Shown here: positions 1 through 64,000 of the stretch, in pieces | Layout: every line of letters begins with the position of its first letter | Position numbering within the stretch: position 1 is the first letter of the stretch | From: Hydrocarboniphaga sp. | Lineage (GTDB): Bacteria; Pseudomonadota; Gammaproteobacteria; Nevskiales; Nevskiaceae | NCBI RefSeq assembly: GCF_965279055.1 | Contig: NZ_OZ257125.1 | Coordinates: 4,271,322-4,335,321, forward strand | Direction of reading: 5' to 3' | Length of the DNA stretch: 64,000 bases | Position numbers and translations under genes: made by a program | The notes under the pieces: model-generated | Told to the model about the DNA's origin: nothing | What the model saw: the letters and a program-made list of their open reading frames with translations, nothing else | Databases searched by the model: none

Positions 1-404
1 TTCTCACGAATCTGCGTGCACTCGCCGTTCAGATCGAACGTCCAGCCGTGGAACGGGCAGACGAAACTGCGGCGCTTGGTGCAGGCGCCCTTGGCGCCGG
101 CCGGCGTGTCGATCAGCTTGCGGCCGCGATGCGTGCAGACGTTGTAGAACGCCTTGAACTGTTCGGCGGCGGTGCGCACGACGATGATCGAATCGTCGAG
201 GATGTCGTAGGTCAGCACGCTGCCGACATTGGGAATGTCCTCGACACGCCCGACCTGCTGCCAGACCTTGCACCAGAGCCTGTCGCGTTCGGCGCGCACG
301 TAGGCTTCGGAGGTATAGGCATCGACGCCGAACGTGACCGCTTCGGACAGCTCCTCGGCGGCCCGGGATGCGGTCCTGTTGTCGGTCTCGGCGGTTTCGC
401 TCAT
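1..404 (-). CDS. Rieske aromatic-ring-hydroxylating oxygenase alpha subunit, N-terminal part (runs off window start)
   Basis: Own translation from ATG at 404 (GGAGG RBS): MSETAETD...AYTSEAYVRAERDRLWCKVWQQVGR...FYNVCTHRG...FVCPFHGWTFDLNG, the Rieske CxH...CxxH motif. Absent from the ORF track because it has no stop in the window. Confidence 0.9.
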   Translation of the reverse strand, partial: MSETAETDNRTASRAAEELSEAVTFGVDAYTSEAYVRAERDRLWCKVWQQVGRVEDIPNVGSVLTYDILDDSIIVVRTAAEQFKAFYNVCTHRGRKLIDTPAGAKGACTKRRSFVCPFHGWTFDLNGECTQIRE

Positions 405-493
405 GGCGCCCTCCAAAGGCGGTGAAACGGGCAGCGATCGGTCACCGCCGTATTTTTTATCGTGCCGATATTGGTCGCTCGGGCCGAAGTAAG

Positions 494-509
494 TCAACAG
501 TAGTGATTA
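494..509. promoter_or_regulatory. Candidate operator, near match to RACA-N4-TGTY
   Basis: tcAACAgtagTGATta, 1 mismatch, intergenic upstream of the Rieske gene. Confidence 0.4.
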
Positions 510-545
510 CTAAGACCGCAGCCGGGAACGGCCGCGAACAACGGC

Positions 546-959
546 CTAAGTCGACGGCGTCAGCACCAGCCGGGGAATCGTGTTGTGCAGACCGACCGGC
601 GAATCGTGCTCGTCGACCAGGCACACCGGGTTGCTGTTGGACGCGAACAGCCGGCGCTCGTCGGCGAGGCGCGCCTGCAGCATTTCCGGATTGGCCAGGC
701 CCTTCATCGCCGCGTCGAAATCGGCGCGGCTGTTCCACCATATTTCCATCACGCAGTCGTAGCCCGGATCGATCACTTCGCCGGTCAGCGGGTTCGGCAC
801 CGGCGTCAGGTAGCGGCGCACATAGCGCTGCGCGTTCGGCAGCGCCGGCTTGGCGCCCAGGCGCCGGCTCAGCTGCGTGTGCTGGGTTTCGTAGTAGTCC
901 ATGAACTGCTCGCGGCTCATGTCGGCGCGCTTTTTCAGAAATACGATCTGCTTGAGCAT
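546..959 (-). CDS. EthD-family dimeric alpha/beta-barrel protein
   Basis: MLKQIVFLKKRADMSREQFMDYYETQH...YDCVMEIWW, EthD-like pattern; AAGGAG RBS before ATG 959. Confidence 0.8.
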   Translation of the reverse strand: MLKQIVFLKKRADMSREQFMDYYETQHTQLSRRLGAKPALPNAQRYVRRYLTPVPNPLTGEVIDPGYDCVMEIWWNSRADFDAAMKGLANPEMLQARLADERRLFASNSNPVCLVDEHDSPVGLHNTIPRLVLTPST

Positions 960-969
960 GGCCCGCTCC

Positions 970-2568
970 TTACGCCGGGCGCAGCGCCAGCACGCTGCCT
1001 TCCGCGTCGGCCGAGAAATACAGCCGGCCATCGGCGCCGGCAGTGATACCGGCGAACGGTCCCATCGGCCCGGACATGGTGCCGATCGCGCCGAGGAACT
1101 TCGGCGTCACGCCCGGCGGCGCACCGACCGGCAATTGCGAGGCGATCACGCGGCTGCGGCCGCTGGCCGGATCGCATTCGAGAACCTGTTTGGCGCCGGC
1201 ATCGACGATGTACAAACGCCCGCCGGACAGCGCCAGCCCCTGTGGCTGCTGCAGGCCGTCGAGTACGGTTTCGGCGCGGCCGCCGACCAGCTTGACCACG
1301 CGGCCGCCGGCGGATTCGGCAACGTAGACCACCGCATCGGCCGACACCGCGACGCCGGACGGCAGCTTCAGGCCGGTCGCGAGCGTCTCGACATTGCCAC
1401 CCTGCAGCGACACCACGCGGCCGCTGCCCTGCTCGACCGCAATCACCGCGCCGCGCGGCGCGATCGCGACGCCATAGAGCTGGTCGAAACCGCCGGCGAT
1501 GATCTCGCTGCGCTGCTGCGCGGGCCAGTAGCGCGCGACGTCGCCGTTGGCGGTGGTGATGACGAATTCGCCGGCCGCGGCCGCGGCGACGCCACGCGAA
1601 TAGCCCGGATAGCCCGGCGTGAACAGCATGCCGACCAGCTCGCGGGGCTGGCCCGGGCGCAGCGTGTACGAGAACGGCCCGTCGGCGACGTACATCAGCC
1701 CGTCGCTATCCATGGCCAGACCCAGCGGCCAGCTGAAGCCGTCGGGCACCAGGTCCCGGGTCTTGCCGTCGCCGAGAATTTCGGTGACGTAGCCGGAAAT
1801 GTTGGAGACGAACATCCGCGTGCCGACGAAGGTGACGTTGTCCAGGCCCGGCGTCAGCTGCGCGAGCACGGTCTTGTCGCCGCTGCGCGGGTCGATGCGC
1901 AGCACCTGGCCGCTGTGCACCTGCGTCGAGACGATGAAACCCCGGGCATCGAACTTGACCGAATCCGGCACGCCCAGGTCTTTGGCCACCACCTCCGGTG
2001 CGCCGCTGCCGTCGAGGCTGATGCGCCAGATTTCGTTGGTGCCCATCACCGGGAAGTAGAGCTTGCCATCGGGCCCGACGTCGAATGCGTTCGGCATCGG
2101 CACGTTGTCGAGCAGCAGCCGCGGCGCTCCGCCGTCCAGATCCAGCTGCATGATGCGGCCGCCGACCCGGCACTCGCCGGCGATCAGCTGGCCGTTGTGA
2201 AACGTGATCGGATTGGCCACCGGCATGTCGCCGTAGACCACGCGCGTATGGCCGTTGGGCTCGCGCACGCTGACGCGGCCCTCGGTGATTTCGGTCGCAT
2301 ACAGATTGCCGGCGGGATCGAACACCAGATCGTCCGGCGCGACGATGTCGCCGCCCTTGGGGCTGATCGCCTCGATCGCGCCGGTGTCGACATCGATCGC
2401 GCTGATCTGGCTGCCGGAAACCTGGGCGACGTAGATGCGGCCATCAGGACCGGTGCGCAGGCCGTTGGCGCCGAACAGCCGGCTCGGCGCGGTCATCCGC
2501 TCCAGCGTCCAGCCGGCGGCGGAGAGATAAGTCGTCGTCGTCGTAAAACGCCCGCTTTGCTGCGCCAT
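970..2568 (-). CDS. SMP-30/gluconolactonase/NHL-like beta-propeller protein, probably two propellers
   Basis: Repeated blades (ANGLRTGPDGRIYV, PDDLVFDPAGNLY, PNAFDVGPDGKLY, PLGLAMDSDGLMYV, PSGVAVSADAVVYV, PQGLALSGGRLY); start set at ATG 2568 with GAGGAG RBS. Confidence 0.75.
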   Translation of the reverse strand: MAQQSGRFTTTTTYLSAAGWTLERMTAPSRLFGANGLRTGPDGRIYVAQVSGSQISAIDVDTGAIEAISPKGGDIVAPDDLVFDPAGNLYATEITEGRVSVREPNGHTRVVYGDMPVANPITFHNGQLIAGECRVGGRIMQLDLDGGAPRLLLDNVPMPNAFDVGPDGKLYFPVMGTNEIWRISLDGSGAPEVVAKDLGVPDSVKFDARGFIVSTQVHSGQVLRIDPRSGDKTVLAQLTPGLDNVTFVGTRMFVSNISGYVTEILGDGKTRDLVPDGFSWPLGLAMDSDGLMYVADGPFSYTLRPGQPRELVGMLFTPGYPGYSRGVAAAAAGEFVITTANGDVARYWPAQQRSEIIAGGFDQLYGVAIAPRGAVIAVEQGSGRVVSLQGGNVETLATGLKLPSGVAVSADAVVYVAESAGGRVVKLVGGRAETVLDGLQQPQGLALSGGRLYIVDAGAKQVLECDPASGRSRVIASQLPVGAPPGVTPKFLGAIGTMSGPMGPFAGITAGADGRLYFSADAEGSVLALRPA

Positions 2569-2669
2569 CTGCCGCTCTCCTCGATCCGCCGTGTGCATCC
2601 TGTCGTGGTCTTGTGGCCGGGCCCGCCGGCTGTCGCCGGCTTGAGCGCATTCCATTTATGCCTCGATCA

Positions 2670-2685
2670 TCAACATGGTTGTCCA
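2670..2685. promoter_or_regulatory. Candidate operator RACA-N4-TGTY
   Basis: tcAACAtggtTGTCca, exact match upstream of the propeller gene; its reverse complement is 14/16 identical to the 35372 site. Confidence 0.6.
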
Positions 2686-2814
2686 CTAGCGTCCGGGTTT
2701 CAACTTCTTTTTGCTGCACCTGCCGGAGTCGGTCGCTTCACCACAGCGGCGGCAGGCTGAACGTGGTCAGCGCCTCGATGCCGAGCCTGTCCGTCGCGGA
2801 CACCGGCGGGCGGC

Positions 2815-3600
2815 TCATTTTTTCATGCTGCCGGCCATCGCCATCAGCGCCTGAGGCCGTGGCATCGCCAGCAATTGTTCGAAGCTCGCCCGGTAGTGCT
2901 CGCTGGGCAGATACACCGGGCCGTTGTCCAGGTTCTGCAGCGCCAGCGCAGCGACTTCGCCGGGCGACATCAGGTTGCGCAAGGTCGCCGGATCGATGCC
3001 CTGCAGCCGCGGCGCCTCGGTGTCGGTGGCGCCGGGGCACAGCGTCAGCACGCTGATGCCTTCGGGCGTCAGCTCGGCCCACAAGCCTTCGCCGAGGCTG
3101 TTGACGAAGGCCTTGGTCGCCGCATACGTGGTCGAGTAGGGACAGCCGATCAGGCCTTCCACCGAGCTGGTGAACAGCAGGCCGCCACGGCCGCGCTGGC
3201 GTAGCCGCGGCACGAAGGCGCGTGCGAGCAGCAGCGGCGTATGGCAGTTGACCATCAGCATCTCGGACAGCTGCGCCGCGTCGCCGCTGTCGAACGCGCC
3301 CTTGAAGCCGAAACCGGCGTTGCTGACCAGCAGGCCGATGTCGAGCGCGGCGCAGGCATCGGCAATGCGGCTCACCGCGTCGGGCGCGGACAGGTCGGCC
3401 TCGCAGACGCTGACTTCGACGCCGTATTCGGACGCCAGGCGCGTCGCCAATTCATCCAGGCGCTGGCGCCGGCGTGCGACCACGACCAGATCCATGCCCT
3501 TTTCCGCCAGCTGCTGCGCGAACGCGGCGCCGATGCCGGAAGAGGCGCCGGTGACCAGCGCCACCGGGCCGTAGCGTCCGACGAAGGCCGCGTCGCTCAT
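2815..3600 (-). CDS. Short-chain dehydrogenase/reductase
   Basis: TGASSGIG, NAG, YAATK; start set at ATG 3600. Confidence 0.9.
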   Translation of the reverse strand: MSDAAFVGRYGPVALVTGASSGIGAAFAQQLAEKGMDLVVVARRRQRLDELATRLASEYGVEVSVCEADLSAPDAVSRIADACAALDIGLLVSNAGFGFKGAFDSGDAAQLSEMLMVNCHTPLLLARAFVPRLRQRGRGGLLFTSSVEGLIGCPYSTTYAATKAFVNSLGEGLWAELTPEGISVLTLCPGATDTEAPRLQGIDPATLRNLMSPGEVAALALQNLDNGPVYLPSEHYRASFEQLLAMPRPQALMAMAGSMKK

Positions 3601-3664
3601 CGAGTTGACTCCATCGCTTAGTGGGCGACATCCGGTTGGAGCCGCCGCAATCCATGAGCTTGGC

Positions 3665-3680
3665 GCAGCACGCGTGTTGC
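3665..3680. promoter_or_regulatory. Candidate operator, near match
   Basis: gcAGCAcgcgTGTTgc in the divergent SDR/thioesterase intergenic region. Confidence 0.3.
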
Positions 3681-3819
3681 GCCAAGCACGGATGACGTCG
3701 ACAGCCGGCCACAATGACGATACGCGGTCTCGCATCGCACCACGGCGCGATGCCGGCACACGATGGTGCTAGGCTGCCGTCGGCCAGCCGCGCGCCCTCA
3801 ACAGGAACCCGCCACACCC

Positions 3820-4248
3820 ATGAGAATCGACCGCAGGCGGCTGCAGCGCCCGGGCTTTGTGTTTGCCTGCGAGATCCAGACGCGCTTTGCCGACGTGGAC
3901 AAGATCGGCCACGTCAACAACGTCGCGATCGCGTCGATTTTCCAGGAAGGCCGCAATCGCTTCATCCACGCCAGCGGCATCTACCCTCTGGCGCAATGCG
4001 ATCTGGTGGTGGCCAGCGCCAGCTTCGAGTACGCCGGCGACCTGTTCCATCCCGAGCCGATCGAGATTGCGGTCGGCGTCATCGAGATCGGACGCAGCTC
4101 GTTGCGCATCGGCCAGATCGCCTGCCAGCACGGCCGCATCGGCGCCTACGCCGAGGTGGTGCAGGTGGCGCGCGACGCCAACGGCGCCATCGCGTTGCCG
4201 CAGGCCTGGCGCGCACCGCTCGAGGCGCAGAAGATCATCGTGGCCTGA
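3820..4248 (+). CDS. Acyl-CoA thioesterase (4HBT/hot-dog fold)
   Basis: TRFADVDKIGHVNNVAIASIFQEGR motif; start ATG 3820. Confidence 0.85.
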   Translation: MRIDRRRLQRPGFVFACEIQTRFADVDKIGHVNNVAIASIFQEGRNRFIHASGIYPLAQCDLVVASASFEYAGDLFHPEPIEIAVGVIEIGRSSLRIGQIACQHGRIGAYAEVVQVARDANGAIALPQAWRAPLEAQKIIVA

Positions 4249-4266
4249 GACGCGGAGCGAACCGGC

Positions 4267-5154
4267 GTGAGCGAGGAAACCGGCAACCGCATCATCGATC
4301 TGATCAATTTCTTCGCCGCGCATCCGACCGAGGCGTTCACCTTGTCGGACGTGGTCGAACATCTGCCGATCAGCCTCGGCTCCGCGCACCGCGCGCTGAA
4401 GGCGCTGACCGACGCGCGCTACCTGTCGCGACATCCCAGGCACAAGACCTATTCGCTGGGGCTGACCCTGGTCGCGATCGGCCAGGCCGCGCTGGAACGG
4501 CACCCGGCGGTCAGCCTGGCCCGCGAGGAAATGTCGCGGCTGACCGCGGAGCTCGGCCTGCAATGCGTGGCCACCACGCGCGTCGACGACGAGCTGGTGT
4601 CGCTGGTCAAAACCGGCGTACCGCCGGGCGATCACGGCATTCGCCGCGCCGGCGAGCGCCGGCCTTTCATCCCGCCTCTGGGCCTGGGCCATGTCGCCTG
4701 GGCCGGTGCAGAGACAACCGCTGCGTATCTCGCCCGCGGCGCCGCGCGGCCCGATCATCCGACGCACGGCTTCCTGCTCAAATCACTGGAGGTGATACGC
4801 CAGCGCGGCTATGCGATGGCCGCCAACGGCCCGGCCGTGCGCTCGGTGTGGCAGGCGATCTGGGATCAGGCGGCCCGTCTGCGCGACGAGCGCTACTGGG
4901 AACAGATGCGTCGCCTGCTCGCAGGCCTGTCCCGCGACGAGCTGCAGCTGCTGACGCTGGACCAGCCCGGCGCGATCCGGCTGGCCTATATCTCGGCGCC
5001 GGTGTTTTCGCCTGGCGGCGAGGTGCTGCTGTCGATTTCGATGTCGGGCTTCGCCGAGGAGCTCGATGCGGATACGGTGTCGCGGCATGTCGAGCGTCTT
5101 TGCGCGGCAGCAGCGACGGTCACGCAGCAAATTCACGGACAGCTGCCACGCTAA
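4267..5154 (+). CDS. IclR-family transcriptional regulator
   Basis: N-terminal HTH (FTLSDVVEHLPISLGSAHRALKAL...YSLG), C-terminal IRQRGYA and ISAPVF effector domain. Confidence 0.85.
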   Translation: MSEETGNRIIDLINFFAAHPTEAFTLSDVVEHLPISLGSAHRALKALTDARYLSRHPRHKTYSLGLTLVAIGQAALERHPAVSLAREEMSRLTAELGLQCVATTRVDDELVSLVKTGVPPGDHGIRRAGERRPFIPPLGLGHVAWAGAETTAAYLARGAARPDHPTHGFLLKSLEVIRQRGYAMAANGPAVRSVWQAIWDQAARLRDERYWEQMRRLLAGLSRDELQLLTLDQPGAIRLAYISAPVFSPGGEVLLSISMSGFAEELDADTVSRHVERLCAAAATVTQQIHGQLPR

Positions 5155-5284
5155 CCGCGCTGTCATGGCCGCGAACGCGGCAATGACCCGTGTGGCACTG
5201 TGAATAACTTTTCCAGATATGACGTTGTGCTTTGCACCCCGCCGCCTGTAGTTTTCGCGACGAACCACGGCGACAGGAAATCCG

Positions 5285-6409
5285 ATGAAGGTGCAGCCCG
5301 CCGCGTTTTTTCGCACGACCCTGCCGCTGGATCTGTCGCGGCTGGCGGACCTGGACAGCGGCCGCTACCACTCGATCTGGCTGCCGGACCACATGGTCAG
5401 CTTCTGGCCGGACGCGATCTGGACGCCGGAGTTCACCGATCTGGCAAGCGCCTCGCCGTCACCGCACCGCCATCTCGACGGCATGGCGGTGGCTGCCGCC
5501 GCCGCGGTGCTGACGCAGCGCGTGCCGATCGCCACCAGTGTTGTCGATACCGTGCGCCGCCATCCTTCGCTGCTGGCGCAGAGCGCGCTGACCATCAGCC
5601 ATTTGTCCCAGGGCCGCTTCGTGCTCGGCCTGGGCAGCGGCGAAACCGAGAACACCGTGCCGTACGGCTTCGACTTCGCCAAGTCGGTGAGCCGCTTCGA
5701 GGAATCGCTGAAAGTCATCAGGCTGCTATGGGAAAGCGATGGCCCGGTCGACTTCGAAGGCCAGTTCTACCAGCTGCATCACGCGCGCCTCGACACCGAA
5801 CCCTATCAAGGCAAAAACCCGCCGATCTGGATCGGCGCCAGCGGCCCGCGCATGCTCGATATCACCGGACGCTACGCCGACGGCTGGTGGCCGGCGGGCG
5901 CCTGGTCGCCGCAGGATTACGCGGACAAGCTCGCGGTGGTGCGCGGTGCCGCCGACAAGGCCGGCCGCGATCCGATGGCGATCGTGCCGGCCTTCATCCA
6001 GATCTGCCTGATCGGCGACGACGCGGAACTGGCGACGATCCTGCAGCAGCCACTGGTGCAGTCGCTGGTGATGCAGATACCGGCGGATCTGCTCAAGGCG
6101 CGCGGCTACCGGCATCCGCTCGGCGAGAGCTGGCGCGGCTACCAGGACATCGACCCCGGCGTGCTGACGCGCGAGCGGATCCTCGACATGCTCGCGAAGT
6201 TCGAAGCCGAGGCGCTGCTGGCCGTGATCCCGCACGGCTCGCCACAAAAGATCGCGCAGATCGTCAAAAGCTACTGCGACGCCGGCCTGCGAGTGCCGAA
6301 GATTCTCGACTACGGCGGCATGGCCGGCCTGAAATACGCCGCCTCATCGGCGCAGAAAGTACGTGAAGCCGAAGACGAACTCTTGATGCTCGCCGGAGAC
6401 CTGAAGTGA
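5285..6409 (+). CDS. Luciferase-like (LLM) flavin/deazaflavin oxidoreductase, Rv2951c-like
   Basis: WLPDH, VDTVRRHP, LGLGSGE...PYG, GPRMLDITGRYADGW, AGRDPMAI, HPLGESWRGYQDIDP. Confidence 0.8.
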   Translation: MKVQPAAFFRTTLPLDLSRLADLDSGRYHSIWLPDHMVSFWPDAIWTPEFTDLASASPSPHRHLDGMAVAAAAAVLTQRVPIATSVVDTVRRHPSLLAQSALTISHLSQGRFVLGLGSGETENTVPYGFDFAKSVSRFEESLKVIRLLWESDGPVDFEGQFYQLHHARLDTEPYQGKNPPIWIGASGPRMLDITGRYADGWWPAGAWSPQDYADKLAVVRGAADKAGRDPMAIVPAFIQICLIGDDAELATILQQPLVQSLVMQIPADLLKARGYRHPLGESWRGYQDIDPGVLTRERILDMLAKFEAEALLAVIPHGSPQKIAQIVKSYCDAGLRVPKILDYGGMAGLKYAASSAQKVREAEDELLMLAGDLK

Positions 6410-7575
6410 GCGCCCCCAAGCTCGAAGCCGACGCGCTGCTCGCCGCTGCGCAGAATGAAACCGGCCTGGCCGACTACGGCGACGACGCCAGCTTCAGGAC
6501 GCGCTTCGGTCTCGCCGTCGATCACATCAACAGCATCGGCATGGACGAAGCCGGCCAGCGGGCCGCCGCTGCCGCCTGCCACTGGCTGCTGGTTTCACGG
6601 CTGCAACTGGTCGGAGACCGCGAGCGCTATCCGATCGCCGACGAGCAGATCGTCAGGCCGCTGTTCGCGACCGGCCAGCCGCGCTCCGGCACGACCTTGT
6701 TGCACGCGCTGATGTCGGTCGATCCGAACGCACGCTCGCTGCGCTTCTGGGAGACGATGTATCCGTCGCCGCCACCGGGACTCAGCGATGGCGGCGACGA
6801 TCAGCGCCGCGGACGCGCCGACGCCGACTGGCGCGAGATCAACGCCAAGATTCCGAAGTGGCTGCTCAGCCATCCGTACAACGACATGCTCGGCGACGGC
6901 CTGCCCGAGGACGAGCGCACCTGGGCGCTGGACTTCCGGGTGATGACGCCGACCGCCTGGTGGCGCGTGCCGATGGGCATGAAGATCGGCGGCCTGCCGC
7001 TGGATCCGCGCGCGCAGTACGCGATCCACAAGATGATGCTGCAGCAGTTCCAGTACGCGCGGCCCGGGAAATACTGGGTGCTGAAAGGCTTTCACGGCGC
7101 GCGGCTGGAGGCGCTGTTCGAGACCTATCCGGACGCGAGCCTGATCTGGACGCACCGCGATCCGGTACAGGTGATCGCCTCGCGCATCATGATGGCCGCC
7201 GAGCTGGTCGAGGGCATGATCGGCCATGTCGATCTGCAGCAGCAGGCCGCGATCCAGCTCGCCGATGCGCGCGCCAGCATGGCCGCGATGATGCAGGCGC
7301 CGATGCTGGGCGATCCGCGCATCCAGCACGTGCGCTACACCGATTTCACCGCCGACCCGGTCGGCACGATACGGCGCTTCTACGAGCATAGCGGCGTGGC
7401 CTGGACCGCCGAAGCCGAAGCGGCGATGCGCCATTATCTGGCGAACAATCGCGGCGACCGCTATGGCAAGTTCACCTATTCTCCGGACGTGATCGGCGTG
7501 GATATCGAGCAGCTGCACCGCGAATTCGCGCCGTTTCGCAAGCGTTTCGGCATCGAGATCGAGCAGCGGAAGTAG
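6406..7575 (+). CDS. PAPS-dependent sulfotransferase (mycobacterial Stf-like)
   Basis: 5'-PSB loop GQPRSGTTLLH and 3'-PB HRDP..VIAS; GTGA overlap with the upstream LLM gene. Confidence 0.85.
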   Translation: MSAPKLEADALLAAAQNETGLADYGDDASFRTRFGLAVDHINSIGMDEAGQRAAAAACHWLLVSRLQLVGDRERYPIADEQIVRPLFATGQPRSGTTLLHALMSVDPNARSLRFWETMYPSPPPGLSDGGDDQRRGRADADWREINAKIPKWLLSHPYNDMLGDGLPEDERTWALDFRVMTPTAWWRVPMGMKIGGLPLDPRAQYAIHKMMLQQFQYARPGKYWVLKGFHGARLEALFETYPDASLIWTHRDPVQVIASRIMMAAELVEGMIGHVDLQQQAAIQLADARASMAAMMQAPMLGDPRIQHVRYTDFTADPVGTIRRFYEHSGVAWTAEAEAAMRHYLANNRGDRYGKFTYSPDVIGVDIEQLHREFAPFRKRFGIEIEQRK

Positions 7576-7603
7576 TGCGGTGAACTACAGCGCCAACTAC
7601 CCT

Positions 7604-7703
7604 CCGTTCGTCCCGAGTAGCCGCTTGCGGCGTATCAAGGGATCGGACCGCGGTCGGATCCCTCGCTACGCCCGCGACAGCGCGGGCTACTCGGGACGAA
7701 CGG
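7604..7703. repeat. REP doublet, family A (GTAG type)
   Basis: Perfect 19-bp IR CCGTTCGTCCCGAGTAGCC...GGCTACTCGGGACGAACGG enclosing variants of CGTATCGAGGGA/TCCCTCGATACG. Confidence 0.85.
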
Positions 7704-7737
7704 GGTTTTGTTGCGTGATCGCCGACAGGAGCAGCTG

Positions 7738-8553
7738 ATGCACCCGAGAATCTCCGCCGGCCAGACCTCCTTCCCCGACGCCAGCCTCGCGCAGCTCGCC
7801 GCGTACTGGCGCGAGCTGCAGCCGCAGCGCATCAGCTTCGTCAGCCCGACGCTGCTGGCCGAGCCGCTGACAGCAGTGCAGCAAGTTCTGCAAGACGGCG
7901 CCTATAAAGTCGAGACCATCACCCACGTGTTCATGCCGGGCCAGCAACTGTCGCCGGACGAGGCGAGCTGGCAGCAACCGCGCGCCCGCTTGTCGCAGCT
8001 GATCGGGATAGCGAAAACCATCAACGCGCGCTCGATCTACCTGCTGACCGGCGGCCATGGCGCGCTGAGCTGGGAACAGGCCGCGGAAGCTTTCTGCAGC
8101 GCGGTCGCGCCCTGCGCCGCGCAGGCCAAGGCCGCCGGCGTTTCGCTGCTGATCGAACCGGCCTCGGTGCTGCATGCGGATCTGCATATCGCGCATTCCC
8201 TGCGCGACACGCTGGCGCTGGCCGAGATGGCAGGCCTGGGCGTCTGCATCGATTTCTTCGCCTGCTGGACCGAGGCCGGCCTGCGCGACACCATCGATCG
8301 CGCGGTGCCGCGCTGCGACATCGTCCAGGTCAGCGATTATGTCTACGGCGATCGTTCGCTGCCGTCGCGCGCGGTGCCCGGCGACGGCGTGATTCCATTG
8401 CAACGTCTGCTGGAATGGGTGCTGATTGCCGGCTACAAAGGCGCGTTCGACCTGGAGCTGATCGGGCCGCGCATCGACCGGGAAGGGCGGGTGCCGGCGG
8501 TGGCGCGCGGCGCCGGGAAACTCGGCGAATTGCTGCAGGTGTTGGGTGCGTAG
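7738..8553 (+). CDS. Sugar-phosphate isomerase/epimerase family (xylose-isomerase-like TIM barrel)
   Basis: LLIEP, CIDFF, VQVSD, PGDG.IPL, FDLE metal-binding pattern; ATG 7738 with AGGAG RBS. Confidence 0.75.
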   Translation: MHPRISAGQTSFPDASLAQLAAYWRELQPQRISFVSPTLLAEPLTAVQQVLQDGAYKVETITHVFMPGQQLSPDEASWQQPRARLSQLIGIAKTINARSIYLLTGGHGALSWEQAAEAFCSAVAPCAAQAKAAGVSLLIEPASVLHADLHIAHSLRDTLALAEMAGLGVCIDFFACWTEAGLRDTIDRAVPRCDIVQVSDYVYGDRSLPSRAVPGDGVIPLQRLLEWVLIAGYKGAFDLELIGPRIDREGRVPAVARGAGKLGELLQVLGA

Positions 8554-8585
8554 CGCCTTGTTGCCATTCTCCCAGGGAGCATTCG

Positions 8586-9821
8586 ATGAGCTTTGGTGCC
8601 GGTCAAGACGATGACGCCCTGCGCAGCGCCTGGCAGCGTTTCTGCTCACAGCTGCAGCAGGCCGGCGAGCGCGCGTTCAAGGATCACAATCCGGCGACAC
8701 CGCTGCATCGCGCCGACGCCTTCCGCTTTCTGACGCAGAATCTCGGCCAGGCTTTCGACCTCGCGCTGGAGACCAGGGACACGCAGTTCCCGGCGCTGCA
8801 TGCGTTCTGCGGGCCCGGCCGCAAACTCGGCGGCGATGCGGCGGACCTGGTCTACCAGCAGGCCTGGATAGACGGCACATCGGTGTACCGAATCAGCGGC
8901 CACAAGGGCACGGCGCGCTTCCTCAATTTCACCGTGCAGGGCCCGCGGCCCGAGCACCAGCCGGGCACGGACGTGCCGAGCCTGCACCAGCCTTTCGGCG
9001 ATATTCCCGAAGCCAATCTGTTCGGCCACCAGCTGCAGACCGACACCGGCGGCAACTTCGAGCTTTACATCGGTGGCGCGCAGCAGGGCGCGAACTGGCT
9101 GCCGACGACGCCGGGCTCGCGCAAGCTGTTTCTGCGCCAGGGCTTCGATCGCTGGGACGAGCAGCCGGCGCGGCTGCGCATCGAGCGCGTCGGCATGAGC
9201 GAGCCGCGGCCGCTGCCGACGCCGCAGACGATGATCGCGGCGATGGACTGGGCCGGCGACTTCGTCACCGGGCTGATGCGCGACTGGCCGGATCATCCCT
9301 ACCAGTACGGCGCGCCGGTGGTCGATGCAATCAACCTCAACCGGTTTCCGGGTTCCGCCGGTGGCGATGCGGCCGACGCCAGGCGCGGCCGCGCGATCGC
9401 GCATCTGTGCTGGCAGCTCGCGACCGACGAGGCGCTGATCATCGAGTTCGATGCGCACGACGGCTTCTGGATGCTGAGCAACGCCGGCGTGTTCTTCAAC
9501 AGCATGGACTACCTGTATCGCCCGGTCAGCTATACCCCGAGCCGCACGACGGTCGACGGCGACGGCAAGATCCGGCTGATCCTCAGCCACGACGACTGCG
9601 GCTATCACAACTGGCTGGACACGCAGGGCTTCGTGCGCGGCAACATCACCTATCGCGCGCTGCTCAGCAACGCGGCGACGCAGTTCGGCACGCGCTTGGT
9701 CAAGCGCAGCGAACTTTCGGCGGCGCTGCCGGCCGACAGCGCCAAAGTCACGCCAGCGCAACGTATCGGGCAGCTGCACGCGCGCTTCGACGCCATCCGT
9801 CAGCGCTACGCGATGCTGTAG
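8586..9821 (+). CDS. DUF1214-type conserved protein (sulfotransferase-associated)
   Basis: AWQRFCSQL..AG, YQQAWIDG..VYRISG, C-terminal WQLATDEALIIEF...DGKIRLILSHDDCGYHNWLDT; family recognised from memory. Confidence 0.65.
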   Translation: MSFGAGQDDDALRSAWQRFCSQLQQAGERAFKDHNPATPLHRADAFRFLTQNLGQAFDLALETRDTQFPALHAFCGPGRKLGGDAADLVYQQAWIDGTSVYRISGHKGTARFLNFTVQGPRPEHQPGTDVPSLHQPFGDIPEANLFGHQLQTDTGGNFELYIGGAQQGANWLPTTPGSRKLFLRQGFDRWDEQPARLRIERVGMSEPRPLPTPQTMIAAMDWAGDFVTGLMRDWPDHPYQYGAPVVDAINLNRFPGSAGGDAADARRGRAIAHLCWQLATDEALIIEFDAHDGFWMLSNAGVFFNSMDYLYRPVSYTPSRTTVDGDGKIRLILSHDDCGYHNWLDTQGFVRGNITYRALLSNAATQFGTRLVKRSELSAALPADSAKVTPAQRIGQLHARFDAIRQRYAML

Positions 9822-9826
9822 CGCTT

Positions 9827-9942
9827 CCCCTCTCCCTTCGGGAGAGGGGCCAGGGGTGAGGGCGCTGCAGATACCGACCCGGCTTGAGCCGGAGATGCCC
9901 TCACCCGGCGCTCCGCGCCACCCTCTCCCGGAGGGAGAGGGG
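9827..9942. repeat. Palindromic repeat doublet, family B (CCCTCTCCC-N4-GGGAGAGGG..GGGTGAGGG)
   Basis: Two inverted arms between convergent genes; second arm nearly the reverse complement of 52254-52299. Confidence 0.85.
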
Positions 9943-9952
9943 AACAGCAGCG

Positions 9953-10978
9953 TCAGTGCTCGATCACGACCTTGCCGAAAGCCTCGCCGCTGGCCATGCG
10001 CGTGTAAGCGCCGAGCGCGTCGTCGAAACCAAAGCGGCTGTCGATGACCGGCCGCAGCTGGCGGTTGGCGATGAAGCGCAGAAGCGCCTCGGTGTCCGCG
10101 CGGCTGCCGACCTGCACCGCGCGCACCGTCAGATCGTTGAGCAGAATCGGCATCAGGCTGCCGCCCGGATCGACGAAGCCGGAAATCAGGCCGACGATGG
10201 CGACGCGCGCATGCCAGGCCGCCGCGCCCAGCGACTGCACGTAGCTCGCGCCGCCGCCGTTCTCGACGATCACGTCGACGCCCTTGCCGGCGCTGAGCGC
10301 GCGCACCTGCTGCGGCCAGTCCGCATCGCGGTAATTGACCACCGCGTCGGCGCCGAGCTGACGCAGGCGCTCCGCGCGCGCGTCGCTGGACGTGCTCAGG
10401 ATCACGCGCGCGCCGGCCGCCTTGGCCAGTTGCAGAGCGAACAGCGACACGCTGCCGCTGCCCAGGCTCAGCACGGTTTCGCCGGGCTGCAGCGCGCTTT
10501 TGACGAACAGCGCCGACCAGGCCGTGACCGCGGCGCAGGGCAGCGTCGCGGCCTCGGCGAAACTCAGGTGCGCCGGAAAACGCAGCACGCCGCTCTCAGG
10601 CAACACCGCGTATTCGCGCAGCAGGCCGTCGACATCGCTGCCCAGCGTGGTGCCGACATGCTCGGGCTGCAGCGCGCCGGCGAGCCAGCGCTGGAAGAAC
10701 GTCGCGATCACGCGGTCGCCGACCGCCACGCTGCCCACGCCCTCGCCGATTTCGACGATCTCGCCGGCACCGTCACACAGCGGCACCACGCCGGTCTGGC
10801 CGTTACGCGGCAGTGCGCCACGCGCGGCCATCAGGTCGCGCTGGTTCAGCGAATTGGCGTGGACTCGCAGCAACACTTCGCCAGGACCGGGACGCGGCAG
10901 CGGCCGCGTCGCCTGCTGCAGACCGTCCAGCGAGCCGAAGCGCTGCCAGCTCCAGCATTTCATCGTCGATGCGTTCAT
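9953..10978 (-). CDS. MDR-family NAD(P)-dependent oxidoreductase (zinc-independent, quinone-reductase-like)
   Basis: SLNQRD, PLCDGAGEIV, AATLPCAAVTAW, LGSGSVS, FGKVVI; ATG 10978 with GAGGA RBS. Confidence 0.85.
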   Translation of the reverse strand: MNASTMKCWSWQRFGSLDGLQQATRPLPRPGPGEVLLRVHANSLNQRDLMAARGALPRNGQTGVVPLCDGAGEIVEIGEGVGSVAVGDRVIATFFQRWLAGALQPEHVGTTLGSDVDGLLREYAVLPESGVLRFPAHLSFAEAATLPCAAVTAWSALFVKSALQPGETVLSLGSGSVSLFALQLAKAAGARVILSTSSDARAERLRQLGADAVVNYRDADWPQQVRALSAGKGVDVIVENGGGASYVQSLGAAAWHARVAIVGLISGFVDPGGSLMPILLNDLTVRAVQVGSRADTEALLRFIANRQLRPVIDSRFGFDDALGAYTRMASGEAFGKVVIEH

Positions 10979-11030
10979 CGTTCCTCTATCCGGCAGCACG
11001 GTCGCGTGCCTGGCTATCGTAAAACCATAA

Positions 11031-11046
11031 TCAACAGTACTGTGCG
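11031..11046. promoter_or_regulatory. Candidate operator, near match
   Basis: tcAACAgtacTGTGcg (core ACAGTACTGT is palindromic) between the divergent MDR and SDR genes. Confidence 0.5.
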
Positions 11047-11074
11047 ATTCATGGAAAAGGAACGAGGAGCTCAC

Positions 11075-11968
11075 ATGAGCCAGAGCCCGACAGAACGCGT
11101 CGCCGTCGTCACCGGCGCCAGTTCCGGCATCGGCAAGGCCGCGGCGAAGGCACTGGCACGGCGCGGCTGGCGCGTGATCGGCCTGGGTCGCGATGCCGCG
11201 CGCTGTGCGGCAGCCGAAGCCGAGCTGCGCGCCGCGGCGCCAGGCGCGCCTATCGCGATGATCCGCGTCGACCTGTCGCTGCTACGCGACGCGGCGCGGG
11301 CCGCCGACGCGATCGCGGCGCTGACCGATCGCATCGACGTGCTGATCAACAATGCCGGCGGCGTCGCCAGCGCACAGCGCATCACCGACGAAGGCAACGA
11401 GGCGACCTTCGCCAGCAACCATCTCGGGCCGTTCGTGCTGACCCATCGGCTGCTGCCGCTGCTGCGCAAGGCCGCGTCCGGCAAGCCCGCCGGCACGGTG
11501 CGCGTGCTGGCAACCTCTTCCAGCGGCCATCGCGTCTGCGCCGGCATGGACTGGCACGACCTGCAGCGCAGGCACGACTACAACAACACGGCCGCCTACA
11601 CCAGCGCCAAGCTGGCGAACATCCTGTTCACCCTGGAGCTGGCGAAACGGCTGGCCGCCGACGGCATCGTCGCCCATGCGATGGAGCCCGGCGTGGTGCT
11701 CGACAGCAACTTCGTCAACCACGCCGCCGACGATGTGCAGCGCTACATGGCGACCCAGGACAAGGTCGCGGTCAGCTCCGAGGCCGCAGCCGAGACGCTC
11801 GTGCACATGGCGGTTGCCGACGAAGCCGGCCGCGACAGCGGCGGCTATTACCATCAGTGCCAGCGGGTGGAGAGTTCGCCGGCTGCACAGGATTCGGTAG
11901 CGGCCGGACGCCTGTGGCGGGAGAGCGAGGCGCTCGCGGCGCGGGTCGGCGTCAATCTCGCAGCCTGA
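11075..11968 (+). CDS. SDR (retinol-dehydrogenase/WWOX-like subgroup)
   Basis: TGASSGIG, INNAGG, FASNHLGPF, YTSAK; ATG 11075 with GAGGAG RBS. Confidence 0.9.
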   Translation: MSQSPTERVAVVTGASSGIGKAAAKALARRGWRVIGLGRDAARCAAAEAELRAAAPGAPIAMIRVDLSLLRDAARAADAIAALTDRIDVLINNAGGVASAQRITDEGNEATFASNHLGPFVLTHRLLPLLRKAASGKPAGTVRVLATSSSGHRVCAGMDWHDLQRRHDYNNTAAYTSAKLANILFTLELAKRLAADGIVAHAMEPGVVLDSNFVNHAADDVQRYMATQDKVAVSSEAAAETLVHMAVADEAGRDSGGYYHQCQRVESSPAAQDSVAAGRLWRESEALAARVGVNLAA

Positions 11969-11989
11969 GGCGCGAGCTCACCGACCGCG

Positions 11990-12280
11990 TCACAGACCCT
12001 GGATGATCATCGCGCGGTAGTCGGCGCCCTTGAGTCTGTGCACTTTCGCCGCCTGATAGGCGGGCGATTCGTACCAGGCCCGGGCGTCTTCGGCTGTGGG
12101 GAACTGCAGTAGCACGGCGCCGTCCGGCGCCTCGCCTTCGAGTGCTTCGATCGCGCCGTAGACCGACAGCGGCAGCAGCTTGGGATCGCGCGGGTTGCTG
12201 CGGTTCATCTCGCCATAGATCGCCATTTCGGCGGCGTCGCGTACCGGTGCTTCGCGCAGGAACAACAGGTAGGCGGGCAT
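11990..12280 (-). CDS. DUF1330-family dimeric alpha/beta-barrel protein
   Basis: MPAYL...EALEG...VLLQFPTAEDARAWYESPAYQ. Confidence 0.85.
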   Translation of the reverse strand: MPAYLLFLREAPVRDAAEMAIYGEMNRSNPRDPKLLPLSVYGAIEALEGEAPDGAVLLQFPTAEDARAWYESPAYQAAKVHRLKGADYRAMIIQGL

Positions 12281-12298
12281 CGTTTCCTCCGGTCGGGC

Positions 12299-13201
12299 TT
12301 ATGCGAAGCAATGCTCGGCCACGGCCTGCGCCTGACCGCCGCGACCGCCGAGTTCGGACAGCAGCGCCTTGAGCCGATACGTCCACAGGTGCAGCGGATG
12401 CTCCAGCGTCATGCCCATCGCGCCGAGCATCTGGTGCATTTCGTAGACCAGGCGCGTGGCCGTGTCCTGCGCGTGCAGCGCGGCCAGCGCGGCGTCGCCG
12501 GCGTCGCCGCTGGCCGCGGCCTTGCGCGTCAGGTGGCGCACGCCACCGGCGAGCACCGCGCATTCGGCCATGCGGTGGCGCAGCGCCTGGAAGCTGCCCA
12601 GCGGACGGCCGAACTGCTTGCGCACCGACAGATGCTCGACGGTGGAATCGATCGCGGCCTGGATCAGCCCGCTGGCTTCCGCAGCCAGCGCGACGCGCAG
12701 CCAGGTGCGCACGGTCGCCGCGTCGGCGTCGGACAGCGCGGTCAACTGCGGCTGGCCGATCAGCCGGCCCATCGGATACGCGAACAAGGACTCGACCGCC
12801 TCGACGTCGCCTGCCGCCGGCTGCGCCAGACTGATCTTGGATCCGTCTATGACGATCAGGGTTTTGGCGGTCGCCACGAAGCGGCCGGGACGGCCGTTTT
12901 CGACCACGGCCAGAGGCCGCGGCCATTCGCCCGGCAGCTGCGCGCGCAGCAGCATCGACAGCGCGGTTTCGGCCGCATATGCGGTGCGTGCCAGGCGCTC
13001 CACCGCCAGCGCCGCGGTCAGCGGGCCGTATTCGGGAATTTGCGCGATATCGAAATATTCGCCTTCTGCCAATTCGTTCTCGAGCGCGGTGCCGGCGAGT
13101 GCGAAGCCGTGAAACTCGGTCGGCTTGGCGTCGTATTGCGCGGCGATGCGGTCGATCGCGTCGGTCAGCGCGGTCTGGTCGGAATCGAGTGTGAAGTCCA
13201 T
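12299..13201 (-). CDS. Acyl-CoA dehydrogenase, short partner subunit
   Basis: RKQFGRPLGSFQALRH and HQMLGAMGMTLEH motifs; truncated middle domain. Confidence 0.85.
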   Translation of the reverse strand: MDFTLDSDQTALTDAIDRIAAQYDAKPTEFHGFALAGTALENELAEGEYFDIAQIPEYGPLTAALAVERLARTAYAAETALSMLLRAQLPGEWPRPLAVVENGRPGRFVATAKTLIVIDGSKISLAQPAAGDVEAVESLFAYPMGRLIGQPQLTALSDADAATVRTWLRVALAAEASGLIQAAIDSTVEHLSVRKQFGRPLGSFQALRHRMAECAVLAGGVRHLTRKAAASGDAGDAALAALHAQDTATRLVYEMHQMLGAMGMTLEHPLHLWTYRLKALLSELGGRGGQAQAVAEHCFA

Positions 13202-14337
13202 CAGCGCGGCTCCCTCGGCAGCTTCAGCAAGTCGGTGGCGATGATGTTGAGCTGGATCTCGGCAGCACCCGAGGCGATGCCCGCCACGATGGCGCGCTGG
13301 TGATGCGCCTGCAGCATCGGTTCGCCGCCGGCGAGCGCCTCGGGGCAGTGCTCGACGACGAATTCTCCGACCAGGCGTTCGGCATTGACCGTGGCGAAGC
13401 GCCCGGCGCTCGCCTCCGGGCCGGCGGTGATGCCACGCACCCGCTGGTCGATGATGTTGTAGCTGTACAGCCTTGCCGATTCGCAGGCCGCATGCGCGCG
13501 TGCCGACTGCTCGACCGCAGAGCCGCTGTAGCGGCCGGCTTTTTTCAGCCGATCGACGCTACGCCGCAGCATCAGCGAGGCCAGCGCGAAACGCGGAATG
13601 CCGACGCGCTCCAGCGACAGCGCGGTGCGCGTGATCTCCCAGGCCTGTCCCTCGCCGCCGAGCATCGCGGTCTCCGGTACTTCGACGTCGTCGAAGAACA
13701 CTTCGTGGATATCGCCCTCGCCGATCACGCTCGGGATCTGGCGCACGGTGATGCCCGGCGTTTCCATCGGCACCAGGAAAATCGAAATGCCGTTCTTGCC
13801 TGGCGAGGTACGCGCCAGCAGGAAGCAGGTGTCGGCGTAACCGGCATAAGACGTCCAGATTTTCTGGCCGTTGATGCGGTAATTCGCGCCGATTTTCTCG
13901 GCGCGCGTGCGCAGCGATGCCAGGTCCGAACCGGACTCGGGCTCGGAAAAACCCTGGCACCAGATCGTCGCGCCGCCGGCCATCGGCGGGATGTAGCGCT
14001 GCTGTTGTTCTTCGGAGCCGTGGCGCATCAGCGTCGGCCCGATCCAGTTCACGTTCATGTACTGGCCGCCGCGCGGCTCGCCGGCCATCCACATTTCCTC
14101 GGCGAGGATGAAGGCGGTCCAGGCGTCGGCGTCGCGGCCGCCCCAACGCAGCGGCCAGTGCGGCACCAGCAGGCCGGCCTGCGCGAGCTTGCGGCAGAAC
14201 ACATCGGCGAATTCGCTCTGCACTTCCGATGCCGGGCCGTGCGCGACGGTTTCCCAGTTCGGCGGCAGATGTTCGGCCAGGAAGGCGCGCACGGTCGCGC
14301 GAAATTCCAGCTGCTCCGGAGTCCAGTTGAAATCCAT
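13201..14337 (-). CDS. Acyl-CoA dehydrogenase, catalytic subunit
   Basis: WCQGFSEPESGSDLASLRT, NGQKIWTS, LSLERV; start set at ATG 14337. Confidence 0.9.
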   Translation of the reverse strand: MDFNWTPEQLEFRATVRAFLAEHLPPNWETVAHGPASEVQSEFADVFCRKLAQAGLLVPHWPLRWGGRDADAWTAFILAEEMWMAGEPRGGQYMNVNWIGPTLMRHGSEEQQQRYIPPMAGGATIWCQGFSEPESGSDLASLRTRAEKIGANYRINGQKIWTSYAGYADTCFLLARTSPGKNGISIFLVPMETPGITVRQIPSVIGEGDIHEVFFDDVEVPETAMLGGEGQAWEITRTALSLERVGIPRFALASLMLRRSVDRLKKAGRYSGSAVEQSARAHAACESARLYSYNIIDQRVRGITAGPEASAGRFATVNAERLVGEFVVEHCPEALAGGEPMLQAHHQRAIVAGIASGAAEIQLNIIATDLLKLPREPR

Positions 14338-14429
14338 CGGTGTTGTCCAACCCGGTCTGGTTATTAGAATTTCTGTACAGCCTGCGGCGGTCGGTACAGG
14401 ATATGCCGCGCTGTCGGGATCATAATATG

Positions 14430-14445
14430 TCAACAGCGTTGTTCA
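14430..14445. promoter_or_regulatory. Candidate operator RACA-N4-TGTY
   Basis: tcAACAgcgtTGTTca between the divergent ACAD and enoyl-CoA hydratase genes. Confidence 0.65.
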
Positions 14446-14561
14446 CGAGTGCCGGATTGTCTGCCGACGCATCGGGTTCGGGCCGAAGTCCGGCCGGCCA
14501 CGACAGGACCGCGGCATAATCGGGCAGCGCCCGCCCCCGAACCCTTAGCGACCCACCCTCC

Positions 14562-15368
14562 ATGACCGACTCGATTCCGACATACGGCACGCTGCTGCTG
14601 ACGCGGCAGGGACGCCGCCTGACGATTACGCTGAATCGTCCGGAGCTGCTCAACGCCTGCAATCTGGCGATGCACGAAGAGCTGGCCGAAGTGTTCGTGT
14701 TCGCCGCACGCGATCCGCATAGCGACGTCGTCGTGCTGACCGGCGCCGGCCGCGCGTTCTCCGCCGGCGGCGACATGCAGCACATCACCCGCAACGCCGC
14801 CAACCCGGAGCTGTTCGACTGGGAGGCGCGCTGCGCCAAGCGCATCGTGTTTTCGATGCTGGACCTGGACAAGCCGCTGGTGTGCCGGCTCAACGGCCAC
14901 GCGGTCGGCCTGGGCGCGACGCTGGCGCTGCTGTGCGACACGATCTACGCGGCCGACAGCGCCAAGATCGGCGATCCTCACGTCAACATCGGCCTGGTCG
15001 CCGGCGACGGCGGCGCGGCGATCTGGGCGCAGCGCATCGGCCTAGGCCGCGCCAAGGAGTACCTGATGACCGGCGAGCTGCTGACCGCGGCCAAGGCGGA
15101 GGCGATCGGCCTGGTCAACCGCAGCGTGCCGGCGGCCGAACTCGACGCCGTGGTCGACGCGCATTGCGACCGGCTGCTGGCGACGTCGACCAATGCGCTG
15201 CGCTGGACCAAGGTGCTGATGAACCTGGAGCTGAAGCGCATCGCCCACGCGGTGCTCGACGCCGGCGTCGCCTACGAATCCTTGAGCGTGCGCTCGCCGG
15301 AGCACCGCGCCGCGGTGCAGGCGCTGGTCGACAAGCAGGCGGCGGCTTCGAGCAGGAAGCCGGGTTAA
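14562..15368 (+). CDS. Enoyl-CoA hydratase/isomerase
   Basis: LTGAGRAFSAGGD, NGHAVGLG, GLVAGDGG. Confidence 0.9.
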   Translation: MTDSIPTYGTLLLTRQGRRLTITLNRPELLNACNLAMHEELAEVFVFAARDPHSDVVVLTGAGRAFSAGGDMQHITRNAANPELFDWEARCAKRIVFSMLDLDKPLVCRLNGHAVGLGATLALLCDTIYAADSAKIGDPHVNIGLVAGDGGAAIWAQRIGLGRAKEYLMTGELLTAAKAEAIGLVNRSVPAAELDAVVDAHCDRLLATSTNALRWTKVLMNLELKRIAHAVLDAGVAYESLSVRSPEHRAAVQALVDKQAAASSRKPG

Positions 15369-15396
15369 CAGCAGCAATCGGAAGCTGGCACCCCTG

Positions 15397-15494
15397 CGTT
15401 CCTTCCGAGTAGCGGGCGTGCCCGCGTATCGAGGGACACAAGGGTGATCAAGTCTCTCGATACGCCGCAAGCGGCTACTCGGGACGAACGGGGG
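15397..15494. repeat. REP doublet, family A
   Basis: CGTTCCTTCCGAGTAGC..CGTATCGAGGGA...CTCGATACG..GGCTACTCGGGACGAACGG. Confidence 0.85.
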
Positions 15495-15535
15495 TGGTCG
15501 TGTGCTTTTCCAATCACAAGACCAGGACCCGCTAA

Positions 15536-15551
15536 GCAACACTGCTGTTTC
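15536..15551. promoter_or_regulatory. Candidate operator RACA-N4-TGTY
   Basis: gcAACActgcTGTTtc upstream of mmsA. Confidence 0.55.
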
Positions 15552-15607
15552 TTATCCGACGACGCCACGGGTTAATATGGCGCCCCACCAAGCGACACAA
15601 GACTGCC

Positions 15608-17122
<1,515 letters not shown>

Positions 17123-17129
17123 CGAGCAC

Positions 17130-17168
17130 AAAAAAGCGCGGGCCGGTTGTTCGGCTCCGCGCTTTTTT
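17130..17168. terminator. Bidirectional rho-independent terminator
   Basis: AAAAAAGCGCGG...CCGCGCTTTTTT between convergent mmsA and lipoyl genes. Confidence 0.85.
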
Positions 17169-17200
17169 ATTGCCTGAACTACTGCACGGCGTCCTGGCCT

Positions 17201-17280
17201 GTCATTCCCGCGAAGGCGGGAATCCAGTGCTTCGAGAGCCGCGCCAGGCGTCCCTGGATTCCCGCCTTCGCGGGAATGAC
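17201..17280. repeat. Palindromic element, family C
   Basis: Perfect 27-bp IR GTCATTCCCGCGAAGGCGGGAATCCAG (17201-17227) / CTGGATTCCCGCCTTCGCGGGAATGAC (17254-17280). Confidence 0.9.
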
Positions 17281-17289
17281 GGCGTCGCC

Positions 17290-17520
17290 TTAAACGATCT
17301 CGCCGATCACGGTGCCGACGTCGAGCACGTCGCCGGCGGGGAGTTTCTGCACCAGCTTGCCGGACGCAGGGGCTGCGATCTCCTGCACCGACTTGCCGGT
17401 TTCCAGCGAGTAGATCGGATCGCCTTCCTTGACCTGGGTGCCGTCGGCGACCAGCCATTCGGTCAGCGTGCCCTCGGTCATGGACATTTCGAGTTTCGGA
17501 ATCGTCAGTACAGTCGCCAT
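17290..17520 (-). CDS. Stand-alone lipoyl-carrier domain
   Basis: 76 aa: IPKLEMSMTEGTLTEWLVADGTQVKEGDPIYSLETGKSVQEI; lipoyl-Lys hairpin ETGKS. Confidence 0.9.
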   Translation of the reverse strand: MATVLTIPKLEMSMTEGTLTEWLVADGTQVKEGDPIYSLETGKSVQEIAAPASGKLVQKLPAGDVLDVGTVIGEIV

Positions 17521-17548
17521 CTCGTTTGCGTTCCTTGACTAGCCTGAA

Positions 17549-19588
17549 TTAGTGCTTGAAAGCGACGATTTGCCGCACGCGCGCCGCGATGTCCTTGGCG
17601 TACGGAATCTGGTTGAACTCGACTTCGCGCGAATAGCCGATAGGCGCGAACACCGCGCCCAGGCGGCCCACCGGCGCCTTCAGCGTGGAGAACTGTTCTT
17701 CGCCGATCGTGCTGGCGATTTCGGCGCCGAAGCCGCCGAACTCGGTGGCCGCGTGCACCACCAGTGCACGCCGCGTCTTCTTCACCGAATCCAGTACGCG
17801 CGCATAGTCTATCGGCACCAGACTGCGCAGGTCGACGACCTCGCAGCTGATGCCCTCGTTCTGCAACTCGGTCGCGGCGGCCAGGCATTCGTGCACTTCC
17901 CAGCCGTAGGACACCAGCGTGATATCGCTGCCTTCGCGACGCACTTTGGCCACGCCCAGCGGGATGCGGTAGTCCTCGACCGGCACGTCGCCCTTGCTGC
18001 CGCGCAGCAGCTTGATCGATTCGAGGAAGATGACCGGATCCTCGTCGAAGATGCTGCTCAGCAGCAGGCCCTTGGCGTCGAACGGCGTGCTCGGCATGAC
18101 CACCTTCAGGCCTGGCACATGCGTGAACCAGGCTTCGAGCGACTGCGAATGCTGGGCGCCATTTCCGCCGAGGCCGCCGCCGACCATCATGCGGATCACC
18201 ATCGGCACGTGGGTCGCGCCGCCGGACATGAAACGCTGCTTGGCCGCGTGATTGAAGATCGGGTCCATGCAAACGCCGGCGAAGTCGTTGAACATGATCT
18301 CCGCGATCGGCCGCATGCCGACCAGCGCGGCACCGACGCCGCAACCGATGATCGCCTGCTCGGCGATCGGCGTATCCAGCACGCGGTCGGCACCGTACTT
18401 GGCCTGCAGGCCCTTGGACGTACCGAATACGCCACCCGGCTTGCCGACATCCTCACCGAACGAGAACACGCCCTTGTCCAGCTCGATCGCGGTGGCCTGC
18501 GCCTGGATCACCGCCTCCAGCATCAGCATGTTCTTGGTTTCGCCGGTCGGCTCGACCTCCGCCTCGCGCCGCGGATACTGGCCGCGGACCGGCACGTTGC
18601 CGACGTCGGCATAGACGTCGAGCAGCATCTCTTCTTTCGGGCACGACGGAGACGCCATCGCCTTGGCCATCGCGGCCTCCACTTCGGCGCGCGCGGCCTC
18701 TTCGATCTCGGCCAGCTGGGCTTCGGTGGCGGCGCCGGACTCGATCAGCAGCGCGCGGGTGCGCGGCACCGGCCAGGCCTCCTTGCCCGCGAGCAATTCT
18801 TCTTTCGGCGCGTTGTGATTGTCGCCGATGCCGGCATGCGGGCCGAGGCGATAGGTAGTGGCTTCGACGAAGATCGGGCCGTTGCCGGCGCGAATCTCCG
18901 CTATGACGTCCTTCATGCCGTTGTAGAACGCGGCCGGATCGTTGCCGTCGAGTTTCACGCCCTTGAAGCCGTAACCGGCGGCACGCGAGGCGAGGTCCTT
19001 GCTGGCGGTGTAGCCGGCGTACGGGGTGTATTCGCCCCACTGGTTGTTCTGGCACAGGAAGATCACCGGCAGCTTCCAGCTGCCGGCGAAGTTCATCGCT
19101 TCGTGCACGGCGCCGATGCTGGTGGCGCCGTCACCGAAATTGACGATGGTCACGCGATCTTCGCCGCGCGATTTGGCGGCGAAGGCCAGGCCGTTGGCGA
19201 TCGGTGCGCCAGCGCCGACGATGGCCGTCGTGAGCATCGAGCCCGAGGCCGGGTCGGAAATATGCGGCGCGCCGCCCTTGCCCTTGTTGACGCCGCCGAC
19301 GCGGGCCAGGGCTTCGGAGAACAGGCCTTCGAGATCCAGACCCTTGGCCACCTGGTCGTGGATGCCGCGATAGGTGGTCACCATGTAGTCGCGCTTGCTG
19401 GTCAGCTGCGAAATCGTCGCCGGGATCACTTCCTGACCCGTTGCCGGCCAGTAGGCAAACAGAAATTTGCCGGCCGACAGCCCTGCCTGGATGCCCTTGT
19501 CGACGGCGCGGATGCGCGCCATCTGGCGATAGATTTCGACCAGGGTCGCCGAATCGATAGCCGCGCCACTTCCGGTTTTAACTTGCAT
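17549..19588 (-). CDS. Fused E1alpha-E1beta ThDP-dependent 2-oxoacid/acetoin dehydrogenase
   Basis: GDGATS...QNNQW ThDP motif, then E1beta GEDVG, DTPIAEQ, HSQSLEAW, VVDLRSLVP; ATG 19588. Confidence 0.9.
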   Translation of the reverse strand: MQVKTGSGAAIDSATLVEIYRQMARIRAVDKGIQAGLSAGKFLFAYWPATGQEVIPATISQLTSKRDYMVTTYRGIHDQVAKGLDLEGLFSEALARVGGVNKGKGGAPHISDPASGSMLTTAIVGAGAPIANGLAFAAKSRGEDRVTIVNFGDGATSIGAVHEAMNFAGSWKLPVIFLCQNNQWGEYTPYAGYTASKDLASRAAGYGFKGVKLDGNDPAAFYNGMKDVIAEIRAGNGPIFVEATTYRLGPHAGIGDNHNAPKEELLAGKEAWPVPRTRALLIESGAATEAQLAEIEEAARAEVEAAMAKAMASPSCPKEEMLLDVYADVGNVPVRGQYPRREAEVEPTGETKNMLMLEAVIQAQATAIELDKGVFSFGEDVGKPGGVFGTSKGLQAKYGADRVLDTPIAEQAIIGCGVGAALVGMRPIAEIMFNDFAGVCMDPIFNHAAKQRFMSGGATHVPMVIRMMVGGGLGGNGAQHSQSLEAWFTHVPGLKVVMPSTPFDAKGLLLSSIFDEDPVIFLESIKLLRGSKGDVPVEDYRIPLGVAKVRREGSDITLVSYGWEVHECLAAATELQNEGISCEVVDLRSLVPIDYARVLDSVKKTRRALVVHAATEFGGFGAEIASTIGEEQFSTLKAPVGRLGAVFAPIGYSREVEFNQIPYAKDIAARVRQIVAFKH

Positions 19589-19671
19589 GCTCTCGTCCTG
19601 ATTCGTTTCGTTGGTCGGTGCGTCGATTCCGTAAGCCCGTGCAGCGCCCTGATCGATCGCCCGCCCTGAAG

Positions 19672-19687
19672 TCAACAGTGTAGTTCA
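19672..19687. promoter_or_regulatory. Candidate operator, near match
   Basis: tcAACAgtgtAGTTca in the gap upstream of the fused E1. Confidence 0.45.
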
Positions 19688-19715
19688 ATAGGCCCGGCAA
19701 AGCTGCGGCAGCGCC

Positions 19716-20474
19716 TCAGCTGAACTCGAAGGCCTCGAGCTGCTCGGCGAACGCCCGGGTAAACCGCGCTGCGTCGGCGCCGTTGATCACGCGGTGGTCG
19801 TAGCTCAGCGACAGCGGCAGCAGCTGGCGCAGCACCGGCCGGCCCTCGGCGTCCGGCAGGAAGCGATCCTGGGCGCGGGTGATGCCGAGGATCGCCACCT
19901 CCGGCGCATTGATGATGGGCGAGAAACTGGTGCCGCCGATATGGCCGAGCGAGGACAGCGAAAAACAGCCGCCGGACATCTCCGCGATCGACAGGCCCTT
20001 GGTCCGCGCCTTCTCGGACACGCGCGTCACTTCCTCGACGATCTCGCCGATGCTCTTCTTGTCGGCATCGCGCACCACCGGCACCAGCAGGCCGGTCGGC
20101 ACGTCGACGGCGATACCGATGTGGTAGTACTTTTTCGAGTAGATCGTGGCGCCGTCGGCACTCAGCGAACTGTTGAACACCGGGAAGCGCTGCAGGCAGG
20201 CCACCGCGGCCTTGATCATCGCCGGCAGCAGGGTGCGCTTGGCATCCGGATGCGCCGCGTTCCAGGCCTTGCGCCGCTTTTCGAAACCGGTGATGTCGGC
20301 CTCGTCGTTGTGCGTCACATGCGGAATCGTGCTCCAGTTGCGCTGCATCACGCGGCCGACGTAGTGCTGGATCTTGCCGACCGGGCGCGCCTCGACCGGG
20401 CCGAAAACCGACAGGTCGTCGGCCGGCCAGGGCAAGGGCGCGAGCGGCGCGGCAGGCGGTTTGGTGTCACTCAT
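19716..20474 (-). CDS. Dihydrolipoamide acyltransferase (E2), catalytic domain only
   Basis: IPHVT, IGIAVD, FSLSSLG, PIINAPEVAILG, LSLSYDHRVINGA; no lipoyl or PSBD domain. Confidence 0.9.
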   Translation of the reverse strand: MSDTKPPAAPLAPLPWPADDLSVFGPVEARPVGKIQHYVGRVMQRNWSTIPHVTHNDEADITGFEKRRKAWNAAHPDAKRTLLPAMIKAAVACLQRFPVFNSSLSADGATIYSKKYYHIGIAVDVPTGLLVPVVRDADKKSIGEIVEEVTRVSEKARTKGLSIAEMSGGCFSLSSLGHIGGTSFSPIINAPEVAILGITRAQDRFLPDAEGRPVLRQLLPLSLSYDHRVINGADAARFTRAFAEQLEAFEFS

Positions 20475-20854
20475 GTCTTGGTCTCTATGTTTGACAGGCG
20501 ATCGGGCGAGGCGGCGCTCGCGGCATCCATTTGCAGCACTTCCCAGAACACCGGCTGCGCGTCGCTGACCGCGGCGCTGCGCGGCATGCGCCCGCTGATC
20601 ACGCGCGCATTCATCTCGTCGATGAAGCCCTGCAGGTCATCGGTCTGGACTTCGAACACGGCGACGTAGCGATGCGCGTCCGGCGCCGGCCGCACCTGCG
20701 TCGCCGCCACCGCGCCGCGACGCCCCCAGATCACGCCCGGCAGCGCCATGATGTCGTCGAAGTGCCGGGCGATGAAGTCGCGATATTCCGCGTCCAGCCC
20801 CGGCGCCGCGTTGCTGTGAACCATGAACAGGTAACGGGACATGCGCGGCGACAT
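20471..20854 (-). CDS. EthD-like small alpha/beta-barrel hypothetical protein
   Basis: YLFMVHSNAAPGLDAEY...HFDDIMALPGV...RYVAVFEV; start 20854 or 20842. Confidence 0.65.
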   Translation of the reverse strand: MSPRMSRYLFMVHSNAAPGLDAEYRDFIARHFDDIMALPGVIWGRRGAVAATQVRPAPDAHRYVAVFEVQTDDLQGFIDEMNARVISGRMPRSAAVSDAQPVFWEVLQMDAASAASPDRLSNIETKT

Positions 20855-20859
20855 CGCGA

Positions 20860-21504
20860 TCAGGGTCGCGCCTGCGAGTTCAGCAGCTGCTCGCGTATCG
20901 CCGGGTCCAGCGGCGGCGCGCTGCCCTCGATCGGCATGTCGGTGCTGTTGATCACCAGCGCCAGCGTGCCGTAGCAGCCGAACAGGAACACCAGGTCGAG
21001 CATCTGCTTGTGGTCGTAGCGCCGCGACAGCCGCGACCAGCTCGCCGGCGTGATCCGCGACAGCGCGTGCAGCTCGTCGACGGCGCGCACCAGATCGGCA
21101 TCGCCGGCCGGCCAGCCGGCCGCGTCCGGGCCCTGGCGCAGCCATTGAATCTCGTCGTCGGAGAGGCCCGCGCGCTTGCCCAGGATCATGTGCTGCACCA
21201 GCTCGTATTCCGAATGCATCAGCCAGCTCAGCCGCAGGATCACGATCTCGCGATCGCGATACGGCAGGCTGCTGGCGCCGGCGACGTGGGCGTTCAGCGT
21301 CATGAAGGCCCTGGCCAGCGCCGGGTAATGGGCCAACAGGCCGAGCACGTTCATGCCGCGCACCTGGCGCTCGCCCGCGTTCCAGCCATTGATAACGAAT
21401 TCGTAACTCTTCGGAAAGGCCGCCAGGGCCTGTTTTGCCGCCTCATCCCAGTCCGATGGCAGCTGGGGAACAATGCGCGGCGACGCCGGATGATCCTGAG
21501 TCAA
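20860..21504 (-). CDS. Carboxymuconolactone decarboxylase/AhpD-like family protein
   Basis: REIVILR......SEYE..QH...GKRAGLS, DLVFLFGCY; TTG start after GGAGGAG. Confidence 0.8.
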   Translation of the reverse strand: MTQDHPASPRIVPQLPSDWDEAAKQALAAFPKSYEFVINGWNAGERQVRGMNVLGLLAHYPALARAFMTLNAHVAGASSLPYRDREIVILRLSWLMHSEYELVQHMILGKRAGLSDDEIQWLRQGPDAAGWPAGDADLVRAVDELHALSRITPASWSRLSRRYDHKQMLDLVFLFGCYGTLALVINSTDMPIEGSAPPLDPAIREQLLNSQARP

Positions 21505-21575
21505 GAAAGCTCCTCCGCGAGTCACGACGATGGTGCCGCCGGCAGGCGGAGCCGAGTCACTGACCTTGCTTATTA

Positions 21576-21591
21576 TAGACAGCGCTGTTCA
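21576..21591. promoter_or_regulatory. Candidate operator RACA-N4-TGTY
   Basis: taGACAgcgcTGTTca in the divergent CMD/MFS region. Confidence 0.6.
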
Positions 21592-21711
21592 CTTGGATTG
21601 TATGCCAGCGCCGGCCGTCGAGGCAAAGCGGCGGCGCGACGCGAAATGTAGCGATCCGGCCATGCATTGTCGCGACCTCACCGCGCGAGACACCGATCGG
21701 CCCGGCCTTAT

Positions 21712-21727
21712 CCAACACTATTGTTGA
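21712..21727. promoter_or_regulatory. Candidate operator RACA-N4-TGTY
   Basis: ccAACActatTGTTga upstream of the MFS gene. Confidence 0.6.
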
Positions 21728-21788
21728 TTGTTGCGACGCAACGCGAGTAGCCTCGCAGCGCCCCGCGCACCACGGAAGACGCCTCATC

Positions 21789-23159
21789 ATGTTCCAAGCC
21801 AGCGTTGCCTCCGCCAGTGAGCCGGCCCAGCAGCTTGCCTACCCTCGCAGCGCCGTCGCCTGGTATGCAGCGGCGGTACTGGCCACGATGTACTGGCTGT
21901 CGGTACTCGACCGCTTCATCATCTCGCTGCTGGTCGGCCCGATCAAGGCGGACCTGGGCATCTCCGACACGCAGTTCGGGCTGCTCAACGGCTTCGCTTT
22001 CGCGATCACCTTCTGCCTGTTCGGCCTGCTCGCCGGCGCGGTCGCGGATCGCTTCAGCCGGCGCTGGGTGATCTTCAGCGGCGTCTCGATCTGGTCGATC
22101 TCCACCGCGCTGTGCGGCACTGCGCAGAGCTTCGGCTCGCTGCTGACGGCTCGCGTCGGCGTCGGTGCCGGCGAAGCGGCACTGTCGCCGGCGGCGACGT
22201 CGATGCTCACCGACCTGTTCCCGCGCGACCGCCTGACGCTGGCGTTCGCGGTGTTCGCGCTGGGCTCGACCATCGGCTCGGGCTGCGCCTACCTGTTCGG
22301 CGGCCTGATCATCGAGGCGGTGTCCAAGCACGCCACGGTGGCGCTGCCGCTGATCGGCGAAGTGCGCTCCTGGCAGGCGGTATTCTTCATCGTCGGCATT
22401 CCCGGCGCGCTGATGTCCCTGCTGATGTTCACGGTGCCCGAGCCGCTGCGTCGCGGCCGCCTCGCGGTCAACACCAGCTGGACTTTCGTCGTCACCGCGT
22501 ACCGCGACCTGATCCGCTTTCTGCGTACGCAACCGCGCTTCTTCGTCAGCCACTACGTCGGATTCGGCCTGGTGTCGGCGACGATCACCGGCACCGGCAG
22601 CTGGCTCGCCGCCTTCATGGGTCGCACGTTCGGCTGGCACTTCGGCCAGATCGGCCTGGTGCTGGGCGCCATCGTCGCCATCTCCGGCATCTTCGGCCCG
22701 CTGGTCAGCGGCCGCTTTATCGACGTGATGGTCCGCCGCGGTCAGCGCGACGCGCAGTTCCTGTGGTACGGCAGCTGCCTGATCCTCGCCGCGCCTGCGG
22801 GCGTCGTCGCGTTGACGTCGACGTCGCCGCTGATCTTCATCGTCTTCATCACCATGTTCCAGCTGCTGACCAGCTCGATCTCCGCCTGCAGCAACGCGGC
22901 GCTGAATCTGGTCACGCCCAATGCGCTGCGCGGCACCGGCGTGTCGTTCTACGGTGCGACCGCCGGCCTGATCGGCGTCAGCGTCGGGCCCTTGCTGATG
23001 GGCGCGATCTCGGATCACGTATTCCACAGCGAAGCCGCGATCGGCTACGGCATGGCCGTGGTGATCGCGATCTTTCTTCCGCTGGCCGCGGCGATGCTGC
23101 TGACCGGGCGCAAGCACATGCGCCAGGCGGTGCTCGCGGCCGAGCTGGCGCCGGCCTGA
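21789..23159 (+). CDS. MFS transporter (spinster-like)
   Basis: LSVLDRFIISLL, GAVADRFSRR motif A, RVGVGAGEA, about 12 hydrophobic segments. Confidence 0.9.
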   Translation: MFQASVASASEPAQQLAYPRSAVAWYAAAVLATMYWLSVLDRFIISLLVGPIKADLGISDTQFGLLNGFAFAITFCLFGLLAGAVADRFSRRWVIFSGVSIWSISTALCGTAQSFGSLLTARVGVGAGEAALSPAATSMLTDLFPRDRLTLAFAVFALGSTIGSGCAYLFGGLIIEAVSKHATVALPLIGEVRSWQAVFFIVGIPGALMSLLMFTVPEPLRRGRLAVNTSWTFVVTAYRDLIRFLRTQPRFFVSHYVGFGLVSATITGTGSWLAAFMGRTFGWHFGQIGLVLGAIVAISGIFGPLVSGRFIDVMVRRGQRDAQFLWYGSCLILAAPAGVVALTSTSPLIFIVFITMFQLLTSSISACSNAALNLVTPNALRGTGVSFYGATAGLIGVSVGPLLMGAISDHVFHSEAAIGYGMAVVIAIFLPLAAAMLLTGRKHMRQAVLAAELAPA

Positions 23160-23184
23160 AGCCGTCGGCGGTGCAGGGCAAGGC

Positions 23185-24645
23185 ATGAGCGGCACCCTGG
23201 AATCGCTCTGCGCCCGCGCGCTGGCGCGCGCGGCCGATCACGCGGCGATCGAGTACGAAAAGCGCTGGTACGACTGGGGCGAGATGCGCCGTGTCGCGCA
23301 GCGACTGCAAGCGCTGATGGACGCCAGCGGCAGCGACGGCCCGGTCGCCTTCGTGCCGCGCAACCGGCCCTCCGCGATCGCCGCGTTGTTCGGCCTGCTC
23401 GCACGAGGCCGCCAGCTGCGCATGGTCTACGCGTTCCAGTCACCGGCCGCGATCGCAGGCGATATCGGCAAGCTCGATGCGGCCATCGTCGTCGCCGCAG
23501 CCGAAGACTTCTCAGACGAGCTGCGCGCGGTGCTGCAACAGCGGCAGATCGTCGGCATAGCCCTGAGCGAAATGGACGCGGTCGCGATCGACACGATCCA
23601 GCGCGGCCGGCGCCGCGACAGCCGCGACACGCGCGTGCAGCCGCGCATCGATATCCTCACCAGTGGCACCACCGGTCCGCCCAAGCCTTTCAGCGTCAGC
23701 TACGAACTGATCGCGCGCCATCACGTCGGCGCGCTCAGCGACTTGTCGCAGCAGCCACCGGCGCTGCTGTGCTTTCCGCTGGGCAACATCACCGGCATCT
23801 ATTCGACGATTCCGCCGCTGATCAAGGGCCAGCGCGCGGTGCTGCTGGATCGGTTCAGCGTCGCCGGCTGGCACGACTACGTGAAGCGTTTCCGCCCCAC
23901 GCACAGCGGCATGCCGCCGGCCGGCCTGCAGATGCTGCTGGACGCGCAGATTCCGCCCGAGGACCTGTCCAGCCTGCGCGCGCTGGGCACCGGCGCGGCG
24001 CCGCTGGATCCGAACGTGCAGCGCGCTTTCGAGGCGCGCTATGGCATCCCGATCCTGCTGTCCTACGGCGCCACCGAATTCGGCGGCCCGGTGTCGGCGA
24101 TGACCGCCGATCTGCATGCGCAATGGGGCGATGCCAAGTTCGGCAGCGTCGGCCGCGCGCTGCCGGGCGCGCGCCTGCGCATCGTCGACGAAGACAGCGG
24201 CGCACCGCTGCCGCCCGGCAGCGAAGGCCTGCTCGAAGTGGTGTCGCCGCGCATCGGCCCGGACTGGATCCGCACGTCCGACATCGCCGTACTCGACGCC
24301 GACGGCTTCCTGTTCTGCCGCGGCCGCGCCGACGGCGCGATCATGCGCGGCGGCTTCAAGCTGCTGCCCGAAGTCATCGAACGCGCGCTGCTGCTGCATC
24401 CGGCGATCTCGGCCGCGGCCGCTACCGGTATCGACGATGCGCGTCTCGGTCAGGTGCCGGCGGTGGCGCTGCAGATCAAGCCGGAGCACGAGACGCCGAG
24501 CGTCGCGCAGCTGGAGGCGCATCTGCGCGCCCATCTGCCGGCTACGCATATTCCGCTGCACTGGCGCTACGTCGACGCGCTGCCGCGCACACCGTCGTTC
24601 AAGGTCGACCGGCCGGCGTTGAAACGCCTGTTCATCCGCGACTGA
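23185..24645 (+). CDS. ANL-family acyl-CoA synthetase
   Basis: TSGTTGPPK, YGATE, RTSD, GRAD, TPSFK. Confidence 0.88.
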   Translation: MSGTLESLCARALARAADHAAIEYEKRWYDWGEMRRVAQRLQALMDASGSDGPVAFVPRNRPSAIAALFGLLARGRQLRMVYAFQSPAAIAGDIGKLDAAIVVAAAEDFSDELRAVLQQRQIVGIALSEMDAVAIDTIQRGRRRDSRDTRVQPRIDILTSGTTGPPKPFSVSYELIARHHVGALSDLSQQPPALLCFPLGNITGIYSTIPPLIKGQRAVLLDRFSVAGWHDYVKRFRPTHSGMPPAGLQMLLDAQIPPEDLSSLRALGTGAAPLDPNVQRAFEARYGIPILLSYGATEFGGPVSAMTADLHAQWGDAKFGSVGRALPGARLRIVDEDSGAPLPPGSEGLLEVVSPRIGPDWIRTSDIAVLDADGFLFCRGRADGAIMRGGFKLLPEVIERALLLHPAISAAAATGIDDARLGQVPAVALQIKPEHETPSVAQLEAHLRAHLPATHIPLHWRYVDALPRTPSFKVDRPALKRLFIRD

Positions 24646-24658
24646 GCCGGCGTCTGCG

Positions 24659-24761
24659 TCCCTCGATACGCGCCTGCGGCGCTACTCGGGGGAACGGTGT
24701 GCTTGTGGTTTCCACTGCCCCCGTTTCCTCCCGAGTCGCCGCGACGCGGCGCATCGAGGGT
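24659..24761. repeat. REP doublet, family A, opposite arm orientation
   Basis: TCCCTCGATACG..GCTACTCGGGGGAACGG ... CCGTTTCCTCCCGAGTCGCC..GCATCGAGGG between convergent genes. Confidence 0.75.
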
Positions 24762-24773
24762 CGCGGGCGCAGA

Positions 24774-25856
24774 CTAAGCGGCGCCGCCGAAATCCGGAAT
24801 GATCCGCGGCAGCTGCGCCGAGGTGCGGATGCCCGGCGCCGCTTCGCAGACATAGGCCACCGAGTTGACCACAGGGTGGGCGGTATACCCGGGCGTGGTC
24901 GCGGCCTTGCGCTCCAGCGGCACGGTGAAATACAGGTGCATGTCGAGCGGGCAATCGCCTTCGACTTCCACCTGCCAGCCATCGCCGCGCAGCTTCCAGT
25001 CGGCGTCGATGTCGTAGCCGACGAACCAGTTCGCGGTGAACGTCATCAGCGGCTTGCCGTTGCGCATGCCCGACACCGTGGTGCGCAGCGCGGCGACGGT
25101 GCCGGCCTTGACCACGCCAGCGGCGATCTCGATGTCGTTTCGCGCCAGCGCAACCTGGCCGCGAGCCTCGATGCTGTCGAAATCCAGGCCGACGGCGTCG
25201 GCCACCACTCTCAGTGCAGGGCCGAATTCCTCGCGCAGATAATGCACGCGGCCGGCTTCGGCCTGAGGGTTCGGCGCCTGGCCGAAACCCATGATCTGGA
25301 ACAGCATCTCCGGCGAGTCGCGCGAGCTGCAATCGGCGTATTCGTTGATGTGCAGGCCGTCGAGCCGGCGCTGCAGGCTGAGCAGGGTCAGCGGCATCAT
25401 CTCGGTGATGAAGCCCGGGCTGCTGCCGGTACTGTGGATCGAGCTGTTGCCGGCGCGGCAGGCCGCTTCGATACGCTCCCGCACATCCGGCGCCAACCGC
25501 GACGGCAGCGCGAACTCGGGACGCGAGGTGACGACATTGCTGCCGGCTTCGAGCAGGCGGCACAGCTCGTCGACGTTGATGTTCTGCGGCATGTACACCA
25601 CGCAGTCGGCCTTCAGCGCGACGATGTCGTCGAGGCTGCGCGTGGCACTGACGCCGATCGCAGGCAGACCACAGAGTTCGCCGGCGTCGCGCCCGGCCTT
25701 GTCCTGGCTGTACACGTAAAGCCCGACCAGTTGCATGGCCGGGTGCTCGATCAGCGCTCGCAGCGACCGCAGGCCGACGTTGCCGGTGGCCCACTGCACC
25801 ACGCGATACTGCCGGGCCGGCCGTGACGTCAGAACCGCGGCGCTGGGACGTGTCAT
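24774..25856 (-). CDS. DapB-N / 2,4-diaminopentanoate-dehydrogenase-like oxidoreductase
   Basis: VVQWATGNVG, GRDAGELCG, AGSNVVT, TGSSPGF, APGIRT...LP. Confidence 0.75.
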   Translation of the reverse strand: MTRPSAAVLTSRPARQYRVVQWATGNVGLRSLRALIEHPAMQLVGLYVYSQDKAGRDAGELCGLPAIGVSATRSLDDIVALKADCVVYMPQNINVDELCRLLEAGSNVVTSRPEFALPSRLAPDVRERIEAACRAGNSSIHSTGSSPGFITEMMPLTLLSLQRRLDGLHINEYADCSSRDSPEMLFQIMGFGQAPNPQAEAGRVHYLREEFGPALRVVADAVGLDFDSIEARGQVALARNDIEIAAGVVKAGTVAALRTTVSGMRNGKPLMTFTANWFVGYDIDADWKLRGDGWQVEVEGDCPLDMHLYFTVPLERKAATTPGYTAHPVVNSVAYVCEAAPGIRTSAQLPRIIPDFGGAA

Positions 25857-25927
25857 GCGTTTCTCCTCGAAATATTATTGTCTTGCGGCGCAACGCAGCG
25901 AGCTGTGGAATGGCGGCACGATGCTTA

Positions 25928-25943
25928 TGAACAGCACTGCTGT
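25928..25943. promoter_or_regulatory. Candidate operator, near match
   Basis: tgAACAgcacTGCTgt; a second weak site gaAATAttatTGTCtt at 25869-25884; divergent region. Confidence 0.4.
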
Positions 25944-26074
25944 GTACACTAGAAGCGCAGCCTAGCAAGCTTGGCCGCCGTTTCTCCACCCGCGCTGCGA
26001 TGCTGCGGCGCGCAATATCAAAAACATACAGCGGCCATCGATCGCCGGCAGTGCGGCAAAGGAGACGTGATTCG

Positions 26075-27745
26075 ATGAATGCGCACGACGAATCGCCGCC
26101 GGCCGCGGGCTGGAATGCGTTCGCGCCGCTACGCGAAGCCACGTTCCGCAATATATGGACGGCGAGCCTGCTGTCGAATTTCGGCCAACTGGTGCTCGGC
26201 GTCGGCGCCGCCTGGGAAATGACCCGGCTGACCACCTCGGCGAGCATGGTCGCGCTGGTGCAGTCGGCGATGATGCTGCCGCTGATGCTGGTCGCCGTGC
26301 CGGCCGGCGCGATCGCCGACATGTTCGACCGGCGCAAGACCGCGATGGCCGGGCTGGCCTTCGCCACGCTGGCGGCCGCCGTGCTGACGACGATCGCGAT
26401 GCTCGGCCTGACCACGCCCTGGCTGCTGCTGCTGTTCTGCTTTCTGATCGGCGGCGGCGTCGCGCTGTACGGCCCGGCCTGGCAGTCATCGATCATCGAG
26501 CAGGTTCGGCCCGAGCACCTGCCGGCCGCGGTCGCGCTCGGCGCGGTCAGCTACAACATCGCGCGCAGCTTCGGCCCGGCGATCGGCGGCGCGGTGATCG
26601 TGCTGGTCGGCGCCAAGGGCGCGTTCGGCATCAACGCGCTGTTCTATCTGCCGCTGCTGATCACGTTCTTTTTCTGGAAGCGTCAGCAGGCGATAAACCG
26701 GCTGCCGCCGGAACGGCTCGATCGCGCGATCGTCGGCGGCGCGCGCTATGCGTTGCATTCGCCGCCGATCCGCATCGTGCTGATTCGCGCATTCCTGTTC
26801 GGACTGTGCACCGCGGCGACCGCGGCGCTGGTGCCGCTGATCGTGCGCGACATGTTGCAAGGCACCGCCAGCACGTTCGGCCTGCTGCTCGGCGCCACCG
26901 GCGTCGGCGCGGTGATCGGCGCGCTGGCGGTCAGCGAGGTGCGCGAGCGCTTCAGCGCCGAGCGCGCGGTCGGCCTGTGCGCGCTGGTCGGCGGCCCGGC
27001 GGTGATCGCGATCGGCTTCAGCCATCACGTGATCCTGACCGCGCTGCTGCTGGTGGTTTCCGGCGCGGCCAATATGCTGCTGGTGTCGCTGTTCTCGGTT
27101 GGCGTGCAGCTGTCGGCGCCGCGCTGGGTCGCGGCGCGCGCGATCGCACTGCATTCCTCGGCACTCACCGGCGGTATCGCCATCGGCGCCTGGATCTGGG
27201 GCCAGGTCACCGGCGCCTGGGGAGTGGATGTCGCGATCGTCGCCTCCGGCGTACTGCTCGCGCTGACCTCGCTGCTCGGCCTGGTACTGCCGATGCCGCG
27301 CGTGTCGCTCAAGGAAATCGAGGTGGTCGATCTCGGCCACGAGCCGGAAGTGTCGCTGCAGCTGACACCGCGCAGCGGCCCCATCGTCATCGAGATCGAT
27401 TACGCGGTGGACCCCGAGCACGCGCGCGACTTCTACGCGGCGATGCTCAAGCTGCAGCATGCGCGGCGACGCAACGGCGCCTACGACTGGTCGCTGTCGC
27501 GCGACATCGCCAAGCTGTCGCTGTGGACCGAGCGCTATCACTGCGCGACCTGGGGCGACTACCTGCGCCAGCGCGAACGCTTCACCCATTCCGATCTGGA
27601 TCTGCAGGAGCAGGCCAGCGCGTTCAACATGGACAGCTCGGAGCTGCGCGTGCGCCGGCGCCTGGAACGGCCGTTCGGATCGGTGCGCTGGCGCGCCGAC
27701 GTGCCGGATCCGCAGCGCGACAACTACAGCGTCTTCGGGCCTTGA
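26075..27745 (+). CDS. MFS_3-type transporter with soluble C-terminal extension
   Basis: FRNIWTASLLSNFG, AGAIADMFDRR, RSFGPAIGG; C-terminal domain of about 130 aa (IEIDYAVDPE...WTERY); ATG 26075. Confidence 0.85.
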   Translation: MNAHDESPPAAGWNAFAPLREATFRNIWTASLLSNFGQLVLGVGAAWEMTRLTTSASMVALVQSAMMLPLMLVAVPAGAIADMFDRRKTAMAGLAFATLAAAVLTTIAMLGLTTPWLLLLFCFLIGGGVALYGPAWQSSIIEQVRPEHLPAAVALGAVSYNIARSFGPAIGGAVIVLVGAKGAFGINALFYLPLLITFFFWKRQQAINRLPPERLDRAIVGGARYALHSPPIRIVLIRAFLFGLCTAATAALVPLIVRDMLQGTASTFGLLLGATGVGAVIGALAVSEVRERFSAERAVGLCALVGGPAVIAIGFSHHVILTALLLVVSGAANMLLVSLFSVGVQLSAPRWVAARAIALHSSALTGGIAIGAWIWGQVTGAWGVDVAIVASGVLLALTSLLGLVLPMPRVSLKEIEVVDLGHEPEVSLQLTPRSGPIVIEIDYAVDPEHARDFYAAMLKLQHARRRNGAYDWSLSRDIAKLSLWTERYHCATWGDYLRQRERFTHSDLDLQEQASAFNMDSSELRVRRRLERPFGSVRWRADVPDPQRDNYSVFGP

Positions 27746-27815
27746 ACGCCGCGCAGGCGGCTTCATCACCTCGTCATCAGTTCATACTCAAAGCGAAACG
27801 AACAGGAGAATCTTC

Positions 27816-29069
27816 ATGCCGGAAGCCTTCATCATCGACGCCGTGCGCACGCCGCGCGGCATCGGCAAAATCGGCAAGGGCGCATTGGCGCACATGCATC
27901 CGCAGCATCTGGCGGCGACCGTGCTCAAGGCGATCCAGCAGCGCAACGGTTTCGACACCCGCGACGTCGACGACGTGATCTGGGGCACCAGCGCGCAGAA
28001 GGGCAAGCAGGGTGGCGACATGGGCCGCATGGCGGCGCTCGATGCCGGCTACGACAAGAGCGTTGCCGGCGTCACGCTGGATCGCTTCTGCGGCAGCGGT
28101 CTGACCGCGGTCAGCTTCGCCGCCGCGCAGCTGAAAGCCGGCATGGAAGACCTGATCGTCGCCGGCGGCACCGAGATGACCTCGCAGATCGCGGCCATGC
28201 AGCAGGCCGAGGCCGCGGCCGGGCTCAAATCGCCGGGCCTGGGCACCGGCAACGCGCGGCTGCAGGCGCGGTATCCGCAGTCGCACCAGGGCGTCAGCGC
28301 CGACGCGATCGCATCAATGGAAGGCATCACCCGCGAAGCCCTCGATGCCTTCGGCGTCGAAAGCCAGCGGCGCGCCGCGCACGCGATCGCCAACGGTTAT
28401 TTCGACAAGTCCATCGTTCCGGTGTTCGATGAGGACGGCAAGCTGGTGCTGGCCAGGGACGAGCATCCGCGCGCCGACACCACGCTGGAAGGCCTGGCCG
28501 CGCTGAAGCCCTCGTTCGGCCAGATCGCCGACATGCCGATCGACGAAAACGGCAACACCTTCCGCAAGATCATCAACTCGGTCTATCCGGGCCTGAAGAT
28601 CGGCGCCTTCCATCACGCCGGCACCTCGTCGGGCAATGTCGACGGCGCCGCCGCGCTGCTGCTGGCATCCGATGCCTACGTGCGCAAGCACGGCCTGAAA
28701 CCGCGCGCGCGCGTGATCGCCACCGCCAACATCGGCGACGACCCGACGCTGATGCTCAACGCGCCGGTACCGGCCGCGCGCAAGATCCTGGCGCGCGCCG
28801 GCCTCACCGTGAACGACATCGACCTGTGGGAAGTCAACGAGGCTTTCGCCGTGGTGGTCGAAAAGTTCATCCGCGATCTGCATATCGACCGCGAGCGCAT
28901 CAACGTCAATGGCGGCGCCATCGCGCTCGGCCACCCGATCGGCGCCACCGGCGCGATCCTGATCGGCACCGTGCTGGACGAGCTGGAAAGGCGCGATCTG
29001 CGGCGCGCTCTGGTTACCATGTGCGCAGCCGGCGGCATGGCGCCGGCGATCATCATCGAGCGCGTCTGA
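27816..29069 (+). CDS. Acetyl-CoA C-acyltransferase (thiolase)
   Basis: DRFCGSG, NEAF, GHPIGATG, MCAAGG; ATG 27816 with AGGAG RBS. Confidence 0.92.
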   Translation: MPEAFIIDAVRTPRGIGKIGKGALAHMHPQHLAATVLKAIQQRNGFDTRDVDDVIWGTSAQKGKQGGDMGRMAALDAGYDKSVAGVTLDRFCGSGLTAVSFAAAQLKAGMEDLIVAGGTEMTSQIAAMQQAEAAAGLKSPGLGTGNARLQARYPQSHQGVSADAIASMEGITREALDAFGVESQRRAAHAIANGYFDKSIVPVFDEDGKLVLARDEHPRADTTLEGLAALKPSFGQIADMPIDENGNTFRKIINSVYPGLKIGAFHHAGTSSGNVDGAAALLLASDAYVRKHGLKPRARVIATANIGDDPTLMLNAPVPAARKILARAGLTVNDIDLWEVNEAFAVVVEKFIRDLHIDRERINVNGGAIALGHPIGATGAILIGTVLDELERRDLRRALVTMCAAGGMAPAIIIERV

Positions 29070-29108
29070 ACCGCGTATCGATCGCACACCGGCAACCAGG
29101 AAAACGGC

Positions 29109-29585
29109 TTGAAAACGACGGGAGAAGAACCACCCAGCGGCACGCCGCCCAACCCGCGCAAACGCGCCATCGGCCGCAAGCTGACGGTGATTTCGCGCCA
29201 GCTGTGGCAGCAGTTCGACCAGAACGTGCAGGGCGCCGGCGTGTCGCGCGCCAAGTGGGGGCTGATCTCGGCGGTGGCGCGCAACCCCGGCACCACGCAG
29301 CGCTCGATCGCGGCGATGCTGGAGGTCACCGAGGTCACCGCCGGCCGCATGATCGACCGGCTGTGCGAGGACGGCCTGCTGGAGCGGCGCGAGAACGCCC
29401 AGGACCGTCGCGGCTACTGCGTGTTCCTGACACCGGCCTCCAAGCCGCTGCTCGACCGTCTCGGCGAGGCCGCCGCCCGCTACGAGGCGGAGGCCTTCGC
29501 CGGCCTCAGCGACGAGGACCTGGAGCGGCTGGAAAACCTGCTCGACGTGGTCGCCAGCAACATCGCCGGACCGAATCAACGCTAG
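29109..29585 (+). CDS. MarR-family regulator
   Basis: TQRSIAAMLEVTEVTAGRMIDRLCEDGLLERRENAQDRR. Confidence 0.88.
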   Translation: MKTTGEEPPSGTPPNPRKRAIGRKLTVISRQLWQQFDQNVQGAGVSRAKWGLISAVARNPGTTQRSIAAMLEVTEVTAGRMIDRLCEDGLLERRENAQDRRGYCVFLTPASKPLLDRLGEAAARYEAEAFAGLSDEDLERLENLLDVVASNIAGPNQR

Positions 29586-29587
29586 CC

Positions 29588-29660
29588 GAAAAAGAAAATT
29601 AACTAAAAACTTAAATTTCTCTTGACACTGCCCTGGGGCGAATACTAACGTAGCTTATGG
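29588..29660 (+). promoter_or_regulatory. Possible sigma70 promoter for the small secreted protein
   Basis: Very AT-rich tract followed by TTGACA; the -10 box is imperfect. Confidence 0.4.
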
Positions 29661-29709
29661 TTTCGATGCTACGGAATCATCTTTCCCCTTGCAAGTCCGG
29701 AGATTCACC

Positions 29710-29988
29710 GTGAAGAAGTCCCTGCTGGCCGTTTCGCTTTTCGCGTTCATGAGCGTCGCCACCGCTGCCCAGGAAACCGCCTCGGCCGGCCCGATCGCGA
29801 CCAAGGGCAAGATGCTGTACGCCACCAACGGCGGCCGCCTGGGTTCGGTTTATCGCGTGTCCGACGACGGCTCCGTACAGCTGATCCTGGACGGCAGCAT
29901 GCGCACCGTGCCGGCGAGCACGCTGGCGATGGTCGACGGCAAGCTGACCACCAGCCTGTCCAAGTCGGACGTCATCTCCAGGCAGTAG
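29710..29988 (+). CDS. Small secreted hypothetical protein
   Basis: GTG start after GGAG; signal peptide MKKSLLAVSLFAFMSVATA; 92 aa, beta-rich (RLGSVYRV). Confidence 0.7.
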   Translation: MKKSLLAVSLFAFMSVATAAQETASAGPIATKGKMLYATNGGRLGSVYRVSDDGSVQLILDGSMRTVPASTLAMVDGKLTTSLSKSDVISRQ

Positions 29989-30004
29989 GCAGCAGCCTGT
30001 GTCG

Positions 30005-30085
30005 CCCTCTCCCTGCGGGAGAGGGCCAAGGGGTGAGGGACTTTCAGTCGCCAACCCGACCCGGATCCGGGACACCCTCATCCGG
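30005..30085. repeat. Palindromic repeat, family B, second arm degenerate
   Basis: CCCTCTCCCTGCGGGAGAGGGCCAAGGGGTGAGGG...ACCCTCATCCGG. Confidence 0.75.
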
Positions 30086-30330
30086 TACTGCGCCGCCGCG
30101 CGAAGCGCGAACGCTTTGCGCGGCGAATGCGCCAGCCTTTGCCGAAGCACGAAGAGCCCTTGCACCACGCTCGCGGCTTAGCCATTGCGCTCCAAAACTC
30201 CACGACGCTCATTTCCTGCTCGCCGCAAAAAAAACAGCGCGCCCTAGCGTGGATCGGCATTTTCGCTTGACCGTGCAGCGCGGCGCGGCGCGCTGTCGCC
30301 GCCGGCTGCGCAAACGGGATATCATTTAGA

Positions 30331-30346
30331 GCAACAGCGGTGTTCA
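30331..30346. promoter_or_regulatory. Candidate operator RACA-N4-TGTY
   Basis: gcAACAgcggTGTTca upstream of the CoA-transferase. Confidence 0.6.
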
Positions 30347-30382
30347 ATAGCCGCGGCGACAAAAAATGGATGGAGAGACCGT

Positions 30383-31606
30383 ATGACGCAGGTGATGAAG
30401 GGCGTACGCGTGCTGGAAGTTGCACAGTTCACGTTCGTGCCCGCGGCCGGCGCGATCCTCGCCGACTGGGGCGCCGACGTGATCAAGATCGAACATCCGG
30501 TGCGCGGCGATACCCAGCGCGGTTTCATCAACATGGGCGGCATCGCGGTCGACCCGAACCGTAACCCGCTGGTCGAGCATCCGAACCGCGGCAAGCGTAG
30601 CGTCGGCATCGACCTCGCCACCGCCGAAGGCCAGGCGCTGCTCTACGAAATCGCCAAGACCGCCGACGTGTTCCTGACCAACTACCTGCCCAGCGTGCGG
30701 CAGAAGAACAAGTTCGACATCGAGCACATTCGCGCGGTCAATCCGAAGATCATCTACGCGCGCGGCAGCGCCTATGGCGACAAGGGCGTCGAGCGCGACA
30801 CCGGCGGCTTCGACGGCACCGCGTTCTGGTCGCGCAGCGGTGTCGGCTATGCGATGACGCCGGCCGAGATGGAAGGGCCGCTGTCGCAGGGCATCATGGC
30901 CTTCGGCGATTCGATCGGCGGCATGTTCATCGCCGGCGGCATTTCCGCCGCGCTGTTCAATCGCGAACGCACCGGTGAAGGCGTCGAGCTCGACGTGTCG
31001 CTGCTCAGCGCCGCATGGTGGGCTTCGGGCGCGAACATCGCGCAGGGTCTGGAAACCGGGCAGACCACGCGCAATTCGATGCCGACTTCCGGCGGTGCCG
31101 CACGCAATCCGCTGATGGGCAATTTCCGCACCGCGGACAACGGCACGATCAATTTGTGCATGGTCAGCCCGACCGGCTTGATCCGCGACGCCTTCGAGCA
31201 TTTCGGCATCCCCGAAGCCGCCGACGATCCGCGCTTCGCCGACGTCAAGACGCTGATCGCCAATTCCAAGGCGGCGAGCGATCTGATCGTCGCCGCGTTC
31301 GCCAAAAAGCCGTTCGCCTACTGGCGTCAGCACCTGAAAACGATGAAGGGCCAGTGGGCGCCGATCCAGAGCCTGCTCGATCTGACCTCGGACGAACAGG
31401 CCCTGGCCAACGACATGCTGGTGGAGCTCGAAGGCGACGACGGCAAGCCGTTCAAGGTGGTGCGCGGCCCGGTGCAGTTCAATCACGAGCCGCTGAAGAC
31501 CACGCGCGCGCCGCAGGCTTCGGAACATACCGAAACCTTTCTGATGGAGCTGGGCCTGGACTGGGATCGCATCGAACAGCTCAAGGCTTCCGGCGCGATC
31601 GCCTGA
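30383..31606 (+). CDS. Family III CoA-transferase (CaiB/BaiF)
   Basis: GADVIKIEHP..GD, NRGKRSVGID, ADVFLTN, catalytic-Asp region FGDSIGG. Confidence 0.9.
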   Translation: MTQVMKGVRVLEVAQFTFVPAAGAILADWGADVIKIEHPVRGDTQRGFINMGGIAVDPNRNPLVEHPNRGKRSVGIDLATAEGQALLYEIAKTADVFLTNYLPSVRQKNKFDIEHIRAVNPKIIYARGSAYGDKGVERDTGGFDGTAFWSRSGVGYAMTPAEMEGPLSQGIMAFGDSIGGMFIAGGISAALFNRERTGEGVELDVSLLSAAWWASGANIAQGLETGQTTRNSMPTSGGAARNPLMGNFRTADNGTINLCMVSPTGLIRDAFEHFGIPEAADDPRFADVKTLIANSKAASDLIVAAFAKKPFAYWRQHLKTMKGQWAPIQSLLDLTSDEQALANDMLVELEGDDGKPFKVVRGPVQFNHEPLKTTRAPQASEHTETFLMELGLDWDRIEQLKASGAIA

Positions 31607-31646
31607 TCACCGTCGCATTGAAAAAAACAAAGACGTCGAGGAATCC

Positions 31647-31937
31647 ATGAAAGCGGGAAGCAAACTCAAGAGCGCGGTGTGCGATACCGAGGTGATGGTC
31701 ATCAAGGGCGCCGATGTCGCACTCGAATGCGGTGGCGCACCGATGGCCGCGGATCGTCCGGCCGAGCGCGCCGCGATCAATCCGGCGTTCGCCGAAGGCA
31801 CCAAGATGGGCAAGCGCTACGTCGACGCCAGCGGCGCCGTCGAACTGCTGTGCGTGAAAGCCGGCGCCGGCTCGCTGTCGATTGCCGGCGTCGCGCTGCA
31901 GCCCAAGGACGCCAAGCCGCTGCCTTCTTCCGACTAA
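31647..31937 (+). CDS. Small conserved hypothetical protein with internal duplication
   Basis: 96 aa, two similar halves, 3 Cys, C-terminal KPLPSSD; 10 nt upstream of an acyl-CoA ligase. Confidence 0.8.
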   Translation: MKAGSKLKSAVCDTEVMVIKGADVALECGGAPMAADRPAERAAINPAFAEGTKMGKRYVDASGAVELLCVKAGAGSLSIAGVALQPKDAKPLPSSD

Positions 31938-31947
31938 GGCAGCACCG

Positions 31948-33441
31948 ATGAATATTGCGCTGATCCTGCAGATGGCGGCCGACGCCGAGCCGGACCGCAT
32001 CGGCCTGGTCTGCGATGGACGACGCTGGTCCTACGGCGCGTTGCTGCAGGCCGCACGCGGCGCCGCGCAGGCGATCACCGATGCCGGTTGCCAGTACGTT
32101 GGCCTGCTCGACGAAAGCAGCGAGGCGGCATCGATCGCGCTGTTCGGCGCGGCGCTCGCCGGCGTGCCCTACGTGCCGCTGAACTATCGCCTCGCCGACG
32201 CCGATCTGGCGGCCTTGCTGCTGCGCATCGAGCCGGCTTATCTGATCGGCGACGTCGCACGCGTGCAGCGGCTCAACCCGGGGGCCGCGCACAAGACGCG
32301 CTCGCGCGCGGACTTCGTCGCCGAGGCCGAAAAGCTCGGTGAAACCGCATCCGCCGACGAGCAGGAAGGCGAAGGTATCGCCGCGCAGATCTTCACCAGC
32401 GGCACCACGGCGGCGCCGAAGGCGGCGCTGCTGCGCCACGCCAACCTGCTGTCGTACATTCTCGGCACGGTCGAATTCGGCGCGGCTTCGGAAGACGAAG
32501 CGGCGCTGGTCTGCGTGCCGCCGTATCACATCGCCGGCATCGCCGCGCTGCTGTCCTCGATCTACGCGATGCGCCGCATCGTGCTGCTGCCGGCTTTCGA
32601 TCCGGACACCTGGTTGACACTCGCCGCCACTGAGCGCGCCAGCAACGCCTTCGTCGTGCCGACGATGCTGTCGCGGATCATCGCCAGCATCGACGCCGGG
32701 AATGCGCCCGATCTGTCGTCGCTGCAGTCGATCGCCTATGGCGGCGGCCGCATGCCGCTGGAGCTGATCGAGCGCGCGCTCGTGCTGTTCCCGGCCACCG
32801 GCTTCACCAACGCCTATGGCCTGACCGAAACCAGTTCGACGATCGCACTGCTCGGCCCCGAGGATCATCGCAGCGCGCAGTCGTCCAGCGACTCGGCGGT
32901 ACGCGCGCGCCTGGCCTCGGTCGGCCGTCCGCTGCCGACGGTCGAGATCGAAATCCGCGACGAAGAAGGCCGCGTGCTGCCGGCCGGCGAGCGCGGCGAA
33001 ATCTACGTGCGCGGCGAGCAGGTCTCCGGCGAATACCGCGGCCGCAGTGCGCTCGACGCACAGGGCTGGTTCCCGACGCGCGACGCCGGCTACATCGACG
33101 CCGAGGGTTATCTGTTTCTGGCCGGCCGCGCCGACGACGTCATCGTCCGCGGCGGCGAGAACATCTCGCCCGGCGAAATCGAGGACGTATTGACCACGCA
33201 CCCGGCGGTCGCCGAATCCGCTGCGGTCGCGATCCCGTCAGTGGAATGGGGTGAAGCGGTCGGCCTCGCGGTCGTGACCAGGCCGGGCTATGCCGCACCC
33301 GGCGAGCCGGAACTCAAGGCGCTGATCAAGGAGCGCCTGCGCTCCTCGCGCGTGCCCGAGCGCATCGTCTTCGTCGACGCGCTGCCGTACAACGAAATGG
33401 GCAAGCTGCTGCGGCGCGAGGTGAAGAAGCTGTTCGGCTGA
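31948..33441 (+). CDS. ANL-family acyl-CoA synthetase
   Basis: TSGTTAAPK, YGLTE, TRD, GRADD, NEMGK; ATG 31948. Confidence 0.9.
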   Translation: MNIALILQMAADAEPDRIGLVCDGRRWSYGALLQAARGAAQAITDAGCQYVGLLDESSEAASIALFGAALAGVPYVPLNYRLADADLAALLLRIEPAYLIGDVARVQRLNPGAAHKTRSRADFVAEAEKLGETASADEQEGEGIAAQIFTSGTTAAPKAALLRHANLLSYILGTVEFGAASEDEAALVCVPPYHIAGIAALLSSIYAMRRIVLLPAFDPDTWLTLAATERASNAFVVPTMLSRIIASIDAGNAPDLSSLQSIAYGGGRMPLELIERALVLFPATGFTNAYGLTETSSTIALLGPEDHRSAQSSSDSAVRARLASVGRPLPTVEIEIRDEEGRVLPAGERGEIYVRGEQVSGEYRGRSALDAQGWFPTRDAGYIDAEGYLFLAGRADDVIVRGGENISPGEIEDVLTTHPAVAESAAVAIPSVEWGEAVGLAVVTRPGYAAPGEPELKALIKERLRSSRVPERIVFVDALPYNEMGKLLRREVKKLFG

Positions 33442-33465
33442 GCAGACGGCTGTCATCTCCGTCCT

Positions 33466-33562
33466 CCGTTCGTCCCGAGTAGCCGCCTTAGCGGCGTATC
33501 GAGGGATCCGATCGCGGTCCGGTCCCTCGATACGCGGGCGAGCCCGCTACCCGGGACGAACG
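33466..33562. repeat. REP doublet, family A
   Basis: CCGTTCGTCCCGAGTAGCC..CGTATCGAGGGA...TCCCTCGATACG..GCTACCCGGGACGAACG. Confidence 0.88.
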
Positions 33563-33581
33563 CAGAGCGGTGACGCCGTCA

Positions 33582-33650
33582 CGGCGGGCGCGACCCGCCC
33601 TACAAAAGCGGATGGCATCACACGGCGGGTCACGCCCCGCCGGCTTTTTG
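33582..33650. terminator. Paired GC hairpins, possible terminators between convergent genes
   Basis: GGCGGG..CCCGCC followed by ACAAAAG, and CGGCGGG..CCCGCCG followed by CTTTTT. Confidence 0.45.
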
Positions 33651-35261
33651 CGGCCCATGAAACCGCGGCCGTTGTGCCAGCCGTTTCGCCACCTCCGGAT
33701 AACGCTCCGGACGCAGGTTGCCGTACATCGAGATGCGCAGCGACTCCTCGGCGAAACGCCGCGCCAGCGGCGCCAGATCCTGAGTCGCACCGTATTGCGC
33801 GCGCGCCCACACCGGCCACAGGAACACACCGGCGAGCGTAATCACCGACAACACTTCGGTATCGACGTTGTCCTGCGACAGCGCGGTGGAATCGAAGCGC
33901 TCCGCCGAGCTGCGGTATTCACGCCAGAACAGATCGCGTGCCGGCTCCGGCGACGACAGCACATTCAGCAGCCAGGCGCGGCACAGCTCCGGGTTGTCCA
34001 TCGCGAAACCGGCGAGCCGGTCGCTCAAGGCCGCGACGTCGACCGAGCCGACCTTGCGGTCCTTGGTGGCGCCGGCGGGCCCGAACACCGCCTGAAACAG
34101 TTTCTCCGATACGCCGACCGCGGCCGCCGCGATCAGCTGGTCGCGCGTCTTGAAGTGCTGGTATGCAGTGCCGCGATTGACGCCGGCAATGCGCGCCACC
34201 TCGGCCAGGCTCAGGCCTTCGGGGCCGTCGTGCGCCAGGCAGCGTCGCGCCGCCTGCAGGATCGCTTCCCGCGTGCTCGCGGGGTCCGGCGAACGGCGCG
34301 GCTTGCGCGCTGACGCGGCGCGTTTCCGCACCGGCCGCGACCCTGGTGATGAGTCCCGCAATCTGATGGCACGACTCGCACTCGTACGCGAGGGCCGCAG
34401 CAGCGACTGCTGCGGCGTCGCACCGCCGAGCAGCTCCAGCTCACAACTCGAGTTGTAGGCCGACAGCAGCGCGGCGAGCTGTCGCTGCAGCTGCGCCAGC
34501 GACACGGAGCCGCGCCCGTCCACGGCCGCGGCGGCGATGGTCCGGTTCATGCGCTCGACCTGCGCGCCGGTCCAGCGCTGGCGCAGCTTCAGGCCGCGCT
34601 GGCGGATACCCGCGTCGGCGCAGGCCGGTGCAAACGAGGCATCGGCGGCGATTGTCTCGTCGGCCATCAGGCTACCGATGCGGCCCGGCACCGCGGCGAT
34701 CAGCGCGGCGACGAATTCGACCGCCGACGCCGCAGCGCCGGCGTCGTATAGCTGCGCAAATGCGTAACGGCTGCGCCGCTCGACCGCGACGATCAGCTGG
34801 TAGCGGCGTTTTTCGCCGAGTTGCGCGCTGCTCAGGTCGAAGCACAGCCCTTCGGCAGACCCGGCCGCAGCCTCGTCGCCGCTCGCGGGCAGACGCGAAA
34901 TGCCGTGCCGCTGCAGGCAGCGGTGCAGCGATGAACGGCTCAGCTGCGGAATGAAGCCACGCAGAGCCTGCAGACAGCCGTCGAGCGGCAGGCGCAGATG
35001 CTGGCGCAAGGCGACGACGATGCCCTCCTCGCGCAGGCTCAGGGCCGAGGAGCGCGGATCGCGCGGGCCCGGCTTGCGATCGTCCGGCGATGCACGGCGC
35101 CGCCATTTGGCGACGGTTTTCGGATTGAGCCCGTAACGCAGGGCCAGCTGGCGAATGCTGTCGTCACTGTGCCGGATCGCATGCCGTACTTCGGCGGGGC
35201 TACGCCGCAGCTGCTTCATCGATCGCACCCGATCAGGATTGGACAGGGTCTTTTGTACCAT
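33630..35261 (-). CDS. IS481-type transposase (HTH + RNase H/integrase core) fused in frame to a TetR-family regulator
   Basis: aa 1-290: RYGLNPKTVAKWRRR, GPRDPRSSALS, LPLDGCL..L...IPQLSRSSLHRCLQRHGISRLP, QVERMNRTI, AYN...L.G.TP (IS481 hallmarks). aa 319-543: TREAILQAA...GLSLAEVARIAGVNRGTAYQHFKTRDQL (TetR). One uninterrupted frame. Confidence 0.88.
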   Translation of the reverse strand: MVQKTLSNPDRVRSMKQLRRSPAEVRHAIRHSDDSIRQLALRYGLNPKTVAKWRRRASPDDRKPGPRDPRSSALSLREEGIVVALRQHLRLPLDGCLQALRGFIPQLSRSSLHRCLQRHGISRLPASGDEAAAGSAEGLCFDLSSAQLGEKRRYQLIVAVERRSRYAFAQLYDAGAAASAVEFVAALIAAVPGRIGSLMADETIAADASFAPACADAGIRQRGLKLRQRWTGAQVERMNRTIAAAAVDGRGSVSLAQLQRQLAALLSAYNSSCELELLGGATPQQSLLRPSRTSASRAIRLRDSSPGSRPVRKRAASARKPRRSPDPASTREAILQAARRCLAHDGPEGLSLAEVARIAGVNRGTAYQHFKTRDQLIAAAAVGVSEKLFQAVFGPAGATKDRKVGSVDVAALSDRLAGFAMDNPELCRAWLLNVLSSPEPARDLFWREYRSSAERFDSTALSQDNVDTEVLSVITLAGVFLWPVWARAQYGATQDLAPLARRFAEESLRISMYGNLRPERYPEVAKRLAQRPRFHGPQKAGGA

Positions 35262-35370
35262 CTATTTGCGGGATCTCGAAATCGGCGCCTCGCCCTCGCG
35301 GTGCATGCGGATCATCGGCCTGTACAACAGCAGGTTTCAAACACCACGACGATTGACGCCTGGATTTCCA

Positions 35371-35388
35371 ATGAACAACCATGTTCAT
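35371..35388. promoter_or_regulatory. Candidate operator, perfect 7-bp arms
   Basis: ATGAACA-acca-TGTTCAT between the divergent fusion gene and SDR. Confidence 0.7.
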
Positions 35389-35455
35389 ACAACGAAGCGA
35401 CGCCGGCTGAAGCCAGGCGCGCACCCACACACGCAGCGATACAGGAGAGAGCGCA

Positions 35456-36208
35456 ATGACAGCAGTGCTTGCGGGCCGCGTGGCGCTGGTCACCGGCGCA
35501 TCGTCCGGCATCGGCGAGGCGACGGCGCTGGCACTGGCCGCGGCCGGCGCCAGCGTGGCACTGTCGGCACGGCGCGAGCAGCGGCTGCATCAGCTGGTGC
35601 AGCGCATCGAATCCCATGGTGGCAAGGCGCTGGCGCTGTCCGGCGACGTCGCCGACGAGGCGGTCGCCACCGCGGCGGTGGAAAAGACCATCGCGCATTT
35701 CGGCCGTATCGACATCCTGGTGAACTCGGCCGGCATCATCCAGGCCGGCGGCGTCGAGAATGTCGACACCGACGAGTATCGGCGCGTGATCGACATCAAC
35801 CTGCTGGCGACGGTTTACACCTGCCGCGCCGCGATCGCCGCGATGAAGGCGCAGGGCAGCGGCGACATCATCAACATCTCGTCGCTGGCCGGACGCAAGG
35901 CCGCCAAGCTCTTCAATGCCTATACCGCCAGCAAGCATGCGCTGAACGCGATGACCGACGCGATGCGCCAGGAAGTCGGCGGCTTCGGGATCCGCGTCTG
36001 CATCATCAATCCAGGCGCGACCGCGACCGCGGTGTTCGAGAACGTCAGCGACCCGAAGATGCGCGCGACGATGCAGCAGCACGTCGGCAAGGACGGTGCG
36101 ATGGCAGCCGGCGATGTCGCCGAGGCGGTGCTGCTGGTCGTCAGCCTGCCGCGCCGCACCAGTATTTCCGAGCTGTCGATCCGCCCCACGATCGATACCT
36201 CGGCTTGA
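35456..36208 (+). CDS. SDR (YdfG-like)
   Basis: TGASSGIG, VNSAG, YTASK. Confidence 0.9.
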   Translation: MTAVLAGRVALVTGASSGIGEATALALAAAGASVALSARREQRLHQLVQRIESHGGKALALSGDVADEAVATAAVEKTIAHFGRIDILVNSAGIIQAGGVENVDTDEYRRVIDINLLATVYTCRAAIAAMKAQGSGDIINISSLAGRKAAKLFNAYTASKHALNAMTDAMRQEVGGFGIRVCIINPGATATAVFENVSDPKMRATMQQHVGKDGAMAAGDVAEAVLLVVSLPRRTSISELSIRPTIDTSA

Positions 36209-36240
36209 ACCACGAAGAATCCGTAGAAGGAAACCCACGC

Positions 36241-37056
36241 ATGAAAGACATCGAGTTCATCGACCTGTCGCCGCGCATCGCCACCGAAATCCGCGTCAGC
36301 CAGGAAACGCTGCTGAGCGGCAGGCGCGCACAGGAGATCCGCGCGCAACTCGAACAGCGCGGCGTCGTCGTGTTCAAGCAGATCCATCTCGACGACGAGC
36401 AGCAGGTGGCCTTCGCCGGCACGCTCGGCGAAATCATCCCGCAAGGCAACAAGGGCATCTACAAGGTCACGCTCGACAAGAAAGAAAACGACAGGGCCGA
36501 CTATCTGCGCGGTGCGTTCTACTGGCATATCGACGGCACCACCGACGACGTGCCGACGCGCGCCTCGCTGCTGAACGCGCGACGCCTGTCACCGACCGGC
36601 GGCCAGACCGAATTCGCCAACACTTACGCCGCCTTTGATGATCTGCCGGAGTCGGAGAAAAAGGCGATTTCCAAGCTGAAAATCGTGCATCACGTCGAAA
36701 CCATACAGCGCAAGATCTACGACGCGCCGACGCCGGAACAGGAGGCGAGCTGGAAGCGCTATCCGCCGAAGGCGCATCCGCTGGTATGGAATCACCAGAG
36801 CGGCCGCAAGTCGCTGGTGCTGGGCTCGACCTCCTCGCATGTCGAAGGCATGGATCCGGAAGCCGGCCGCAGGCTGATCGAGGAGCTGACCGCCTGGGCG
36901 ACGCAGCCGCAGTTCGTCTACCAGCATCAATGGACCTTGGGCGACCTGCTGATCTGGGACAACACCGGCACGATGCATCGCGTCGTGCCCTACCCGCTCG
37001 ACAGCGGCCGCATGATGCATCGCACGACCCTGGTCGCCGAAGAAGCGCTGGTCTGA
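36241..37056 (+). CDS. TauD/TfdA-family Fe(II)/2-oxoglutarate dioxygenase
   Basis: WHIDG facial triad, GGQTEFANT, WDNTGTMHR, MHRTTL; ATG 36241. Confidence 0.9.
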   Translation: MKDIEFIDLSPRIATEIRVSQETLLSGRRAQEIRAQLEQRGVVVFKQIHLDDEQQVAFAGTLGEIIPQGNKGIYKVTLDKKENDRADYLRGAFYWHIDGTTDDVPTRASLLNARRLSPTGGQTEFANTYAAFDDLPESEKKAISKLKIVHHVETIQRKIYDAPTPEQEASWKRYPPKAHPLVWNHQSGRKSLVLGSTSSHVEGMDPEAGRRLIEELTAWATQPQFVYQHQWTLGDLLIWDNTGTMHRVVPYPLDSGRMMHRTTLVAEEALV

Positions 37057-37096
37057 TTCGCGCTGACGACACGCGCTCACACACGAGAGAAACCGC

Positions 37097-37849
37097 ATGG
37101 GACGTCTGGCAGGCAAGGTTGCGCTGATCACCGGTGCCGGCTCCGGCATGGGCAAGGAGATGGCGCTGCTGTTTGCGCGTGAAGGCGCGCAAGTGGTCTG
37201 CGCCGATCGCAGCGGCATGCAGGACAGCGTCGCGGCCGCGATCGGCGAGGCCGCGGTCGCAGTGCACGCCGACGTCGCGCTGAGCGCCGACGTGCAGAAC
37301 ATGATCAAGCTGGCCGAGCAGCGCTTTGGCCGCCTCGACGTGCTGGTCAACAACGCCGGCTTCGGCGGCGGCATGGCGCCGTTGCACGAGCAGACCGAAG
37401 CACTCTACGACGACGTTCAGGCGGTGAACCTGAAAGGCGTGTTTCTCGGCATGAAATACGGCATCGAGGCGATGCTGCGCAGCGGCGGGGGCGCCATCGT
37501 CAACACGGCTTCGGCGGCCGGCCTGATAGGCTGGAAGAACCACAGCGTCTATGGCGCGGCCAAAGCCGGCGTGGTGCAGATGACACGCAGCGCCGCGCTC
37601 GAATATGCGCAGCAGAACATCCGCATCAACGCGATCTGTCCCGGCATGGTCTGGACCGGCCTGGTGAAAGCCTCGGCGATCCATGCGACGCCGCCGCCGG
37701 ATGCGCGGCCACCGTTCGGCGTCGCGATGGGCCGCTGGGGCCTGGCCACCGAACTCGCCGCCGCCGCGCTGTTCCTGGCCAGCGACGAGGCCTCGTACAT
37801 CACCGGCGTCGCGCTGCCGGTCGACGGCGGGTACGTCGCGGGGCACTAA
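37097..37849 (+). CDS. SDR
   Basis: TGAGSGMG, NNAG, YGAAK. Confidence 0.9.
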   Translation: MGRLAGKVALITGAGSGMGKEMALLFAREGAQVVCADRSGMQDSVAAAIGEAAVAVHADVALSADVQNMIKLAEQRFGRLDVLVNNAGFGGGMAPLHEQTEALYDDVQAVNLKGVFLGMKYGIEAMLRSGGGAIVNTASAAGLIGWKNHSVYGAAKAGVVQMTRSAALEYAQQNIRINAICPGMVWTGLVKASAIHATPPPDARPPFGVAMGRWGLATELAAAALFLASDEASYITGVALPVDGGYVAGH

Positions 37850-37971
37850 GGCCGCGATCCGGCTGCACCCATGCATCCCGCGCCGGCCGAGTGCCGGCAG
37901 CAGCTGATCCTCGACATGCACGGCGAACTCGACCGCTAGCTGCAGGCTTGCGCATACTGCGGGCCGGCTAA

Positions 37972-37987
37972 TAGACAGACCTGTCGG
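37972..37987. promoter_or_regulatory. Candidate operator RACA-N4-TGTY
   Basis: taGACAgaccTGTCgg upstream of the KstD-like gene. Confidence 0.6.
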
Positions 37988-38011
37988 CCAGGGCATATAA
38001 AAACTGCAGAC

Positions 38012-38075
38012 GGCATTCCCGCGCCGGCGACAGTACGGGCATAGCGTCGCTGCCCCCCGCTTTCGCGGGAGCGAC
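38012..38075. repeat. Degenerate family C palindrome
   Basis: CATTCCCGCG...CCCCGCTTTCGCGGGAGCGAC. Confidence 0.4.
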
Positions 38076-38100
38076 GACAGAAAGAGACGAGGAGCGCGGC

Positions 38101-39798
38101 GTGCAGCACTGGGACGAGACTTTCGACTTCGTCGTCGCCGGCTGCGGCGGCGGCTCGATGTGCGCGGCGCTGGTGATGCGCGCCGCCGGCAGGTCGGTGC
38201 TGATCCTGGAAAAGACCGCGCTGCTCGGCGGCACCACGGCGCGCTCCGGCGGCGTGATGTGGATACCGAACAATCCGGTCATGCAACGCGACGGCATCGC
38301 CGACAGCTTCGATGCCGCGAGCCGCTATCTCGACCAGGTCTGCGGTGACGCGGTCGATGCGCCGGGCGCGACGCCGCTGCGCCGCCGCACCTATCTCGAG
38401 CAGGCGCCGCGCATGGTCGAGTTCCTGATCCGCCAGGGTCTGCGCTTCACGCGCGTGCGCGAATGGCCGGACTACTACGACCAGCTGCCCGGCGGCTCGG
38501 TGCCGGGGCGCACCGTGGTCGCCGAGCTGTTCGATCTCAAGCAACTCGGCGACTGGGCAAAGCGGCTGAGGCCGAGCTTCATCGTCGCGCCGCTGCCGGC
38601 AACGCTGGAAGAAATGATGGAGCTGCCTGCATACAAGCGCTCCTGGCAGGTCCGGCTGCTGATGCTGAAACTAGCGCTGCGCCTGTTGCTGGCCAAGTTC
38701 AGTGGCAAGCATTGGGTCGCCGGCGGCGCGGCGCTGCAGGGCCGCATGCTGCAGGCGGCGCTGAAAGCCGGCGTCGACATCCGCAGCGAGGCGCCGGTCG
38801 GCGAGCTGATCGTCGAGGACGGCGTCGTCACCGGTGTGCTGACGATCAGGGACGGCAGGCCCTGGCGCGTCGCCGCAAAGCTCGGCGTGCTGGTCAACGC
38901 CGGCGGCTTCGCGCGCAACCAGGCGATGCGCGACCGCTACGCGCCCGGCACCTCGGTGAAATGGAGCATGGCCGCGCCCGGCGACACCGGCGAAATGATC
39001 GAAGAGATGCAGCGCATCGGCGCCGCGCTCGCGCAGATGGACGAACGGGTCGGCAACCAGATCACGCTGCCGCCCGGCGCCGAGGACAGCGAAGCCAAGC
39101 CGACCGTGCAGGCGATGACCGCGGCGCCGCATTGCATGCTGGTCGACCAGAGCGGCGCGCGCTACATGAACGAAGGCGGCTCGTACATGGCCTATGCCAA
39201 GGCGATGCTCGAGCGCCATCGCAGCGTGCCGGCGGTGCCGAGCTGGGCGATCTTCGACAGCCAGTACATGCAGCGCTACATGCTCGCCGGCACGATGCCC
39301 GGCAGCAGGAAGCCGCAAAGCTGGTATGACTCCGGCTACCTGAAAAAGGCCGACAGCATCGAGCAGCTCGCCGCGCTGCTGGACATCGATCCCGCCGCGC
39401 TGGGCGCGACGCTTGCACGCTTCAACGGCTTCGTGTGCCGCAACTGCGACGAGGATTTTCATCGAGGCGAGAGCGCCTACGACCGCTGGCTCGGCGACTG
39501 GCTGCATCGGCCGTCGCCATCGCTGGGCAGCATCGAGCGCGCGCCGTTCTACGCGGTCGCGGTATACCCCGGCGACGTCGGCACCTACGGCGGCGTGGTC
39601 ACCGACGAACATGCGCGCGTGCTGCGCGCCGACGGCTCGGTGATCACCGGGCTCTACGCCACCGGCGTATCCACCGCGTCGGTAATGGGCCGCGCTTATC
39701 CCGGCGCCGGCAGCAGTGTCGGCCCGTCCTTCACCTGGGCTTATGTCGCGGCGATGCACGCGGCGCGCCTCGATCCGCTGCATCTACACGAGGTATGA
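38101..39798 (+). CDS. 3-ketosteroid-delta1-dehydrogenase-like FAD-binding protein
   Basis: GGTTARSGGVMWIP, WPDYY, AGGF, RYMNEGGSY, GDVGTYGGVVTD, GLYATG, YPGAG. Confidence 0.85.
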   Translation: MQHWDETFDFVVAGCGGGSMCAALVMRAAGRSVLILEKTALLGGTTARSGGVMWIPNNPVMQRDGIADSFDAASRYLDQVCGDAVDAPGATPLRRRTYLEQAPRMVEFLIRQGLRFTRVREWPDYYDQLPGGSVPGRTVVAELFDLKQLGDWAKRLRPSFIVAPLPATLEEMMELPAYKRSWQVRLLMLKLALRLLLAKFSGKHWVAGGAALQGRMLQAALKAGVDIRSEAPVGELIVEDGVVTGVLTIRDGRPWRVAAKLGVLVNAGGFARNQAMRDRYAPGTSVKWSMAAPGDTGEMIEEMQRIGAALAQMDERVGNQITLPPGAEDSEAKPTVQAMTAAPHCMLVDQSGARYMNEGGSYMAYAKAMLERHRSVPAVPSWAIFDSQYMQRYMLAGTMPGSRKPQSWYDSGYLKKADSIEQLAALLDIDPAALGATLARFNGFVCRNCDEDFHRGESAYDRWLGDWLHRPSPSLGSIERAPFYAVAVYPGDVGTYGGVVTDEHARVLRADGSVITGLYATGVSTASVMGRAYPGAGSSVGPSFTWAYVAAMHAARLDPLHLHEV

Positions 39799-39802
39799 CG
39801 CG

Positions 39803-40858
39803 ATGAGCTCCTATTCCCGCTCGCTGCCGCCGGCGCTGGTCGTCGGCACCGGCTTTGGCTGCCGCATCCACGTACCGGCGCTGCGCGCGGCCGGCTTCGA
39901 TGTCGTCGGCCTGATCGGTACCGACATCGAACGCACGCGCAAGCGCGCGCAAGCCAGCGGCGTTGCGCAGAGCTTTACCGATCTCGACGAGGCGATCGCG
40001 CGTACCGGCGCGCACGTCGTCAGTATCGCGACACCGCCGCATACGCATGCGCCTTTGACATTCACCGCGCTCGCGCGCGGCTGCCATGTGCTGTGCGAAA
40101 AACCGTTCGCGAAAGACCTGGCCGAGGCGCGCGCGATGCTGGCCGCGGCCGAGCGCGCTGGCGTCGTGCATCTGATCGCGCACGAATTCCGCTGGGGCCC
40201 CGATCGCGCCCTGCTGGCACGCGCGATCGCCGACGGCCTGATCGGGGAACCGCGCATGCTGACGATGAGCGGCTACATGCCCCAACTCGCCAGCGCCGAC
40301 GCGAAGATGCCGCGCTGGTGGTTCGACCGCGAGGTCGGCGGCGGTTGGCTCGGCGCACACGGCTCGCACATGATCGACCAGATCCGTTGCTGGCTCGGCG
40401 AGTTCGCGAGCCTGAGCGCGAGCCTGCCGATGGTGTCGGATCGCAGCGGCGTTGCCGAGGACTCGTACTCGCTGAGCTTCGAACTCGCCAACGGCGTCAG
40501 CGGCGTGCTGCAACAGACCGCGGGCGCCTGGGGATCGCCGGCGGCGATGACGCGCGTCGCCGGCACTCGCGGCACGCTATGGGTCGAAGACGGCCGTGTA
40601 CACCTGGCCGATCGCGAAGGCACGCGCGAACTCGCGGTACCGGACGATCTGCAGCTGCCGGATGTCGGCGGCGATCCGCGCAACCTGCTGCTGCCGCCGT
40701 TCGTTCGCCTGTGCGAAGCGCTACGCGCCGCTATCGATGGCAGGCCGAACTCGGCCGTGCCGCCACCGACCTTCGCCGACGGCGTTGCCGGCATGCAGGT
40801 GCTCGACGCGATACGCGCCTCCGCTGCCAGCGGCGGCGCGCGGGTCGCGCTGAGCTGA
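39803..40858 (+). CDS. Gfo/Idh/MocA oxidoreductase
   Basis: VGTGFG, VSIATPPHTH, HVLCEKP, HGSHMID; ATG 39803. Confidence 0.9.
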   Translation: MSSYSRSLPPALVVGTGFGCRIHVPALRAAGFDVVGLIGTDIERTRKRAQASGVAQSFTDLDEAIARTGAHVVSIATPPHTHAPLTFTALARGCHVLCEKPFAKDLAEARAMLAAAERAGVVHLIAHEFRWGPDRALLARAIADGLIGEPRMLTMSGYMPQLASADAKMPRWWFDREVGGGWLGAHGSHMIDQIRCWLGEFASLSASLPMVSDRSGVAEDSYSLSFELANGVSGVLQQTAGAWGSPAAMTRVAGTRGTLWVEDGRVHLADREGTRELAVPDDLQLPDVGGDPRNLLLPPFVRLCEALRAAIDGRPNSAVPPPTFADGVAGMQVLDAIRASAASGGARVALS

Positions 40859-40912
40859 GCGCGGCGCGACGATCAGCGCAGCGCCTGTCACCGCCGCGGC
40901 GGCTGAGGCGCG

Positions 40913-41674
40913 TTAGCCGCGCCAGCCGCGCATGCGGTTGCCGGCGTCGCAGTTGACGATTTCGGCAGTGATGAAACGCGCCTCGTCGGAGGCCAGGAAC
41001 AGGCCGAGCCGCGCGATGTCGTCAGCGTTGCCATGCAGCTTCAGCACCTGCTGGCCCTGCACGCGCGCATAGGTGTCGGCGGACAGGCTGCCCTTGGATG
41101 CCGGTGTTTCCATGATGCCGGGGGCGATGCCGTTGACGCGGATGCCGTCGGCGCCGAAGTGCATCGCCATGCCGTAAGTCATCGACGCCAGTGCCGCCTT
41201 GGTGACGCCGTAGGCGCTCGCCGGCTGATAGCTCGCCATCGAGGTGATGTTGATCACCGAGCCCTGGGCGGCCGCCAGCGGCACGCGCAGCGCCTGGCCG
41301 AGCAGCAGCGGCGCGACCGTGTTGATCGCGAAATAGCGCAGCCACTTCTGCTGGCTCAGCTGGGTGAAACCGGCACTGATTTCGCCGTAGGCGAGGCCGG
41401 CGTTGTTGACCAGCGCGTGCAGCTGGGGATGCGTCGCGCAGACCTCGGCGGCGAAAGCCTGCAACTGCACCTCGTCGGACAGATCGACGCGATGCGTGCT
41501 GCACTGGCTTGCTCGGCTACGCAGCATCGCCGCGGTGTCGGCGAGGCCGGCCTCGTCGATGTCAGCCAGCACCAGGCGCGCACCCTCGCCGGCAAAGTGT
41601 TCGGCGAAGCTGCGGCCGAGGCCGGCGGCGGCGCCGGTGACCAGCACCACGCGATCCAGAAAACGCTGACTCAT
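40913..41674 (-). CDS. SDR
   Basis: TGAAAGLG, NNAG, YGVTK; ATG 41674. Confidence 0.88.
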   Translation of the reverse strand: MSQRFLDRVVLVTGAAAGLGRSFAEHFAGEGARLVLADIDEAGLADTAAMLRSRASQCSTHRVDLSDEVQLQAFAAEVCATHPQLHALVNNAGLAYGEISAGFTQLSQQKWLRYFAINTVAPLLLGQALRVPLAAAQGSVINITSMASYQPASAYGVTKAALASMTYGMAMHFGADGIRVNGIAPGIMETPASKGSLSADTYARVQGQQVLKLHGNADDIARLGLFLASDEARFITAEIVNCDAGNRMRGWRG

Positions 41675-41816
41675 GTTGTCGACTCCCTGCTGCGGATCAC
41701 CGCGATGCTGCGGACACGGCAGGCTGCTGGCAACGGCGATCGATGGCGAACGCCGGCCTTCCTGTCGGCAAACAGACGTGCCCCGTCGAAACCCGGTGCA
41801 ATCCTTTTGGACCGGG

Positions 41817-42680
41817 CTAGGAGTTGAGCGCCGCCGTCCGCGGCACGCGCTGGCGGAACTCGCGCGGCGTGACGCCGGTGGCGCGGCGGAAGGCATAACA
41901 GAAGCCCGACGGCGACGAGAAGCCCAGCGAATACGAAATCGCCTTGACGCTGTTGTCGCACAGCAGCATGCGCTTGGCGTGATCGATGCGCGACGCAGCG
42001 ACGTAGTGGCCGATCGAGCAGCCACGGCTGGCGCGGAAGCCGCGCGTCAGCTGGCGTACCGACAGCTTGCACAGCTCGGCCAGCTCGGTCAGCGTCGGCG
42101 CATCGCGCACCTCACGCAGGCGCTCGTCGATCAGGCGCAGCCGCCACGCGGACAGGCCACCGCTGCCGGGCGCCTCGTTGACGCGCGCGCAGTAACGCGC
42201 CAGCTCGATGCCGAGCTGCGCGACGACCAGTTCGACCAGCATGCCGCTGGCAAAACCCGGATGGCGCGTCTCGTGTGCCAGGCGCAGCATCAGGCCGCGG
42301 ACGTTGGCATCGCGGATATCCATGCTCGCCTGGAGGCGGCGCTCGGTCCATTCCAGCCGGTCGGGAATCAGCTGCTGATCGATGTGCAGCAGCATCGAGG
42401 TCTGCGTCGAAGCGCCGTCACTGCGCGCCTGCATCACCTCGCCCGGCGGCACCAGGAACACTTTGCCGAGGCGCTCGTAGCGATGCGGGTTCCAGTGCCG
42501 GTCGTAGCAACCACGGGCATTGCTGGGCCGCGGCGTCAGCGACAGGTCGACCCGGTAATCGCCGGTCGGCCTGAGCACGCCGGAGGCAGGACCGAAGACG
42601 TCGAAGCGCACCAGCTGCGCCGTCGCCATCGGCACGCGGATCTCGGCGTCTATCGTCATATCGGCGAACGGATGTCCCAT
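41817..42680 (-). CDS. AraC-family regulator
   Basis: C-terminal double HTH: LTELAELCKLSVRQLTRGF...IDHAKRML...ISYSLGFSSPSGF..AFRRATGVTPREFR. Confidence 0.9.
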   Translation of the reverse strand: MGHPFADMTIDAEIRVPMATAQLVRFDVFGPASGVLRPTGDYRVDLSLTPRPSNARGCYDRHWNPHRYERLGKVFLVPPGEVMQARSDGASTQTSMLLHIDQQLIPDRLEWTERRLQASMDIRDANVRGLMLRLAHETRHPGFASGMLVELVVAQLGIELARYCARVNEAPGSGGLSAWRLRLIDERLREVRDAPTLTELAELCKLSVRQLTRGFRASRGCSIGHYVAASRIDHAKRMLLCDNSVKAISYSLGFSSPSGFCYAFRRATGVTPREFRQRVPRTAALNS

Positions 42681-42773
42681 GACTTTCTCCTCCAGCAGTG
42701 CGCCGGTCTATTGCCGGTCTGAGCACAATATAGCGCTTGTGGACTATATGCGCTGGGCCGCCGCATCCACAAT

Positions 42774-42849
42774 TCGACACTGTTGTTTATTGGAGCGCGC
42801 AGCCGGAGGCCGGATGCGCATTGCGCATTAATGAACACGCATGTACATT
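42774..42849. promoter_or_regulatory. Two candidate operators upstream of the 2Fe-2S ferredoxin
   Basis: tcGACActgtTGTTta (42774-42789, exact) and AATGAACA-cgca-TGTACATT (42830-42849, near match). Confidence 0.6.
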
Positions 42850-43012
42850 TATGCGGCGCGGCGGTGGAGACCAGCCGCGCAGCCACCGCCACGCCCGCAA
42901 CGCCCGCTCCAGCAGCGCCGGCGGGTGCCGCGGCACCACGATAATCGACCGGGCCCACCGGTCACGAGCCGGTCTGCAAGCGCAGCCAGGCGCGTCCAGA
43001 GCCGACAGAGCC

Positions 43013-43333
43013 ATGCCCAAGATTCTTTTCATCGAGCACAGCGGCAAGCAGCACCTCATCGACGCCGAAGCCGGCAAAAGCGTGATGCAGAACGCAGTCG
43101 ATCGCATGGTGCCCGGCATCATCGGCGACTGCGGCGGCGCCTGCTCCTGCGCCACCTGTCACGGTTATATCGACCCGGCCTGGGCCAACAAGGTGGAGCC
43201 CAGGAACGACGGCGAAGATGCGATGCTCGACGGCGCGCTGCACACCGAGGCCAACAGCCGGCTGACCTGCCAGATCACGATGACCGAGGCGCTGGACGGC
43301 CTGGTCGTGCGCCTTCCGGTGAGCCAGTTCTGA
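43013..43333 (+). CDS. [2Fe-2S] ferredoxin, putidaredoxin type
   Basis: CGGACSCATCH...SRLTCQI; ATG 43013. Confidence 0.92.
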   Translation: MPKILFIEHSGKQHLIDAEAGKSVMQNAVDRMVPGIIGDCGGACSCATCHGYIDPAWANKVEPRNDGEDAMLDGALHTEANSRLTCQITMTEALDGLVVRLPVSQF

Positions 43334-43349
43334 GCGCCGCCGCGTGGGC

Positions 43350-43811
43350 TCAGCGTCCACCCATCGCCGTCCATACCGCCGGCGGCACCGAGGTGAATTC
43401 CAGGTAGTGGCCGAGCGTCGCGCGCGCGTCGGCGTAGACGAAGCGCAGGCCGCTGGAAGTATCGCCGCGGTAGACGATCGGCAGCTGCTGGCGCTCGACT
43501 TCGGCCAGCGTCGCGTCCCAGTCGAAGCTGCGCATGCAGATGTGATGAAAGCGCAGGCCCTGATCGGGCAGCGCCTCGCGATACAGCTCCACCGGCCCGG
43601 ACACCGGCTCGATCAGCTCGTACTGCAGGTTGCCGACCCAGATGAAGGCGACCTTGTTGACCGCGATGCCGGTGCCGCGCGGCGTCGTCACCTCGACCTC
43701 GGCCTGAAAATACCGGGCGTCCGGCACGCCGTAGTGCGTGCGGAAGTAGCCGATCGCCTTTTCGATGTCGCGCGTGACGTAGGCGTTCTGGTAGTGGTTG
43801 GCGAGCAGCAT
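43350..43811 (-). CDS. VOC/glyoxalase superfamily protein
   Basis: HYQNAYVTRDIEKA, QYELIEPVSG, FHHIC, YLEF. Confidence 0.82.
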   Translation of the reverse strand: MLLANHYQNAYVTRDIEKAIGYFRTHYGVPDARYFQAEVEVTTPRGTGIAVNKVAFIWVGNLQYELIEPVSGPVELYREALPDQGLRFHHICMRSFDWDATLAEVERQQLPIVYRGDTSSGLRFVYADARATLGHYLEFTSVPPAVWTAMGGR

Positions 43812-43838
43812 GCGGCGTCCCCTGTCGTTGCGAAGGCC

Positions 43839-44990
43839 TCAGCCTTCGGCTTCCACGGTGTAGCGCGACGAGTAGCGCTCGAAGCGGCCGCGCAGCTCGT
43901 CCGGCGTCAGGCCGTATTGCGCGAGCTTGTATTCGTGGCGGCCGAACTTGTCCTGCGGATTGTCGTTGATCCAGTTCGTCATCGCGGTTTCGGCCTCGGC
44001 GGTGTAGTCGTCGCCGAGCGCCTTGTAGAGCCCGCGCATGGTTTCGATCGGCTGACGCATCAGGTCGGCGTAGTGCACGTCGATGACCTTGTCCTCGCCG
44101 AACTTGTCGCGGAAATTCATGATCCGCTCGGCGTGCTCCACCGCCTGGAACGAGCAGTTTTCGCCGAGCCACTTCGCGTCGACGCGGCCCATGAACGCAT
44201 TGTGCGACAGCGACAGCAGGCTGCAGAACGAGCCGGTCGCGGTCAGCGGGTCGCGGTGCGTCCAGACGAAGCGCGCATCCGGATAAACCTTCAGGATCGT
44301 CTCCAGCCACAAGGCGTGCGAGGGTTGCTTGAGGTTCCACACGCCCGGCGCATCGGCCTGCAGCAGTTGCAGGAAACGCTTGTGATACTCGTAGGTGGAT
44401 GTCAGGTCAGCCTGGAACAGCCAGTCGCGATAATTCGGCAGCACGCCGCGCGATTCCCAGACCAGGGCCTTGAAGTCCTGCATCACGAAGAACATGCACT
44501 CGTTCGGATAGATCGCCGAGTTGCGGTAGTACTTGCCCATCTCCGGACGCGCCGCGAGCATCTGGCGCTCGGCCTCGAGCCGCGCGAGCGCGCGCGGATC
44601 GGTGAACAGCGTGGCGCGGGTCGGCGGCGGGATCGGGTCGTCGATCTCCCAGGTCAGCGGCGAGCGCCGGTTCGGGTCCGCGGCGAGCAGGTTGCTGAGC
44701 AGCGTGGTGCCGGTGCGCGGCACACCGAAAACGAACACCGGGCGCTCGATTGCGCGCTTGAGCAACTCCGGCCGCTGGTCGAGATAAGCCGTGGTTTTGA
44801 GCCGCGTCGCCAGCGCGCCGACGACGCTGCCGCGGACGCGCTCGAGACCGGCCTCGGTATACGTGCAGGCGTTGACGTCGCCGAGAAACACCTCGAGACC
44901 CTCGTGAAAGCTGTCGCTGTCGAAGCGCTCCAGCTGCGTCGCCTTGCGGGCCTGCTCGACCAGTTCGTCTGCGACCATTTTCTGCGCCAT
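43839..44990 (-). CDS. PAPS-dependent sulfotransferase (second paralogue)
   Basis: GVPRTGTTLL, LKQPSH, THRDP...GS, KFGRHEY; ATG 44990. Confidence 0.85.
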   Translation of the reverse strand: MAQKMVADELVEQARKATQLERFDSDSFHEGLEVFLGDVNACTYTEAGLERVRGSVVGALATRLKTTAYLDQRPELLKRAIERPVFVFGVPRTGTTLLSNLLAADPNRRSPLTWEIDDPIPPPTRATLFTDPRALARLEAERQMLAARPEMGKYYRNSAIYPNECMFFVMQDFKALVWESRGVLPNYRDWLFQADLTSTYEYHKRFLQLLQADAPGVWNLKQPSHALWLETILKVYPDARFVWTHRDPLTATGSFCSLLSLSHNAFMGRVDAKWLGENCSFQAVEHAERIMNFRDKFGEDKVIDVHYADLMRQPIETMRGLYKALGDDYTAEAETAMTNWINDNPQDKFGRHEYKLAQYGLTPDELRGRFERYSSRYTVEAEG

Positions 44991-45205
44991 GTCTTTGCTC
45001 TCTCCACGATTCGGGCCGATCGGCGGCGGCTCCCAGGGCAAACGATCTTCGACCGCCGCCTCGTCGCCCGCAACGGCGTTCGGATACGACGACCGGACAC
45101 AATGTCGCGGTCGGGACGTTGCCGTCGCCGGCACCGCGGCGTCTATGGACCCGGCATCGGCGGCGGGCGATGCTGGCGCCCGTCCGTTCATGCAAGCCTG
45201 GGTCA

Positions 45206-45802
45206 ATGAGCAGCCGAATCCCGCAGAAGCCGCGCAGCCGCAACCCGGTACAGACCCGTGCCCGGCTGCTGCAGGCGACGATCGACCTGGTCGCCGAAAA
45301 AGGCGCCGACGCGCTGTCGCTGAAAGAGGCCGCGCGCGTGGCCAAGGTCAGCCGCGGCGTCGCCTACCAGCATTTCGACGACCGCGATCACCTGCTGCGC
45401 GAGGCCAAGGCCTGGCTGTCGGAGCGCCTGAGCGAATCGCTGCATGGCGAACTCGACCCGGCGACGATGGAGGATCGCGTCTACGGCGTGGCGCGGCAGG
45501 TGATGAACAACCGCGAGGCCTCGCGACTGCTGATCGCCGACGCGATGGCCGGCAAGGATCTGCAGAAAGACCATCCGCTGTACCGCCTGCTGCTCGACTC
45601 GCTGGAGCGGTTCAGGACCAGTGGCAATGCGCGCCAGGACATGGATCTGGAAATCCTGTCCTCGATCCTGGTCGGAGTGGTCGCTTCTATCATCATGCTG
45701 AGTTATCAAGACAACAGTGATGTCGATAAGATGGCGCGGCGGTTTACTGCCGAATGGACTCGCATCCTTCGCCACGGGATTTTCGTGGAGCCTCCGGCCT
45801 GA
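45206..45802 (+). CDS. TetR-family regulator
   Basis: TRARLLQATIDL...LSLKEAARVAKVSRGVAYQHF; ATG 45206. Confidence 0.9.
   Translation: MSSRIPQKPRSRNPVQTRARLLQATIDLVAEKGADALSLKEAARVAKVSRGVAYQHFDDRDHLLREAKAWLSERLSESLHGELDPATMEDRVYGVARQVMNNREASRLLIADAMAGKDLQKDHPLYRLLLDSLERFRTSGNARQDMDLEILSSILVGVVASIIMLSYQDNSDVDKMARRFTAEWTRILRHGIFVEPPA
45711..45726. promoter_or_regulatory. Candidate operator inside the 3' end of tetR
   Basis: acAACAgtgaTGTCga, exact match, in an AT-rich coding stretch. Confidence 0.45.
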
Positions 45803-45845
45803 GAACGCAGGCCGGCACCAGGCGGGCGCCGCAACGCAGCACGGA

Positions 45846-45877
45846 ATCGCTAATGGACACTGATGTCCATTAGCGAT
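45846..45877. promoter_or_regulatory. Perfect 14-bp inverted repeat centred on the operator motif
   Basis: ATCGCTAATGGACA-ctga-TGTCCATTAGCGAT; no U-tract, so an operator is favoured over a terminator. Confidence 0.65.
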
Positions 45878-45954
45878 AGCATCTGCTTCAATATCAGTTC
45901 AAAAGAACGCCGGGCCTGTTACGCCACGGCGGCGACGCTGAGGAGAGAGGCACC

Positions 45955-46257
45955 TTGCTTACACCCGCGATCCGGCCGTCAAGGTCGAATTTCAAGCGCC
46001 GCAGCCCTGCCAGCCTCGTTCTGGGCAGCGGCCAGGTGCCGGCCTTGTGGTCATCGCTGTTGTCCATAGCGCCCGCCGGTGCGGCCGAGCGGTTCACCGA
46101 CCATCGGCAAATGGGTCTGAAGTATTCGCCGCTGACTCAGATCAACGCCGGCAACGTCGATCAGTTGCAGGCCGCCAGGGAAGTCCATACCGGCGGGCAC
46201 GGCATGTACGGCTCCCGCAAGGGTAATCCGGTGATGGCGCACCAGCTCAAGCGTTAG
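45955..46257 (+). pseudogene. N-terminal remnant of a PQQ-dependent dehydrogenase
   Basis: YSPLTQINAGNVDQLQAAREVHTG at 46123-46194 matches the quinoprotein N-terminal motif; conserved Trp appears as Arg and the ORF stops soon after. Confidence 0.7.
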
Positions 46258-46329
46258 CGGGCAACTGGGGCGTGCGCCAGACGGCGTCTCGCACCCGATT
46301 AGAAAGATAAAGAGACAGCGAGAGGGAAC

Positions 46330-48933
46330 ATGAAACAAACGATGATCGCGGCAACGATGACGGCGGCCGCCACCCTGGTGATCGCCACGGCAGCCAGCGC
46401 ACAGATTTCCGTGCCGGAGCAGGAGACGGCGGCACCGGCTGCGCCGCCACCTGCGGAAGCGGCGGCGCCGTTCGACGCACCTGCCGCCGCGCCTGCGCCG
46501 GCGGCCGCCGAGGCCGCCGCGCCCCTGGACACGATCACGCTGCCGGAGCAGCAGGCGGCCGAGACGCCAGAGCGCGATCAGACGCGCGAACGCGGTGGCC
46601 TGGAAGAAGTCATCGTCACCGCGCAGCGCCGCGAGCAGAGCGCGCAGGACGTGCCGGTGTCGATCACCGTGCTCGACGCGCAGCAGATCTCCAACGCCAA
46701 CATCACCAACTCGTCCGACCTGGCGACCTATACGCCGTCGCTGTCGACCAACCAGCGCTTCGGCCCGGAATCGGCGACGTTCGCGATCCGCGGCTTCACG
46801 CAGGATCTGCGCACCACCGCTTCGGTCGGCGTGTACTTCGCCGAAGTGGTCGCGCCGCGCGGCCAGAGCTCGCAGACCTCCGGCGACGGCGCCGGCCCCG
46901 GCGAGCTGTTCGATCTGGAAAACGTGCAGGTTCTGAAAGGCCCGCAGGGCACCTTGTTCGGCCGCAACACCACCGGCGGCGCGGTGCTGATCGTGCCGAA
47001 GAAGCCGACCGATGCCTACGAGGGCTATCTGGAGGCCTCCGGCGGCGACTACAACCTGAAGCGCATCCAGGGCGTGTTCAACGCGCCGCTGTTCGACAAC
47101 TTCAAGCTGCGTCTGGGCGTCGACAGCAATCATCGCGACGGCCATCTGCACAACTACACCGGCATCGGTGCCGACGACCTGGGCAACGTCAACTACACCT
47201 CGGGGCGCCTGAGCGCGCTGTGGGACATCACCGACAGCGTCAACAACTACACCATTTTCAGCTACGCCTATTCCAAGACCCACGGCAGCACCTCGACGCT
47301 GTATCAGTGCAACCCGAGCCTGCAGGGCAATCCGTTCTACCTGTTCGTCGGCCAGCAGTGCCAGCAGCAGCTCGACGACGCCAAGGCCGCCGGTAACGGC
47401 GGGTTCTACGATCTGGCCAGCACCATCGAGACACCGTTGAACCTGCAGAAGACGCTGCGCGCGATCAACACCACGACCTGGGCGATCAACGACGAGCTGC
47501 ATCTGAAGAACATCTTCAGCTTCGCGCACCTGCACACCGAAAACGGCTCGGACATCTTCGGCACCCAGTTCCACTACGAACTCGCCGGCGTGCCGGTCGA
47601 CCTGAACCCGAATCGTGAATTCAAGATCGGCATTTCGGTGCCGAATCCGGACGAGCCGGTGACCAGCCAGCAGACCTTCGTCGAGGAACTGCAGCTGCAG
47701 GGCACGTCCTTCGGCGGCGCGTTTGAATGGACCACCGGCGCCTACTTCGAAAAGAGCCTGCCGGACGGCTTCTCCGGCAACAACTCGATCGCGCTGGTGT
47801 CGTGCAATCTCGCCAGCGTCGAAGGCCAGCCCTCCGGCTACGACTGCTTCGATCCGCTGGGCGGCGCGCTCGGCGGCCTGCTCGCCCAGCAGTACAAGAC
47901 CACGTATCTGAACCGTGCGCTGTATGCCGAAGGCACCTGGAACTTCACCGACAAGTTCGCCACCACGGTCGGCATGCGCTACACCTGGGATCACACCGAG
48001 GGTTACGGCATCAAGACGCGCTACACCTATCTGCTCGCAGCCGAACTGCCGAACAGCCCGACCGTGTCGGAGAGCCATCCGGAAGTCAGCAGCCAGGCGC
48101 CGACCGGGCAGGTGCAGTTCAGCTACAAGCCGATCAAGGACGTGATGACTTACGCCAAGTACGTGCGCGGCTATCGCCAGGGCAACGTGATCCTGGCGGC
48201 CGATCCGGGCATCGACACCTTCGAGCCGGAACACGTCAACAGCTACGAAATCGGCACCAAGACCAGCTTCCGCGGCTGGATCCCGGGCCGCTTCAACGTC
48301 GCCGCGTTCTACAACGACCTGACCGACATGCAGTTGCAGTACGGCTATGTATCGAGGGACTCGCAGACCACGACGACCATCGTCAACGCCGGCAAGGCGC
48401 GCATCGGCGGCGTCGAGGTCGAGGCCTTCCTGCAGCCGCTGCCGGGTGTGATCTGGGCAACCTCGTATTCCTACCTGAATACCAAGCTGGTCAAGTTCGA
48501 CACCAACCAGCCGGCCGTCGAAGCGGTGGCGATCCCGGGCACGGCGACGCCGATCGCGGTCGAGGGCGACACGCTGCCGTTCGCGCCGGATCACACCGTC
48601 GTCACCTCGCTGACCTGGTCGCTGCCGCTGCCGGCGGAGATCGGCAACGTCGATGTCGGCGCGACCTACGTCTACACCGGCAAGCGTCGCTCCTCGGCCA
48701 CCGGCTCCAGCCCGGACGACGTGCTCGATCCGTTCGACCTGCTCAACGCCAACATCAACTGGACGTCGATCTTCATGTCGCACTTCGATGTGTCGCTGTT
48801 CGCGACCAACATCCTCGACGAGAAGTACACGACGTATGGCTCGGGCACCTACTACACGTTGGGCTTCGACTCACGCGCCGTCGGCCTGCCGCGCATGATG
48901 GGCGCACGTCTGCGCTACAACTTCGGCGACTGA
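46330..48933 (+). CDS. TonB-dependent receptor
   Basis: Signal peptide, Ala/Pro linker, LEEVIVTAQRRE TonB-box region, VLKGPQGTLFGRNTTGGA plug, C-terminal RYNFGD. Confidence 0.93.
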   Translation: MKQTMIAATMTAAATLVIATAASAQISVPEQETAAPAAPPPAEAAAPFDAPAAAPAPAAAEAAAPLDTITLPEQQAAETPERDQTRERGGLEEVIVTAQRREQSAQDVPVSITVLDAQQISNANITNSSDLATYTPSLSTNQRFGPESATFAIRGFTQDLRTTASVGVYFAEVVAPRGQSSQTSGDGAGPGELFDLENVQVLKGPQGTLFGRNTTGGAVLIVPKKPTDAYEGYLEASGGDYNLKRIQGVFNAPLFDNFKLRLGVDSNHRDGHLHNYTGIGADDLGNVNYTSGRLSALWDITDSVNNYTIFSYAYSKTHGSTSTLYQCNPSLQGNPFYLFVGQQCQQQLDDAKAAGNGGFYDLASTIETPLNLQKTLRAINTTTWAINDELHLKNIFSFAHLHTENGSDIFGTQFHYELAGVPVDLNPNREFKIGISVPNPDEPVTSQQTFVEELQLQGTSFGGAFEWTTGAYFEKSLPDGFSGNNSIALVSCNLASVEGQPSGYDCFDPLGGALGGLLAQQYKTTYLNRALYAEGTWNFTDKFATTVGMRYTWDHTEGYGIKTRYTYLLAAELPNSPTVSESHPEVSSQAPTGQVQFSYKPIKDVMTYAKYVRGYRQGNVILAADPGIDTFEPEHVNSYEIGTKTSFRGWIPGRFNVAAFYNDLTDMQLQYGYVSRDSQTTTTIVNAGKARIGGVEVEAFLQPLPGVIWATSYSYLNTKLVKFDTNQPAVEAVAIPGTATPIAVEGDTLPFAPDHTVVTSLTWSLPLPAEIGNVDVGATYVYTGKRRSSATGSSPDDVLDPFDLLNANINWTSIFMSHFDVSLFATNILDEKYTTYGSGTYYTLGFDSRAVGLPRMMGARLRYNFGD

Positions 48934-48986
48934 TCACTTCGCGGGGGAGCGGCAACGATCGCGGTCGTTGCCGCCGCAAGGGGGAT

Positions 48987-49027
48987 TGGCGGCGTCACCT
49001 GACGAGGTGACGCCGCCATTTTTTTTT
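48987..49027 (+). terminator. Rho-independent terminator
   Basis: 13-bp stem TGGCGGCGTCACC/GGTGACGCCGCCA followed by 9 T; a second hairpin lies at about 48949-48973. Confidence 0.9.
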
Positions 49028-49172
49028 AGGCGTGTGGCGGCGCGTCCCTGCCGCGTCATTGCGTCCCGCCATCGACATTGTTACGCGTTGCCCCGCACCG
49101 GTGGCTGGCCGACACTGCCTTGCATGACCGCCGGGTCAAAGCCACGGCGCGCACGCGACAGGAGAACGCAAA

Positions 49173-49958
49173 ATGGCAAAAGGTCTGTTCGACCTCGGCG
49201 GCAAGGTAGCGGTGATCACCGGCGGCAACAGCGGCCTGGGGCTGGGCTTTGCGCGCGGCATCGCCAGGCAGGGCGGCGACGTGGTGATCTGGGCACGCAA
49301 CGAAGAAAAGAATGCGAGCGCGAAGCAAGAGCTGGAAGCGCTCGGCGTGCGCGTCGCGACGCGAGTCGTCGACGTATCGTCGGAACAGCAGATCGTCGCC
49401 GGCTATGCCGCGGTGCTGAAGGACTTCGGCCGCGTCGACACGGTGGTCGCCAACGCCGGCCCGCCGCCGGCTTCGCAGTCCTCGCTGACCCTGTCCACCG
49501 AGGACTACCACCGGTTTCTCGACGTGGCGCTGCACGGTGCGTTCTACACCTTGCGCGAAGGCGCACGCGTGATGGTCCAGCGAGCGGAAGCCGGCGAACC
49601 CGGCGGCTCGCTGATCGCCTGCGGCAGCCTGTCGATGTTCAAGGGCCTGGCCGGCAAACCGCATTACGCCGGGTCCAAGGCCGCGGTCGGCGCGATCATT
49701 CGCGGCATGGCCGCGGAGTTCGGCAAGCACGGCATCCGCGCCAACGTGATCGCACCCGGCTACATCAAGACCGGCATGACCGGCACCGCCGACGAGCTCA
49801 GCCCGCTGGACAAGTACATGCTCGCCAAGAACGCGATCCCGCGGCCCGGCTACATGGCGGACTTCGAAGGTATCGCCGCGTTTCTGGCCAGCGATTCTTC
49901 CGCGTTCATCACCGGCGAGACCATCACGGTCGACGGCGGCGCGATGGTGATGATGTAG
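49173..49958 (+). CDS. SDR
   Basis: TGGNSGLG, ANAG, YAGSK. Confidence 0.9.
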   Translation: MAKGLFDLGGKVAVITGGNSGLGLGFARGIARQGGDVVIWARNEEKNASAKQELEALGVRVATRVVDVSSEQQIVAGYAAVLKDFGRVDTVVANAGPPPASQSSLTLSTEDYHRFLDVALHGAFYTLREGARVMVQRAEAGEPGGSLIACGSLSMFKGLAGKPHYAGSKAAVGAIIRGMAAEFGKHGIRANVIAPGYIKTGMTGTADELSPLDKYMLAKNAIPRPGYMADFEGIAAFLASDSSAFITGETITVDGGAMVMM

Positions 49959-49988
49959 CAGTGCCCGGCGGCAGACAGGAGCAAGGCG

Positions 49989-51002
49989 ATGGGACGCGTA
50001 CTCAATATTCACGAGGTCGACGACTTCCGGCTGGATGACTATCAGCGGCCGGAGCCCGGCGCAAAAGACGTGGTGGTCAAGGTCAGGGCCTGCGGCGTCT
50101 GCGGCAGCGATCTGACTTACATCAAGGTCGGCGGCATTCATCGCAAGCCCGGCGGCGTCACGCCGCTGGGACACGAGGCGGCCGGCGAAGTCAGCTATGT
50201 CGGCAGCGAAGTCGAGAATCTGTCCGTCGGCCAGCGCGTGATCATCAACCCGATGAACACGCCGAGCCATGTCGGCAGCGGCGGCCCCGAAGGCGCATTC
50301 ACCGAGGAGCTGCTGGTGCGCGGCGCCAGGTTCGGCGACAGCCTGCTGGCGATTCCCGACGGCCTGCCCTACGACATCGCGGCGATGACCGAGCCGCTGG
50401 CGGTGGCGCTGCACGGCGTCAACCGCATGCAGGTCAAGGCCGGCGACAAGGTCGTCGTGTTCGGCTGCGGTCCCATCGGCCTGGGCATGATCCTGTGGCT
50501 GGTCGACCGCGGCATCACCGACGTGGTCGCGCTGGACCTGGCAGCGGAGCGCCTCGAACGCGCCCGCGCTCTCGGCGCGCGCGCCGCCTTCGATCCGACC
50601 AAGGAGGATCTGCGCGCACGGCTGATCGAGCTGCACGGCAAGGGCCGCGTTTTCAGCCGCGAAACCGTCGGCACTGATGCCTGGATCGACGTCGCCGGCG
50701 CACCGAACATCGTCTCCGACGTGGTGCGCATGGCCAAGTTCCAGTCGCGCCTGGTGATCACCGCCGCGCACAGCAAGCCGGTGCCGCTGGACCTGGGCGC
50801 GATGCTGACCACCGAAATGACGATCACCACCGCGGTGGGTTATCCGACCGAAATGCCGGACGTGATCGCGGCGCTGCCGCGGCTGCGTGAGCGCGTCGCC
50901 AGCCTGATCAGCCATCGCTTTCCGTTCGACAAAGTGGTCGAGGCTTTCGGCGTGGCGGCGTCGCCGCAGTCGGCCAAAGTCGTGGTCGAGTTCGACGCAT
51001 GA
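49989..51002 (+). CDS. Zinc-dependent MDR dehydrogenase lacking the structural-zinc lobe
   Basis: GVCGSD, LGHE, GCGPIG, TEPLAV; no 4-Cys lobe. Confidence 0.85.
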   Translation: MGRVLNIHEVDDFRLDDYQRPEPGAKDVVVKVRACGVCGSDLTYIKVGGIHRKPGGVTPLGHEAAGEVSYVGSEVENLSVGQRVIINPMNTPSHVGSGGPEGAFTEELLVRGARFGDSLLAIPDGLPYDIAAMTEPLAVALHGVNRMQVKAGDKVVVFGCGPIGLGMILWLVDRGITDVVALDLAAERLERARALGARAAFDPTKEDLRARLIELHGKGRVFSRETVGTDAWIDVAGAPNIVSDVVRMAKFQSRLVITAAHSKPVPLDLGAMLTTEMTITTAVGYPTEMPDVIAALPRLRERVASLISHRFPFDKVVEAFGVAASPQSAKVVVEFDA

Positions 51003-52285
51003 GCGGCGCCGACGCCAAAGACGGCGGCAAGCCGCTGCTGGCCAAGCTGGTCATGGCCGGCAGCCAGCAGACCGAAGCCGAAGCGATCACCGATTTCGTG
51101 TTCATGGCCAAGGACATTTCCAACGCCTACCTGATCAACACCGGCGATGGCGACGTGATGGTCAACAGCGGCTTCATGGACAACGCCGAGCGCACCCGCA
51201 ACCTGCTCGCGCCGCGACGCAGCGGACCGCTGCGCCGGATCATCCTGACCCAGGCGCATGCCGATCATTACGGTGGCGTGCCGGCGCTGAGCGAGCCGGG
51301 CACGACGCAGGTGGTCGCCGAGAAGCGCTTCGTCGACAACTGGAACTACTTCGATCAGCTGGCGCCTTTCCTGCGCCGGCGCTCGGCCAAGCTGTGGGCG
51401 AACACGCTGAATCGCGGCACCAGACCGCCGGAACCGCCGCGAGTGATTCCGGACATCGTCGTCGACCGTCGCTACGAGTTCGAACAGGGCGGCCGCCGTT
51501 TCGAGGTGATTTCCACGCCGGGCGGCGAAGCACTGGAATCGTTGGTGGTGTGGATGCCCGACGAGCGCATCGTCTTCACCGGCAACCTGTTCGGGCCGGT
51601 GTTCCTGGCGATGCCGAACCTGGTGACGATACGCGGCGACCGGCCGCGCCTGGTCAGCCGCTACCTGCATTCGCTGGACCTCGTGCGCCGGCTCGGTGCC
51701 GAGCTGCTGATCACCGGGCACGGCGATCCGATTCGCGGCGCCGACGCCATTCGCACCAGCCTGGACAAGATGCACGCCGCGGTGTCGTTCGTGAAACAGG
51801 CGGTCGTCGACGGCATGAACGCCGGCAAGACCGTGCACACGCTGATGCGCGAAGTCCGTTTGCCGGCCGAGCTGCAGATCGGCGAGTTCCACGGCAATGT
51901 GCGCTGGGCCGTGCGCAGCATTTGGGATGAACACGCCGGCTGGTTCCACTACGAGGACTCCACCACCGGCTTGTATGGCGTGCCGCGTTCGGCGGTGAAT
52001 GCGGATATCGCCGAACTCGCCGGCGGCGCCGCGGCGCTCGCGGCACGTGCGCGCGTCAAACTCGACTCGGCCCAGCCGCTGGAAGCACTGCACCTGCTCG
52101 ACATCGCCTTGAGCGCCGAGCCGTCACATGCCGATTCGCTGAGCGTGAAAAAGGACGCGCTGCAGCTGCTGCTGAAAGAATCCAGCGGCGGCAACCTGAG
52201 CGAGACGATGTGGCTGAAGTCGGAAATCGCCGCGGTCGATGCGGCGATTGGGTCCCCTCTCCCTCCGGGAGAGGGTGGCGCGTAG
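50999..52285 (+). CDS. Alkylsulfatase-like metallo-beta-lactamase-fold protein
   Basis: TQAHADHYGG, TPGGE, GNLFG, ITGHG, dimerisation-like region GNVRWAVRSIW...GWF. Confidence 0.78.
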   Translation: MSGADAKDGGKPLLAKLVMAGSQQTEAEAITDFVFMAKDISNAYLINTGDGDVMVNSGFMDNAERTRNLLAPRRSGPLRRIILTQAHADHYGGVPALSEPGTTQVVAEKRFVDNWNYFDQLAPFLRRRSAKLWANTLNRGTRPPEPPRVIPDIVVDRRYEFEQGGRRFEVISTPGGEALESLVVWMPDERIVFTGNLFGPVFLAMPNLVTIRGDRPRLVSRYLHSLDLVRRLGAELLITGHGDPIRGADAIRTSLDKMHAAVSFVKQAVVDGMNAGKTVHTLMREVRLPAELQIGEFHGNVRWAVRSIWDEHAGWFHYEDSTTGLYGVPRSAVNADIAELAGGAAALAARARVKLDSAQPLEALHLLDIALSAEPSHADSLSVKKDALQLLLKESSGGNLSETMWLKSEIAAVDAAIGSPLPPGEGGA

Positions 52286-52370
52286 CGCCGGGTGAGGGAC
52301 TCTCCGTTACAACCCAGTTTGTGATCGGCAAGGCCCTCACCCCTAGCCCCTCTCCCGGAGGGAGAGGGGA
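52254..52370. repeat. Palindromic repeat doublet, family B, overlapping the MBL stop codon
   Basis: CCCCTCTCCCTCCGGGAGAGGGTGGCGCGTAGCGCCGGGTGAGGG...CCCTCACCCCTAGCCCCTCTCCCGGAGGGAGAGGGG. Confidence 0.88.
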
Positions 52371-52379
52371 ACATTCAAA

Positions 52380-53813
52380 TCACCACACGCCGTTGGTAAC
52401 CCGCACCACGTACAAACCGCTGTACGCATCGGTGTACCAGATCTCCTTGCGCTCGGGCGCAAACGCCGGGCTGGACAGCGCCTGGTTGCTGGCCGCTGCC
52501 GGTATCGGCAGCAGGCGCGGCTGCACCGGCGCGTTGAAATAGGCGATTTCGCGCGGCTTCAGCGGATCGTGGATATCGAACACGCGCAAGCCCGACAGCA
52601 GCATGCTGCAGGCGACGATCGGCGGATCGACGCGACTCGGGACGTTGCAGTAATGGCCGGCGTAGCCCGACAGCAGGCTGGACGCGCCGGGATCGTCGGC
52701 GAGCGCCGCGCGGTTCTCCGGCTGATGCACTTCGAGGCGGATTTCGGAGGCGACGAAAGGCTGGGTCTCGTCACTGATATCGATGATGCGCGCGGCACCG
52801 ACCACGGCGCCGTTGGCGGCCGGGATGAACTTGCCGGTCTCGGTCACCGAGAACTCGTCGATGTCGAGCAGGTAGGGCTTGCCGTTGCGCGTGAACGGAA
52901 TCGCGTTCTGCGGAATGCTGCGATTGCCCCAGTCCAGACGCGCGATTTCGTGTACTTCCGGATCCGGCTTGCGCGCCTGGATTTCGGAGACGTCGAGTAC
53001 CACCAGGCCGGTATCGGTGTTGATGCCCGAGGCGATATAGGCGCGATTGCCGTCGTCGCTGATGCTCAGGCCATGCGACTTGTAGTCGGTGACTTTCAGC
53101 ATCTTCGGCCGCGACGGGTCGGCGATGTCGACCGCGGTCAGGGTCGGCGTGCCGGGTGACGAGGAGTAGAACGTCCTGCCGTCCGGCGCCAGGCCGCTTT
53201 CGTGACCGAACACGCCGACCAGTGCCGACGAACGCAGCTTGGGATGACGGCAATCCGCGGACAGGTCGTAGACGTCGACGATGCCCGGATACAGCGCCGG
53301 ATTGCCCATCACCGCGGCCAGAATGCCGGCCTGCTGCGATACCACCAGGGATTCGTGCGGCGACAGCATCGCCGGCGTGATCAGACGCGCGGTCAGCTGC
53401 GGCTGCGTCGGATCACTCATGTCGATCACGTTGACGCCGACGTTCGCGTCCAGCACGTTGGTCGGGAACAGGATCGTGGTGTCGTAGTACGCGCACTCGT
53501 GGCCGGCCGGGTCGATGTAACGCTCGACCTTGAAGCCGCCGACGCTGCCGATCACGTTGGCTTTCGTATACGAGCCGACCAGCTCGGTATTGCAGGTGTA
53601 ACCCTGCGCCGCGCGGCCGCTGTCGTGATCGGCCTGGCTGACACGGCCCTGCATGCCGGTCTCGGGCTGCGAGCCGGCACCGCACTGGGCCTTGGGCGTC
53701 GCCGCGCTCGACGGCACGACGACCGGCGCCGAGGGCGAACCCGAGCCACAGCCGGCCGCCGCCAGAGCCAGCAAGCTGGCGGCCGCAGTAACACGCAAAC
53801 GGTGAGCGTCCAT
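52380..53813 (-). CDS. LVIVD-repeat beta-propeller lipoprotein
   Basis: Lipobox LAAAG-C; repeats VNVIDMSDP, VDVYDLS, LTAVDIADP, LVVLDVS, ARIIDISD, LRVFDIHDP. Confidence 0.8.
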   Translation of the reverse strand: MDAHRLRVTAAASLLALAAAGCGSGSPSAPVVVPSSAATPKAQCGAGSQPETGMQGRVSQADHDSGRAAQGYTCNTELVGSYTKANVIGSVGGFKVERYIDPAGHECAYYDTTILFPTNVLDANVGVNVIDMSDPTQPQLTARLITPAMLSPHESLVVSQQAGILAAVMGNPALYPGIVDVYDLSADCRHPKLRSSALVGVFGHESGLAPDGRTFYSSSPGTPTLTAVDIADPSRPKMLKVTDYKSHGLSISDDGNRAYIASGINTDTGLVVLDVSEIQARKPDPEVHEIARLDWGNRSIPQNAIPFTRNGKPYLLDIDEFSVTETGKFIPAANGAVVGAARIIDISDETQPFVASEIRLEVHQPENRAALADDPGASSLLSGYAGHYCNVPSRVDPPIVACSMLLSGLRVFDIHDPLKPREIAYFNAPVQPRLLPIPAAASNQALSSPAFAPERKEIWYTDAYSGLYVVRVTNGVW

Positions 53814-53900
53814 CGTCTCTCTCCTGCGACCGACAATTCGATGCCGGCGCGTTCACCGCTGCGCCGGTGCATTGCCGGCGCAGTCGGAGCGATGCGGATT

Positions 53901-55169
53901 CTAGAACGGCAGCTTGTACAGCTCCGCCGCGTTGCGCTCGAGCACACGCTTCTTCACTTCGTGGCTATAGCCGCCGAGCGTGTCGACGATATGCGCCTGC
54001 ACGCCCGGATACAGCGAGGTCGGGTGCGGGAAGTCGGTTTCGAACAGCACCTTGTCGACGCCGATGGTTTCCAGCAGCAGCTTCGGCGCGACTTTCTCGA
54101 ACCAGTACGTGACCCAGAAGTGATCCTTGAAATATTCCCAGGGACGGCGCTTGGCGATGTTGCGCTTGGCGCCCATCATTTCGTCGAACTGGTGTTCGAG
54201 CGCTTCCAGCGCGAACGGAATCCAGCCCATGCCGCTTTCGATCAGGCCGATCTTCAGCTTCGGGTGGCGATCGAGACGGCCGCTGACGATCCAGTTGCCG
54301 AGCGTCGCGGCGTTGCAGATCGAGAACATCGTCGCGACCACCGACAAGGTCTGCTCGAACGCAAAGCCCTTCCAGGTCAGCGCGGTCGGATCGATGGCGA
54401 CGTTCAGATGGAAGTTGATCGGCAGCGCCTCGTGCTCGCACAGTTCCAGGAACGAGGTCCAGTGATCCTCGATCAGCGACGGCAGGCCCATGCGCTCGGG
54501 CGTATCCGGCACGACGAAGCCTTTCAGCCCGATGTCGGCGCAGCGGCGCGCTTCGGCGTCCATCGCCTTCTTGTCCCAGATCGGCAGATGCGCCAGGGTG
54601 AACAGGCGCTGCCCGCTTTCCTGCTGACGCTCGGCGGCGGCGTCGTTGTAGGCCTTGATGATCGCCAGCGCCAGTTCCGGATCGCCGAGCGCCATCAGCG
54701 AACCCGGCTGGGTCACGCCGGAGTTCTGGAAGCATATCTGCGCGTAGACGCCCATGTCGTCCATCGCCTGCAGGCGCGCCTTGGTGTCGTGCGCGCCGGC
54801 ATGGCCTTCGTCTATGGTCTGGAACGCGAGACGGCCGAGCAGCTTGTTGTTGTCGGCGCGGATCACGTTGCCGCCGAGCGTGCCGAAATCGCGCTCGCCG
54901 ACGAACCAGCGGTCGACGCCCTTGACGCGCTTCACATGCGGCATGCGGCCTTTCAGCGCGGCCGGCGCCTGCTTGATGAACAGGTCCGGCGCTTCGGTGA
55001 CATGCGTGTCGCAGTCGACGATCTTGATGCCTTTCAGGCTCGGGTCCAGACCCGCGGACTGGGACGCGTAGTCCACTTCGCGAATCATTCCACCGGCCGT
55101 ATAACCCTCGGCCGACCAGTATTTGCGCGCCTGGTTTGCAAGCTCGTCTGCGCGGTTGTCGTCGCTCAT
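53901..55169 (-). CDS. Amidohydrolase_2 family protein (decarboxylase/hydratase-like)
   Basis: DCDTHV, INFH, ESGMGW, FETDFPH. Confidence 0.85.
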   Translation of the reverse strand: MSDDNRADELANQARKYWSAEGYTAGGMIREVDYASQSAGLDPSLKGIKIVDCDTHVTEAPDLFIKQAPAALKGRMPHVKRVKGVDRWFVGERDFGTLGGNVIRADNNKLLGRLAFQTIDEGHAGAHDTKARLQAMDDMGVYAQICFQNSGVTQPGSLMALGDPELALAIIKAYNDAAAERQQESGQRLFTLAHLPIWDKKAMDAEARRCADIGLKGFVVPDTPERMGLPSLIEDHWTSFLELCEHEALPINFHLNVAIDPTALTWKGFAFEQTLSVVATMFSICNAATLGNWIVSGRLDRHPKLKIGLIESGMGWIPFALEALEHQFDEMMGAKRNIAKRRPWEYFKDHFWVTYWFEKVAPKLLLETIGVDKVLFETDFPHPTSLYPGVQAHIVDTLGGYSHEVKKRVLERNAAELYKLPF

Positions 55170-55254
55170 GATGTCACCTCTCGACTCTGTGCTGTTTGCT
55201 GGTTGCGTGCCTGCGTTGATGCAGGCGGCTCGTTGTTGTTGATGGGCCGCCGGA

Positions 55255-56568
55255 TCAGGCGGCCTTGGCGTGATGCGAGAACATGCGCATCAGATCGCCG
55301 CTGGTGATCGCGCGCGGCGCCTCGCCTTCTGCCAGCGGCGAGGCGCCACCGGAAGACTTGGGCGTGACGTCGACGCCGGCCGCCAGCGCGGCGGCGCGCA
55401 GCGCGCCGACGCTGAGTTGTTCACGCGGGATGTGCTTGAACATGTCGAAGCGGAAAAAGCGCATCGCATTGCCGTGCGTGATCTTGGCGATGCGTTCGGC
55501 GCTCAGGTGCTGGATGGTTTCCCACAGCCGCTCCGGCACGTTCGGCCACAGCGAATCCGAATGCGGGTAATCGCATTCGTAGGAGACCATGTCCTCGTTG
55601 AGGAAATCCAGGTTCTTCAGGCCGAACTCGTCGTCGATGAAGCAGTTCAGGAAATGCTTGCGGAACACCTCGCTGGGCTTGGTGCCCTTGAACCCGGAAT
55701 GGGTCCAGGCCTTGTGGCGCTCATGGCTGAAGTTGGCGCGTTCCAGAAAGTAAGGGATCCAGCCGATGCCGCCTTCCGACAGCGCGATCTTCATCGTCGG
55801 ATAGCGCTCCAGCGCGGCCAGGTTCAGCCAGTCGGCGGCGCCGGTCGAGATCGACATCGGCATCGTCGTGATCCAGGCTTCGATCGGCGTTTCCATCGAC
55901 GCATGCGGCGCCGGGTTGCCGGCGCCGATGTGCAGGCAGATCGCGATGTCCAGATCGGTGACGATCTTCCACAGCGGTTCCCAATAGGCGTTGTGGATGC
56001 TCGGCAGGCCCTGCGTGGTCGGATTCTCGTTGATCGAAATCGTCGTGCAGCCCTTGGCGGCGATGCGCTTGATTTCCTCGACGGTGGCCTTGATGTCCCA
56101 GGTCGGCACGATGCCGCAGGGAATGAAGCGGCCCGGATAGGCGCCGCACCATTCGTCGATATGCCAGTCGTTGTAGGCGCGCATGTGGATCAGCGCCTTG
56201 GCCTTGTCCGCGGCCTTGTGAAAGCGGCCGCCGTCGAAGCCGACGCAGGAGCCGAAGTTAAGCGAGGCGGCGATGCCGTTGACGTTCATGTCGTCGATGC
56301 GCGCGTGCACGTCGTAGGTGCCCTTGCGCAGCTGCTCCATCGCGGTCGGTTCCATGCCGTACTCGTCCAGCGGACGGCCGACCACGGCGTTCAGGCCCAC
56401 CGACGGCATTTTCATGCCCTGGTATTCCCAGTAGTTGGTGCCGTTGTCGCTGGTCATCAGCTTCGGTGCGCTGGCCAGGTCGTCGCCCGACAGATGCTTG
56501 TCGAACATGCCCGGCGGCTCGCTGATGTGATCATCGACACTGATGATCACCAGGTCATTCATATTCAT
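55255..56568 (-). CDS. Amidohydrolase_2 family protein (paralogue)
   Basis: SVDDHI, AYNDWH, CLHIG, EGGIGW, YECDYPHSDS. Confidence 0.85.
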   Translation of the reverse strand: MNMNDLVIISVDDHISEPPGMFDKHLSGDDLASAPKLMTSDNGTNYWEYQGMKMPSVGLNAVVGRPLDEYGMEPTAMEQLRKGTYDVHARIDDMNVNGIAASLNFGSCVGFDGGRFHKAADKAKALIHMRAYNDWHIDEWCGAYPGRFIPCGIVPTWDIKATVEEIKRIAAKGCTTISINENPTTQGLPSIHNAYWEPLWKIVTDLDIAICLHIGAGNPAPHASMETPIEAWITTMPMSISTGAADWLNLAALERYPTMKIALSEGGIGWIPYFLERANFSHERHKAWTHSGFKGTKPSEVFRKHFLNCFIDDEFGLKNLDFLNEDMVSYECDYPHSDSLWPNVPERLWETIQHLSAERIAKITHGNAMRFFRFDMFKHIPREQLSVGALRAAALAAGVDVTPKSSGGASPLAEGEAPRAITSGDLMRMFSHHAKAA

Positions 56569-56616
56569 ACCGCTCTCCTGTGCTCGCTGTTTTGCTCGCG
56601 GGGCTAGATTGGCCCG

Positions 56617-57342
56617 CTAGACGCGGGAATTCAAAAGCATTCCGTCGAGTGGTTGCGCCTTGCCCTGGTTGAAATCGCGAATCACGCCGACACGCCGCGC
56701 GATGACGGCCCGCTCGGGCTGAAACGTGTAGCAGTTCGGCGGCATGCGCGAGGCGTCGGACTGATGCCCGATCGGAATGCGCCGGCCGTTGGCGATCATG
56801 TTGGCCCAGCGCAGCAGCCGCGCCGCCTCCTGCTGCGGCGCGCTCAGCGTGTCCATCCACGGCCGCAGCTTGTCCAGGGTCATGCCGGCCAGCTCGGCCG
56901 GCTCGACGATGCGGAACGAGGCCTCGGCCCAGCTGAGCACCACCTCGCCGTCGCGACGCAGTTCGGCGCGGCGCAGGCCGTCGACCGCGTCCGTCACCAG
57001 CACGTCGTAAATCATCGGCTGGGTGTCGAAAGCGTGGGCCGCGGCGAGCTGCGCCAGATCGTGCAGATGTGTGCAGTTGGCCGCCTTGTCGCCGCGCGTG
57101 GCGACCGCGTCCAGCGCGACACCGGTGAACGTCTGCTGGAGCTGCAAGGTCGCGCCGGGGCAGGTGCTCCACGGCGCACGCATCAGATCGGCGTCGACCG
57201 TGTTGATGGTCTTGCCGTCGTGATGCAGCACGACGCTCATGCAATGGAAATCGTCCTCGACCTCGCTGCGCACCTGGCCCGGCGCCGGCGTCACCCGAAA
57301 GCGACGGCGGAAACCGGGCAACGCGGGCGCGCAGGACTTCAT
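56617..57342 (-). CDS. DUF2889-type protein
   Basis: EDDFH, PWSTCPGA, NCTHL.DLA, NCYTFQP; ATG 57342. Confidence 0.7.
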   Translation of the reverse strand: MKSCAPALPGFRRRFRVTPAPGQVRSEVEDDFHCMSVVLHHDGKTINTVDADLMRAPWSTCPGATLQLQQTFTGVALDAVATRGDKAANCTHLHDLAQLAAAHAFDTQPMIYDVLVTDAVDGLRRAELRRDGEVVLSWAEASFRIVEPAELAGMTLDKLRPWMDTLSAPQQEAARLLRWANMIANGRRIPIGHQSDASRMPPNCYTFQPERAVIARRVGVIRDFNQGKAQPLDGMLLNSRV

Positions 57343-57352
57343 CAGAAAATCC

Positions 57353-58522
57353 CTAGTCCCGCACCAGCAGCAGCGCGGTGGCCAGCGGGCCACCGCCGGA
57401 AGCCGCGACCGCGACTTTCGGCTCGCCCCTGACCTGGCGCGCGCCGGCGCTGCCGCGCAGCTGCGTGACCGCCTCGTGCGCGAAGCCGAAGCCATGCAGG
57501 CGTCCGGCGCCGATCTGGCCGCCGAAGGTGTTCAAGGGCAGCTCGCCATCCAGCGCAATGCGTTGGCCACCTTCGATGAACTTGCCGCCTTCGCCGACTT
57601 CGCAGAAACCCAGCGACTCGATCCAGGCCAGTGCCTGGAAACTGAAACCGTCGTAGAGCTGCGCGGTATCGACATCCGACGGCTTGTAGTCCGTGCGCTT
57701 CCATAGATCCCTGCCGGTCGCATAGCAGGCCATCCACTCGGCCTGGTCCCAGCTCAGGCGCTCGACACTGCCGGCCATGGCCTCGATGCGGATCGGCGTG
57801 CAGCGTACTTCGTCCAGGGCGTCGCCGGCGGACACGATCAGCACCGTCGAGGCGTCGGTGAAACGGTCGCAGTCGTACAAACACAGCGGCGAGCTGATCA
57901 TGCGCGCCGACAGGTATTCGTCCATGCTCAGCGGCTCGCGCACCAGCGCGCGAGGATTCAGCGCCGCGTGCGCGCGATCGGTCAGCGCGATCTGCCCCAG
58001 CTGCTCGCGTGTCAGACCGTATTTCTTGACGTGGCGCATCGCGTACTGCGCGGTCCAGGTCACTGCCGACAGCGCGTTGAACGGCGAGAACCACTGCGAG
58101 TTGCCCTCGCTGCGATCGCGGCGCTGCATCGGATATTCGTCCGGACGCGCCATCGCCGCGGCTTCGTAGACGGTGCGGAAACAAATGACGTGACGCGCCT
58201 GGCCGCTGCGGATCGCACCGACCGCCGCCGTCACCGCGCCGAGCTGCGAGGTGATCTCGCCGCCGCCGGCATACCAGCTCGCGCGGATACCGAGCGCGTC
58301 GACCAGCTCGTCGGCACCGACTGGCGAAAAGCCCGGCATCGCCGCAACACGGCCCGGATACGTGGAGACGCCGTCGATCTGCGCGATGCTCAAACCAGCC
58401 TCGTCCAGCGCCTCGCGCACCGCGTCGACCGTCAGCAGCAGCGGATGACGCGTCAGCTTGACGCCGACTTCGGACTGGCCGACGCCGGTGATGTAAGCCT
58501 CGGGAACCTTGCGCGCGCTCAT
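57353..58522 (-). CDS. Thiolase-fold SCPx/Ltp2-like protein
   Basis: ITGVGQS, ISSPLCLYDCDRFTD, LYDGFS, NTFGGQIGAGRLHG; no classical thiolase Cys motif; ATG 58522. Confidence 0.85.
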   Translation of the reverse strand: MSARKVPEAYITGVGQSEVGVKLTRHPLLLTVDAVREALDEAGLSIAQIDGVSTYPGRVAAMPGFSPVGADELVDALGIRASWYAGGGEITSQLGAVTAAVGAIRSGQARHVICFRTVYEAAAMARPDEYPMQRRDRSEGNSQWFSPFNALSAVTWTAQYAMRHVKKYGLTREQLGQIALTDRAHAALNPRALVREPLSMDEYLSARMISSPLCLYDCDRFTDASTVLIVSAGDALDEVRCTPIRIEAMAGSVERLSWDQAEWMACYATGRDLWKRTDYKPSDVDTAQLYDGFSFQALAWIESLGFCEVGEGGKFIEGGQRIALDGELPLNTFGGQIGAGRLHGFGFAHEAVTQLRGSAGARQVRGEPKVAVAASGGGPLATALLLVRD

Positions 58523-58938
58523 GCGACTTTCTCGAACAGCGGCAGCCAGACGTCGCCGTGCTGCTCGAAGTGCACGCGCACCCGGTCGCCGATATCCACC
58601 GCATCGACTTCGCAGCCGATGATGTTCGTCGTCAGGATCACGCCCGGCGCGCCGTCGAGCGCGACTCTCGCGATCACGAACGGCAGTTCCATCGCCGGAA
58701 ACCATTTCTGGTGATTGACCGTGAACGTGTCGACGACGCCGGTGCCGGCGACCGCAACCGGCGCGACCTTGTCCGACAGGCAATGCCGGCACACCGGCCG
58801 CGGCGGATGCACGTAGCCCTTGCAGTCCTGGCACTGATGAATGCGCAGCTCGCCGACTTCACCGCCGGTCCAGAACGCGCGATTGTCCGCGTCCAGCCGC
58901 GGCAAGGGACGCGTGGAGGCGGTGTTGTAGCCGGCCAC
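58519..58938 (-). CDS. DUF35 zinc-ribbon/OB-fold protein
   Basis: CQDC...PRPVCRHC, then an OB fold (GDRVRVHF); overlaps the thiolase-like gene by 4 nt. Confidence 0.88.
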   Translation of the reverse strand: MAGYNTASTRPLPRLDADNRAFWTGGEVGELRIHQCQDCKGYVHPPRPVCRHCLSDKVAPVAVAGTGVVDTFTVNHQKWFPAMELPFVIARVALDGAPGVILTTNIIGCEVDAVDIGDRVRVHFEQHGDVWLPLFEKVA

Positions 58939-58940
58939 TG

Positions 58941-60194
58941 CTAGACGTTCCAGACCAGGTTCAGCGTGCTGACGCCGACGACGTGGCCGCAGTGGAAAGT
59001 CGGCGGCGTCGCCGGGTCGATGCGAAACTGCGGCAGCCGCGCCAGCATTTCCTCGTAGACGATCTGCAGCTCGACGCGCGCCAGGTGCGAGCCCAGGCAG
59101 CGGTGCGGGCCGGCGTTGAACGCGATGTGAGTCTTGTTCTCGCGCTTCAGGTCGTAGGTATCAGCGCCCGGGAACACTTTCGGGTCGAGATCGGCGGCCG
59201 GCAGGAACAGCATCGCGCGTTCGCCGCGCTTCATGTCCAGGCCCATGAAGCTCATGTCTTTCTTGACGAAGCGCGGCGGCACCGTGAACGTGTAGCGGCG
59301 CAGCATTTCCTCGGTGGCGTCGCCGACCAGCTCGGGATTCTTGCGCAGCTCGTCCTGCAGCGGCAGGTCGCTGGCGAAATGGCGGATGCCGTGGCCGATG
59401 CCGTTCATCACCGTGTCCAGCCCGGCGAGGAACAGCAGCACCATGTAATTCTCCATGTCGTCCATCGTCGTCGGCTTGCCGTCGATTTCCGCCTTCCACA
59501 GCATGCTGATGATGTCGTCTTTCGGCGCATCCTTGCGTGCGATCACATCGTCGCGCAGCAGCGCGGTGATCCTCCACAGCTTCTTGATGCTGTCCATCGG
59601 ATCCGGCGTCGGATCGGACATGTGCTCGGCGACCAGCGCGCGGTATTCCTCCATGCGCGACACCGGCAGGCCGAGCATCTTCAGGAACACCACCACCGGC
59701 AGCGGCTCGGCGATCGCGCTCATGAACTCGCACCGGCCCTGCGCCGCGACCTTGTCGATCAGCTCGCCGGCGAGCTGGCGGATGCTGTCCTTCAGATCGT
59801 TGATGGTCTTGGGCGAGAACACGCGCTGCAGCGGCATGCGGTACTTGCCGTGATCCGGCGGATCGATGTTGATCGGTAGCGGTAGCGGAATGTGCGGCGT
59901 CCCCGGCGGCATCCGCGACGACATCGCCTTGAGCTCGTCCGGCGTCGCAAAGCCATTCGAGAAACCGTCCGTGTCACGCGAGGCATTGAAGTTGGCCTCG
60001 TGGCTGATCAGCATCCAGTGGCCGCCGTTGCGCGGCGTCCAGAATACCGGCGGCGCGTTCCTGACCAGGTCGAGCACGCGCTTGTGCGGATCGGCGACAT
60101 AGGCCGGGTCCTTGAACATGTCGAAGTCGTACACCGCCGCGTCGGCGACGTGGGCGGGCTTCGGGACGGCGGGGCTCAGGGCTGCGTTCGTCAT
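58941..60194 (-). CDS. Cytochrome P450 (CYP101-like)
   Basis: DPPDH, I-helix LAGLDTV, EEMLRR, heme motif FNAGPHRCLG; ATG 60194. Confidence 0.92.
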   Translation of the reverse strand: MTNAALSPAVPKPAHVADAAVYDFDMFKDPAYVADPHKRVLDLVRNAPPVFWTPRNGGHWMLISHEANFNASRDTDGFSNGFATPDELKAMSSRMPPGTPHIPLPLPINIDPPDHGKYRMPLQRVFSPKTINDLKDSIRQLAGELIDKVAAQGRCEFMSAIAEPLPVVVFLKMLGLPVSRMEEYRALVAEHMSDPTPDPMDSIKKLWRITALLRDDVIARKDAPKDDIISMLWKAEIDGKPTTMDDMENYMVLLFLAGLDTVMNGIGHGIRHFASDLPLQDELRKNPELVGDATEEMLRRYTFTVPPRFVKKDMSFMGLDMKRGERAMLFLPAADLDPKVFPGADTYDLKRENKTHIAFNAGPHRCLGSHLARVELQIVYEEMLARLPQFRIDPATPPTFHCGHVVGVSTLNLVWNV

Positions 60195-60241
60195 CTTGAA
60201 AACTCTCCAGCTTTTGTTTGGCGCGCTTGCATGTTGGTGGA

Positions 60242-61054
60242 TCAGCCGCCCATCAGCGAGCGGATGTCGATCTGGCCGGTGGCCAGGCCGGCCATGAAAC
60301 CGCCGTCGACATAGAAGCACAGGCCGTTGACGTAGGTCGCTGCATCGCTGTTGAGGAAAGCCAGCGGACCGGCCTGCTCCTCGGGCGTCGAGCGGCGGTT
60401 GATCGGCTGCGCCGCGGCCTCCAGCACCGAGGCCTTACTGGCCGATTCGAAGTGCGCCATCATCGGCGTCTGCGTCGGGCCGGGCATCGTGCAGTTGATG
60501 CGGATGCCCTTCTTGATCAGGCTCTGCGACATCAGCATGGTCCAGGCGATGACCAGTTCCTTGGAGAACGAATAGCCTTCGCGCACCGTGTCCGGATTCT
60601 CTTCGCACCATTTCATGAACGCGTCGAAGCCCTGGATGCCGATCGCCTGCATCAGCACCGGAATGCGCCGGCTCCAGCCGAGGCCGCCGTTGCTGGAGAT
60701 GCTGGCGATGGCGCCGCCGGAAGACATCAGCGGCAGCATCTTCTCGGTCAGGTGACGCGTGCCGGCGAAATTGACTTTCATCACGTCCAGCGCCGGGAAG
60801 GTTTGCGGCAGGCCGGCGCAGTTGAACAGCGCATCGACCTTGCCGCCGATTTTCGCCACCGCGGCGTCGATCGACGCCGGGTCACGCAGGTCGACGTTGT
60901 TGAACGAGGCCAGGCTCAGCTGGGTCTGCTTGTAGTCCAGGCCGTGCACTTCGGCGCCCAACGACAGCAGCAGCTTGGCCGTGGCCTCGCCCATGCCGGA
61001 GAAACAGCCGCTGACGACGACCCGCTTGCCCTTATATCCGAGAAACTCGCTCAT
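60242..61054 (-). CDS. SDR, coniferyl-alcohol-dehydrogenase/3alpha-HSD-like
   Basis: SGCFSGMG, FNCAGL, YSFSK, PGPTQTPM. Confidence 0.82.
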   Translation of the reverse strand: MSEFLGYKGKRVVVSGCFSGMGEATAKLLLSLGAEVHGLDYKQTQLSLASFNNVDLRDPASIDAAVAKIGGKVDALFNCAGLPQTFPALDVMKVNFAGTRHLTEKMLPLMSSGGAIASISSNGGLGWSRRIPVLMQAIGIQGFDAFMKWCEENPDTVREGYSFSKELVIAWTMLMSQSLIKKGIRINCTMPGPTQTPMMAHFESASKASVLEAAAQPINRRSTPEEQAGPLAFLNSDAATYVNGLCFYVDGGFMAGLATGQIDIRSLMGG

Positions 61055-61129
61055 CTGGCGCTCCTGCCTTCGCTAAGGTTTTTTTAGATCAATTTTTGTG
61101 ACGCCGGACGGCCGGGGCCGCCATGCCGC

Positions 61130-61324
61130 CTATTCTTCTTCGATGAAGATGATGCGTTCCGGGCAGGCGCGCGCGCCGCGCTTGGCGAGCTGCTCCTGGC
61201 CTTCGGGCACGTCGACATGATCGACCGCGATGTAGCCGTCGTCGTTCAATGGAAACAGCGCTTCCGACACGTGCGCACAACGCGCGTTGCCGACGCAGGC
61301 TGCTTTCTCGATGCGGATCTTCAT
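61130..61324 (-). CDS. [3Fe-4S]-type ferredoxin
   Basis: 64 aa, CVGNARC...CPERII. Confidence 0.88.
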   Translation of the reverse strand: MKIRIEKAACVGNARCAHVSEALFPLNDDGYIAVDHVDVPEGQEQLAKRGARACPERIIFIEEE

Positions 61325-61491
61325 GGTTCTTCCTCCTGACGCTGTTTGAGTTTTCGCGTCTGATTTTGTCGTCGGGCAACAGGCCGGTCCAGCGGTGACG
61401 GACTGCCTCCACGGCGGCGGACGCGGGGCCTGTCGTCGGCTACATTGTATTTGCTGAGCCTGCTAAGTGAATGTATCCTAGAATCGCTGTA

Positions 61492-61507
61492 CCAACAACA
61501 GTGTCGA
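61492..61507. promoter_or_regulatory. Candidate operator RACA-N4-TGTY
   Basis: ccAACAacagTGTCga in the divergent region; shares 14 bp with the reverse complement of the 42774 site. Confidence 0.65.
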
Positions 61508-61741
61508 CCAGTCAAAGCCGCCCGTCACGGCCCGGTGCAGACAATTAATTGCACCAGGCGGCAAGCCGCCTTGTCCTGTGCAACGGCGGCTGATGACGTT
61601 CATGATCGACTGTGTTGATCATGACGCTGCGCCGGTCGACACCGCGCAGGGAATACAGGCACCGGCGGATCGCAAGACCGGCGCCACTAGCGACGTAGCG
61701 GCCGCCACCGGCCGCGCGAACGATGGAGGAGCAGCAAACGC

Positions 61742-62512
61742 ATGAGCGGTGCATCGCCAGGTTTCGATCTGCACGGGAAGCTGAGCCTGGTCACCGGCGG
61801 CGGCGGCGGTATCGGCTGCGGCATCGCGCTGACGCTGGCGCAGGCCGGTGCCAGGCTGCTGATCGCCGATCGTGACGAAGCCGCCGCGGCACGCAGTGTC
61901 GAGTCGCTGCGCCAGCAGGGCCACGAAGCCGATGCGGTGATCCTCGATCTCGCCGACGAGGCCTCGGTGGTCGCGGCCTGCGCCGATCTGCTGCGCCGTC
62001 ATGGCACGCCGTGGCTGCTGGTCAACAACGCCGGCCTGCAGGATCGCGAGTTGCTGCTGGACACGCGCAGCAGCGAATGGGACCGGATGATGGCGGTCAA
62101 CGCGCGCGGGCCGATGCTGATGACACGCGAGATCGCGCGCGCGATGGTCGACGCCGGCAGCGGCGGCCGTATCGTCAACATCGCGTCGAACAGCGCGCGC
62201 GTGCCCTCGGTCAAAGGCCTGGGCTCGTATGCCGCATCCAAGGGCGCACTGCTGGCGCTGAGCCTGAGCAGCGCGTTCGAGCTGGTCGAGCATGGCATCA
62301 CCGTCAACAGCGTGCTGCCGGGTGGCGTGATCACGCCGGGCGCGATGGCCGCACGCGGGCCGGCAACCGAAGGACCGGGCCGGCGCAAGCCGCCGCTGGG
62401 CATGTGCGAGCCGCAGGACATCGCCGCCGCCGTGCTGTTCTTCGCCTCGCCCGCGGCGCGCTACGTTACCAACCAGAGCCTCACCGTCGACGCAGGAGCC
62501 TCTCTGACATGA
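61742..62512 (+). CDS. SDR
   Basis: TGGGGGIG, NNAG, YAASK. Confidence 0.9.
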   Translation: MSGASPGFDLHGKLSLVTGGGGGIGCGIALTLAQAGARLLIADRDEAAAARSVESLRQQGHEADAVILDLADEASVVAACADLLRRHGTPWLLVNNAGLQDRELLLDTRSSEWDRMMAVNARGPMLMTREIARAMVDAGSGGRIVNIASNSARVPSVKGLGSYAASKGALLALSLSSAFELVEHGITVNSVLPGGVITPGAMAARGPATEGPGRRKPPLGMCEPQDIAAAVLFFASPAARYVTNQSLTVDAGASLT

Positions 62513-62988
62513 GCACGCAGACCGAACCGATGACCGATCTCGAGAAGATCAGCGCGCATCTGGCGATCAGCCAGGTCAAGGCACGCTACTGCCGCTTTCT
62601 CGACACCAAGGACTGGGATGCTTACGCCGGCCTGTTCACCGAAGACTTCGAACTCGACGTCAGCGAAGGCACCTCGCTGCCGGTGATCCACGGCCGCGAT
62701 GCGGCGCTCCAGCAGATCCGCGCCTCGATCGGCGGCGCACGCACCGCGCACCAGGTGCATGGGCCGGAGATCGAGTTCCTCGGCCGCGACGAGGCACGCG
62801 TGATCTGGGCGATGCAGGACCATTTGCGCTGGGACGCCGAGCGCGTGGCGCGCCTGGGCACGACCGGCCTCACCGGCTATGGTCACTATCACGAGCGCTA
62901 TCGGCGCCAGAAAAACGGCGAATGGAAAATCGCCGCCTCCAGGCTGACTCGCCTGCATCTCGAGATGCACGCCGCGACCAGCACCTGA
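62509..62988 (+). CDS. NTF2/SnoaL-like protein (BaiE/LinA type)
   Basis: KARYCRFLDTKDW, TAHQVHGPEIE, GYGHYHERY....GEWKI; ATG 62509. Confidence 0.85.
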   Translation: MSTQTEPMTDLEKISAHLAISQVKARYCRFLDTKDWDAYAGLFTEDFELDVSEGTSLPVIHGRDAALQQIRASIGGARTAHQVHGPEIEFLGRDEARVIWAMQDHLRWDAERVARLGTTGLTGYGHYHERYRRQKNGEWKIAASRLTRLHLEMHAATST

Positions 62989-63016
62989 GCCACAGCACAA
63001 TCCGGATCACGAGACC

Positions 63017-63781
63017 ATGGCGTTCTACACCACGATTCATCTGCACAACGTGCCGGCCGGCCGCGAAGCCGACTACGCGGCCTGGTTCGACGGCGCGCAC
63101 ATGGACGCGCTACAGCGCCTGCGCGGCCTGCTCACCGCCGAGCGCTACGAGGTGTCGCCGATCCAGATCATGCCGGACATCCCGCAGCCCTGGCGTTACC
63201 TGAGCGTCTACGACTTCGACCTGCCCAGGCCCGCGATCGACCTGCCGGCGCTGGGCCCGCTGATCGACGAGGCGCGAGTCGCCGGCCTGATCGACGACGC
63301 CGACGAGAGCGAACGCCTGTACAGCTACAGGATGTATTCGGACTGGAAAATCAGCCCGAACTGGCAGCGCGACCAGCCGCTGTCGGGCGTCAGCATCATC
63401 CTCGCCAACTACACCATCGGCCGCTTCGCCGAATACCAGGACTGGTACGACAATATCCACAGCGGAGAAGTCATCAACGTGCCCGGCCATGTCGGCATGA
63501 AACGCGGCCAGCTGTCCGAGCTGCAGCTCGAACCCCGGCGCTACTGCCCCGGCGACCAGCTGGTGCTGTGCGCGCAGCAGAGCGACGACCTGCTGTTCAC
63601 AATCCGTGACTTCTCCGCGCGCGCTGGCGGCCGCAGCCCCAGCGGCGTGGCGATGCTGCCGCGCTCGGCCGCGGGTTCGACCGCGCGCACGGTGCACTAC
63701 TTCAACAAGATCAGCGGCGAGCGCTGGAAAGGCGGCATCGCCTACGCCGGCGATCTGTCGGTCTATCCGGACAAGCGCTAG
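63017..63781 (+). CDS. Hypothetical protein with tandem EthD-like barrel domains
   Basis: Two similar halves: GREADYAAWFDGAHMDALQRLRG and GRFAEYQDWYDNIHSGEVINVPG. Confidence 0.7.
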   Translation: MAFYTTIHLHNVPAGREADYAAWFDGAHMDALQRLRGLLTAERYEVSPIQIMPDIPQPWRYLSVYDFDLPRPAIDLPALGPLIDEARVAGLIDDADESERLYSYRMYSDWKISPNWQRDQPLSGVSIILANYTIGRFAEYQDWYDNIHSGEVINVPGHVGMKRGQLSELQLEPRRYCPGDQLVLCAQQSDDLLFTIRDFSARAGGRSPSGVAMLPRSAAGSTARTVHYFNKISGERWKGGIAYAGDLSVYPDKR

Positions 63782-63812
63782 CCCTCACCGAATCGCAACA
63801 GGAGACCCGAAC

Positions 63813-64000
63813 ATGTCCAAGATCATCGTCATCACCGGCGCCGGCGTCGGCCTCGGCCGCGCGCTGGCGCGTCGCTTCGCCAAGGATGGCGACCAGCTGG
63901 TACTGCTGGGCCGCACCTTGTCCAAAGTGCAGGGCGTCGCCGATGAACTCGGCAGCAGTGCGATGGCAGTCGAGTGCGACGTCGCCTCGCCGGAATCGGT
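63813..64000 (+). CDS. SDR, N-terminal part (runs off window end)
   Basis: Own translation MSKIIVITGAGVGLGRALARRF; AGGAG RBS. Confidence 0.85.
   Translation, partial: MSKIIVITGAGVGLGRALARRFAKDGDQLVLLGRTLSKVQGVADELGSSAMAVECDVASPES

Follow-up and report, generated by a model that had tools for sequence, protein, structure and literature searches.

Organization of the locus and predicted operator sites

The window, i.e. the whole 64-kb stretch of Hydrocarboniphaga sp. DNA analysed here, encodes two TetR-family proteins. TetR1 (33630..35261, minus strand) is a 543-aa ORF whose N-terminal part (aa ~30-285) is IS481-like. Its TetR part spans aa ~320-543 and comprises a TetR-type HTH (Pfam PF00440; aa 334-380, 1.2e-12) with the recognition helix VNRGTAYQHF. 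TetR2 (45206..45802, plus strand) is a stand-alone TetR protein of 198 aa (PF00440, 6.8e-9; recognition helix VSRGVAYQHF), which shares 38% identity with the TetR part of TetR1. A third paralogue, TetR3, is encoded 29 kb beyond the window end (genome positions 4364773-4365474, minus strand). In the PDB, its best matches belong without exception to the TetR family (from 1.2e-9), and it shares 49% identity with the C-terminal half of TetR1. The TetR HTH is present in all three paralogues, whose recognition helices differ very little.

A preliminary description of this DNA had listed twelve exact matches to the palindrome RACA-N4-TGTY, eleven of them intergenic, as well as seven near matches. All twelve exact matches were confirmed, and a 13th was found at 54999. 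Eleven of the twelve are indeed intergenic or overlap over-extended ORF starts, the exception being the match at 45713 in the 3' end of tetR2. Inspection of the flanks revealed a palindrome of 24 bp around the core, cTAATsRACAnnnnTGTYsATTAg (consensus cTAaTCAACAnnnnTGTTGAtTAg), with a 4-bp spacer in its centre. Scores refer to a PWM built from sites of the window itself, which makes PWM scores within the window circular, while the cross-genome tests reported below are independent of this circularity. Among the near matches, those at 496, 11033, 19674 and 42834 hold up as predicted operators and the one at 25930 does so weakly (PWM 13.9); 3667 (PWM -5.7) and 25871 (PWM 2.1) were rejected as sites. 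The similarities noted between distant copies are correct when one partner is read in reverse complement: 2670 and 35372 agree in 14 of 16 positions, and 42774 and 61492 share 14 bp.

At the left end of the window, a near match (AACAGTAGTGAT, 496..507, PWM 22.0) lies 5' of a minus-strand gene for a Rieske oxygenase alpha-subunit starting near 497, and a predicted operator (AACATGGTTGTC, 2672..2683, PWM 24.1) is located ~22 bp 5' of the gene for an SGL/NHL-repeat protein (970-2655, minus strand). A weaker candidate (AACAGTACTGTG, 11033..11044, PWM 16.9) is found at or just 5' of the start of a Zn-alcohol dehydrogenase gene (9953-11074, minus strand). The putative operator AACAGCGTTGTT (14432..14443, PWM 23.2) occupies the divergent promoter between genes for an acyl-CoA dehydrogenase (13201-14433, minus strand) and an enoyl-CoA hydratase (14562-15368, plus strand), followed by AACACTGCTGTT (15538..15549, PWM 25.6), predicted 65 bp 5' of a methylmalonate-semialdehyde-type aldehyde dehydrogenase gene (15608-17122, plus strand). 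The near match AACAGTGTAGTT (19674..19685, PWM 19.7) is a predicted operator at the head of a fused E1 2-oxoacid dehydrogenase gene (17549-19675, minus strand). Two further predicted operators, GACAGCGCTGTT (21578..21589, PWM 25.4) and AACACTATTGTT (21714..21725, PWM 24.6), are positioned 58 bp 5' of a CMD-family gene (20860-21525, minus strand) and 70 bp 5' of an MFS transporter gene (21789-23159, plus strand), respectively. A gene for a family III CoA-transferase (30383-31606, plus strand) is preceded at a distance of 45 bp by the candidate AACAGCGGTGTT (30333..30344, PWM 22.7).

The divergent promoter shared by tetR1 and an SDR gene (35456-36208, plus strand) contains the predicted operator AACAACCATGTT (35374..35385, PWM 23.1), which consists of perfect TGAACA/TGAACA half-sites. 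Further downstream, GACAGACCTGTC (37974..37985, PWM 18.1) is predicted 122 bp 5' of the gene for a KstD-like flavoprotein (38101-39798, plus strand), a protein reaching 669.6 bits against a model cut-off of 789. The putative operator GACACTGTTGTT (42776..42787, PWM 25.4) lies 5' of an AraC-family gene (41817-42680, minus strand) and shares its intergenic region with the near match AACACGCATGTA (42834..42845, PWM 22.0), likewise a predicted operator, which adjoins an ORF at 42841-43407 on the plus strand. Within the tetR2 3' end, the operator-like site AACAGTGATGTC (45713..45724, PWM 24.2) is kept in genomes G001 and G134, which coding constraint could account for. The genome's best site (PWM 28.8) is the perfect 14+4+14 palindrome ATCGCTAATGGACA-CTGA-TGTCCATTAGCGAT (45846..45877, core 45856-45867). 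It lies 54 nt past the tetR2 stop codon, 5' of an ORF at 45955 and of a TonB-dependent receptor gene (46330-48933, plus strand), and overlaps a predicted -35 element (TGGACA). The 13th exact match (GACATGCGTGTC, 54999..55010) resides in an amidohydrolase gene (53901-55169, minus strand) and probably arose by chance outside the regulon, since its extended PWM score is below 12. A weaker site (GACACTGATGAT, 56536..56547, PWM 17.6) is present at the 5' end of another amidohydrolase gene (55255-56568, minus strand), and the last predicted operator (AACAACAGTGTC, 61494..61505, PWM 19.1) separates a minus-strand SDR/P450/DUF35 unit from an SDR gene (61742-62512, plus strand). Predicted sigma-70 promoters overlapped only two operators, and promoter counts were not above chance.

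The motif is enriched in a catabolic island extending beyond the window

The pattern RACANNNNTGTY has 13 matches in the window, whereas 1.55 are expected and at most 5 were obtained in 100 dinucleotide shuffles. The genome-wide total is 118 matches, i.e. ~1.5 per 64 kb. The motif is concentrated in one region: 20 of the 118 matches fall inside 4.225-4.370 Mb, and the same 145 kb hold 11 of the 18 genome matches to AACANNNNTGTT. Enrichment over a composition-matched background was found as well. The 37 non-called segments of the window (10.4 kb) contain 11 matches, compared to a mean of 0.25 and a maximum of 3 in 2000 within-segment dinucleotide shuffles. When non-called DNA elsewhere in the genome served as background, 10 matches were counted against an expectation of 0.34 (Poisson P = 4e-12); gene calls were our own, GC3-based, and cover just 79% of the genome, so that 'non-coding' takes in some missed genes.

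With a PWM threshold of at least 17.5, the genome has 39 sites, 22 of which are within an island of ~132 kb (4.233-4.365 Mb), and nearly all are located 0-250 bp 5' of a called start. The predicted regulon extends beyond the one stretch: the island reaches past the window, and outlying sites exist at 0.65, 1.74 and 3.7 Mb. Genes at these sites encode acyl-CoA dehydrogenases, hydratases, CoA-transferases, CoA-ligases, SDRs and the KstD-like flavoprotein, in addition to Rieske, P450 and Baeyer-Villiger-type oxygenases and TonB/MFS transporters. Sulfotransferases are also among the island's catabolic genes.

The matches might be explained without regulation, as an artefact of AT-rich intergenic DNA, as copies of a REP/MITE-like repeat or as terminator hairpins. 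Such elements naturally reside in intergenic DNA, and the flanks of the core are AT-rich. However, the window's non-called DNA, at 64% GC, is not AT-rich, and the shuffles leave 0.25 matches where 11 are observed. Spacers and flanks vary among the copies, the stems are 4-10 bp long, AT-rich and without a T-run, and sites persist at orthologous promoters in other genera though the surrounding DNA diverges. Shuffles and promoter conservation effectively refute this explanation, to which we assign next to no probability.

Sites are conserved at orthologous promoters

Conservation upstream of target orthologues was observed in G001 and in G019, a genome of another genus. In G001, sites are kept 5' of the orthologues of the E1 gene (PWM 21.7 for the gene-head site), the CMD/MFS pair, the CoA-transferase, the SDR, the KstD-like flavoprotein and the AraC gene. 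In G019, they are kept 5' of the aldehyde dehydrogenase gene (PWM 25.1), the CoA-transferase gene and the SDR operon. Orthologues of the KstD-like flavoprotein at loci L152-L154 have upstream sites, too. In an alignment of the CoA-transferase upstream regions from our genome, G001 and G019, the palindrome is the sole conserved block besides the Shine-Dalgarno sequence. Judged by comparative genomics, the palindrome appears to behave like an operator of the TetR type that marks a catabolic island under common regulation, in keeping with the preliminary description.

Candidate cognate repressors

To identify palindromes without bias, all combinations of a 4-mer, a spacer of N0-10 and the reverse complement were counted in the 400 bp 5' of TetR3 orthologues from genomes other than ours (n = 68). 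AACA-N4-TGTT ranked first with 19 loci, and the next-ranked CAAC-N6-GTTG and TCAA-N8-TTGA are registers of the same palindrome. It occurs at 19/64 loci between -440 and -40 and at 12/66 loci just 3' of the gene, compared to only 0-3 loci in eight other 400-bp windows, although these counts are inflated by redundancy because many loci come from related MAGs. Orthologues with the motif in their own upstream region are found in Nevskiaceae, Steroidobacteraceae and Polyangiales MAGs. Among 121 family genomes, the excess of AACANNNNTGTT over a reversed control averages 12.5 in those possessing TetR3 and 1.8 in those lacking it (Mann-Whitney P = 1.4e-10), a statistic that ignores phylogeny and would be equal for any gene co-inherited with the island. 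In our genome, tetR3 is preceded by no more than a near match (PWM 16.6), and the strong site is found 3' of its stop codon. These comparative data support TetR3 as the best case for a cognate repressor.

TetR1 had been proposed as the cognate factor because of the site in its divergent promoter, and this remains credible, even though the best comparative case lies outside the window. The fusion has ~45 full-length homologues (39-73% identity) and forms a conserved family with an apparently inactivated transposase. A TGAACA-N4-TGTTCA-type site is present in the fusion/SDR divergent promoter at 6/6 loci, i.e. in our genome and at 5/5 orthologous loci, including those of Phenylobacterium and Sphingobium. 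At the five orthologous loci the site has the same position, and in three of them it is a perfect TGAACA/TGAACA. The Phenylobacterium fusion locus represents a minimal unit.

Alternatively, the palindrome could belong to a non-TetR regulator, with the TetR genes being mere targets. IclR-like (4267-5154), MarR (29109-29585) and AraC (41817-42680) genes all lie in the island; the AraC gene has two upstream sites, L152 and L153 show synteny between a MarR gene and the fusion locus, and a phyletic correlation does not separate genes inherited together. A regulator encoded elsewhere would also fit this scheme. However, the motif accompanies TetR3 orthologues in MAGs of Steroidobacteraceae and Polyangiales, and it accompanies the fusion in Phenylobacterium and Sphingobium, in each case amid differing neighbour genes. 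Genes for MarR, IclR or AraC proteins are absent beside the Phenylobacterium unit. Moreover, the half-site flavour varies along with the TetR clade, and AraC proteins usually read direct repeats. We therefore regard ownership by a non-TetR regulator as unlikely.

TetR2 had been named as the other potential cognate factor on the basis of the two sites at its 3' end. It could even be the sole master regulator of every site, as the genome's best site follows its stop codon, a second one is inside its 3' end, and the motif excess is larger in genomes with TetR2 and TetR3 (mean 15.0) than in those with TetR3 only (6.2). Against this, an upstream site was detected at 0/15 orthologous tetR2 loci. The TGGACA-type site 3' of the stop codon is kept only in close orthologues (at least 67% identity), the TGGACA flavour being retained there in 5 genomes, and orthologues with 49-55% identity are free of sites within 1.5 kb. 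TetR3-positive genomes without TetR2 still exceed TetR3-negative ones (P = 0.005) and have local clusters, e.g. on contig C24 of G015. Finally, TetR2 forms a distant clade (30% identity to TetR3) linked to the TGGACA variant only. The case for TetR2 as cognate factor via its 3' sites is weakened, and its role as sole master regulator is highly unlikely; the TGGACA-type site after the stop codon more probably belongs to the TonB receptor operon that follows.

Half-site flavours and a model for regulation

Half-site flavour co-varies with TetR clade: TCAACA accounts for 47/66 half-sites 5' of TetR3 orthologues, TGAACA for 10/12 beside fusions and TGGACA for 8/10 after TetR2, and the fusion and TetR2 clades separate in a quick tree. 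The flavours of TetR1 and TetR3 differ, yet their recognition helices are identical. Hybrid sites are numerous, e.g. TCAACA/TGAACA at 14432 and TCAACA/TGGACA at 2672. The island shares one operator, but the single regulon proposed previously is doubtful, as each paralogue has its own flavour at its neighbouring site and there may be as many as three regulons that overlap.

Our preferred interpretation, in which we have good confidence, is that the palindrome is an operator bound by dimers of related island-encoded TetR repressors, namely TetR3, TetR1 and possibly TetR2, which may act on the TGGACA variant. The predicted operators lie 0-250 bp 5' of ~20 operon heads and divergent promoters, plus a few outlying loci. 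In the absence of substrate, the repressors would sit on the operators and block the promoters, their own included. A pathway substrate or CoA-thioester intermediate would release them, switching the island on. Physical binding, repression rather than activation, and the identity of the ligand are what we infer.

A more elaborate version is a three-member network, in which TetR3 would read TCAACA, the fusion, taken as a conserved, catalytically dead IS481 transposase joined to the TetR domain, would read TGAACA, and TetR2 would read TGGACA. It is tentative and less likely than not. Hybrid sites would be read by several paralogues or by heterodimers, so that several ligands might be integrated at single promoters, and the extra HTH/transposase body of the fusion could provide another contact with DNA or link operators to each other.

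With dimers of related TetR repressors as the predicted readers, an undescribed TetR regulon is defined from sequence, comprising an operator consensus, ~40 candidate sites and three candidate repressors. It appears common to Nevskiaceae, Steroidobacteraceae and other soil Proteobacteria and would connect many catabolic genes that lack annotation (for oxygenases, CoA enzymes, sulfotransferases and TonB/MFS transporters). The regulon may also serve as an experimental handle on the island's substrate, because the ligand that frees the repressor is expected to be the substrate itself or an intermediate. The regulon further places a conserved bacterial fusion of transposase and TetR in a functional setting, and this fusion is a rare candidate case of a transposase domesticated into a transcription factor.

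Comparison with known regulons

The island resembles the KstR/KstR2 systems of actinobacterial steroid catabolism in its apparently autoregulated TetR repressor, in the dozens of short AAC...GTT palindromes preceding most operons of a >100-kb lipid/steroid-type island, in the wealth of acyl-CoA dehydrogenases, hydratases, SDRs, KstD-type and Rieske oxygenases, and in having more than one paralogous TetR per island. The KstR operator is TnnAACnnGTTnnA, with the spacing AAC-N2-GTT, whereas the spacing here is AAC-N6-GTT (TCAACA-N4-TGTTGA). In addition, the hosts here are Gammaproteobacteria and other Proteobacteria instead of actinobacteria, and one of the paralogues has an apparently inactivated transposase as fusion partner. 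Orthology to KstR was rejected: the NCBIfam KstR model NF033703 gives TetR2 26.6 bits compared to a cut-off of 280, and its search of TetR1 and TetR3 returned no match at 1e-5.

The PsrA motif is AAAC-N2-4-GTTT. Like the predicted repressors of the island, PsrA and FadP are TetR repressors of beta-oxidation-type genes, their regulons are largely defined by comparative genomics, and their palindromes are built on AAC/GTT. They differ from the island's TetRs in recognition helix and operator spacing, and they control core fad genes, whereas the regulon described here is a compact island that includes oxygenases, sulfotransferases and TonB receptors. Both are proteobacterial fatty-acid regulators with regulons from comparative genomics (PMC5343134).

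The island region also contains Rieske oxygenases, a P450, paired acyl-CoA dehydrogenases, and a DUF35 protein, after which comes a 420-aa ORF without Pfam/NCBIfam match.

Enrichment and extent of the palindromic motif

The presence of a recurrent RACA-N4-TGTY palindrome was confirmed. RACANNNNTGTY was found 13 times in the window versus 1.55 expected matches, and 100 shuffles yielded at most 5. All 12 exact matches of the preliminary description are among the 13; the extra one, at 54999, is intragenic, poorly matches the extended motif described below and probably reflects chance, and was dropped as a regulon site. It had been cautioned that intergenic DNA is AT-richer than the original estimate assumed, and the enrichment persisted when this was addressed: the 37 non-called segments of the window (10.4 kb, 64% GC) carry 11 motif matches, compared to a mean of 0.25 and a maximum of 3 in 2000 dinucleotide shuffles performed within segments. 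Non-called DNA in the remainder of the genome predicts 0.34 matches versus 10 seen in the window (P = 4e-12). Across the whole genome of the source strain (G000; 5.07 Mb, 65.5% GC, single contig) RACANNNNTGTY has 118 matches, which is approximately the chance rate, and 20 of these fall within 4.225-4.370 Mb. The same interval contains 11 of the 18 genomic matches to the stricter AACANNNNTGTT. The identities noted between distant sites (14/16 positions in one pair, 14 shared bp in another) proved correct when re-checked.

Alignment of the sites revealed a longer, 24-bp palindrome, cTAATsRACAnnnnTGTYsATTAg, with the 12-mer at its centre. Five of the seven near matches listed previously fit this extended motif; those at 3667 and 25871 do not and were discarded as sites. 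A 24-bp position weight matrix (PWM), whose scores inside the window are circular because the sites there served to train it, detected 51 sites scoring at least 16 in the genome, 27 of them between 4.2 and 4.4 Mb. Nearly all of the 39 sites with scores of at least 17.5 precede a called start by 0-250 bp, and many of them occupy divergent promoters. Strong sites span genome positions 4232893 to 4364699 (~132 kb), indicating that the putative regulon is larger than the window. Far from this main island, a second small cluster of four sites (three strong, one with a PWM score of 17.9) is present at G000:C1:650143-662202, i.e. at 0.650-0.662 Mb, where the sites precede an MFS_3 transporter, SDRs and a 3-beta-HSD-like epimerase. 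An SDR and a PQQ alcohol dehydrogenase are associated with further outlying sites at 1.7385 and 1.7649 Mb, and an SDR, a 2Fe-2S ferredoxin and an enoyl-CoA hydratase with those at 3.717 and 3.750 Mb.

Pairs of sites within one intergenic region, 58-143 bp apart, are frequent (21578/21714, 42776/42834, 45713/45856, 61494/61605), and such distances would suit independent regulation of divergent promoters as well as cooperative binding or looping. A scan for sigma-70 promoters showed overlap with only two sites (21578 and 45856), which is not above chance; the result is compatible with an operator role. The rejected near match 3667 turned out to be another perfect palindrome that is rich in GC, CTTGGCGCA-N10-TGCGCCAAG (3659-3686). 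It lies in the divergent region between an SDR gene (2815-3759, minus strand) and thioesterase and IclR-like genes (3763-5154, plus strand), and may serve the IclR-like regulator as its operator or form a hairpin.

TetR3 is the best-supported candidate regulator

Three paralogous TetR proteins were considered: TetR1, the C-terminal part of a 543-aa ORF encoding an IS481-transposase-like fusion (33630-35261, minus strand), TetR2 (45206-45802, plus strand) and TetR3 (234 aa; G000:4364773-4365474, minus strand), the latter encoded 29 kb past the window end. TetR1 and TetR3 share the recognition helix VNRGTAYQHF, which reads VSRGVAYQHF in TetR2, and pairwise identities are 49% for TetR1/TetR3, 38% for TetR2/TetR1 and 30% for TetR2/TetR3.

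The best-supported regulator, as judged by comparative genomics, would be TetR3, whose gene and that of a Rieske oxygenase are divergently oriented. In G000, a perfect TCAACA-N4-TGTTGA site is located 74 nt after its stop codon and only a near match upstream. We collected 68 TetR3 orthologue loci, partly redundant where they derive from MAGs, from taxa including Solimonas, Sinimarinibacterium, Nevskia, Steroidobacter, Peristeroidobacter, Povalibacter, Polyangiales MAGs, Pseudomaricurvus and Sphingomonas, and counted, independently of G000, every 4-mer followed by N0-10 and its reverse complement within 400 bp of upstream DNA. AACA-N4-TGTT ranked first (19 loci), and the next palindromes, CAAC-N6-GTTG and TCAA-N8-TTGA, are registers of the same palindrome. 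AACA-N4-TGTT was present at -440 to -40 in 19/64 loci and just after the gene in 12/66, versus 0-3 occurrences in eight control windows. The cross-species consensus of these sites is cTAaTCAACAnnnnTGTTGAtTAg.

Moreover, among 121 sampled genomes of the family the mean excess of AACANNNNTGTT over a reversed control was 12.5 in the 21 other genomes possessing TetR3 versus 1.8 in the 99 lacking it (P = 1.4e-10 in a Mann-Whitney test, which ignores phylogeny). Comparison of TetR3 with PDB and NCBIfam returned generic TetR matches only. Taken together, TetR3 has the broadest comparative support and, among the candidate regulators of the motif, the widest conservation. One genome of the same genus, G002, retains a mere TetR3 fragment (G002:C2:176367-176537; 72% identity over residues 9-65, open frame of 132 aa), and its AACANNNNTGTT excess is still 13 against 3; this may represent a decaying regulator with persisting operators.

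The transposase-TetR fusion is a credible further candidate, TetR2 the weakest

The fusion and TetR2 had been proposed as cognate factors. The fusion belongs to a family of ~45 full-length homologues (39-73% identity, at least 90% coverage), including annotated Phenylobacterium and Sphingobium proteins. In a quick version of the tree, the TetR halves of the fusions form one clade (SH-aLRT 96) beside stand-alone TetR3-like proteins, and the transposase half of the TetR1 ORF is single-copy in G000 with a coding-type GC3 of 0.82. Therefore, the length of the ORF is not a mere by-product of high GC content. Pfam missed the rve domain in the fusions and detected it in true IS481 relatives; alignment further showed that the first catalytic Asp, part of the HID motif of IS481, is replaced in 4/5 fusions and that the catalytic core lacks ~24 residues after the second Asp. 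By these features the fusion looks like a domesticated transposase. Met1 of TetR3 aligns with a GTG codon of the ORF (residue 311, position 34331), so that the TetR half may also be expressed on its own.

In all five fetched loci (L152-L156) the fusion gene is divergent from a gene for a 250-aa SDR, representing fixed synteny, and the intergenic region contains a site with a PWM score of 15.8-25.0. Three of these five sites are perfect TGAACA-N4-TGTTCA palindromes and two are one-sided, with GCAACA or ACAACA opposite TGAACA; the G000 fusion has a perfect TGAACA site at 35374. With a divergent site in five of five loci plus G000, the fusion stands as a credible cognate factor.

TetR2, in contrast, is the weakest candidate. 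Of the 121 genomes, 16 have a TetR2 orthologue, in each case together with TetR3, and an upstream site was found in 0/15 TetR2 loci. Four close orthologues (at least 67% identity) keep a TAAT(G/A)GACAnnnnTGTCCATTA site ~100 nt after the stop codon, and orthologues with 49-55% identity have no site within 1.5 kb. In G000, the site after TetR2 overlaps a predicted -35 element directed at the TonB receptor operon.

Half-site preferences and conservation of targets

Each paralogue is accompanied by its own half-site, which is conserved across genomes: 47/66 half-sites in front of TetR3 orthologues are TCAACA, while TGAACA accounts for 10/12 adjoining the fusions and TGGACA for 8/10 after TetR2. 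This renders the "single" regulon of the preliminary description doubtful. A clean split of the G000 sites into three half-site classes failed. TCAACA (18 half-sites), TGAACA (10) and TCGACA (7) were counted, and most sites are hybrids or other variants; thus, the paralogues may control the regulon jointly, instead of it belonging to a single one of them.

Sites also precede orthologous target genes elsewhere. In G001 of the same genus (75-91% protein identity), the orthologues of E1, CMD/MFS, CoA-transferase, SDR-35456, the KstD-like gene and AraC have upstream sites scoring at least 19, and G019, which represents another genus (60-78% identity), has sites with scores of 25-28 in front of its ALDH, CoA-transferase and SDR-operon orthologues. 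When the three CoA-transferase upstream regions are aligned, the palindrome is the sole conserved block besides the ribosome-binding site. The association across taxa and the co-variation of half-sites suggest that the palindrome behaves as a TetR operator, as proposed initially. Binding by a non-TetR factor, regulation by TetR2 alone, or an artefactual or repeat origin of the motif all fit these two lines of evidence less well. At the level of sequence comparison the initial interpretation is thus partly supported, namely in the assignment as TetR operator and in the fusion as a credible factor; the best-supported regulator lies outside the window.

Proposed mode of regulation

According to the TetR reading, dimers would sit on palindromes at or near promoters and repress ~20 transcription units plus the TetR genes themselves, and a pathway substrate or CoA-thioester would free them from the DNA. 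Such release by a ligand is the mechanism of KstR, KstR2, PaaR and TetR-type FadR. We speculate that the 24-bp width and the conserved TAAT flanks could hold two dimers. The system would work like the KstR-type regulons of actinobacterial lipid/steroid islands, but it is not a member of these: it fails the KstR model and its half-site spacing differs. A literature search covering the motif, Hydrocarboniphaga TetR proteins, Chol11 steroid clusters and domesticated transposase-TetR proteins returned no account of this operator or its regulator; the three-paralogue arrangement and the conserved fusion add to the interest of the regulon.

Gene content of the island

Calls based on GC3, Pfam and NCBIfam, which are incomplete, indicate that the window genes are almost all catabolic. 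They encode paired acyl-CoA dehydrogenases, an enoyl-CoA hydratase, a thiolase, a family III CoA-transferase and two CoA-ligases, many SDRs, a methylmalonate-semialdehyde-type aldehyde dehydrogenase, an E1/E2 2-oxoacid dehydrogenase, Rieske and luciferase-like oxygenases, a P450, two amidohydrolases, a DUF35 protein preceding a 420-aa ORF that matches no family, and a KstD-like flavoprotein, which at 669.6 bits stays under the cut-off of 789. One TonB-dependent receptor and MFS transporters as well as IclR-like, MarR, AraC and two TetR regulators are also present. The island flanks outside the window add a Baeyer-Villiger-type monooxygenase, two Rieske oxygenases, a fused double acyl-CoA dehydrogenase, a nitronate-monooxygenase-type enzyme, a MaoC-like hydratase and more TonB receptors. 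A steroid-like substrate might be read from this gene content and the sub-threshold KstD similarity. Finally, the island contains three sulfotransferase-family genes, two of them in the window, and an alkylsulfatase-like metallo-beta-lactamase, likewise in the window (6406-7575, 43839-45206 and 50999-52285 in the window; G000:4352473-4353624). These are unusual company for beta-oxidation genes and hint at a sulfated substrate.

Follow-up and report, generated by a model that had tools for sequence, protein, structure and literature searches.

The locus at 17290-21525 raises the question of whether a separately encoded E1, E2 catalytic core and lipoyl protein could make up a working 2-oxoacid dehydrogenase, or whether their separation is a defect of the sequence or of the genes. 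It lies in a 64,000-nucleotide stretch of Hydrocarboniphaga sp. DNA (hereafter the window), whose relevant features are collected in Table 1. Pfam searches and translations confirmed the gene order and domain content given in a preliminary description of this DNA, and the motifs ETGKS, DHRVING and YRGI that it listed were all present in the translations. Spacing is operon-like: three of the junctions are short gaps (5, 40 and 28 nt), and at the fourth the stop of the 127-aa gene overlaps the start of the E2 gene by 4 nt (ATGA). A single promoter match was found upstream of the CMD gene, against 0.6 expected from shuffled sequences. No published description of an untethered 2-oxoacid dehydrogenase with a free lipoyl carrier was found in the literature.

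Table 1. Coordinates of the operon and of neighbouring genes in the window.
Feature	Position	Strand	Support or remark
Operon	17290-21525	-	five tightly packed genes
Free lipoyl carrier protein, 76 aa	17290..17520	-	PF00364, 47.5 bits
Fused E1 alpha-beta, thiamine-diphosphate dependent, 708 aa	17549..19675	-	Pfam
E2 catalytic core only, AceF-type, 252 aa	19716..20474	-	PF00198, 238.6 bits, residues 27-250
Small DUF4286/EthD-like alpha+beta-barrel candidate, 127 aa	20471..20854	-	size range 123-127 aa
CMD (carboxymuconolactone decarboxylase/AhpD) family protein	20860..21525	-	PF02627, 42.9 bits; operon's first gene
Sigma-70-like promoter match 5' of CMD gene	21597..21626	-	weak evidence
CoA-acylating methylmalonate-semialdehyde dehydrogenase (MMSDH)	15608..17122	+	TIGR01722, 694.9 bits (cut-off 448.5)
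AMP-forming acyl-CoA ligase	23185..24645	+	PF00501/PF13193
Thiolase (acetyl-CoA C-acetyltransferase subfamily)	27816..29069	+	NF004682, 736.7 bits (cut-off 568)
Family III CoA-transferase, 96-aa protein and second acyl-CoA ligase	30383..33441	+	Pfam

A sequencing or assembly artefact, or a gene set in decay, would be the trivial explanation of the split, and the preliminary description had named frameshift or misassembly as what could undo its proposal. No frameshift can fuse the E2 core to the lipoyl gene, because the E1 gene separates them. The genome assembly is a single contig of 99% completeness, and every ORF of the operon is intact with high third-position GC. Frameshift and misassembly were ruled out by two further E1/lipoyl/E2-core sets in the same genome, an equivalent operon in the sister species G001 and related operons in Alpha-, Beta- and Gammaproteobacteria. 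In public data, ~247-aa cores fall into more than 120 clusters and 76-aa carriers into more than 100, and the motifs of core and carrier are conserved. No point in support of artefact or decay was found; judged by this sequence conservation, that reading is already refuted, and we give it practically no chance. The comparisons indicate that the untethered design is real and conserved, with three copies in this genome.

The E2 protein aligns with the AceF cores of Azotobacter vinelandii and Escherichia coli (PDB 1EAA, 4N72) from its first residues (PWP..D.S.FG) to its end, scores 219 bits to these E2p cores with the His/Ser/Asn motifs kept, and is 50-55% identical to the AceF core of its own genome. 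DHRVING, the Ser block and the CoA-side blocks are common to core and AceF. AceF, however, has lipoyl domains and a peripheral subunit-binding domain (PSBD), whereas the operon's core is a separate gene lacking both. Even at E<=1, neither domain was detected in the cores from sets A, B and C, Paraburkholderia and Diaphorobacter, and the E3-binding domain PF02817 was likewise not found at that threshold in any core examined. The C-terminus also departs from AceF in a conserved W-L-x-x-Y/F-x-F, and in a quick tree the catalytic-only types A and B fall outside the clade of full-length AceF cores. Among 121 relatives of about 247 aa, SYDHRxING, CFxLSSLGHIGG and PIINAPEVAILG are each at least 95% conserved. 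The description of the motifs as atypical was only partly right, since the solved A. vinelandii core has the very same DHRVING, a normal variant among E2p proteins.

The lipoyl protein has E2 lipoyl domains as its best NCBIfam matches, and these are also the top PDB folds (TM about 0.9) for its AF2 model (pLDDT 85). The highest-scoring family model is the AcoC lipoyl domain (NF011457, 64.5 bits), of whose 372 positions the carrier covers only the N-terminal lipoyl part; the PDH E1 beta model NF008854 matches it over the model's first 74 positions. The Pfam match to GCV_H extends over only 35 residues (22.5 bits). The acceptor residue in ETGKS is Lys43, placed by the model at a hairpin tip between predicted strands 35-40 and 45-49. 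It is invariant across a 32-sequence carrier alignment (A1) and present in every motif recovered from homologues (103/120), and the residue before it is G or E rather than D. We assume from the sequence that Lys43 is lipoylated; the genome encodes LipA and LipB.

Among known systems, the best functional analogy would be the H-protein of glycine cleavage, likewise a free lipoylated carrier between separate enzymes that is re-oxidised by a shared E3 (L-protein), although family and fold details differ, the carrier being an E2-type lipoyl domain (PF00364). Corynebacterial OdhA has an E2o core without a lipoyl domain of its own and borrows those of E2p, so that acyl-lipoyl comes from another polypeptide. 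OdhA, however, joins its core to E1o in one chain and depends on lipoyl domains of full-length E2p, whereas core, E1 and carrier are three proteins here. In alphaproteobacterial-type E1 beta with an N-terminal lipoyl domain, that domain is a mobile module, as in the carrier, but it remains attached to an enzyme in systems that have a normal E2, whereas the operon's carrier is free.

The E1 ORF comprises E1_dh (residues 51-344), Transket_pyr (385-558) and Transketolase_C (574-686) domains in Pfam. Alignment with human and Geobacillus E1 showed that it keeps the GDG...NN motif and the active-site His of both halves, and its beta half shares about 50% identity with Geobacillus PDH E1 beta (285 bits). 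Like the heterotetrameric E1 of Geobacillus PDH, Thermus and human BCKDH and human PDH, it has the TPP motif and catalytic His residues; in contrast to these, alpha and beta form one chain carrying YRG(I/V)HD, a signature common to the whole E1 family that accompanies free lipoyl proteins. Fused orthologues are present in G001, G015 and Halioglobus. In the heterotetrameric complexes the PSBD normally docks on E1 beta, whereas the operon's system has none. By alignment, catalytic residues are retained in E1, carrier and E2 core alike.

The identity of the E1 substrate admits a second reading, in which E1 would be an acetoin-dehydrogenase-like C-C lyase that splits an acyloin (alpha-hydroxyketone) into acyl-lipoyl carrier and an aldehyde, the latter oxidised by the adjacent MMSDH. 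The acetoin dehydrogenase system (AcoA/AcoB/AcoC/AcoL) likewise combines E1 alpha/beta with lipoyl-dependent acyl transfer in a catabolic operon, has an aldehyde dehydrogenase as a counterpart near the operon, and supplies the carrier's best family match. MMSDH is a conserved companion: convergent with the operon in the window, it shares an operon with E1-lipoyl in G015, and in G012 and G019 the distance between it and thiolase-E2core is 3-4 kb. A CoA-acylating aldehyde dehydrogenase beside E1 would equally fit acyloin cleavage. Hydroxyketones could be generated by the P450s, SDRs, Zn-ADHs and alkylsulfatase-like gene of the island. However, the aco operon includes its E3 (AcoL), and the lipoyl domain of AcoC is part of an alpha/beta-hydrolase-type E2; the operon in the window instead combines a PF00198 core with a free lipoyl domain and has no linked E3. 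E1 scored best against PDH E1 alpha/beta models, with no acetoin-specific model among its NCBIfam matches. MMSDH, moreover, has its own well-defined substrate class and could belong to a valine- or propionate-like branch. We regard acyloin cleavage as a doubtful but real possibility.

Gene neighbourhoods were informative on how the parts might work together. The survey proposed in the preliminary description found the arrangement to be conserved, recurrent and present in further genera: E1a-E1b-lipoyl-E2core operons with differing junctions occur in G001, G021, Paraburkholderia sprentiae, Diaphorobacter and L126. The lipoyl gene is almost always next to E1, directly adjoining it at more than 20 loci, whereas the position of the E2-core gene varies. 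E1-lipoyl and the type-A core are encoded at separate loci in G015, G012, G019, Halioglobus and Haliea, and a C-type E1-lipoyl module coexists with an A-type core as the sole catalytic-only E2 in G012, G019 and Haliea. At the sequence level, linkage of E1 to carrier together with a mobile E2 core would fit a carrier that diffuses between enzymes acting in trans.

Since E2-core orthologues pair with thiolase rather than E1 in most other genera, there is room for a carrier-independent function. The type-A core might be a stand-alone CoA-dependent acyltransferase working with the neighbouring thiolase, its adjacency to E1 in the source genus being incidental. Thiolase-(TetR)-E2core units in Halioglobus, Haliea, G012, G019 and L125 have neither E1 nor a lipoyl gene next to them, the orthologue in a Steroidobacter MAG adjoins F420 biosynthesis genes, and the CAT-like fold of the core is common to many acyltransferases. 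Yet a free lipoyl gene adjoining E1 is also present in 12/12 genomes with a type-A core, a count drawn from related genomes that are not independent. The His/Ser/Asn motifs and surrounding E2p blocks are nearly invariant, the same kind of core lies directly 3' of the lipoyl gene in type-B operons, and in the source genus the core, E1 and lipoyl genes form one translationally packed group. A stand-alone role is unlikely.

We consider it rather probable, from the sequence comparisons, that the operon encodes a dissociated ('untethered') 2-oxoacid dehydrogenase with a five-step cycle. Fused E1 with thiamine diphosphate would decarboxylate a 2-oxoacid from the surrounding catabolic island and reductively acylate the lipoyl group on Lys43. 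The loaded carrier would diffuse to the separate E2 core, where the acyl group would pass to CoA, and the reduced carrier would be re-oxidised by the single housekeeping lipoamide dehydrogenase, as L-protein does for free H-protein. The acyl-CoA would then enter the co-conserved thiolase and beta-oxidation-like genes. We infer diffusion between E1 and core, use of a shared E3 and the nature of the substrate. Absence of E3 from the window was verified: the genome has one true lipoamide dehydrogenase, the sole TIGR01350 match over cut-off, at genome position 2606834-2608237, and a second Lpd-like flavoprotein did not co-occur with the untethered system. A point against the cycle, bearing on how efficient purely diffusional transfer would be, is that E1 and E3 of canonical complexes are docked on a PSBD, which this system is missing. 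The earlier interpretation is supported in part. Its central idea, in which a diffusible lipoyl carrier would stand in for the tethered arm and serve an unusual 2-oxoacid or acyloin of the island, draws comparative support from the recurrent conserved split, the E1-carrier linkage with an E2 core that can lie elsewhere, and the intact catalytic residues.

The CMD gene suggests a different use of the carrier, mainly as a dithiol redox carrier in a peroxidase-reductase relay like mycobacterial AhpD-DlaT-Lpd. An AhpD-lipoamide link is established in Mycobacterium tuberculosis, and a CMD-family gene heads the operon both in the source genome and in G001 (72% identity, same position). The CMD protein, however, has one Cys and no CxxC pair, the stretch presumably being replaced by the run HSEYELVQH in the CMD domain (read without alignment), and the gene is absent beside E1-lipoyl in G015, Halioglobus, Haliea and all type-B and type-C sets. 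Because CxxC is absent, the suggested part of this protein in lipoyl redox cycling found no support, and a redox relay is disfavoured as highly improbable. CMD and the 127-aa protein jointly accompany the operon only in the source genus, and homologues of the latter lie directly 5' of the E2 core in G001 and metagenome contig L124. The 'EthD-like' label of the 127-aa protein stands only on language-model and structural look-alikes (Atlas feature score 0.94 and structure TM 0.77-0.82 to DUF4286/EthD clusters), with no Pfam match at E<=1.

Other genes of the window recur with the system. Thiolase orthologues (70-77%) adjoin the E2 core in G012, G019, Halioglobus, Haliea and L125, lying directly upstream of it in other genera. 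Orthologues of the first acyl-CoA ligase (58-72%) adjoin E1-lipoyl in G001, Halioglobus G042 and Haliea G043, and one within that range is near thiolase-E2core in G019. The CoA-transferase, 96-aa protein and second ligase have 70-83% orthologues beside thiolase-E2core in Halioglobus, G019 and L125, and are a conserved part of the island. A 2-oxoacid (or acyloin) produced by this conserved lipid/alicyclic catabolic island is the probable substrate. In estrogen catabolism, EdcC, of the indolepyruvate:ferredoxin oxidoreductase family, converts a ring-cleavage 2-oxoacid to an acyl-CoA for beta-oxidation-like steps, a steroid-pathway precedent for such a feeding reaction, and its cluster contains P450, acyl-CoA dehydrogenases and a TonB-dependent receptor (PMC7793797). 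EdcC is a possible functional counterpart, but its family is unrelated to the operon's and it uses no lipoate. The conserved island also has P450s, SDRs, Zn-ADHs and an alkylsulfatase-like gene.

The five-gene operon was confirmed by Pfam searches, by translations and by a TIGR01350 search. These bore out the gene order, the domains and the lack of an E3 gene reported in the preliminary description: the five genes are as described there, the E2 core carries no E3-binding domain, and no lipoamide dehydrogenase, AcoL-type enzymes included, was found in the 64-kb window (see table). Gaps of 5, 40 and 28 nt separate the genes, and the stop codon of the 127-aa gene overlaps the E2 start (ATGA). Around the operon lie a weak sigma-70-like match 5′ of the CMD gene, a divergent MFS transporter gene upstream and, convergent downstream, a gene for a CoA-acylating methylmalonate-semialdehyde dehydrogenase (MMSDH; over the NCBIfam cut-off). 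Third-position GC picks out real genes in the window (64-70% G+C), which belongs to a genome of a single 5.07-Mb contig with 65.5% G+C. Genome-wide, one TIGR01350 match lies above cut-off, distant from the operon (2606834-2608237), and both LipA and LipB are encoded.

Genes of the operon with the dissociated E2
Feature	Position	Strand	Remark
CMD-family protein	20860-21525	-	single Cys in 221 residues
127-aa protein	20471-20854	-	
E2 catalytic domain alone, 252 aa	19716-20474	-	PF00198 only
Single-chain E1 alpha-beta, 708 aa	17549-19675	-	
Lipoyl protein, 76 aa	17290-17520	-	far side of E1 relative to E2 core

Pfam, NCBIfam and structural models all indicate that the 76-aa protein (hereafter the carrier) is an E2-type lipoyl domain with a putative acceptor Lys in an E-x-x-K motif. 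Its Biotin_lipoyl match scored 47.5 bits over 71 residues, and that to GCV_H covered 35 residues only (22.5 bits), so that the protein as a whole does not belong to the H-protein family. The lipoyl domains of AcoC, SucB and AceF were the top NCBIfam matches, with biotin carriers far weaker. An AF2 model (pLDDT 85) superposed on solved human and bacterial lipoyl domains with a TM of about 0.9, E2 lipoyl domains ranked first in a fold search of the PDB, and Lys43 was placed at the tip of the hairpin between strands 35-40 and 45-49. Among 120 close carrier homologues the motif could be recovered in 103, where it reads ET(G/D/N/A)K(S/A/T) with Lys in every one; the Gly replacing Asp is therefore a trait of the family.

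The fused E1 has the E1_dh, pyrimidine-binding and C-terminal domains and a GDG...NN motif, as seen by Pfam, by alignment to the human, Geobacillus and Thermus enzymes and in the family alignment. Its His residues are kept, in QHSQS of the beta part and in YRLGPHAG of the alpha part, which aligns with YRYHGHS; YRG(I/V)HD and CKGKGG are common to the whole free-lipoyl-associated E1 family of Alpha-, Beta- and Gammaproteobacteria. The E2 core starts exactly where the AceF core starts; against the E2p cores of E. coli and A. vinelandii it scored 219 bits. The His of DHRxx(D/N)G and the active-site Ser are kept and at least 95% conserved among 121 relatives. DHRVING had been thought atypical, a view we do not share: Azotobacter E2p has the identical stretch SYDHRVING in the alignment, so this is a normal E2p variant. 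The N-terminal lipoyl domain is missing from the E2 chain and is encoded instead by the separate carrier gene. No match to the subunit-binding domain (PSBD, PF02817) was obtained at E<=1 in five catalytic-only E2 cores, that of the window and four related ones, or at E<=0.01 in the remaining operon proteins. The missing PSBD speaks against E1 and E3 docking in the canonical way on an oligomeric E2 core.

The operon (set A) is not alone in its genome, where three of six PF00198 domains are in normal E2s and three are catalytic-only. Set B, at 2.08 Mb, has the order E1 alpha, E1 beta, lipoyl, E2 core, and its last two genes, in different reading frames, share 4 nt. Set C lies at 4.21 Mb, which is 57 kb upstream of the window, and has the order TetR, E1 alpha, E1 beta, lipoyl, GST, P450, E2 core, SnoaL, SDR, ACAD, with the P450 gene on the opposite strand. 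The E1 alpha and beta genes of set B (L015:8609-10645; genome 2085608-2087644, minus) share a frame and are one stop codon plus four codons apart, and the set A fusion may have been created by loss of a single stop such as this one. A fourth, orphan lipoyl gene (D-type, 76 aa; L017:8092-8322, genome 4062091-4062318) is conserved at 76-84% in five species of this genus. Neither an E1 nor an E2 gene was found at its locus; it is flanked by TonB/ExbB/ExbD genes and by a pair encoding a DUF2063 and an MbnB/TglH/ChrH-like protein. Three members of the genus have only this orphan carrier and no catalytic-only E2.

A frameshift or misassembly as the source of the split was excluded: E1 lies between the E2 core and the lipoyl gene, a sister species (G001) keeps the same operon, with the small gene duplicated and three type-B operons besides, and type-B junctions vary. 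Nor did the orthologues turn out to carry a normal E2. All matches at >=70% identity were about 247 aa long with no full-length E2 among them, and the closest full-length E2s were AceF proteins, at most 57% identical.

A dedicated E3 was looked for. Two sub-threshold TIGR01350 paralogues are a glutathione reductase and an Lpd-like flavoprotein (L009:1501-2841; genome 3983221-3984561) that scored 430 bits against the uncharacterised PDB entry 3IC9. The latter gene occurs in 10 of 41 related genomes, independently of the split-E2 system, and was not found in G001 or in four other relatives that have the system (G012, G015, G019 and G021); a dedicated E3 was thus not found. Involvement of the CMD/AhpD-like protein in lipoyl redox cycling had also been proposed, and found no support here, since no CxxC pair is present in its 221 residues; on this ground an AhpD-like redox role was rejected. 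The 127-aa protein had no Pfam match, leaving its EthD assignment without Pfam backing; it resembles DUF4286/EthD clusters by language-model features and predicted structure only (Atlas).

Genome and metagenome neighbourhoods were read for linkage between the parts. The lipoyl gene adjoins E1 in more than 20 loci, either directly 3′ of E1 beta or, in a Steroidobacter MAG, 5′ of a fused E1. As qualitative evidence from related genomes, a free lipoyl gene was next to E1 in all 12 genomes in which a core of type A or B was found. The core itself is mobile. Type-A orthologues (70-77% identity) lie directly 3′ of a thiolase gene in G012, G019, Halioglobus, Haliea and a metagenome contig (L125), with no E1 or lipoyl gene within 6-8 kb; this thiolase is 70-77% identical to that of the window (27816-29069), and a TetR gene is often alongside. 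In G015 the core and an MMSDH-E1-lipoyl operon are on separate contigs, and G012, G019 and Haliea combine a C-type E1-lipoyl module with an A-type core as sole catalytic-only core. Linkage of carrier to E1 together with a mobile core is the pattern expected if carrier and core both act in trans.

The TetR genes beside core orthologues in G012, G019 and the metagenome contig (L100:9011-9631, L101:8823-9482 and L125:5337-5966) were compared with those of the window (33630-35261 and 45119-45802), and their products are 39-53% identical to the TetR half of an IS481-TetR fusion there. Since similar TetRs directly adjoin E2-core orthologues, one window paralogue may regulate the thiolase/E2-core unit. 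In a gammaproteobacterial Steroidobacter MAG (L053:4628-8726), an orphan type-A core is divergent from F420 biosynthesis genes encoding a CofC-like protein and a fused CofG/H-type radical SAM protein.

The E1 alpha and beta sequences of sets A, B and C are mutual nearest relatives (42-60% identity); against the BCKDH-type E1 encoded in the same genome, identity falls to 27-31% for alpha and about 43% for beta. Cores A and B share 59% identity, and they match the AceF core of this genome at 50-55%. Core C shows about 29-35% identity to every one of the others and scores best with the model for mitochondrial/alphaproteobacterial PDH E2. E2 was thus split on at least two occasions. A quick maximum-likelihood tree of cores, with SH-aLRT support only and without ten loci whose match touched the locus edge (L027, L042, L043, L048, L054, L061, L065, L069, L078 and L080), recovered type A (99), a type-B core group (99) and, separately, all full-length AceF cores (99). 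Catalytic-only forms fell outside the AceF clade, the base of this quick tree being unresolved. In a library of clusters at 50% identity, the three best matches and about 12 of the best 150 were catalytic-only in length. Further short-frame cores were seen in a Brevundimonas MAG (L096:8001-8672, 241 aa) and in Competibacteraceae (L081:5723-6445, 271 aa). In the quick tree the former groups with the catalytic-only forms outside the AceF clade, and the latter falls inside that clade and may be an independent truncation.

In Halioglobus, G019 and L125, orthologues (58-83%) of many window genes surround thiolase-E2core and E1-lipoyl. They encode the thiolase, a family III CoA-transferase, two acyl-CoA ligases, MMSDH, an SDR/Zn-ADH/alkylsulfatase-like trio, a sulfotransferase, P450/SDR proteins and a KstD-like flavoprotein. 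Because these orthologues cluster around both units, the system is probably one step of a conserved catabolic island acting on a hydrophobic, CoA-activated substrate. The window genes at 43839-52285 (sulfotransferase, SDR, Zn-ADH and alkylsulfatase-like metallo-beta-lactamase protein) are conserved at 62-75% next to E1-lipoyl and thiolase-E2core in Halioglobus (L018/L120, L019). Such genes hint that the island may handle a sulfated or secondary-alcohol lipid.

The most economical reading of these neighbourhoods is that E1 would decarboxylate a 2-oxoacid intermediate and acylate the carrier, the E2 core would convert the carried acyl group to acyl-CoA, and thiolase and beta-oxidation genes would use this up. 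No dedicated E3 having turned up, the carrier would be re-oxidised by the housekeeping E3, as H protein is. The proposed step from 2-oxoacid to acyl-CoA has a documented parallel in the estrogen-catabolism enzyme EdcC, which converts a 2-oxoacid ring-cleavage product of estrogen to its CoA ester (PMC7793797). The main rival is an acetoin-type acyloin cleavage passing an aldehyde to MMSDH, for which the linkage of an MMSDH-type aldehyde dehydrogenase to E1 is suggestive.

Every part is by sequence a clear member of its own domain family. Two defining features of canonical PDH, BCKDH and OGDH complexes are absent, the E2-borne lipoyl domain and the PSBD. AcoABCL differs in that its operon encodes an E3 (AcoL), lacking in the window, and in its AcoC-type E2, a lipoyl domain with an alpha/beta-hydrolase-fold acyltransferase in place of the PF00198 core; of the 372 positions of NF011457 the carrier matches just 3-77, its lipoyl part. 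The core recalls that of OdhA, which relies on borrowed lipoyl domains. By analogy, the system would work most like a hybrid of PDH and the free-carrier glycine cleavage system. Full-text literature searches yielded no account of a free E2-type lipoyl carrier paired with a catalytic-only E2; the sole relevant mention was in a 2014 comparative study, where 'single domain' lipoyl proteins are listed as an archaeal class (PMC3904984).

Particular to this case are three paralogous sets and an orphan carrier in one genome, a fused E1, and an unlinked E2 core apparently shared between E1-carrier modules. We tentatively suggest, as a possibility that we hold with some doubt, a dissociated, 'type II' mode of lipoyl-dependent oxidative decarboxylation, comparable to the type II fatty-acid synthases, in which small free carriers, each matched to its E1, would pass acyl groups to a shared, loosely specific core acting in trans and be re-oxidised by the housekeeping E3. 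One core could then serve several E1-carrier modules, as with the A-type cores and C-type sets of G012, G019 and Haliea, and new 2-oxoacid or acyloin specificities could be added to catabolic islands without a new megacomplex. Textbooks illustrate substrate channelling with the 2-oxoacid dehydrogenases, whose swinging arm is covalently tethered on an oligomeric core. A natural, conserved version in which the carrier is free, the core bare, the docking domain absent and the E3 probably borrowed bears on how far tether and PSBD docking are needed, and would give enzymologists and engineers a system that is minimal and modular. It also points to unassigned steps in bacterial lipid and alicyclic breakdown, and the paralogous sets and unlinked core make this lineage well suited to tests of how specific carriers are and of sharing.

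The system is rare in the class: a close free carrier was present in 1/399 other genomes of an even sample, in which G291 was unscored, and in 9/24 genomes of the family. Tallies over 40 relatives include one unpublished genome (G027, negative). Cores of about 247 aa at >=70% identity fill more than 120 clusters in public protein data, and 76-aa carriers more than 100; they are named just 'E2 component', 'biotin/lipoyl-containing' or 'lipoyl domain-containing protein'. Pattern-based scans, whose matches were mostly generic AceF, gave 4 close loci on genome contigs and about 6 on metagenome contigs. The order E1a-E1b-lipoyl-E2core recurs on RefSeq plasmids of Paraburkholderia sprentiae and Diaphorobacter, and E1a-E1b-lipoyl in Azospirillum B510; neighbours of these sets encode Rieske oxygenase, KstD-like, P450, SDR, NTF2, acyl-CoA ligase, hydratase and acyl-CoA dehydrogenase proteins. 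Finally, a plasmid of Sphingobium sp. TomTYG64 (L115:10001-12817) encodes a free lipoyl protein without E1, its gene lying between those of an alkene reductase and a product annotated '3-keto-5-aminohexanoate cleavage protein'; an acyl-CoA synthetase gene comes next. Judging from this one inspected plasmid, other Sphingobium plasmids that gave equivalent matches may share this gene order.

Follow-up and report, generated by a model that had tools for sequence, protein, structure and literature searches.

Results

The fusion gene and its neighbourhood

The locus described here lies in a 64-kb stretch of DNA, referred to as the window. It contains a minus-strand gene that joins a transposase-derived half to a TetR-family half, and a divergent catabolic operon. 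The following features are considered:

33630-35219, minus strand: fusion gene, taken from M15 as its probable start and comprising 529 aa and a stop codon; upstream of M15 the frame stays open for another 14 codons, up to 35261
34287-34391, minus strand: disordered linker, aa 291-325, leading from the transposase part to the TetR part (pLDDT below 50 for aa 293-321)
34347-34372, plus strand: IRR', relic of the IS right inverted repeat within the linker codons (RAIRLRDS), reading TGATGAGTCCCGCAATCTGATGGCAC; best match to the IS-end PWM
34392-34886, minus strand: decayed RNase H-like (DDE) core, aa 126-290, with the five strands and helices of the fold in the AF2 model
34908-35195, minus strand: two transposase-derived HTH domains, aa 23-118, including RYGLNPKTVAKW and SRSSLHRCLQRHGISR; Pfam HTH_28 and HTH_29 matches
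35255-35280, minus strand: IRL', remnant of the left inverted repeat of the IS, located 35 nt upstream of M15 and reading TTCGAGATCCCGCAAATAGATGGTAC; second-best match to the IS-end PWM
35353-35358, plus strand: TTGACG, a -35-like hexamer, 13 nt ahead of the palindrome and putatively part of the promoter of the SDR operon
35372-35387, either strand: perfect palindrome TGAACAACCATGTTCA, candidate TetR operator, overlapping the putative -10 region of the promoter that serves the divergent SDR operon
35456-37849, plus strand: divergent operon and putative target, comprising an SDR (35456-36208), a TauD/TfdA-family dioxygenase (about 36238-37056) and a second SDR (37097-37849), assigned with Pfam and NCBIfam

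The single stop-free frame of 543 aa reported by the first-pass annotation was confirmed on the minus strand (33630-35261). Translation probably starts at M15 (ATG at 35217-35219), giving a protein of 529 aa, since this residue lines up with the start (MGQV) of genuine IS481-like transposases and the nominal M1 ATG falls inside a conserved non-coding DNA motif, IRL'. The distance from IRL' to M15 matches the geometry of the IS, and the protein called in the window itself (P0001) also has 529 aa.

A diverged transposase of the IS481 family, comprising two HTHs and an RNase H-like fold, makes up the N-terminal half. It matched the NCBIfam model transpos_IS481 (NF033577) over aa 30-285 and profile positions 10-282 of 284 (E 1.7e-42), with a score of 145.9 bits that is below the curated cutoff of 224 for the family. 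The annotation had considered the C-terminal tail of the transposase to be absent; instead, the profile is covered almost to its end and the right end of the IS persists as DNA within the linker codons, which implies that the element is represented from end to end. The C-terminal half is a complete TetR-family repressor. Pfam TetR_N matched aa 334-380 with 47.9 bits against a gathering score of 24, as expected of a TetR HTH; aa 384-529 were helical in the AF2 model (pLDDT about 85-95), as expected of an all-helical ligand and dimerisation domain; and the Foldseek matches of this half included TetRs such as 1ui5, 3ppb and RamR (TMt 0.6-0.7). For the protein as a whole (pLDDT 84, AF2), AlphaFold predicted an HTH-HTH-RNase H-like half, a disordered stretch at aa 293-321 and then the all-helical TetR half, and Foldseek returned both IstA/integrase and TetR matches. 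These profile matches and the predicted disorder agree with the earlier description of an IS481 half, a linker and a full TetR. Stand-alone TetRs begin at a position equivalent to about aa 310 of the fusion, and no conserved internal start codon was found in the linker, upstream of the TetR part. As also stated by the annotation, codon usage is as GC-rich as that of the neighbouring genes (GC3 0.79-0.87), and the codon composition matches that of the host. The gene is present in a single copy and the genome contains no other IS481 transposase.

A candidate operator at the divergent promoter

The palindrome TGAACAnnnnTGTTCA, which is distinct from the inverted-repeat relics and overlaps the SDR promoter, is likely the TetR operator, because it also accompanies stand-alone TetR paralogues; it thus provides, at the sequence level, the palindromic site that a TetR regulator is expected to have at a neighbouring divergent promoter. 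The site at 35372-35387 is the only perfect 16-mer of this kind in the genome, and some form of it was present in 10 of 11 fusion loci, with GTCAA(T/A) located 13-17 nt away from it in nine of the 11. The underlying AACA-N4-TGTT palindrome is enriched beside stand-alone TetRs that carry an identical recognition helix (VNRGTAYQHF), and 11 of its 18 occurrences in the genome fall within one 132-kb island. No such site was found near the closest stand-alone TetRs (L007-L012), so the operator assignment rests on the group typified by L002.

A consensus promoter scan reported one weak minus-strand site (TTGAAA-18-GATGAT, 35340-35311) and called no promoter for the SDR operon; hence, we infer the promoter positions given here. 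A comparison of the block upstream of the fusion with the promoter regions of three stand-alone TetR genes (L007, L009 and L010) gave no more than a weak alignment and a motif, AGGCTGCCGA, shared with the fusion locus L089.

The fusion is old and conserved

The first-pass annotation proposed an old, selected fusion and suggested a homologue search to find out whether it is conserved across species in syntenic loci. The search bore this out, yielding about 45 full-length fusion homologues (39-74% identity) from independent assemblies, including members from Phenylobacterium and Sphingobium. The junction rests on more than 40 such assemblies, in which synteny is conserved: a divergent SDR-(TauD)-SDR neighbour was found in most members (L087-L090, L092, L093, L095, L105 and the contig of P0016). 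A scan of genome contigs recovered only stand-alone TetRs and real IS copies and no fusion loci, and the context of the fusion loci was taken from the contigs encoding the homologues. In the window, the SDR-TauD-SDR operon is followed by a KstD-like flavoenzyme (38101-39798), and the neighbour genes encode KstD-like, SDR and TauD-family proteins and a CoA ligase or transferase. The occurrence of single-copy orthologues in a conserved host context across taxa is what would be expected of a domesticated gene. The fusion gene was absent from 60 close relatives, which implies that it travels with an accessory island; no plasmid record carried it.

The trees of the two halves are both compatible with one old fusion event. 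In the TetR-half tree the stand-alone proteins formed a clade (support 99/99) with all fusions on the other side, and in the N-half tree one branch separated fusions from transposases (support 96/92, 97% of bootstraps). Other chimaeras were seen in the searches, namely an IS481-LacI protein (P0259), which was considered as a possible family and turned out to be a singleton, and two IS1595-zinc-ribbon-TetR proteins (P0134 and P0047).

The transposase half lost catalysis and kept its DNA-binding domains

The HTH region is 58-61% identical to that of real transposases, its helices were modelled with pLDDT above 90 (AF2), and residues P47, K48, T49, W53, R109, L112 and R114 are invariant. The core gave Foldseek matches to the IstA transposase (8b4h) and retroviral integrases; Pfam rve did not match it, and rve_3 matched weakly, below its gathering score. 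The catalytic columns of the window protein are occupied by S144, D201 and E236. Thus, of the three acidic residues that the annotation had placed at catalytic positions, D201 and E236 are in register, whereas D142 was rejected as the first catalytic residue, since the alignment puts it on the same strand but two residues upstream of that column. The complete D, D, E triad was in register in 30 of 30 real transposases and in none of 43 fusions. Judged from this alignment, the fusion protein is a catalytically decayed transposase whose DDE triad is lost.

As the annotation had advised, dN/dS was determined for the transposase half, and it was below 1. Estimates with NG86 against three relatives, a method that is crude for GC-rich genes and was applied here to pairs with dS of 0.6-1.4, were 0.14-0.27 for the HTHs, 0.39-0.62 for the core, about 1 for the linker and 0.05-0.22 for the TetR half. 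These substitution rates indicate that purifying selection acts on the transposase HTHs, as expected for the retained part of a domesticated transposase, and on the TetR half, while the core is under weak constraint only.

These data bear on two alternative explanations. One holds that the protein is a DDE nuclease or transposase that is still active or is gated by a ligand (the ligand-gated residual nuclease had been raised by the annotation), or else that the locus reflects a recent insertion or an assembly artefact. Although D201 and E236 align with two catalytic positions and D142 lies close to the first one, the complete triad is in register in no member of the family, which speaks against a residual nuclease. 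In addition, the outer termini of the inverted repeats (TGTTT) and the CTAG duplication are gone, the gene is single-copy without an IS481 paralogue and has the codon composition of its host, and the same fusion in so many syntenic, independent assemblies is not what an artefact or a recent insertion would leave. Together, these observations make this explanation hardly tenable.

According to the second explanation, the N-terminal half is a passenger without a function of its own, whose open frame persists since translation of the TetR part needs the upstream start, so that selection merely forbids stops and frameshifts. The lost triad, the relaxed core and linker and the branches of the fusion N-halves, far longer than those of real transposases, would all agree with this idea, and the lack of a conserved internal start indicates that the dependence of TetR on the upstream start is real. 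However, a mere passenger would not account for the low dN/dS of the HTHs, whose recognition helices carry the same, invariant residues as active transposases, nor for an RNase H-like fold that is still predicted with high confidence, nor for inverted-repeat relics conserved in non-coding and synonymous positions. Moreover, the fusions have diverged as deeply as the members of the whole stand-alone TetR clade and still keep the architecture, even though one deletion could have removed the N-terminal half. We therefore consider the passenger explanation unlikely, and favour a domesticated transposase-TetR regulator.

Relics of both IS ends flank the transposase-derived segment

IRR' and IRL' are relics of both IS inverted repeats, bracketing the transposase-derived 0.9 kb. 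They are the top two IS-end PWM matches in the window, both strands considered, and no third match to the core motif exists in the genome (5.07 Mb); they are in inverted orientation and form the inverted-repeat pair I7. This contradicts the annotation, which had seen no inverted-repeat pair. The sequence TGTTGTACA, which it had proposed as an eroded left end, was also rejected, as it is part of a block (TGTACAGG) that is clade-specific and separates IRL' from the operator, and the PWM places the relic at 35255-35280.

What remains are subterminal inverted-repeat cores; the intact TGT-ended inverted repeats, the CTAG duplication and the multicopy, mobile state that characterize an IS481 mobile element were not found at the fusion locus. 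The DNA sequence of the cores is conserved even between deeply separated branches. IRL' retains the IS register (A/G)TCCC-N7-nnTGGTAC, and 9 of 11 fusion loci had a site ending in TGGTAC 8-44 nt upstream of the start, IRL' being doubtful in L089 and L096. The IRR' motif CGTACCA-N8-GGGAy was kept in six of the 11 loci, each of which uses the rare Arg codon CGT, and R/W swaps in the peptide preserved GGGA; it was missing in four to five of the 11 (L090, L095, L096 and L106, and altered in L105). This pattern of conservation suggests that the relics are candidate cis elements that may be bound by the old HTHs, and the additional DNA-binding or looping role that the annotation had envisaged for the transposase half would fit the retained HTHs and both relics.

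The conserved TGGTACA could instead be an extended -10 promoter element and not a binding site, and the linker motif R-T-x3-R/W-D could reflect a constraint on the peptide. If so, the N-terminal half would act independently of the relics, through oligomerisation of its core or through other DNA or protein partners. In support of this idea, TGGTACAAn resembles an extended -10 (TGnTAnnnT), several members keep the N-terminal half but have lost IRR', and the core fold is retained. Nevertheless, conservation extends to the ATCCC located 7 nt upstream in the IS register, which a -10 element would not explain; the same motif occurs inverted inside the linker, with its rare CGT codon; and the only two core matches of the genome flank the N-terminal half of this very gene. 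An action without the relics is thus quite improbable.

Discussion

The best explanation for the whole of these data, including origin and function, is a domesticated, nuclease-dead transposase-TetR regulator, to which we assign a probability of about 0.7. In this group of IS, the transposase ORF runs to the end of the element and CTAG lies outside; the same arrangement has been published for ISRe46, which obtains its stop codon from the CTAG target (PMC6794481). Since these elements take their stop codon from the target, the fusion, judged from the anatomy of the IS, probably arose by read-through. An IS of this IS481 group would have landed directly in front of a stand-alone TetR gene, with both reading in one direction, and once the TAG of the CTAG target was lost, the transposase frame would have been read through into the TetR gene.

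As for its function, the TetR half would dimerise and bind the palindrome over the -10 of the divergent SDR-TauD-SDR operon, and probably also the remaining AACA-N4-TGTT sites in the catabolic island around it, to be released from DNA by a pathway metabolite. The former transposase HTHs, in turn, would recognise the subterminal IRL' at the 5' end of their own gene and IRR' in the linker codons 0.9 kb downstream, and the dead core would serve as a spacer or an oligomerisation scaffold. Such binding would give autoregulation and possibly a DNA loop. As a tentative extension of this model, the HTHs on both relics and the TetR dimer on the operator, about 90 bp upstream of IRL', might together form a ligand-responsive loop, a fossil synaptic complex that would couple autoregulation to the control of the catabolic operon.

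Domestication of transposases into transcription factors is well documented in eukaryotes; for bacteria, our literature search found only the TnpB-derived TldR as a case of a transposase turned regulator, and no DDE-transposase-TetR regulator or characterised equivalent. In the fusion, a host regulator would have taken up a transposase, a case that is rare among prokaryotes. The family offers a clean, datable prokaryotic example for a classical DDE transposase, with an identifiable donor IS group and a fusion route explained by the missing stop codon of the IS. In it, catalysis was lost while the DNA-binding domains stay under selection, and both inverted repeats, whose survival as relics is what is new here, persist as candidate cis elements. 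This makes testable the joint origin of new multi-domain regulators and their binding sites, and points to a way in which IS481 elements can repeatedly attach DNA-binding modules to host genes. Should the loop model hold, stop codon borrowing by IS481 would be a general generator of fusions such as P0259, P0134 and P0047. Our results also flag a misannotation, as databases name the fusion proteins plain 'TetR family regulators'.

Two of the closest known systems are each related to one half of the fusion. Stand-alone TetR paralogues, one of them in the same genome (C1:4364809-4365468) and others in L007-L012, L014, L025 and further loci, are 46-67% identical to the TetR half and share with it the recognition helix VNRGTAYQHF and a basic N-terminal arm, and those of the L002 type adjoin the same AACA-N4-TGTT palindromes. 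In contrast to the fusion, they have 229-250 aa, lack a transposase half and belong to a separate clade (99/99). Active elements of the IS481 family, about 1.0 kb in length (L020, L022 and others), have the same HTH-HTH-DDE order, with 43-44% identity over the N-terminal half, and an inverted-repeat core, ATCCC-N7-GATGGTGC, at the same distance from the start codon. Like ISRe46 (PMC6794481), they are supplied with a stop codon by the CTAG target. They are multicopy, with an intact DDE, TGTTT termini, a CTAG duplication and 330-aa proteins above the family cutoff, none of which applies to the fusion.

Autoregulation through a terminal repeat has a precedent in IS1 InsA and IS911 OrfA, in which the N-terminal transposase HTH binds the left inverted repeat overlapping the transposase promoter. 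This is the model proposed here for IRL', although InsA and OrfA come from active mobile elements and have no host regulator fused to them. Like the fusion, TldR (PMC10705468, PMC13622181) goes back to a bacterial transposon-encoded enzyme, here a nuclease that no longer catalyses and has become a transcriptional repressor. Unlike the fusion, it derives from the RNA-guided TnpB and not from a DDE transposase, is itself RNA-guided, and has neither a fused ligand-binding regulator nor inverted-repeat relics as cis sites.

By analogy, we regard SETMAR/Metnase, in which the primate Hsmar1 mariner transposase was joined to a SET domain, as the closest conceptual analogue: it is likewise an in-frame capture of a DDE-type transposase in a single-copy gene and, according to PMC9062482, retains binding to its ancestral terminal inverted repeats. 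SETMAR is eukaryotic, belongs to the Tc1/mariner superfamily and carries the transposase C-terminal to the host domain, whereas in the fusion the transposase is N-terminal; its sites are dispersed genome-wide, whereas here two relics only flank the N-terminal half of the gene itself; and the partner here is a ligand-sensing one-component repressor. If the loop proposed above is real, the fusion would be SETMAR's counterpart in bacteria and, among prokaryotes, the first transcription factor derived from a DDE transposase that uses the element's own ends as cis elements.

Architecture and start codon of the fusion protein

The first-pass annotation read the minus-strand frame as an IS481-type transposase joined to a complete TetR regulator, and matches to both halves bear this out. 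The NCBIfam IS481 transposase model aligned over profile positions 10-282 of 284 with aa 30-285 (numbered from M1, the nominal start; E 1.7e-42), scoring 145.9 bits and not reaching the family cutoff of 224 bits. Pfam placed TetR_N at aa 334-380 (47.9 bits, cutoff 24) and, in the transposase-derived N-half, transposase-type HTHs at aa 25-71 and a sub-threshold rve_3 match. An AlphaFold2 model based on the family alignment of 43 sequences (mean pLDDT 84) resolved these parts:

33630-35261, minus strand: stop-free ORF, 543 aa
aa 23-55: HTH domain 1
aa 76-118: HTH domain 2
aa 139-272: five-stranded RNase H-like fold
aa 293-321: disordered stretch (pLDDT < 50)
aa 327-529: all-helical TetR body

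Foldseek retrieved from the PDB the IS21 IstA transposase and retroviral integrases, plus many TetR regulators. The profile, Pfam, model and structural matches together establish the chimaeric architecture as real.

The open frame of 543 aa stood, but its start at M1 did not: translation probably begins at M15 (ATG at 35217-35219), giving a product of 529 aa. The database copy of the protein has this length, the MGQV start of real transposases lines up with M15, and the M1 ATG sits within a conserved non-coding motif, after which stops come in relatives. The linker contains no conserved in-frame start with a ribosome-binding site. Codon usage had been described as being as GC-rich as that of the neighbours, in agreement with a GC3 of 0.79-0.87 in the fusion gene, the same as in adjacent genes. 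Overlapping the stop codon is a GC-rich hairpin with a T-run after it (33623-33642, plus strand); the acyl-CoA ligase and fusion genes converge here, and it may be their shared terminator.

Distribution and age of the fusion

A search of 5.8 billion proteins returned about 45 full-length homologues (450-565 aa, 39-74% identity), annotated at source as 'AcrR/TetR family regulator' or 'transposase-like'; Phenylobacterium sp. LjRoot225 and Sphingobium sufflavum each have one. When 1.84 billion cluster representatives were scanned exhaustively with HMMER, about 17-20 clusters (50% identity) matched end to end. In its own complete genome (one contig, 5,073,662 bp) the fusion gene is single copy, with paralogues of the TetR half present and no second IS481-like transposase found. 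The fusion was absent from all 60 relatives examined in the same genus, family or order, and is therefore part of an accessory island; PLSDB contained none on plasmids.

In nine contigs (L087, L088, L089, L090, L092, L093, L095, L105 and that of the homologue P0016) the gene is divergent from an SDR-(TauD)-SDR unit, and the three closest relatives share the gene arrangement of the entire window: SDR, TauD, SDR, KstD-like flavoenzyme, GFO/IDH/MocA, DUF3237, aldo-keto reductase and glyoxalase on one side, and acyl-CoA ligase, CoA transferase, MarR, thiolase and MFS transporter on the other. In the sub-clade of homologues P0024 and P0032 the fusion faces a TonB-dependent receptor instead. In the maximum-likelihood tree of the TetR half, 21 stand-alone TetRs formed one clade (99/99) with 42/42 fusions on the other side, and in that of the N-half a single branch split the fusions, whose branches were several-fold longer, from 38 diverse real transposases (96/92; 97% of bootstraps). 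These topologies fit a single fusion event and, with the homologues and the kept context, uphold the earlier view of an old, conserved fusion and speak against the rival ideas of a recent insertion or an artefact.

Loss of the catalytic triad

Real transposases carry an invariant triad (30/30) of D (FHIDI), D (TDNG) and E (QVERMNRT). Acidic residues had been reported at all three catalytic positions; by alignment D201 and E236 do occupy the columns of the second D and the E, but the first column holds S144, D142 lying two residues upstream. Among 43 fusions the first D is kept in 6, the second in 8, the E in 11 and the full triad in none, which counts against the rival idea of a residual nuclease activity. 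A segment of roughly 20-30 aa after the second D is gone in most fusions and kept in the Sphingobium clade. Identity between fusions and transposases is 58% in the HTH region vs 31% in the core. By these alignments the transposase is dead as an enzyme, with its DNA-binding part kept.

Selection on the parts of the gene (pairwise Nei-Gojobori dN/dS, window gene and three relatives; pairs had dS of 0.6-1.4, and NG86 is crude for GC-rich genes)
Transposase HTHs: 0.14-0.27
RNase H-like core: 0.39-0.62
Linker: about 1
TetR HTH: 0.05-0.10
TetR ligand domain: 0.07-0.22

The dN/dS check proposed for the transposase half thus gave values below 1. A functionless passenger N-half, as a rival explanation would have it, sits better with the weaker constraint on the core than with that on the HTHs.

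Donor element and relics of its ends

The closest real elements are ISs of about 1.0 kb; L020 and L022 are contigs that consist of nothing but such an element. At the left end of these ISs the sequence is CTAG|nTGTTTGATCCCACGGTTTGATGGTGC, with the ATG about 30 nt further on, and at the right end it is ...CCGGGACTGAACAC|CTAG. The transposase frame extends to the final base, the TAG stop coming from the duplicated CTAG target, an arrangement published for ISRe46 of the IS481 family (PMC6794481). Loss of this TAG would have extended the frame into downstream sequence. Stand-alone TetRs of the subfamily start M-x-x-(R/K)n-DP-x-x-TREAIL, equivalent to fusion residues 310-335; the captured TetR gene was therefore complete.

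Other fusions were also encountered. P0259 (617 aa, one 6.4-kb metagenome contig) has an IS481-like N-half, without an rve match, in frame with a complete LacI-family regulator; it shows the same read-through route giving other regulator fusions, and is a one-off, as no homologue with this architecture was found. P0134 (407 aa) and P0047 (418 aa) join the same TetR subfamily to an N-terminal IS1595-type transposase zinc-ribbon domain and, being diverged members, suggest a second, independent capture.

A position weight matrix built from 53 distinct IS left ends was scanned over both strands of the 64-kb window, and its two best matches were:

35255-35280: left-end relic (IRL'), ending 35 nt upstream of M15
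34347-34372: right-end relic (IRR'), inverted orientation, within the linker codons for RAIRLRDS

They form an imperfect inverted repeat (79% complementary over 19 nt, 882 nt apart), where the first pass had seen no such pair. Across the 5.07-Mb genome the core [AG]TCCC-N7-NNTGG[TC]AC has exactly two occurrences, these two relics. From base composition about 16 would be expected; this genome may be depleted of the motif or of its GTAC element.

In 9/11 fusion loci a left relic ending TGGTAC precedes the start codon by 8-44 nt, most keeping the full IS register (A/G)TCCC-N7-nnTGGTAC; that of L093 equals the IS end at 19/29 positions. Neither the outermost TGTTT termini nor the CTAG duplication remains. 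The right relic, CGTACCA-N8-GGGAy, is found in 6/11 loci, among them L092 and L093, which are deeply diverged. In every case it uses CGT, a rare codon that supplies 14-21% of the arginines in these genes, and R/W alternation (CGG/TGG) leaves GGGA intact; this points to a constraint on the DNA, not just on the peptide. The rival in which the N-half acts via something other than these relics would find room in the partial distribution of the right relic and less in its codon use. The persistence of relics of both IS ends is a new observation.

Candidate TetR operator and regulon

35372-35387: palindrome TGAACAnnnnTGTTCA, candidate TetR operator, the only perfect 16-mer of its kind in the genome

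The palindrome lies 13 nt downstream of a TTGACG hexamer facing the SDR gene. Some form of it is present in 10/11 fusion loci, one of which has the TonB-receptor context, and in 9/11 it is accompanied at a distance of 13-17 nt by GTCAA(T/A), the complement of TTGAC. Loci of stand-alone TetR homologues without a transposase part are strongly enriched in the same palindrome, AACA-N4-TGTT (1-4 sites per locus, expected <=0.3), and their recognition helix, VNRGTAYQHF, is identical to that of the fusion; on this basis we take the palindrome to be the predicted operator of the TetR half.

Genome-wide there are 18 AACA-N4-TGTT sites vs 10 for a control pattern, and 11/18 cluster in 132 kb of the genome's contig (C1:4232893-4364710). 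The five in the window, all intergenic and 50-130 nt upstream of plus-strand genes, are:

14432-14443
15538-15549
21714-21725
30333-30344
35374-35385

Because of this clustering, the fusion and its paralogues probably share a regulon over the catabolic island. Two stand-alone TetR paralogues of the C-half were located:

window ~45182-45784, plus strand: 38% identity (~34% over the TetR part, tblastn)
C1:4364809-4365468, minus strand: 49% identity (~49% over the TetR part, tblastn)

The latter has an identical recognition helix and a AACAGCAGTGTT site about 100 nt past its 3' end.

In the intergenic region a single sigma-70-like site was called, TTGAAA-18-GATGAT (35311-35340, minus strand), whose spacer contains the TGTTGTACA singled out at first pass; if it is the promoter, IRL' falls in the 5' UTR. 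A TGTACAGG block is conserved in the closest clade only. Upstream of the closest stand-alone TetR genes (L007, L009, L010) lies a conserved block, TTGGACCGGAyGCTG...GCGCATAnTCTAGGCTGCCG, containing CTAG; it has AGGCTGCCGA in common with the upstream region of the L089 fusion, a weak similarity that may go back to the ancestral TetR promoter.

Proposed mechanism and comparison with known systems

At the level of sequence, these comparisons show a conserved, single-copy, DDE-less transposase-TetR chimaera, accompanied by IR relics and a promoter-proximal palindrome that are themselves conserved. We propose that the divergent operon, and likely further island promoters, are kept repressed by the TetR dimer until it binds a pathway metabolite. 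The neighbouring genes, among them those for a KstD-like flavoenzyme (669 bits, where the cutoff is 789), SDRs, a TauD-family dioxygenase, a CoA ligase and a CoA transferase, suggest that the substrate is alicyclic or steroid-like. The HTHs inherited from the transposase would bind two sites, IRL' at the 5' end of their own gene and IRR' 0.9 kb further downstream, leading to autoregulation and perhaps a loop, with the inert core as a spacer or oligomerisation module.

The gene falls outside the IS481 transposases by score, triad, termini and copy number, and belongs with the TetR regulators by the tests for that family. Transposase domestication and TetR regulators are each already known; a full-text literature search found no description of a DDE-transposase-TetR regulator such as the one predicted here. 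Among the closest analogues are IS-encoded repressors that bind IRs. The others are the bacterial TldR, a nuclease-dead, TnpB-derived repressor (PMC10705468), and SETMAR of primates, in which a transposase joined to a host domain still binds its TIRs (PMC9062482).
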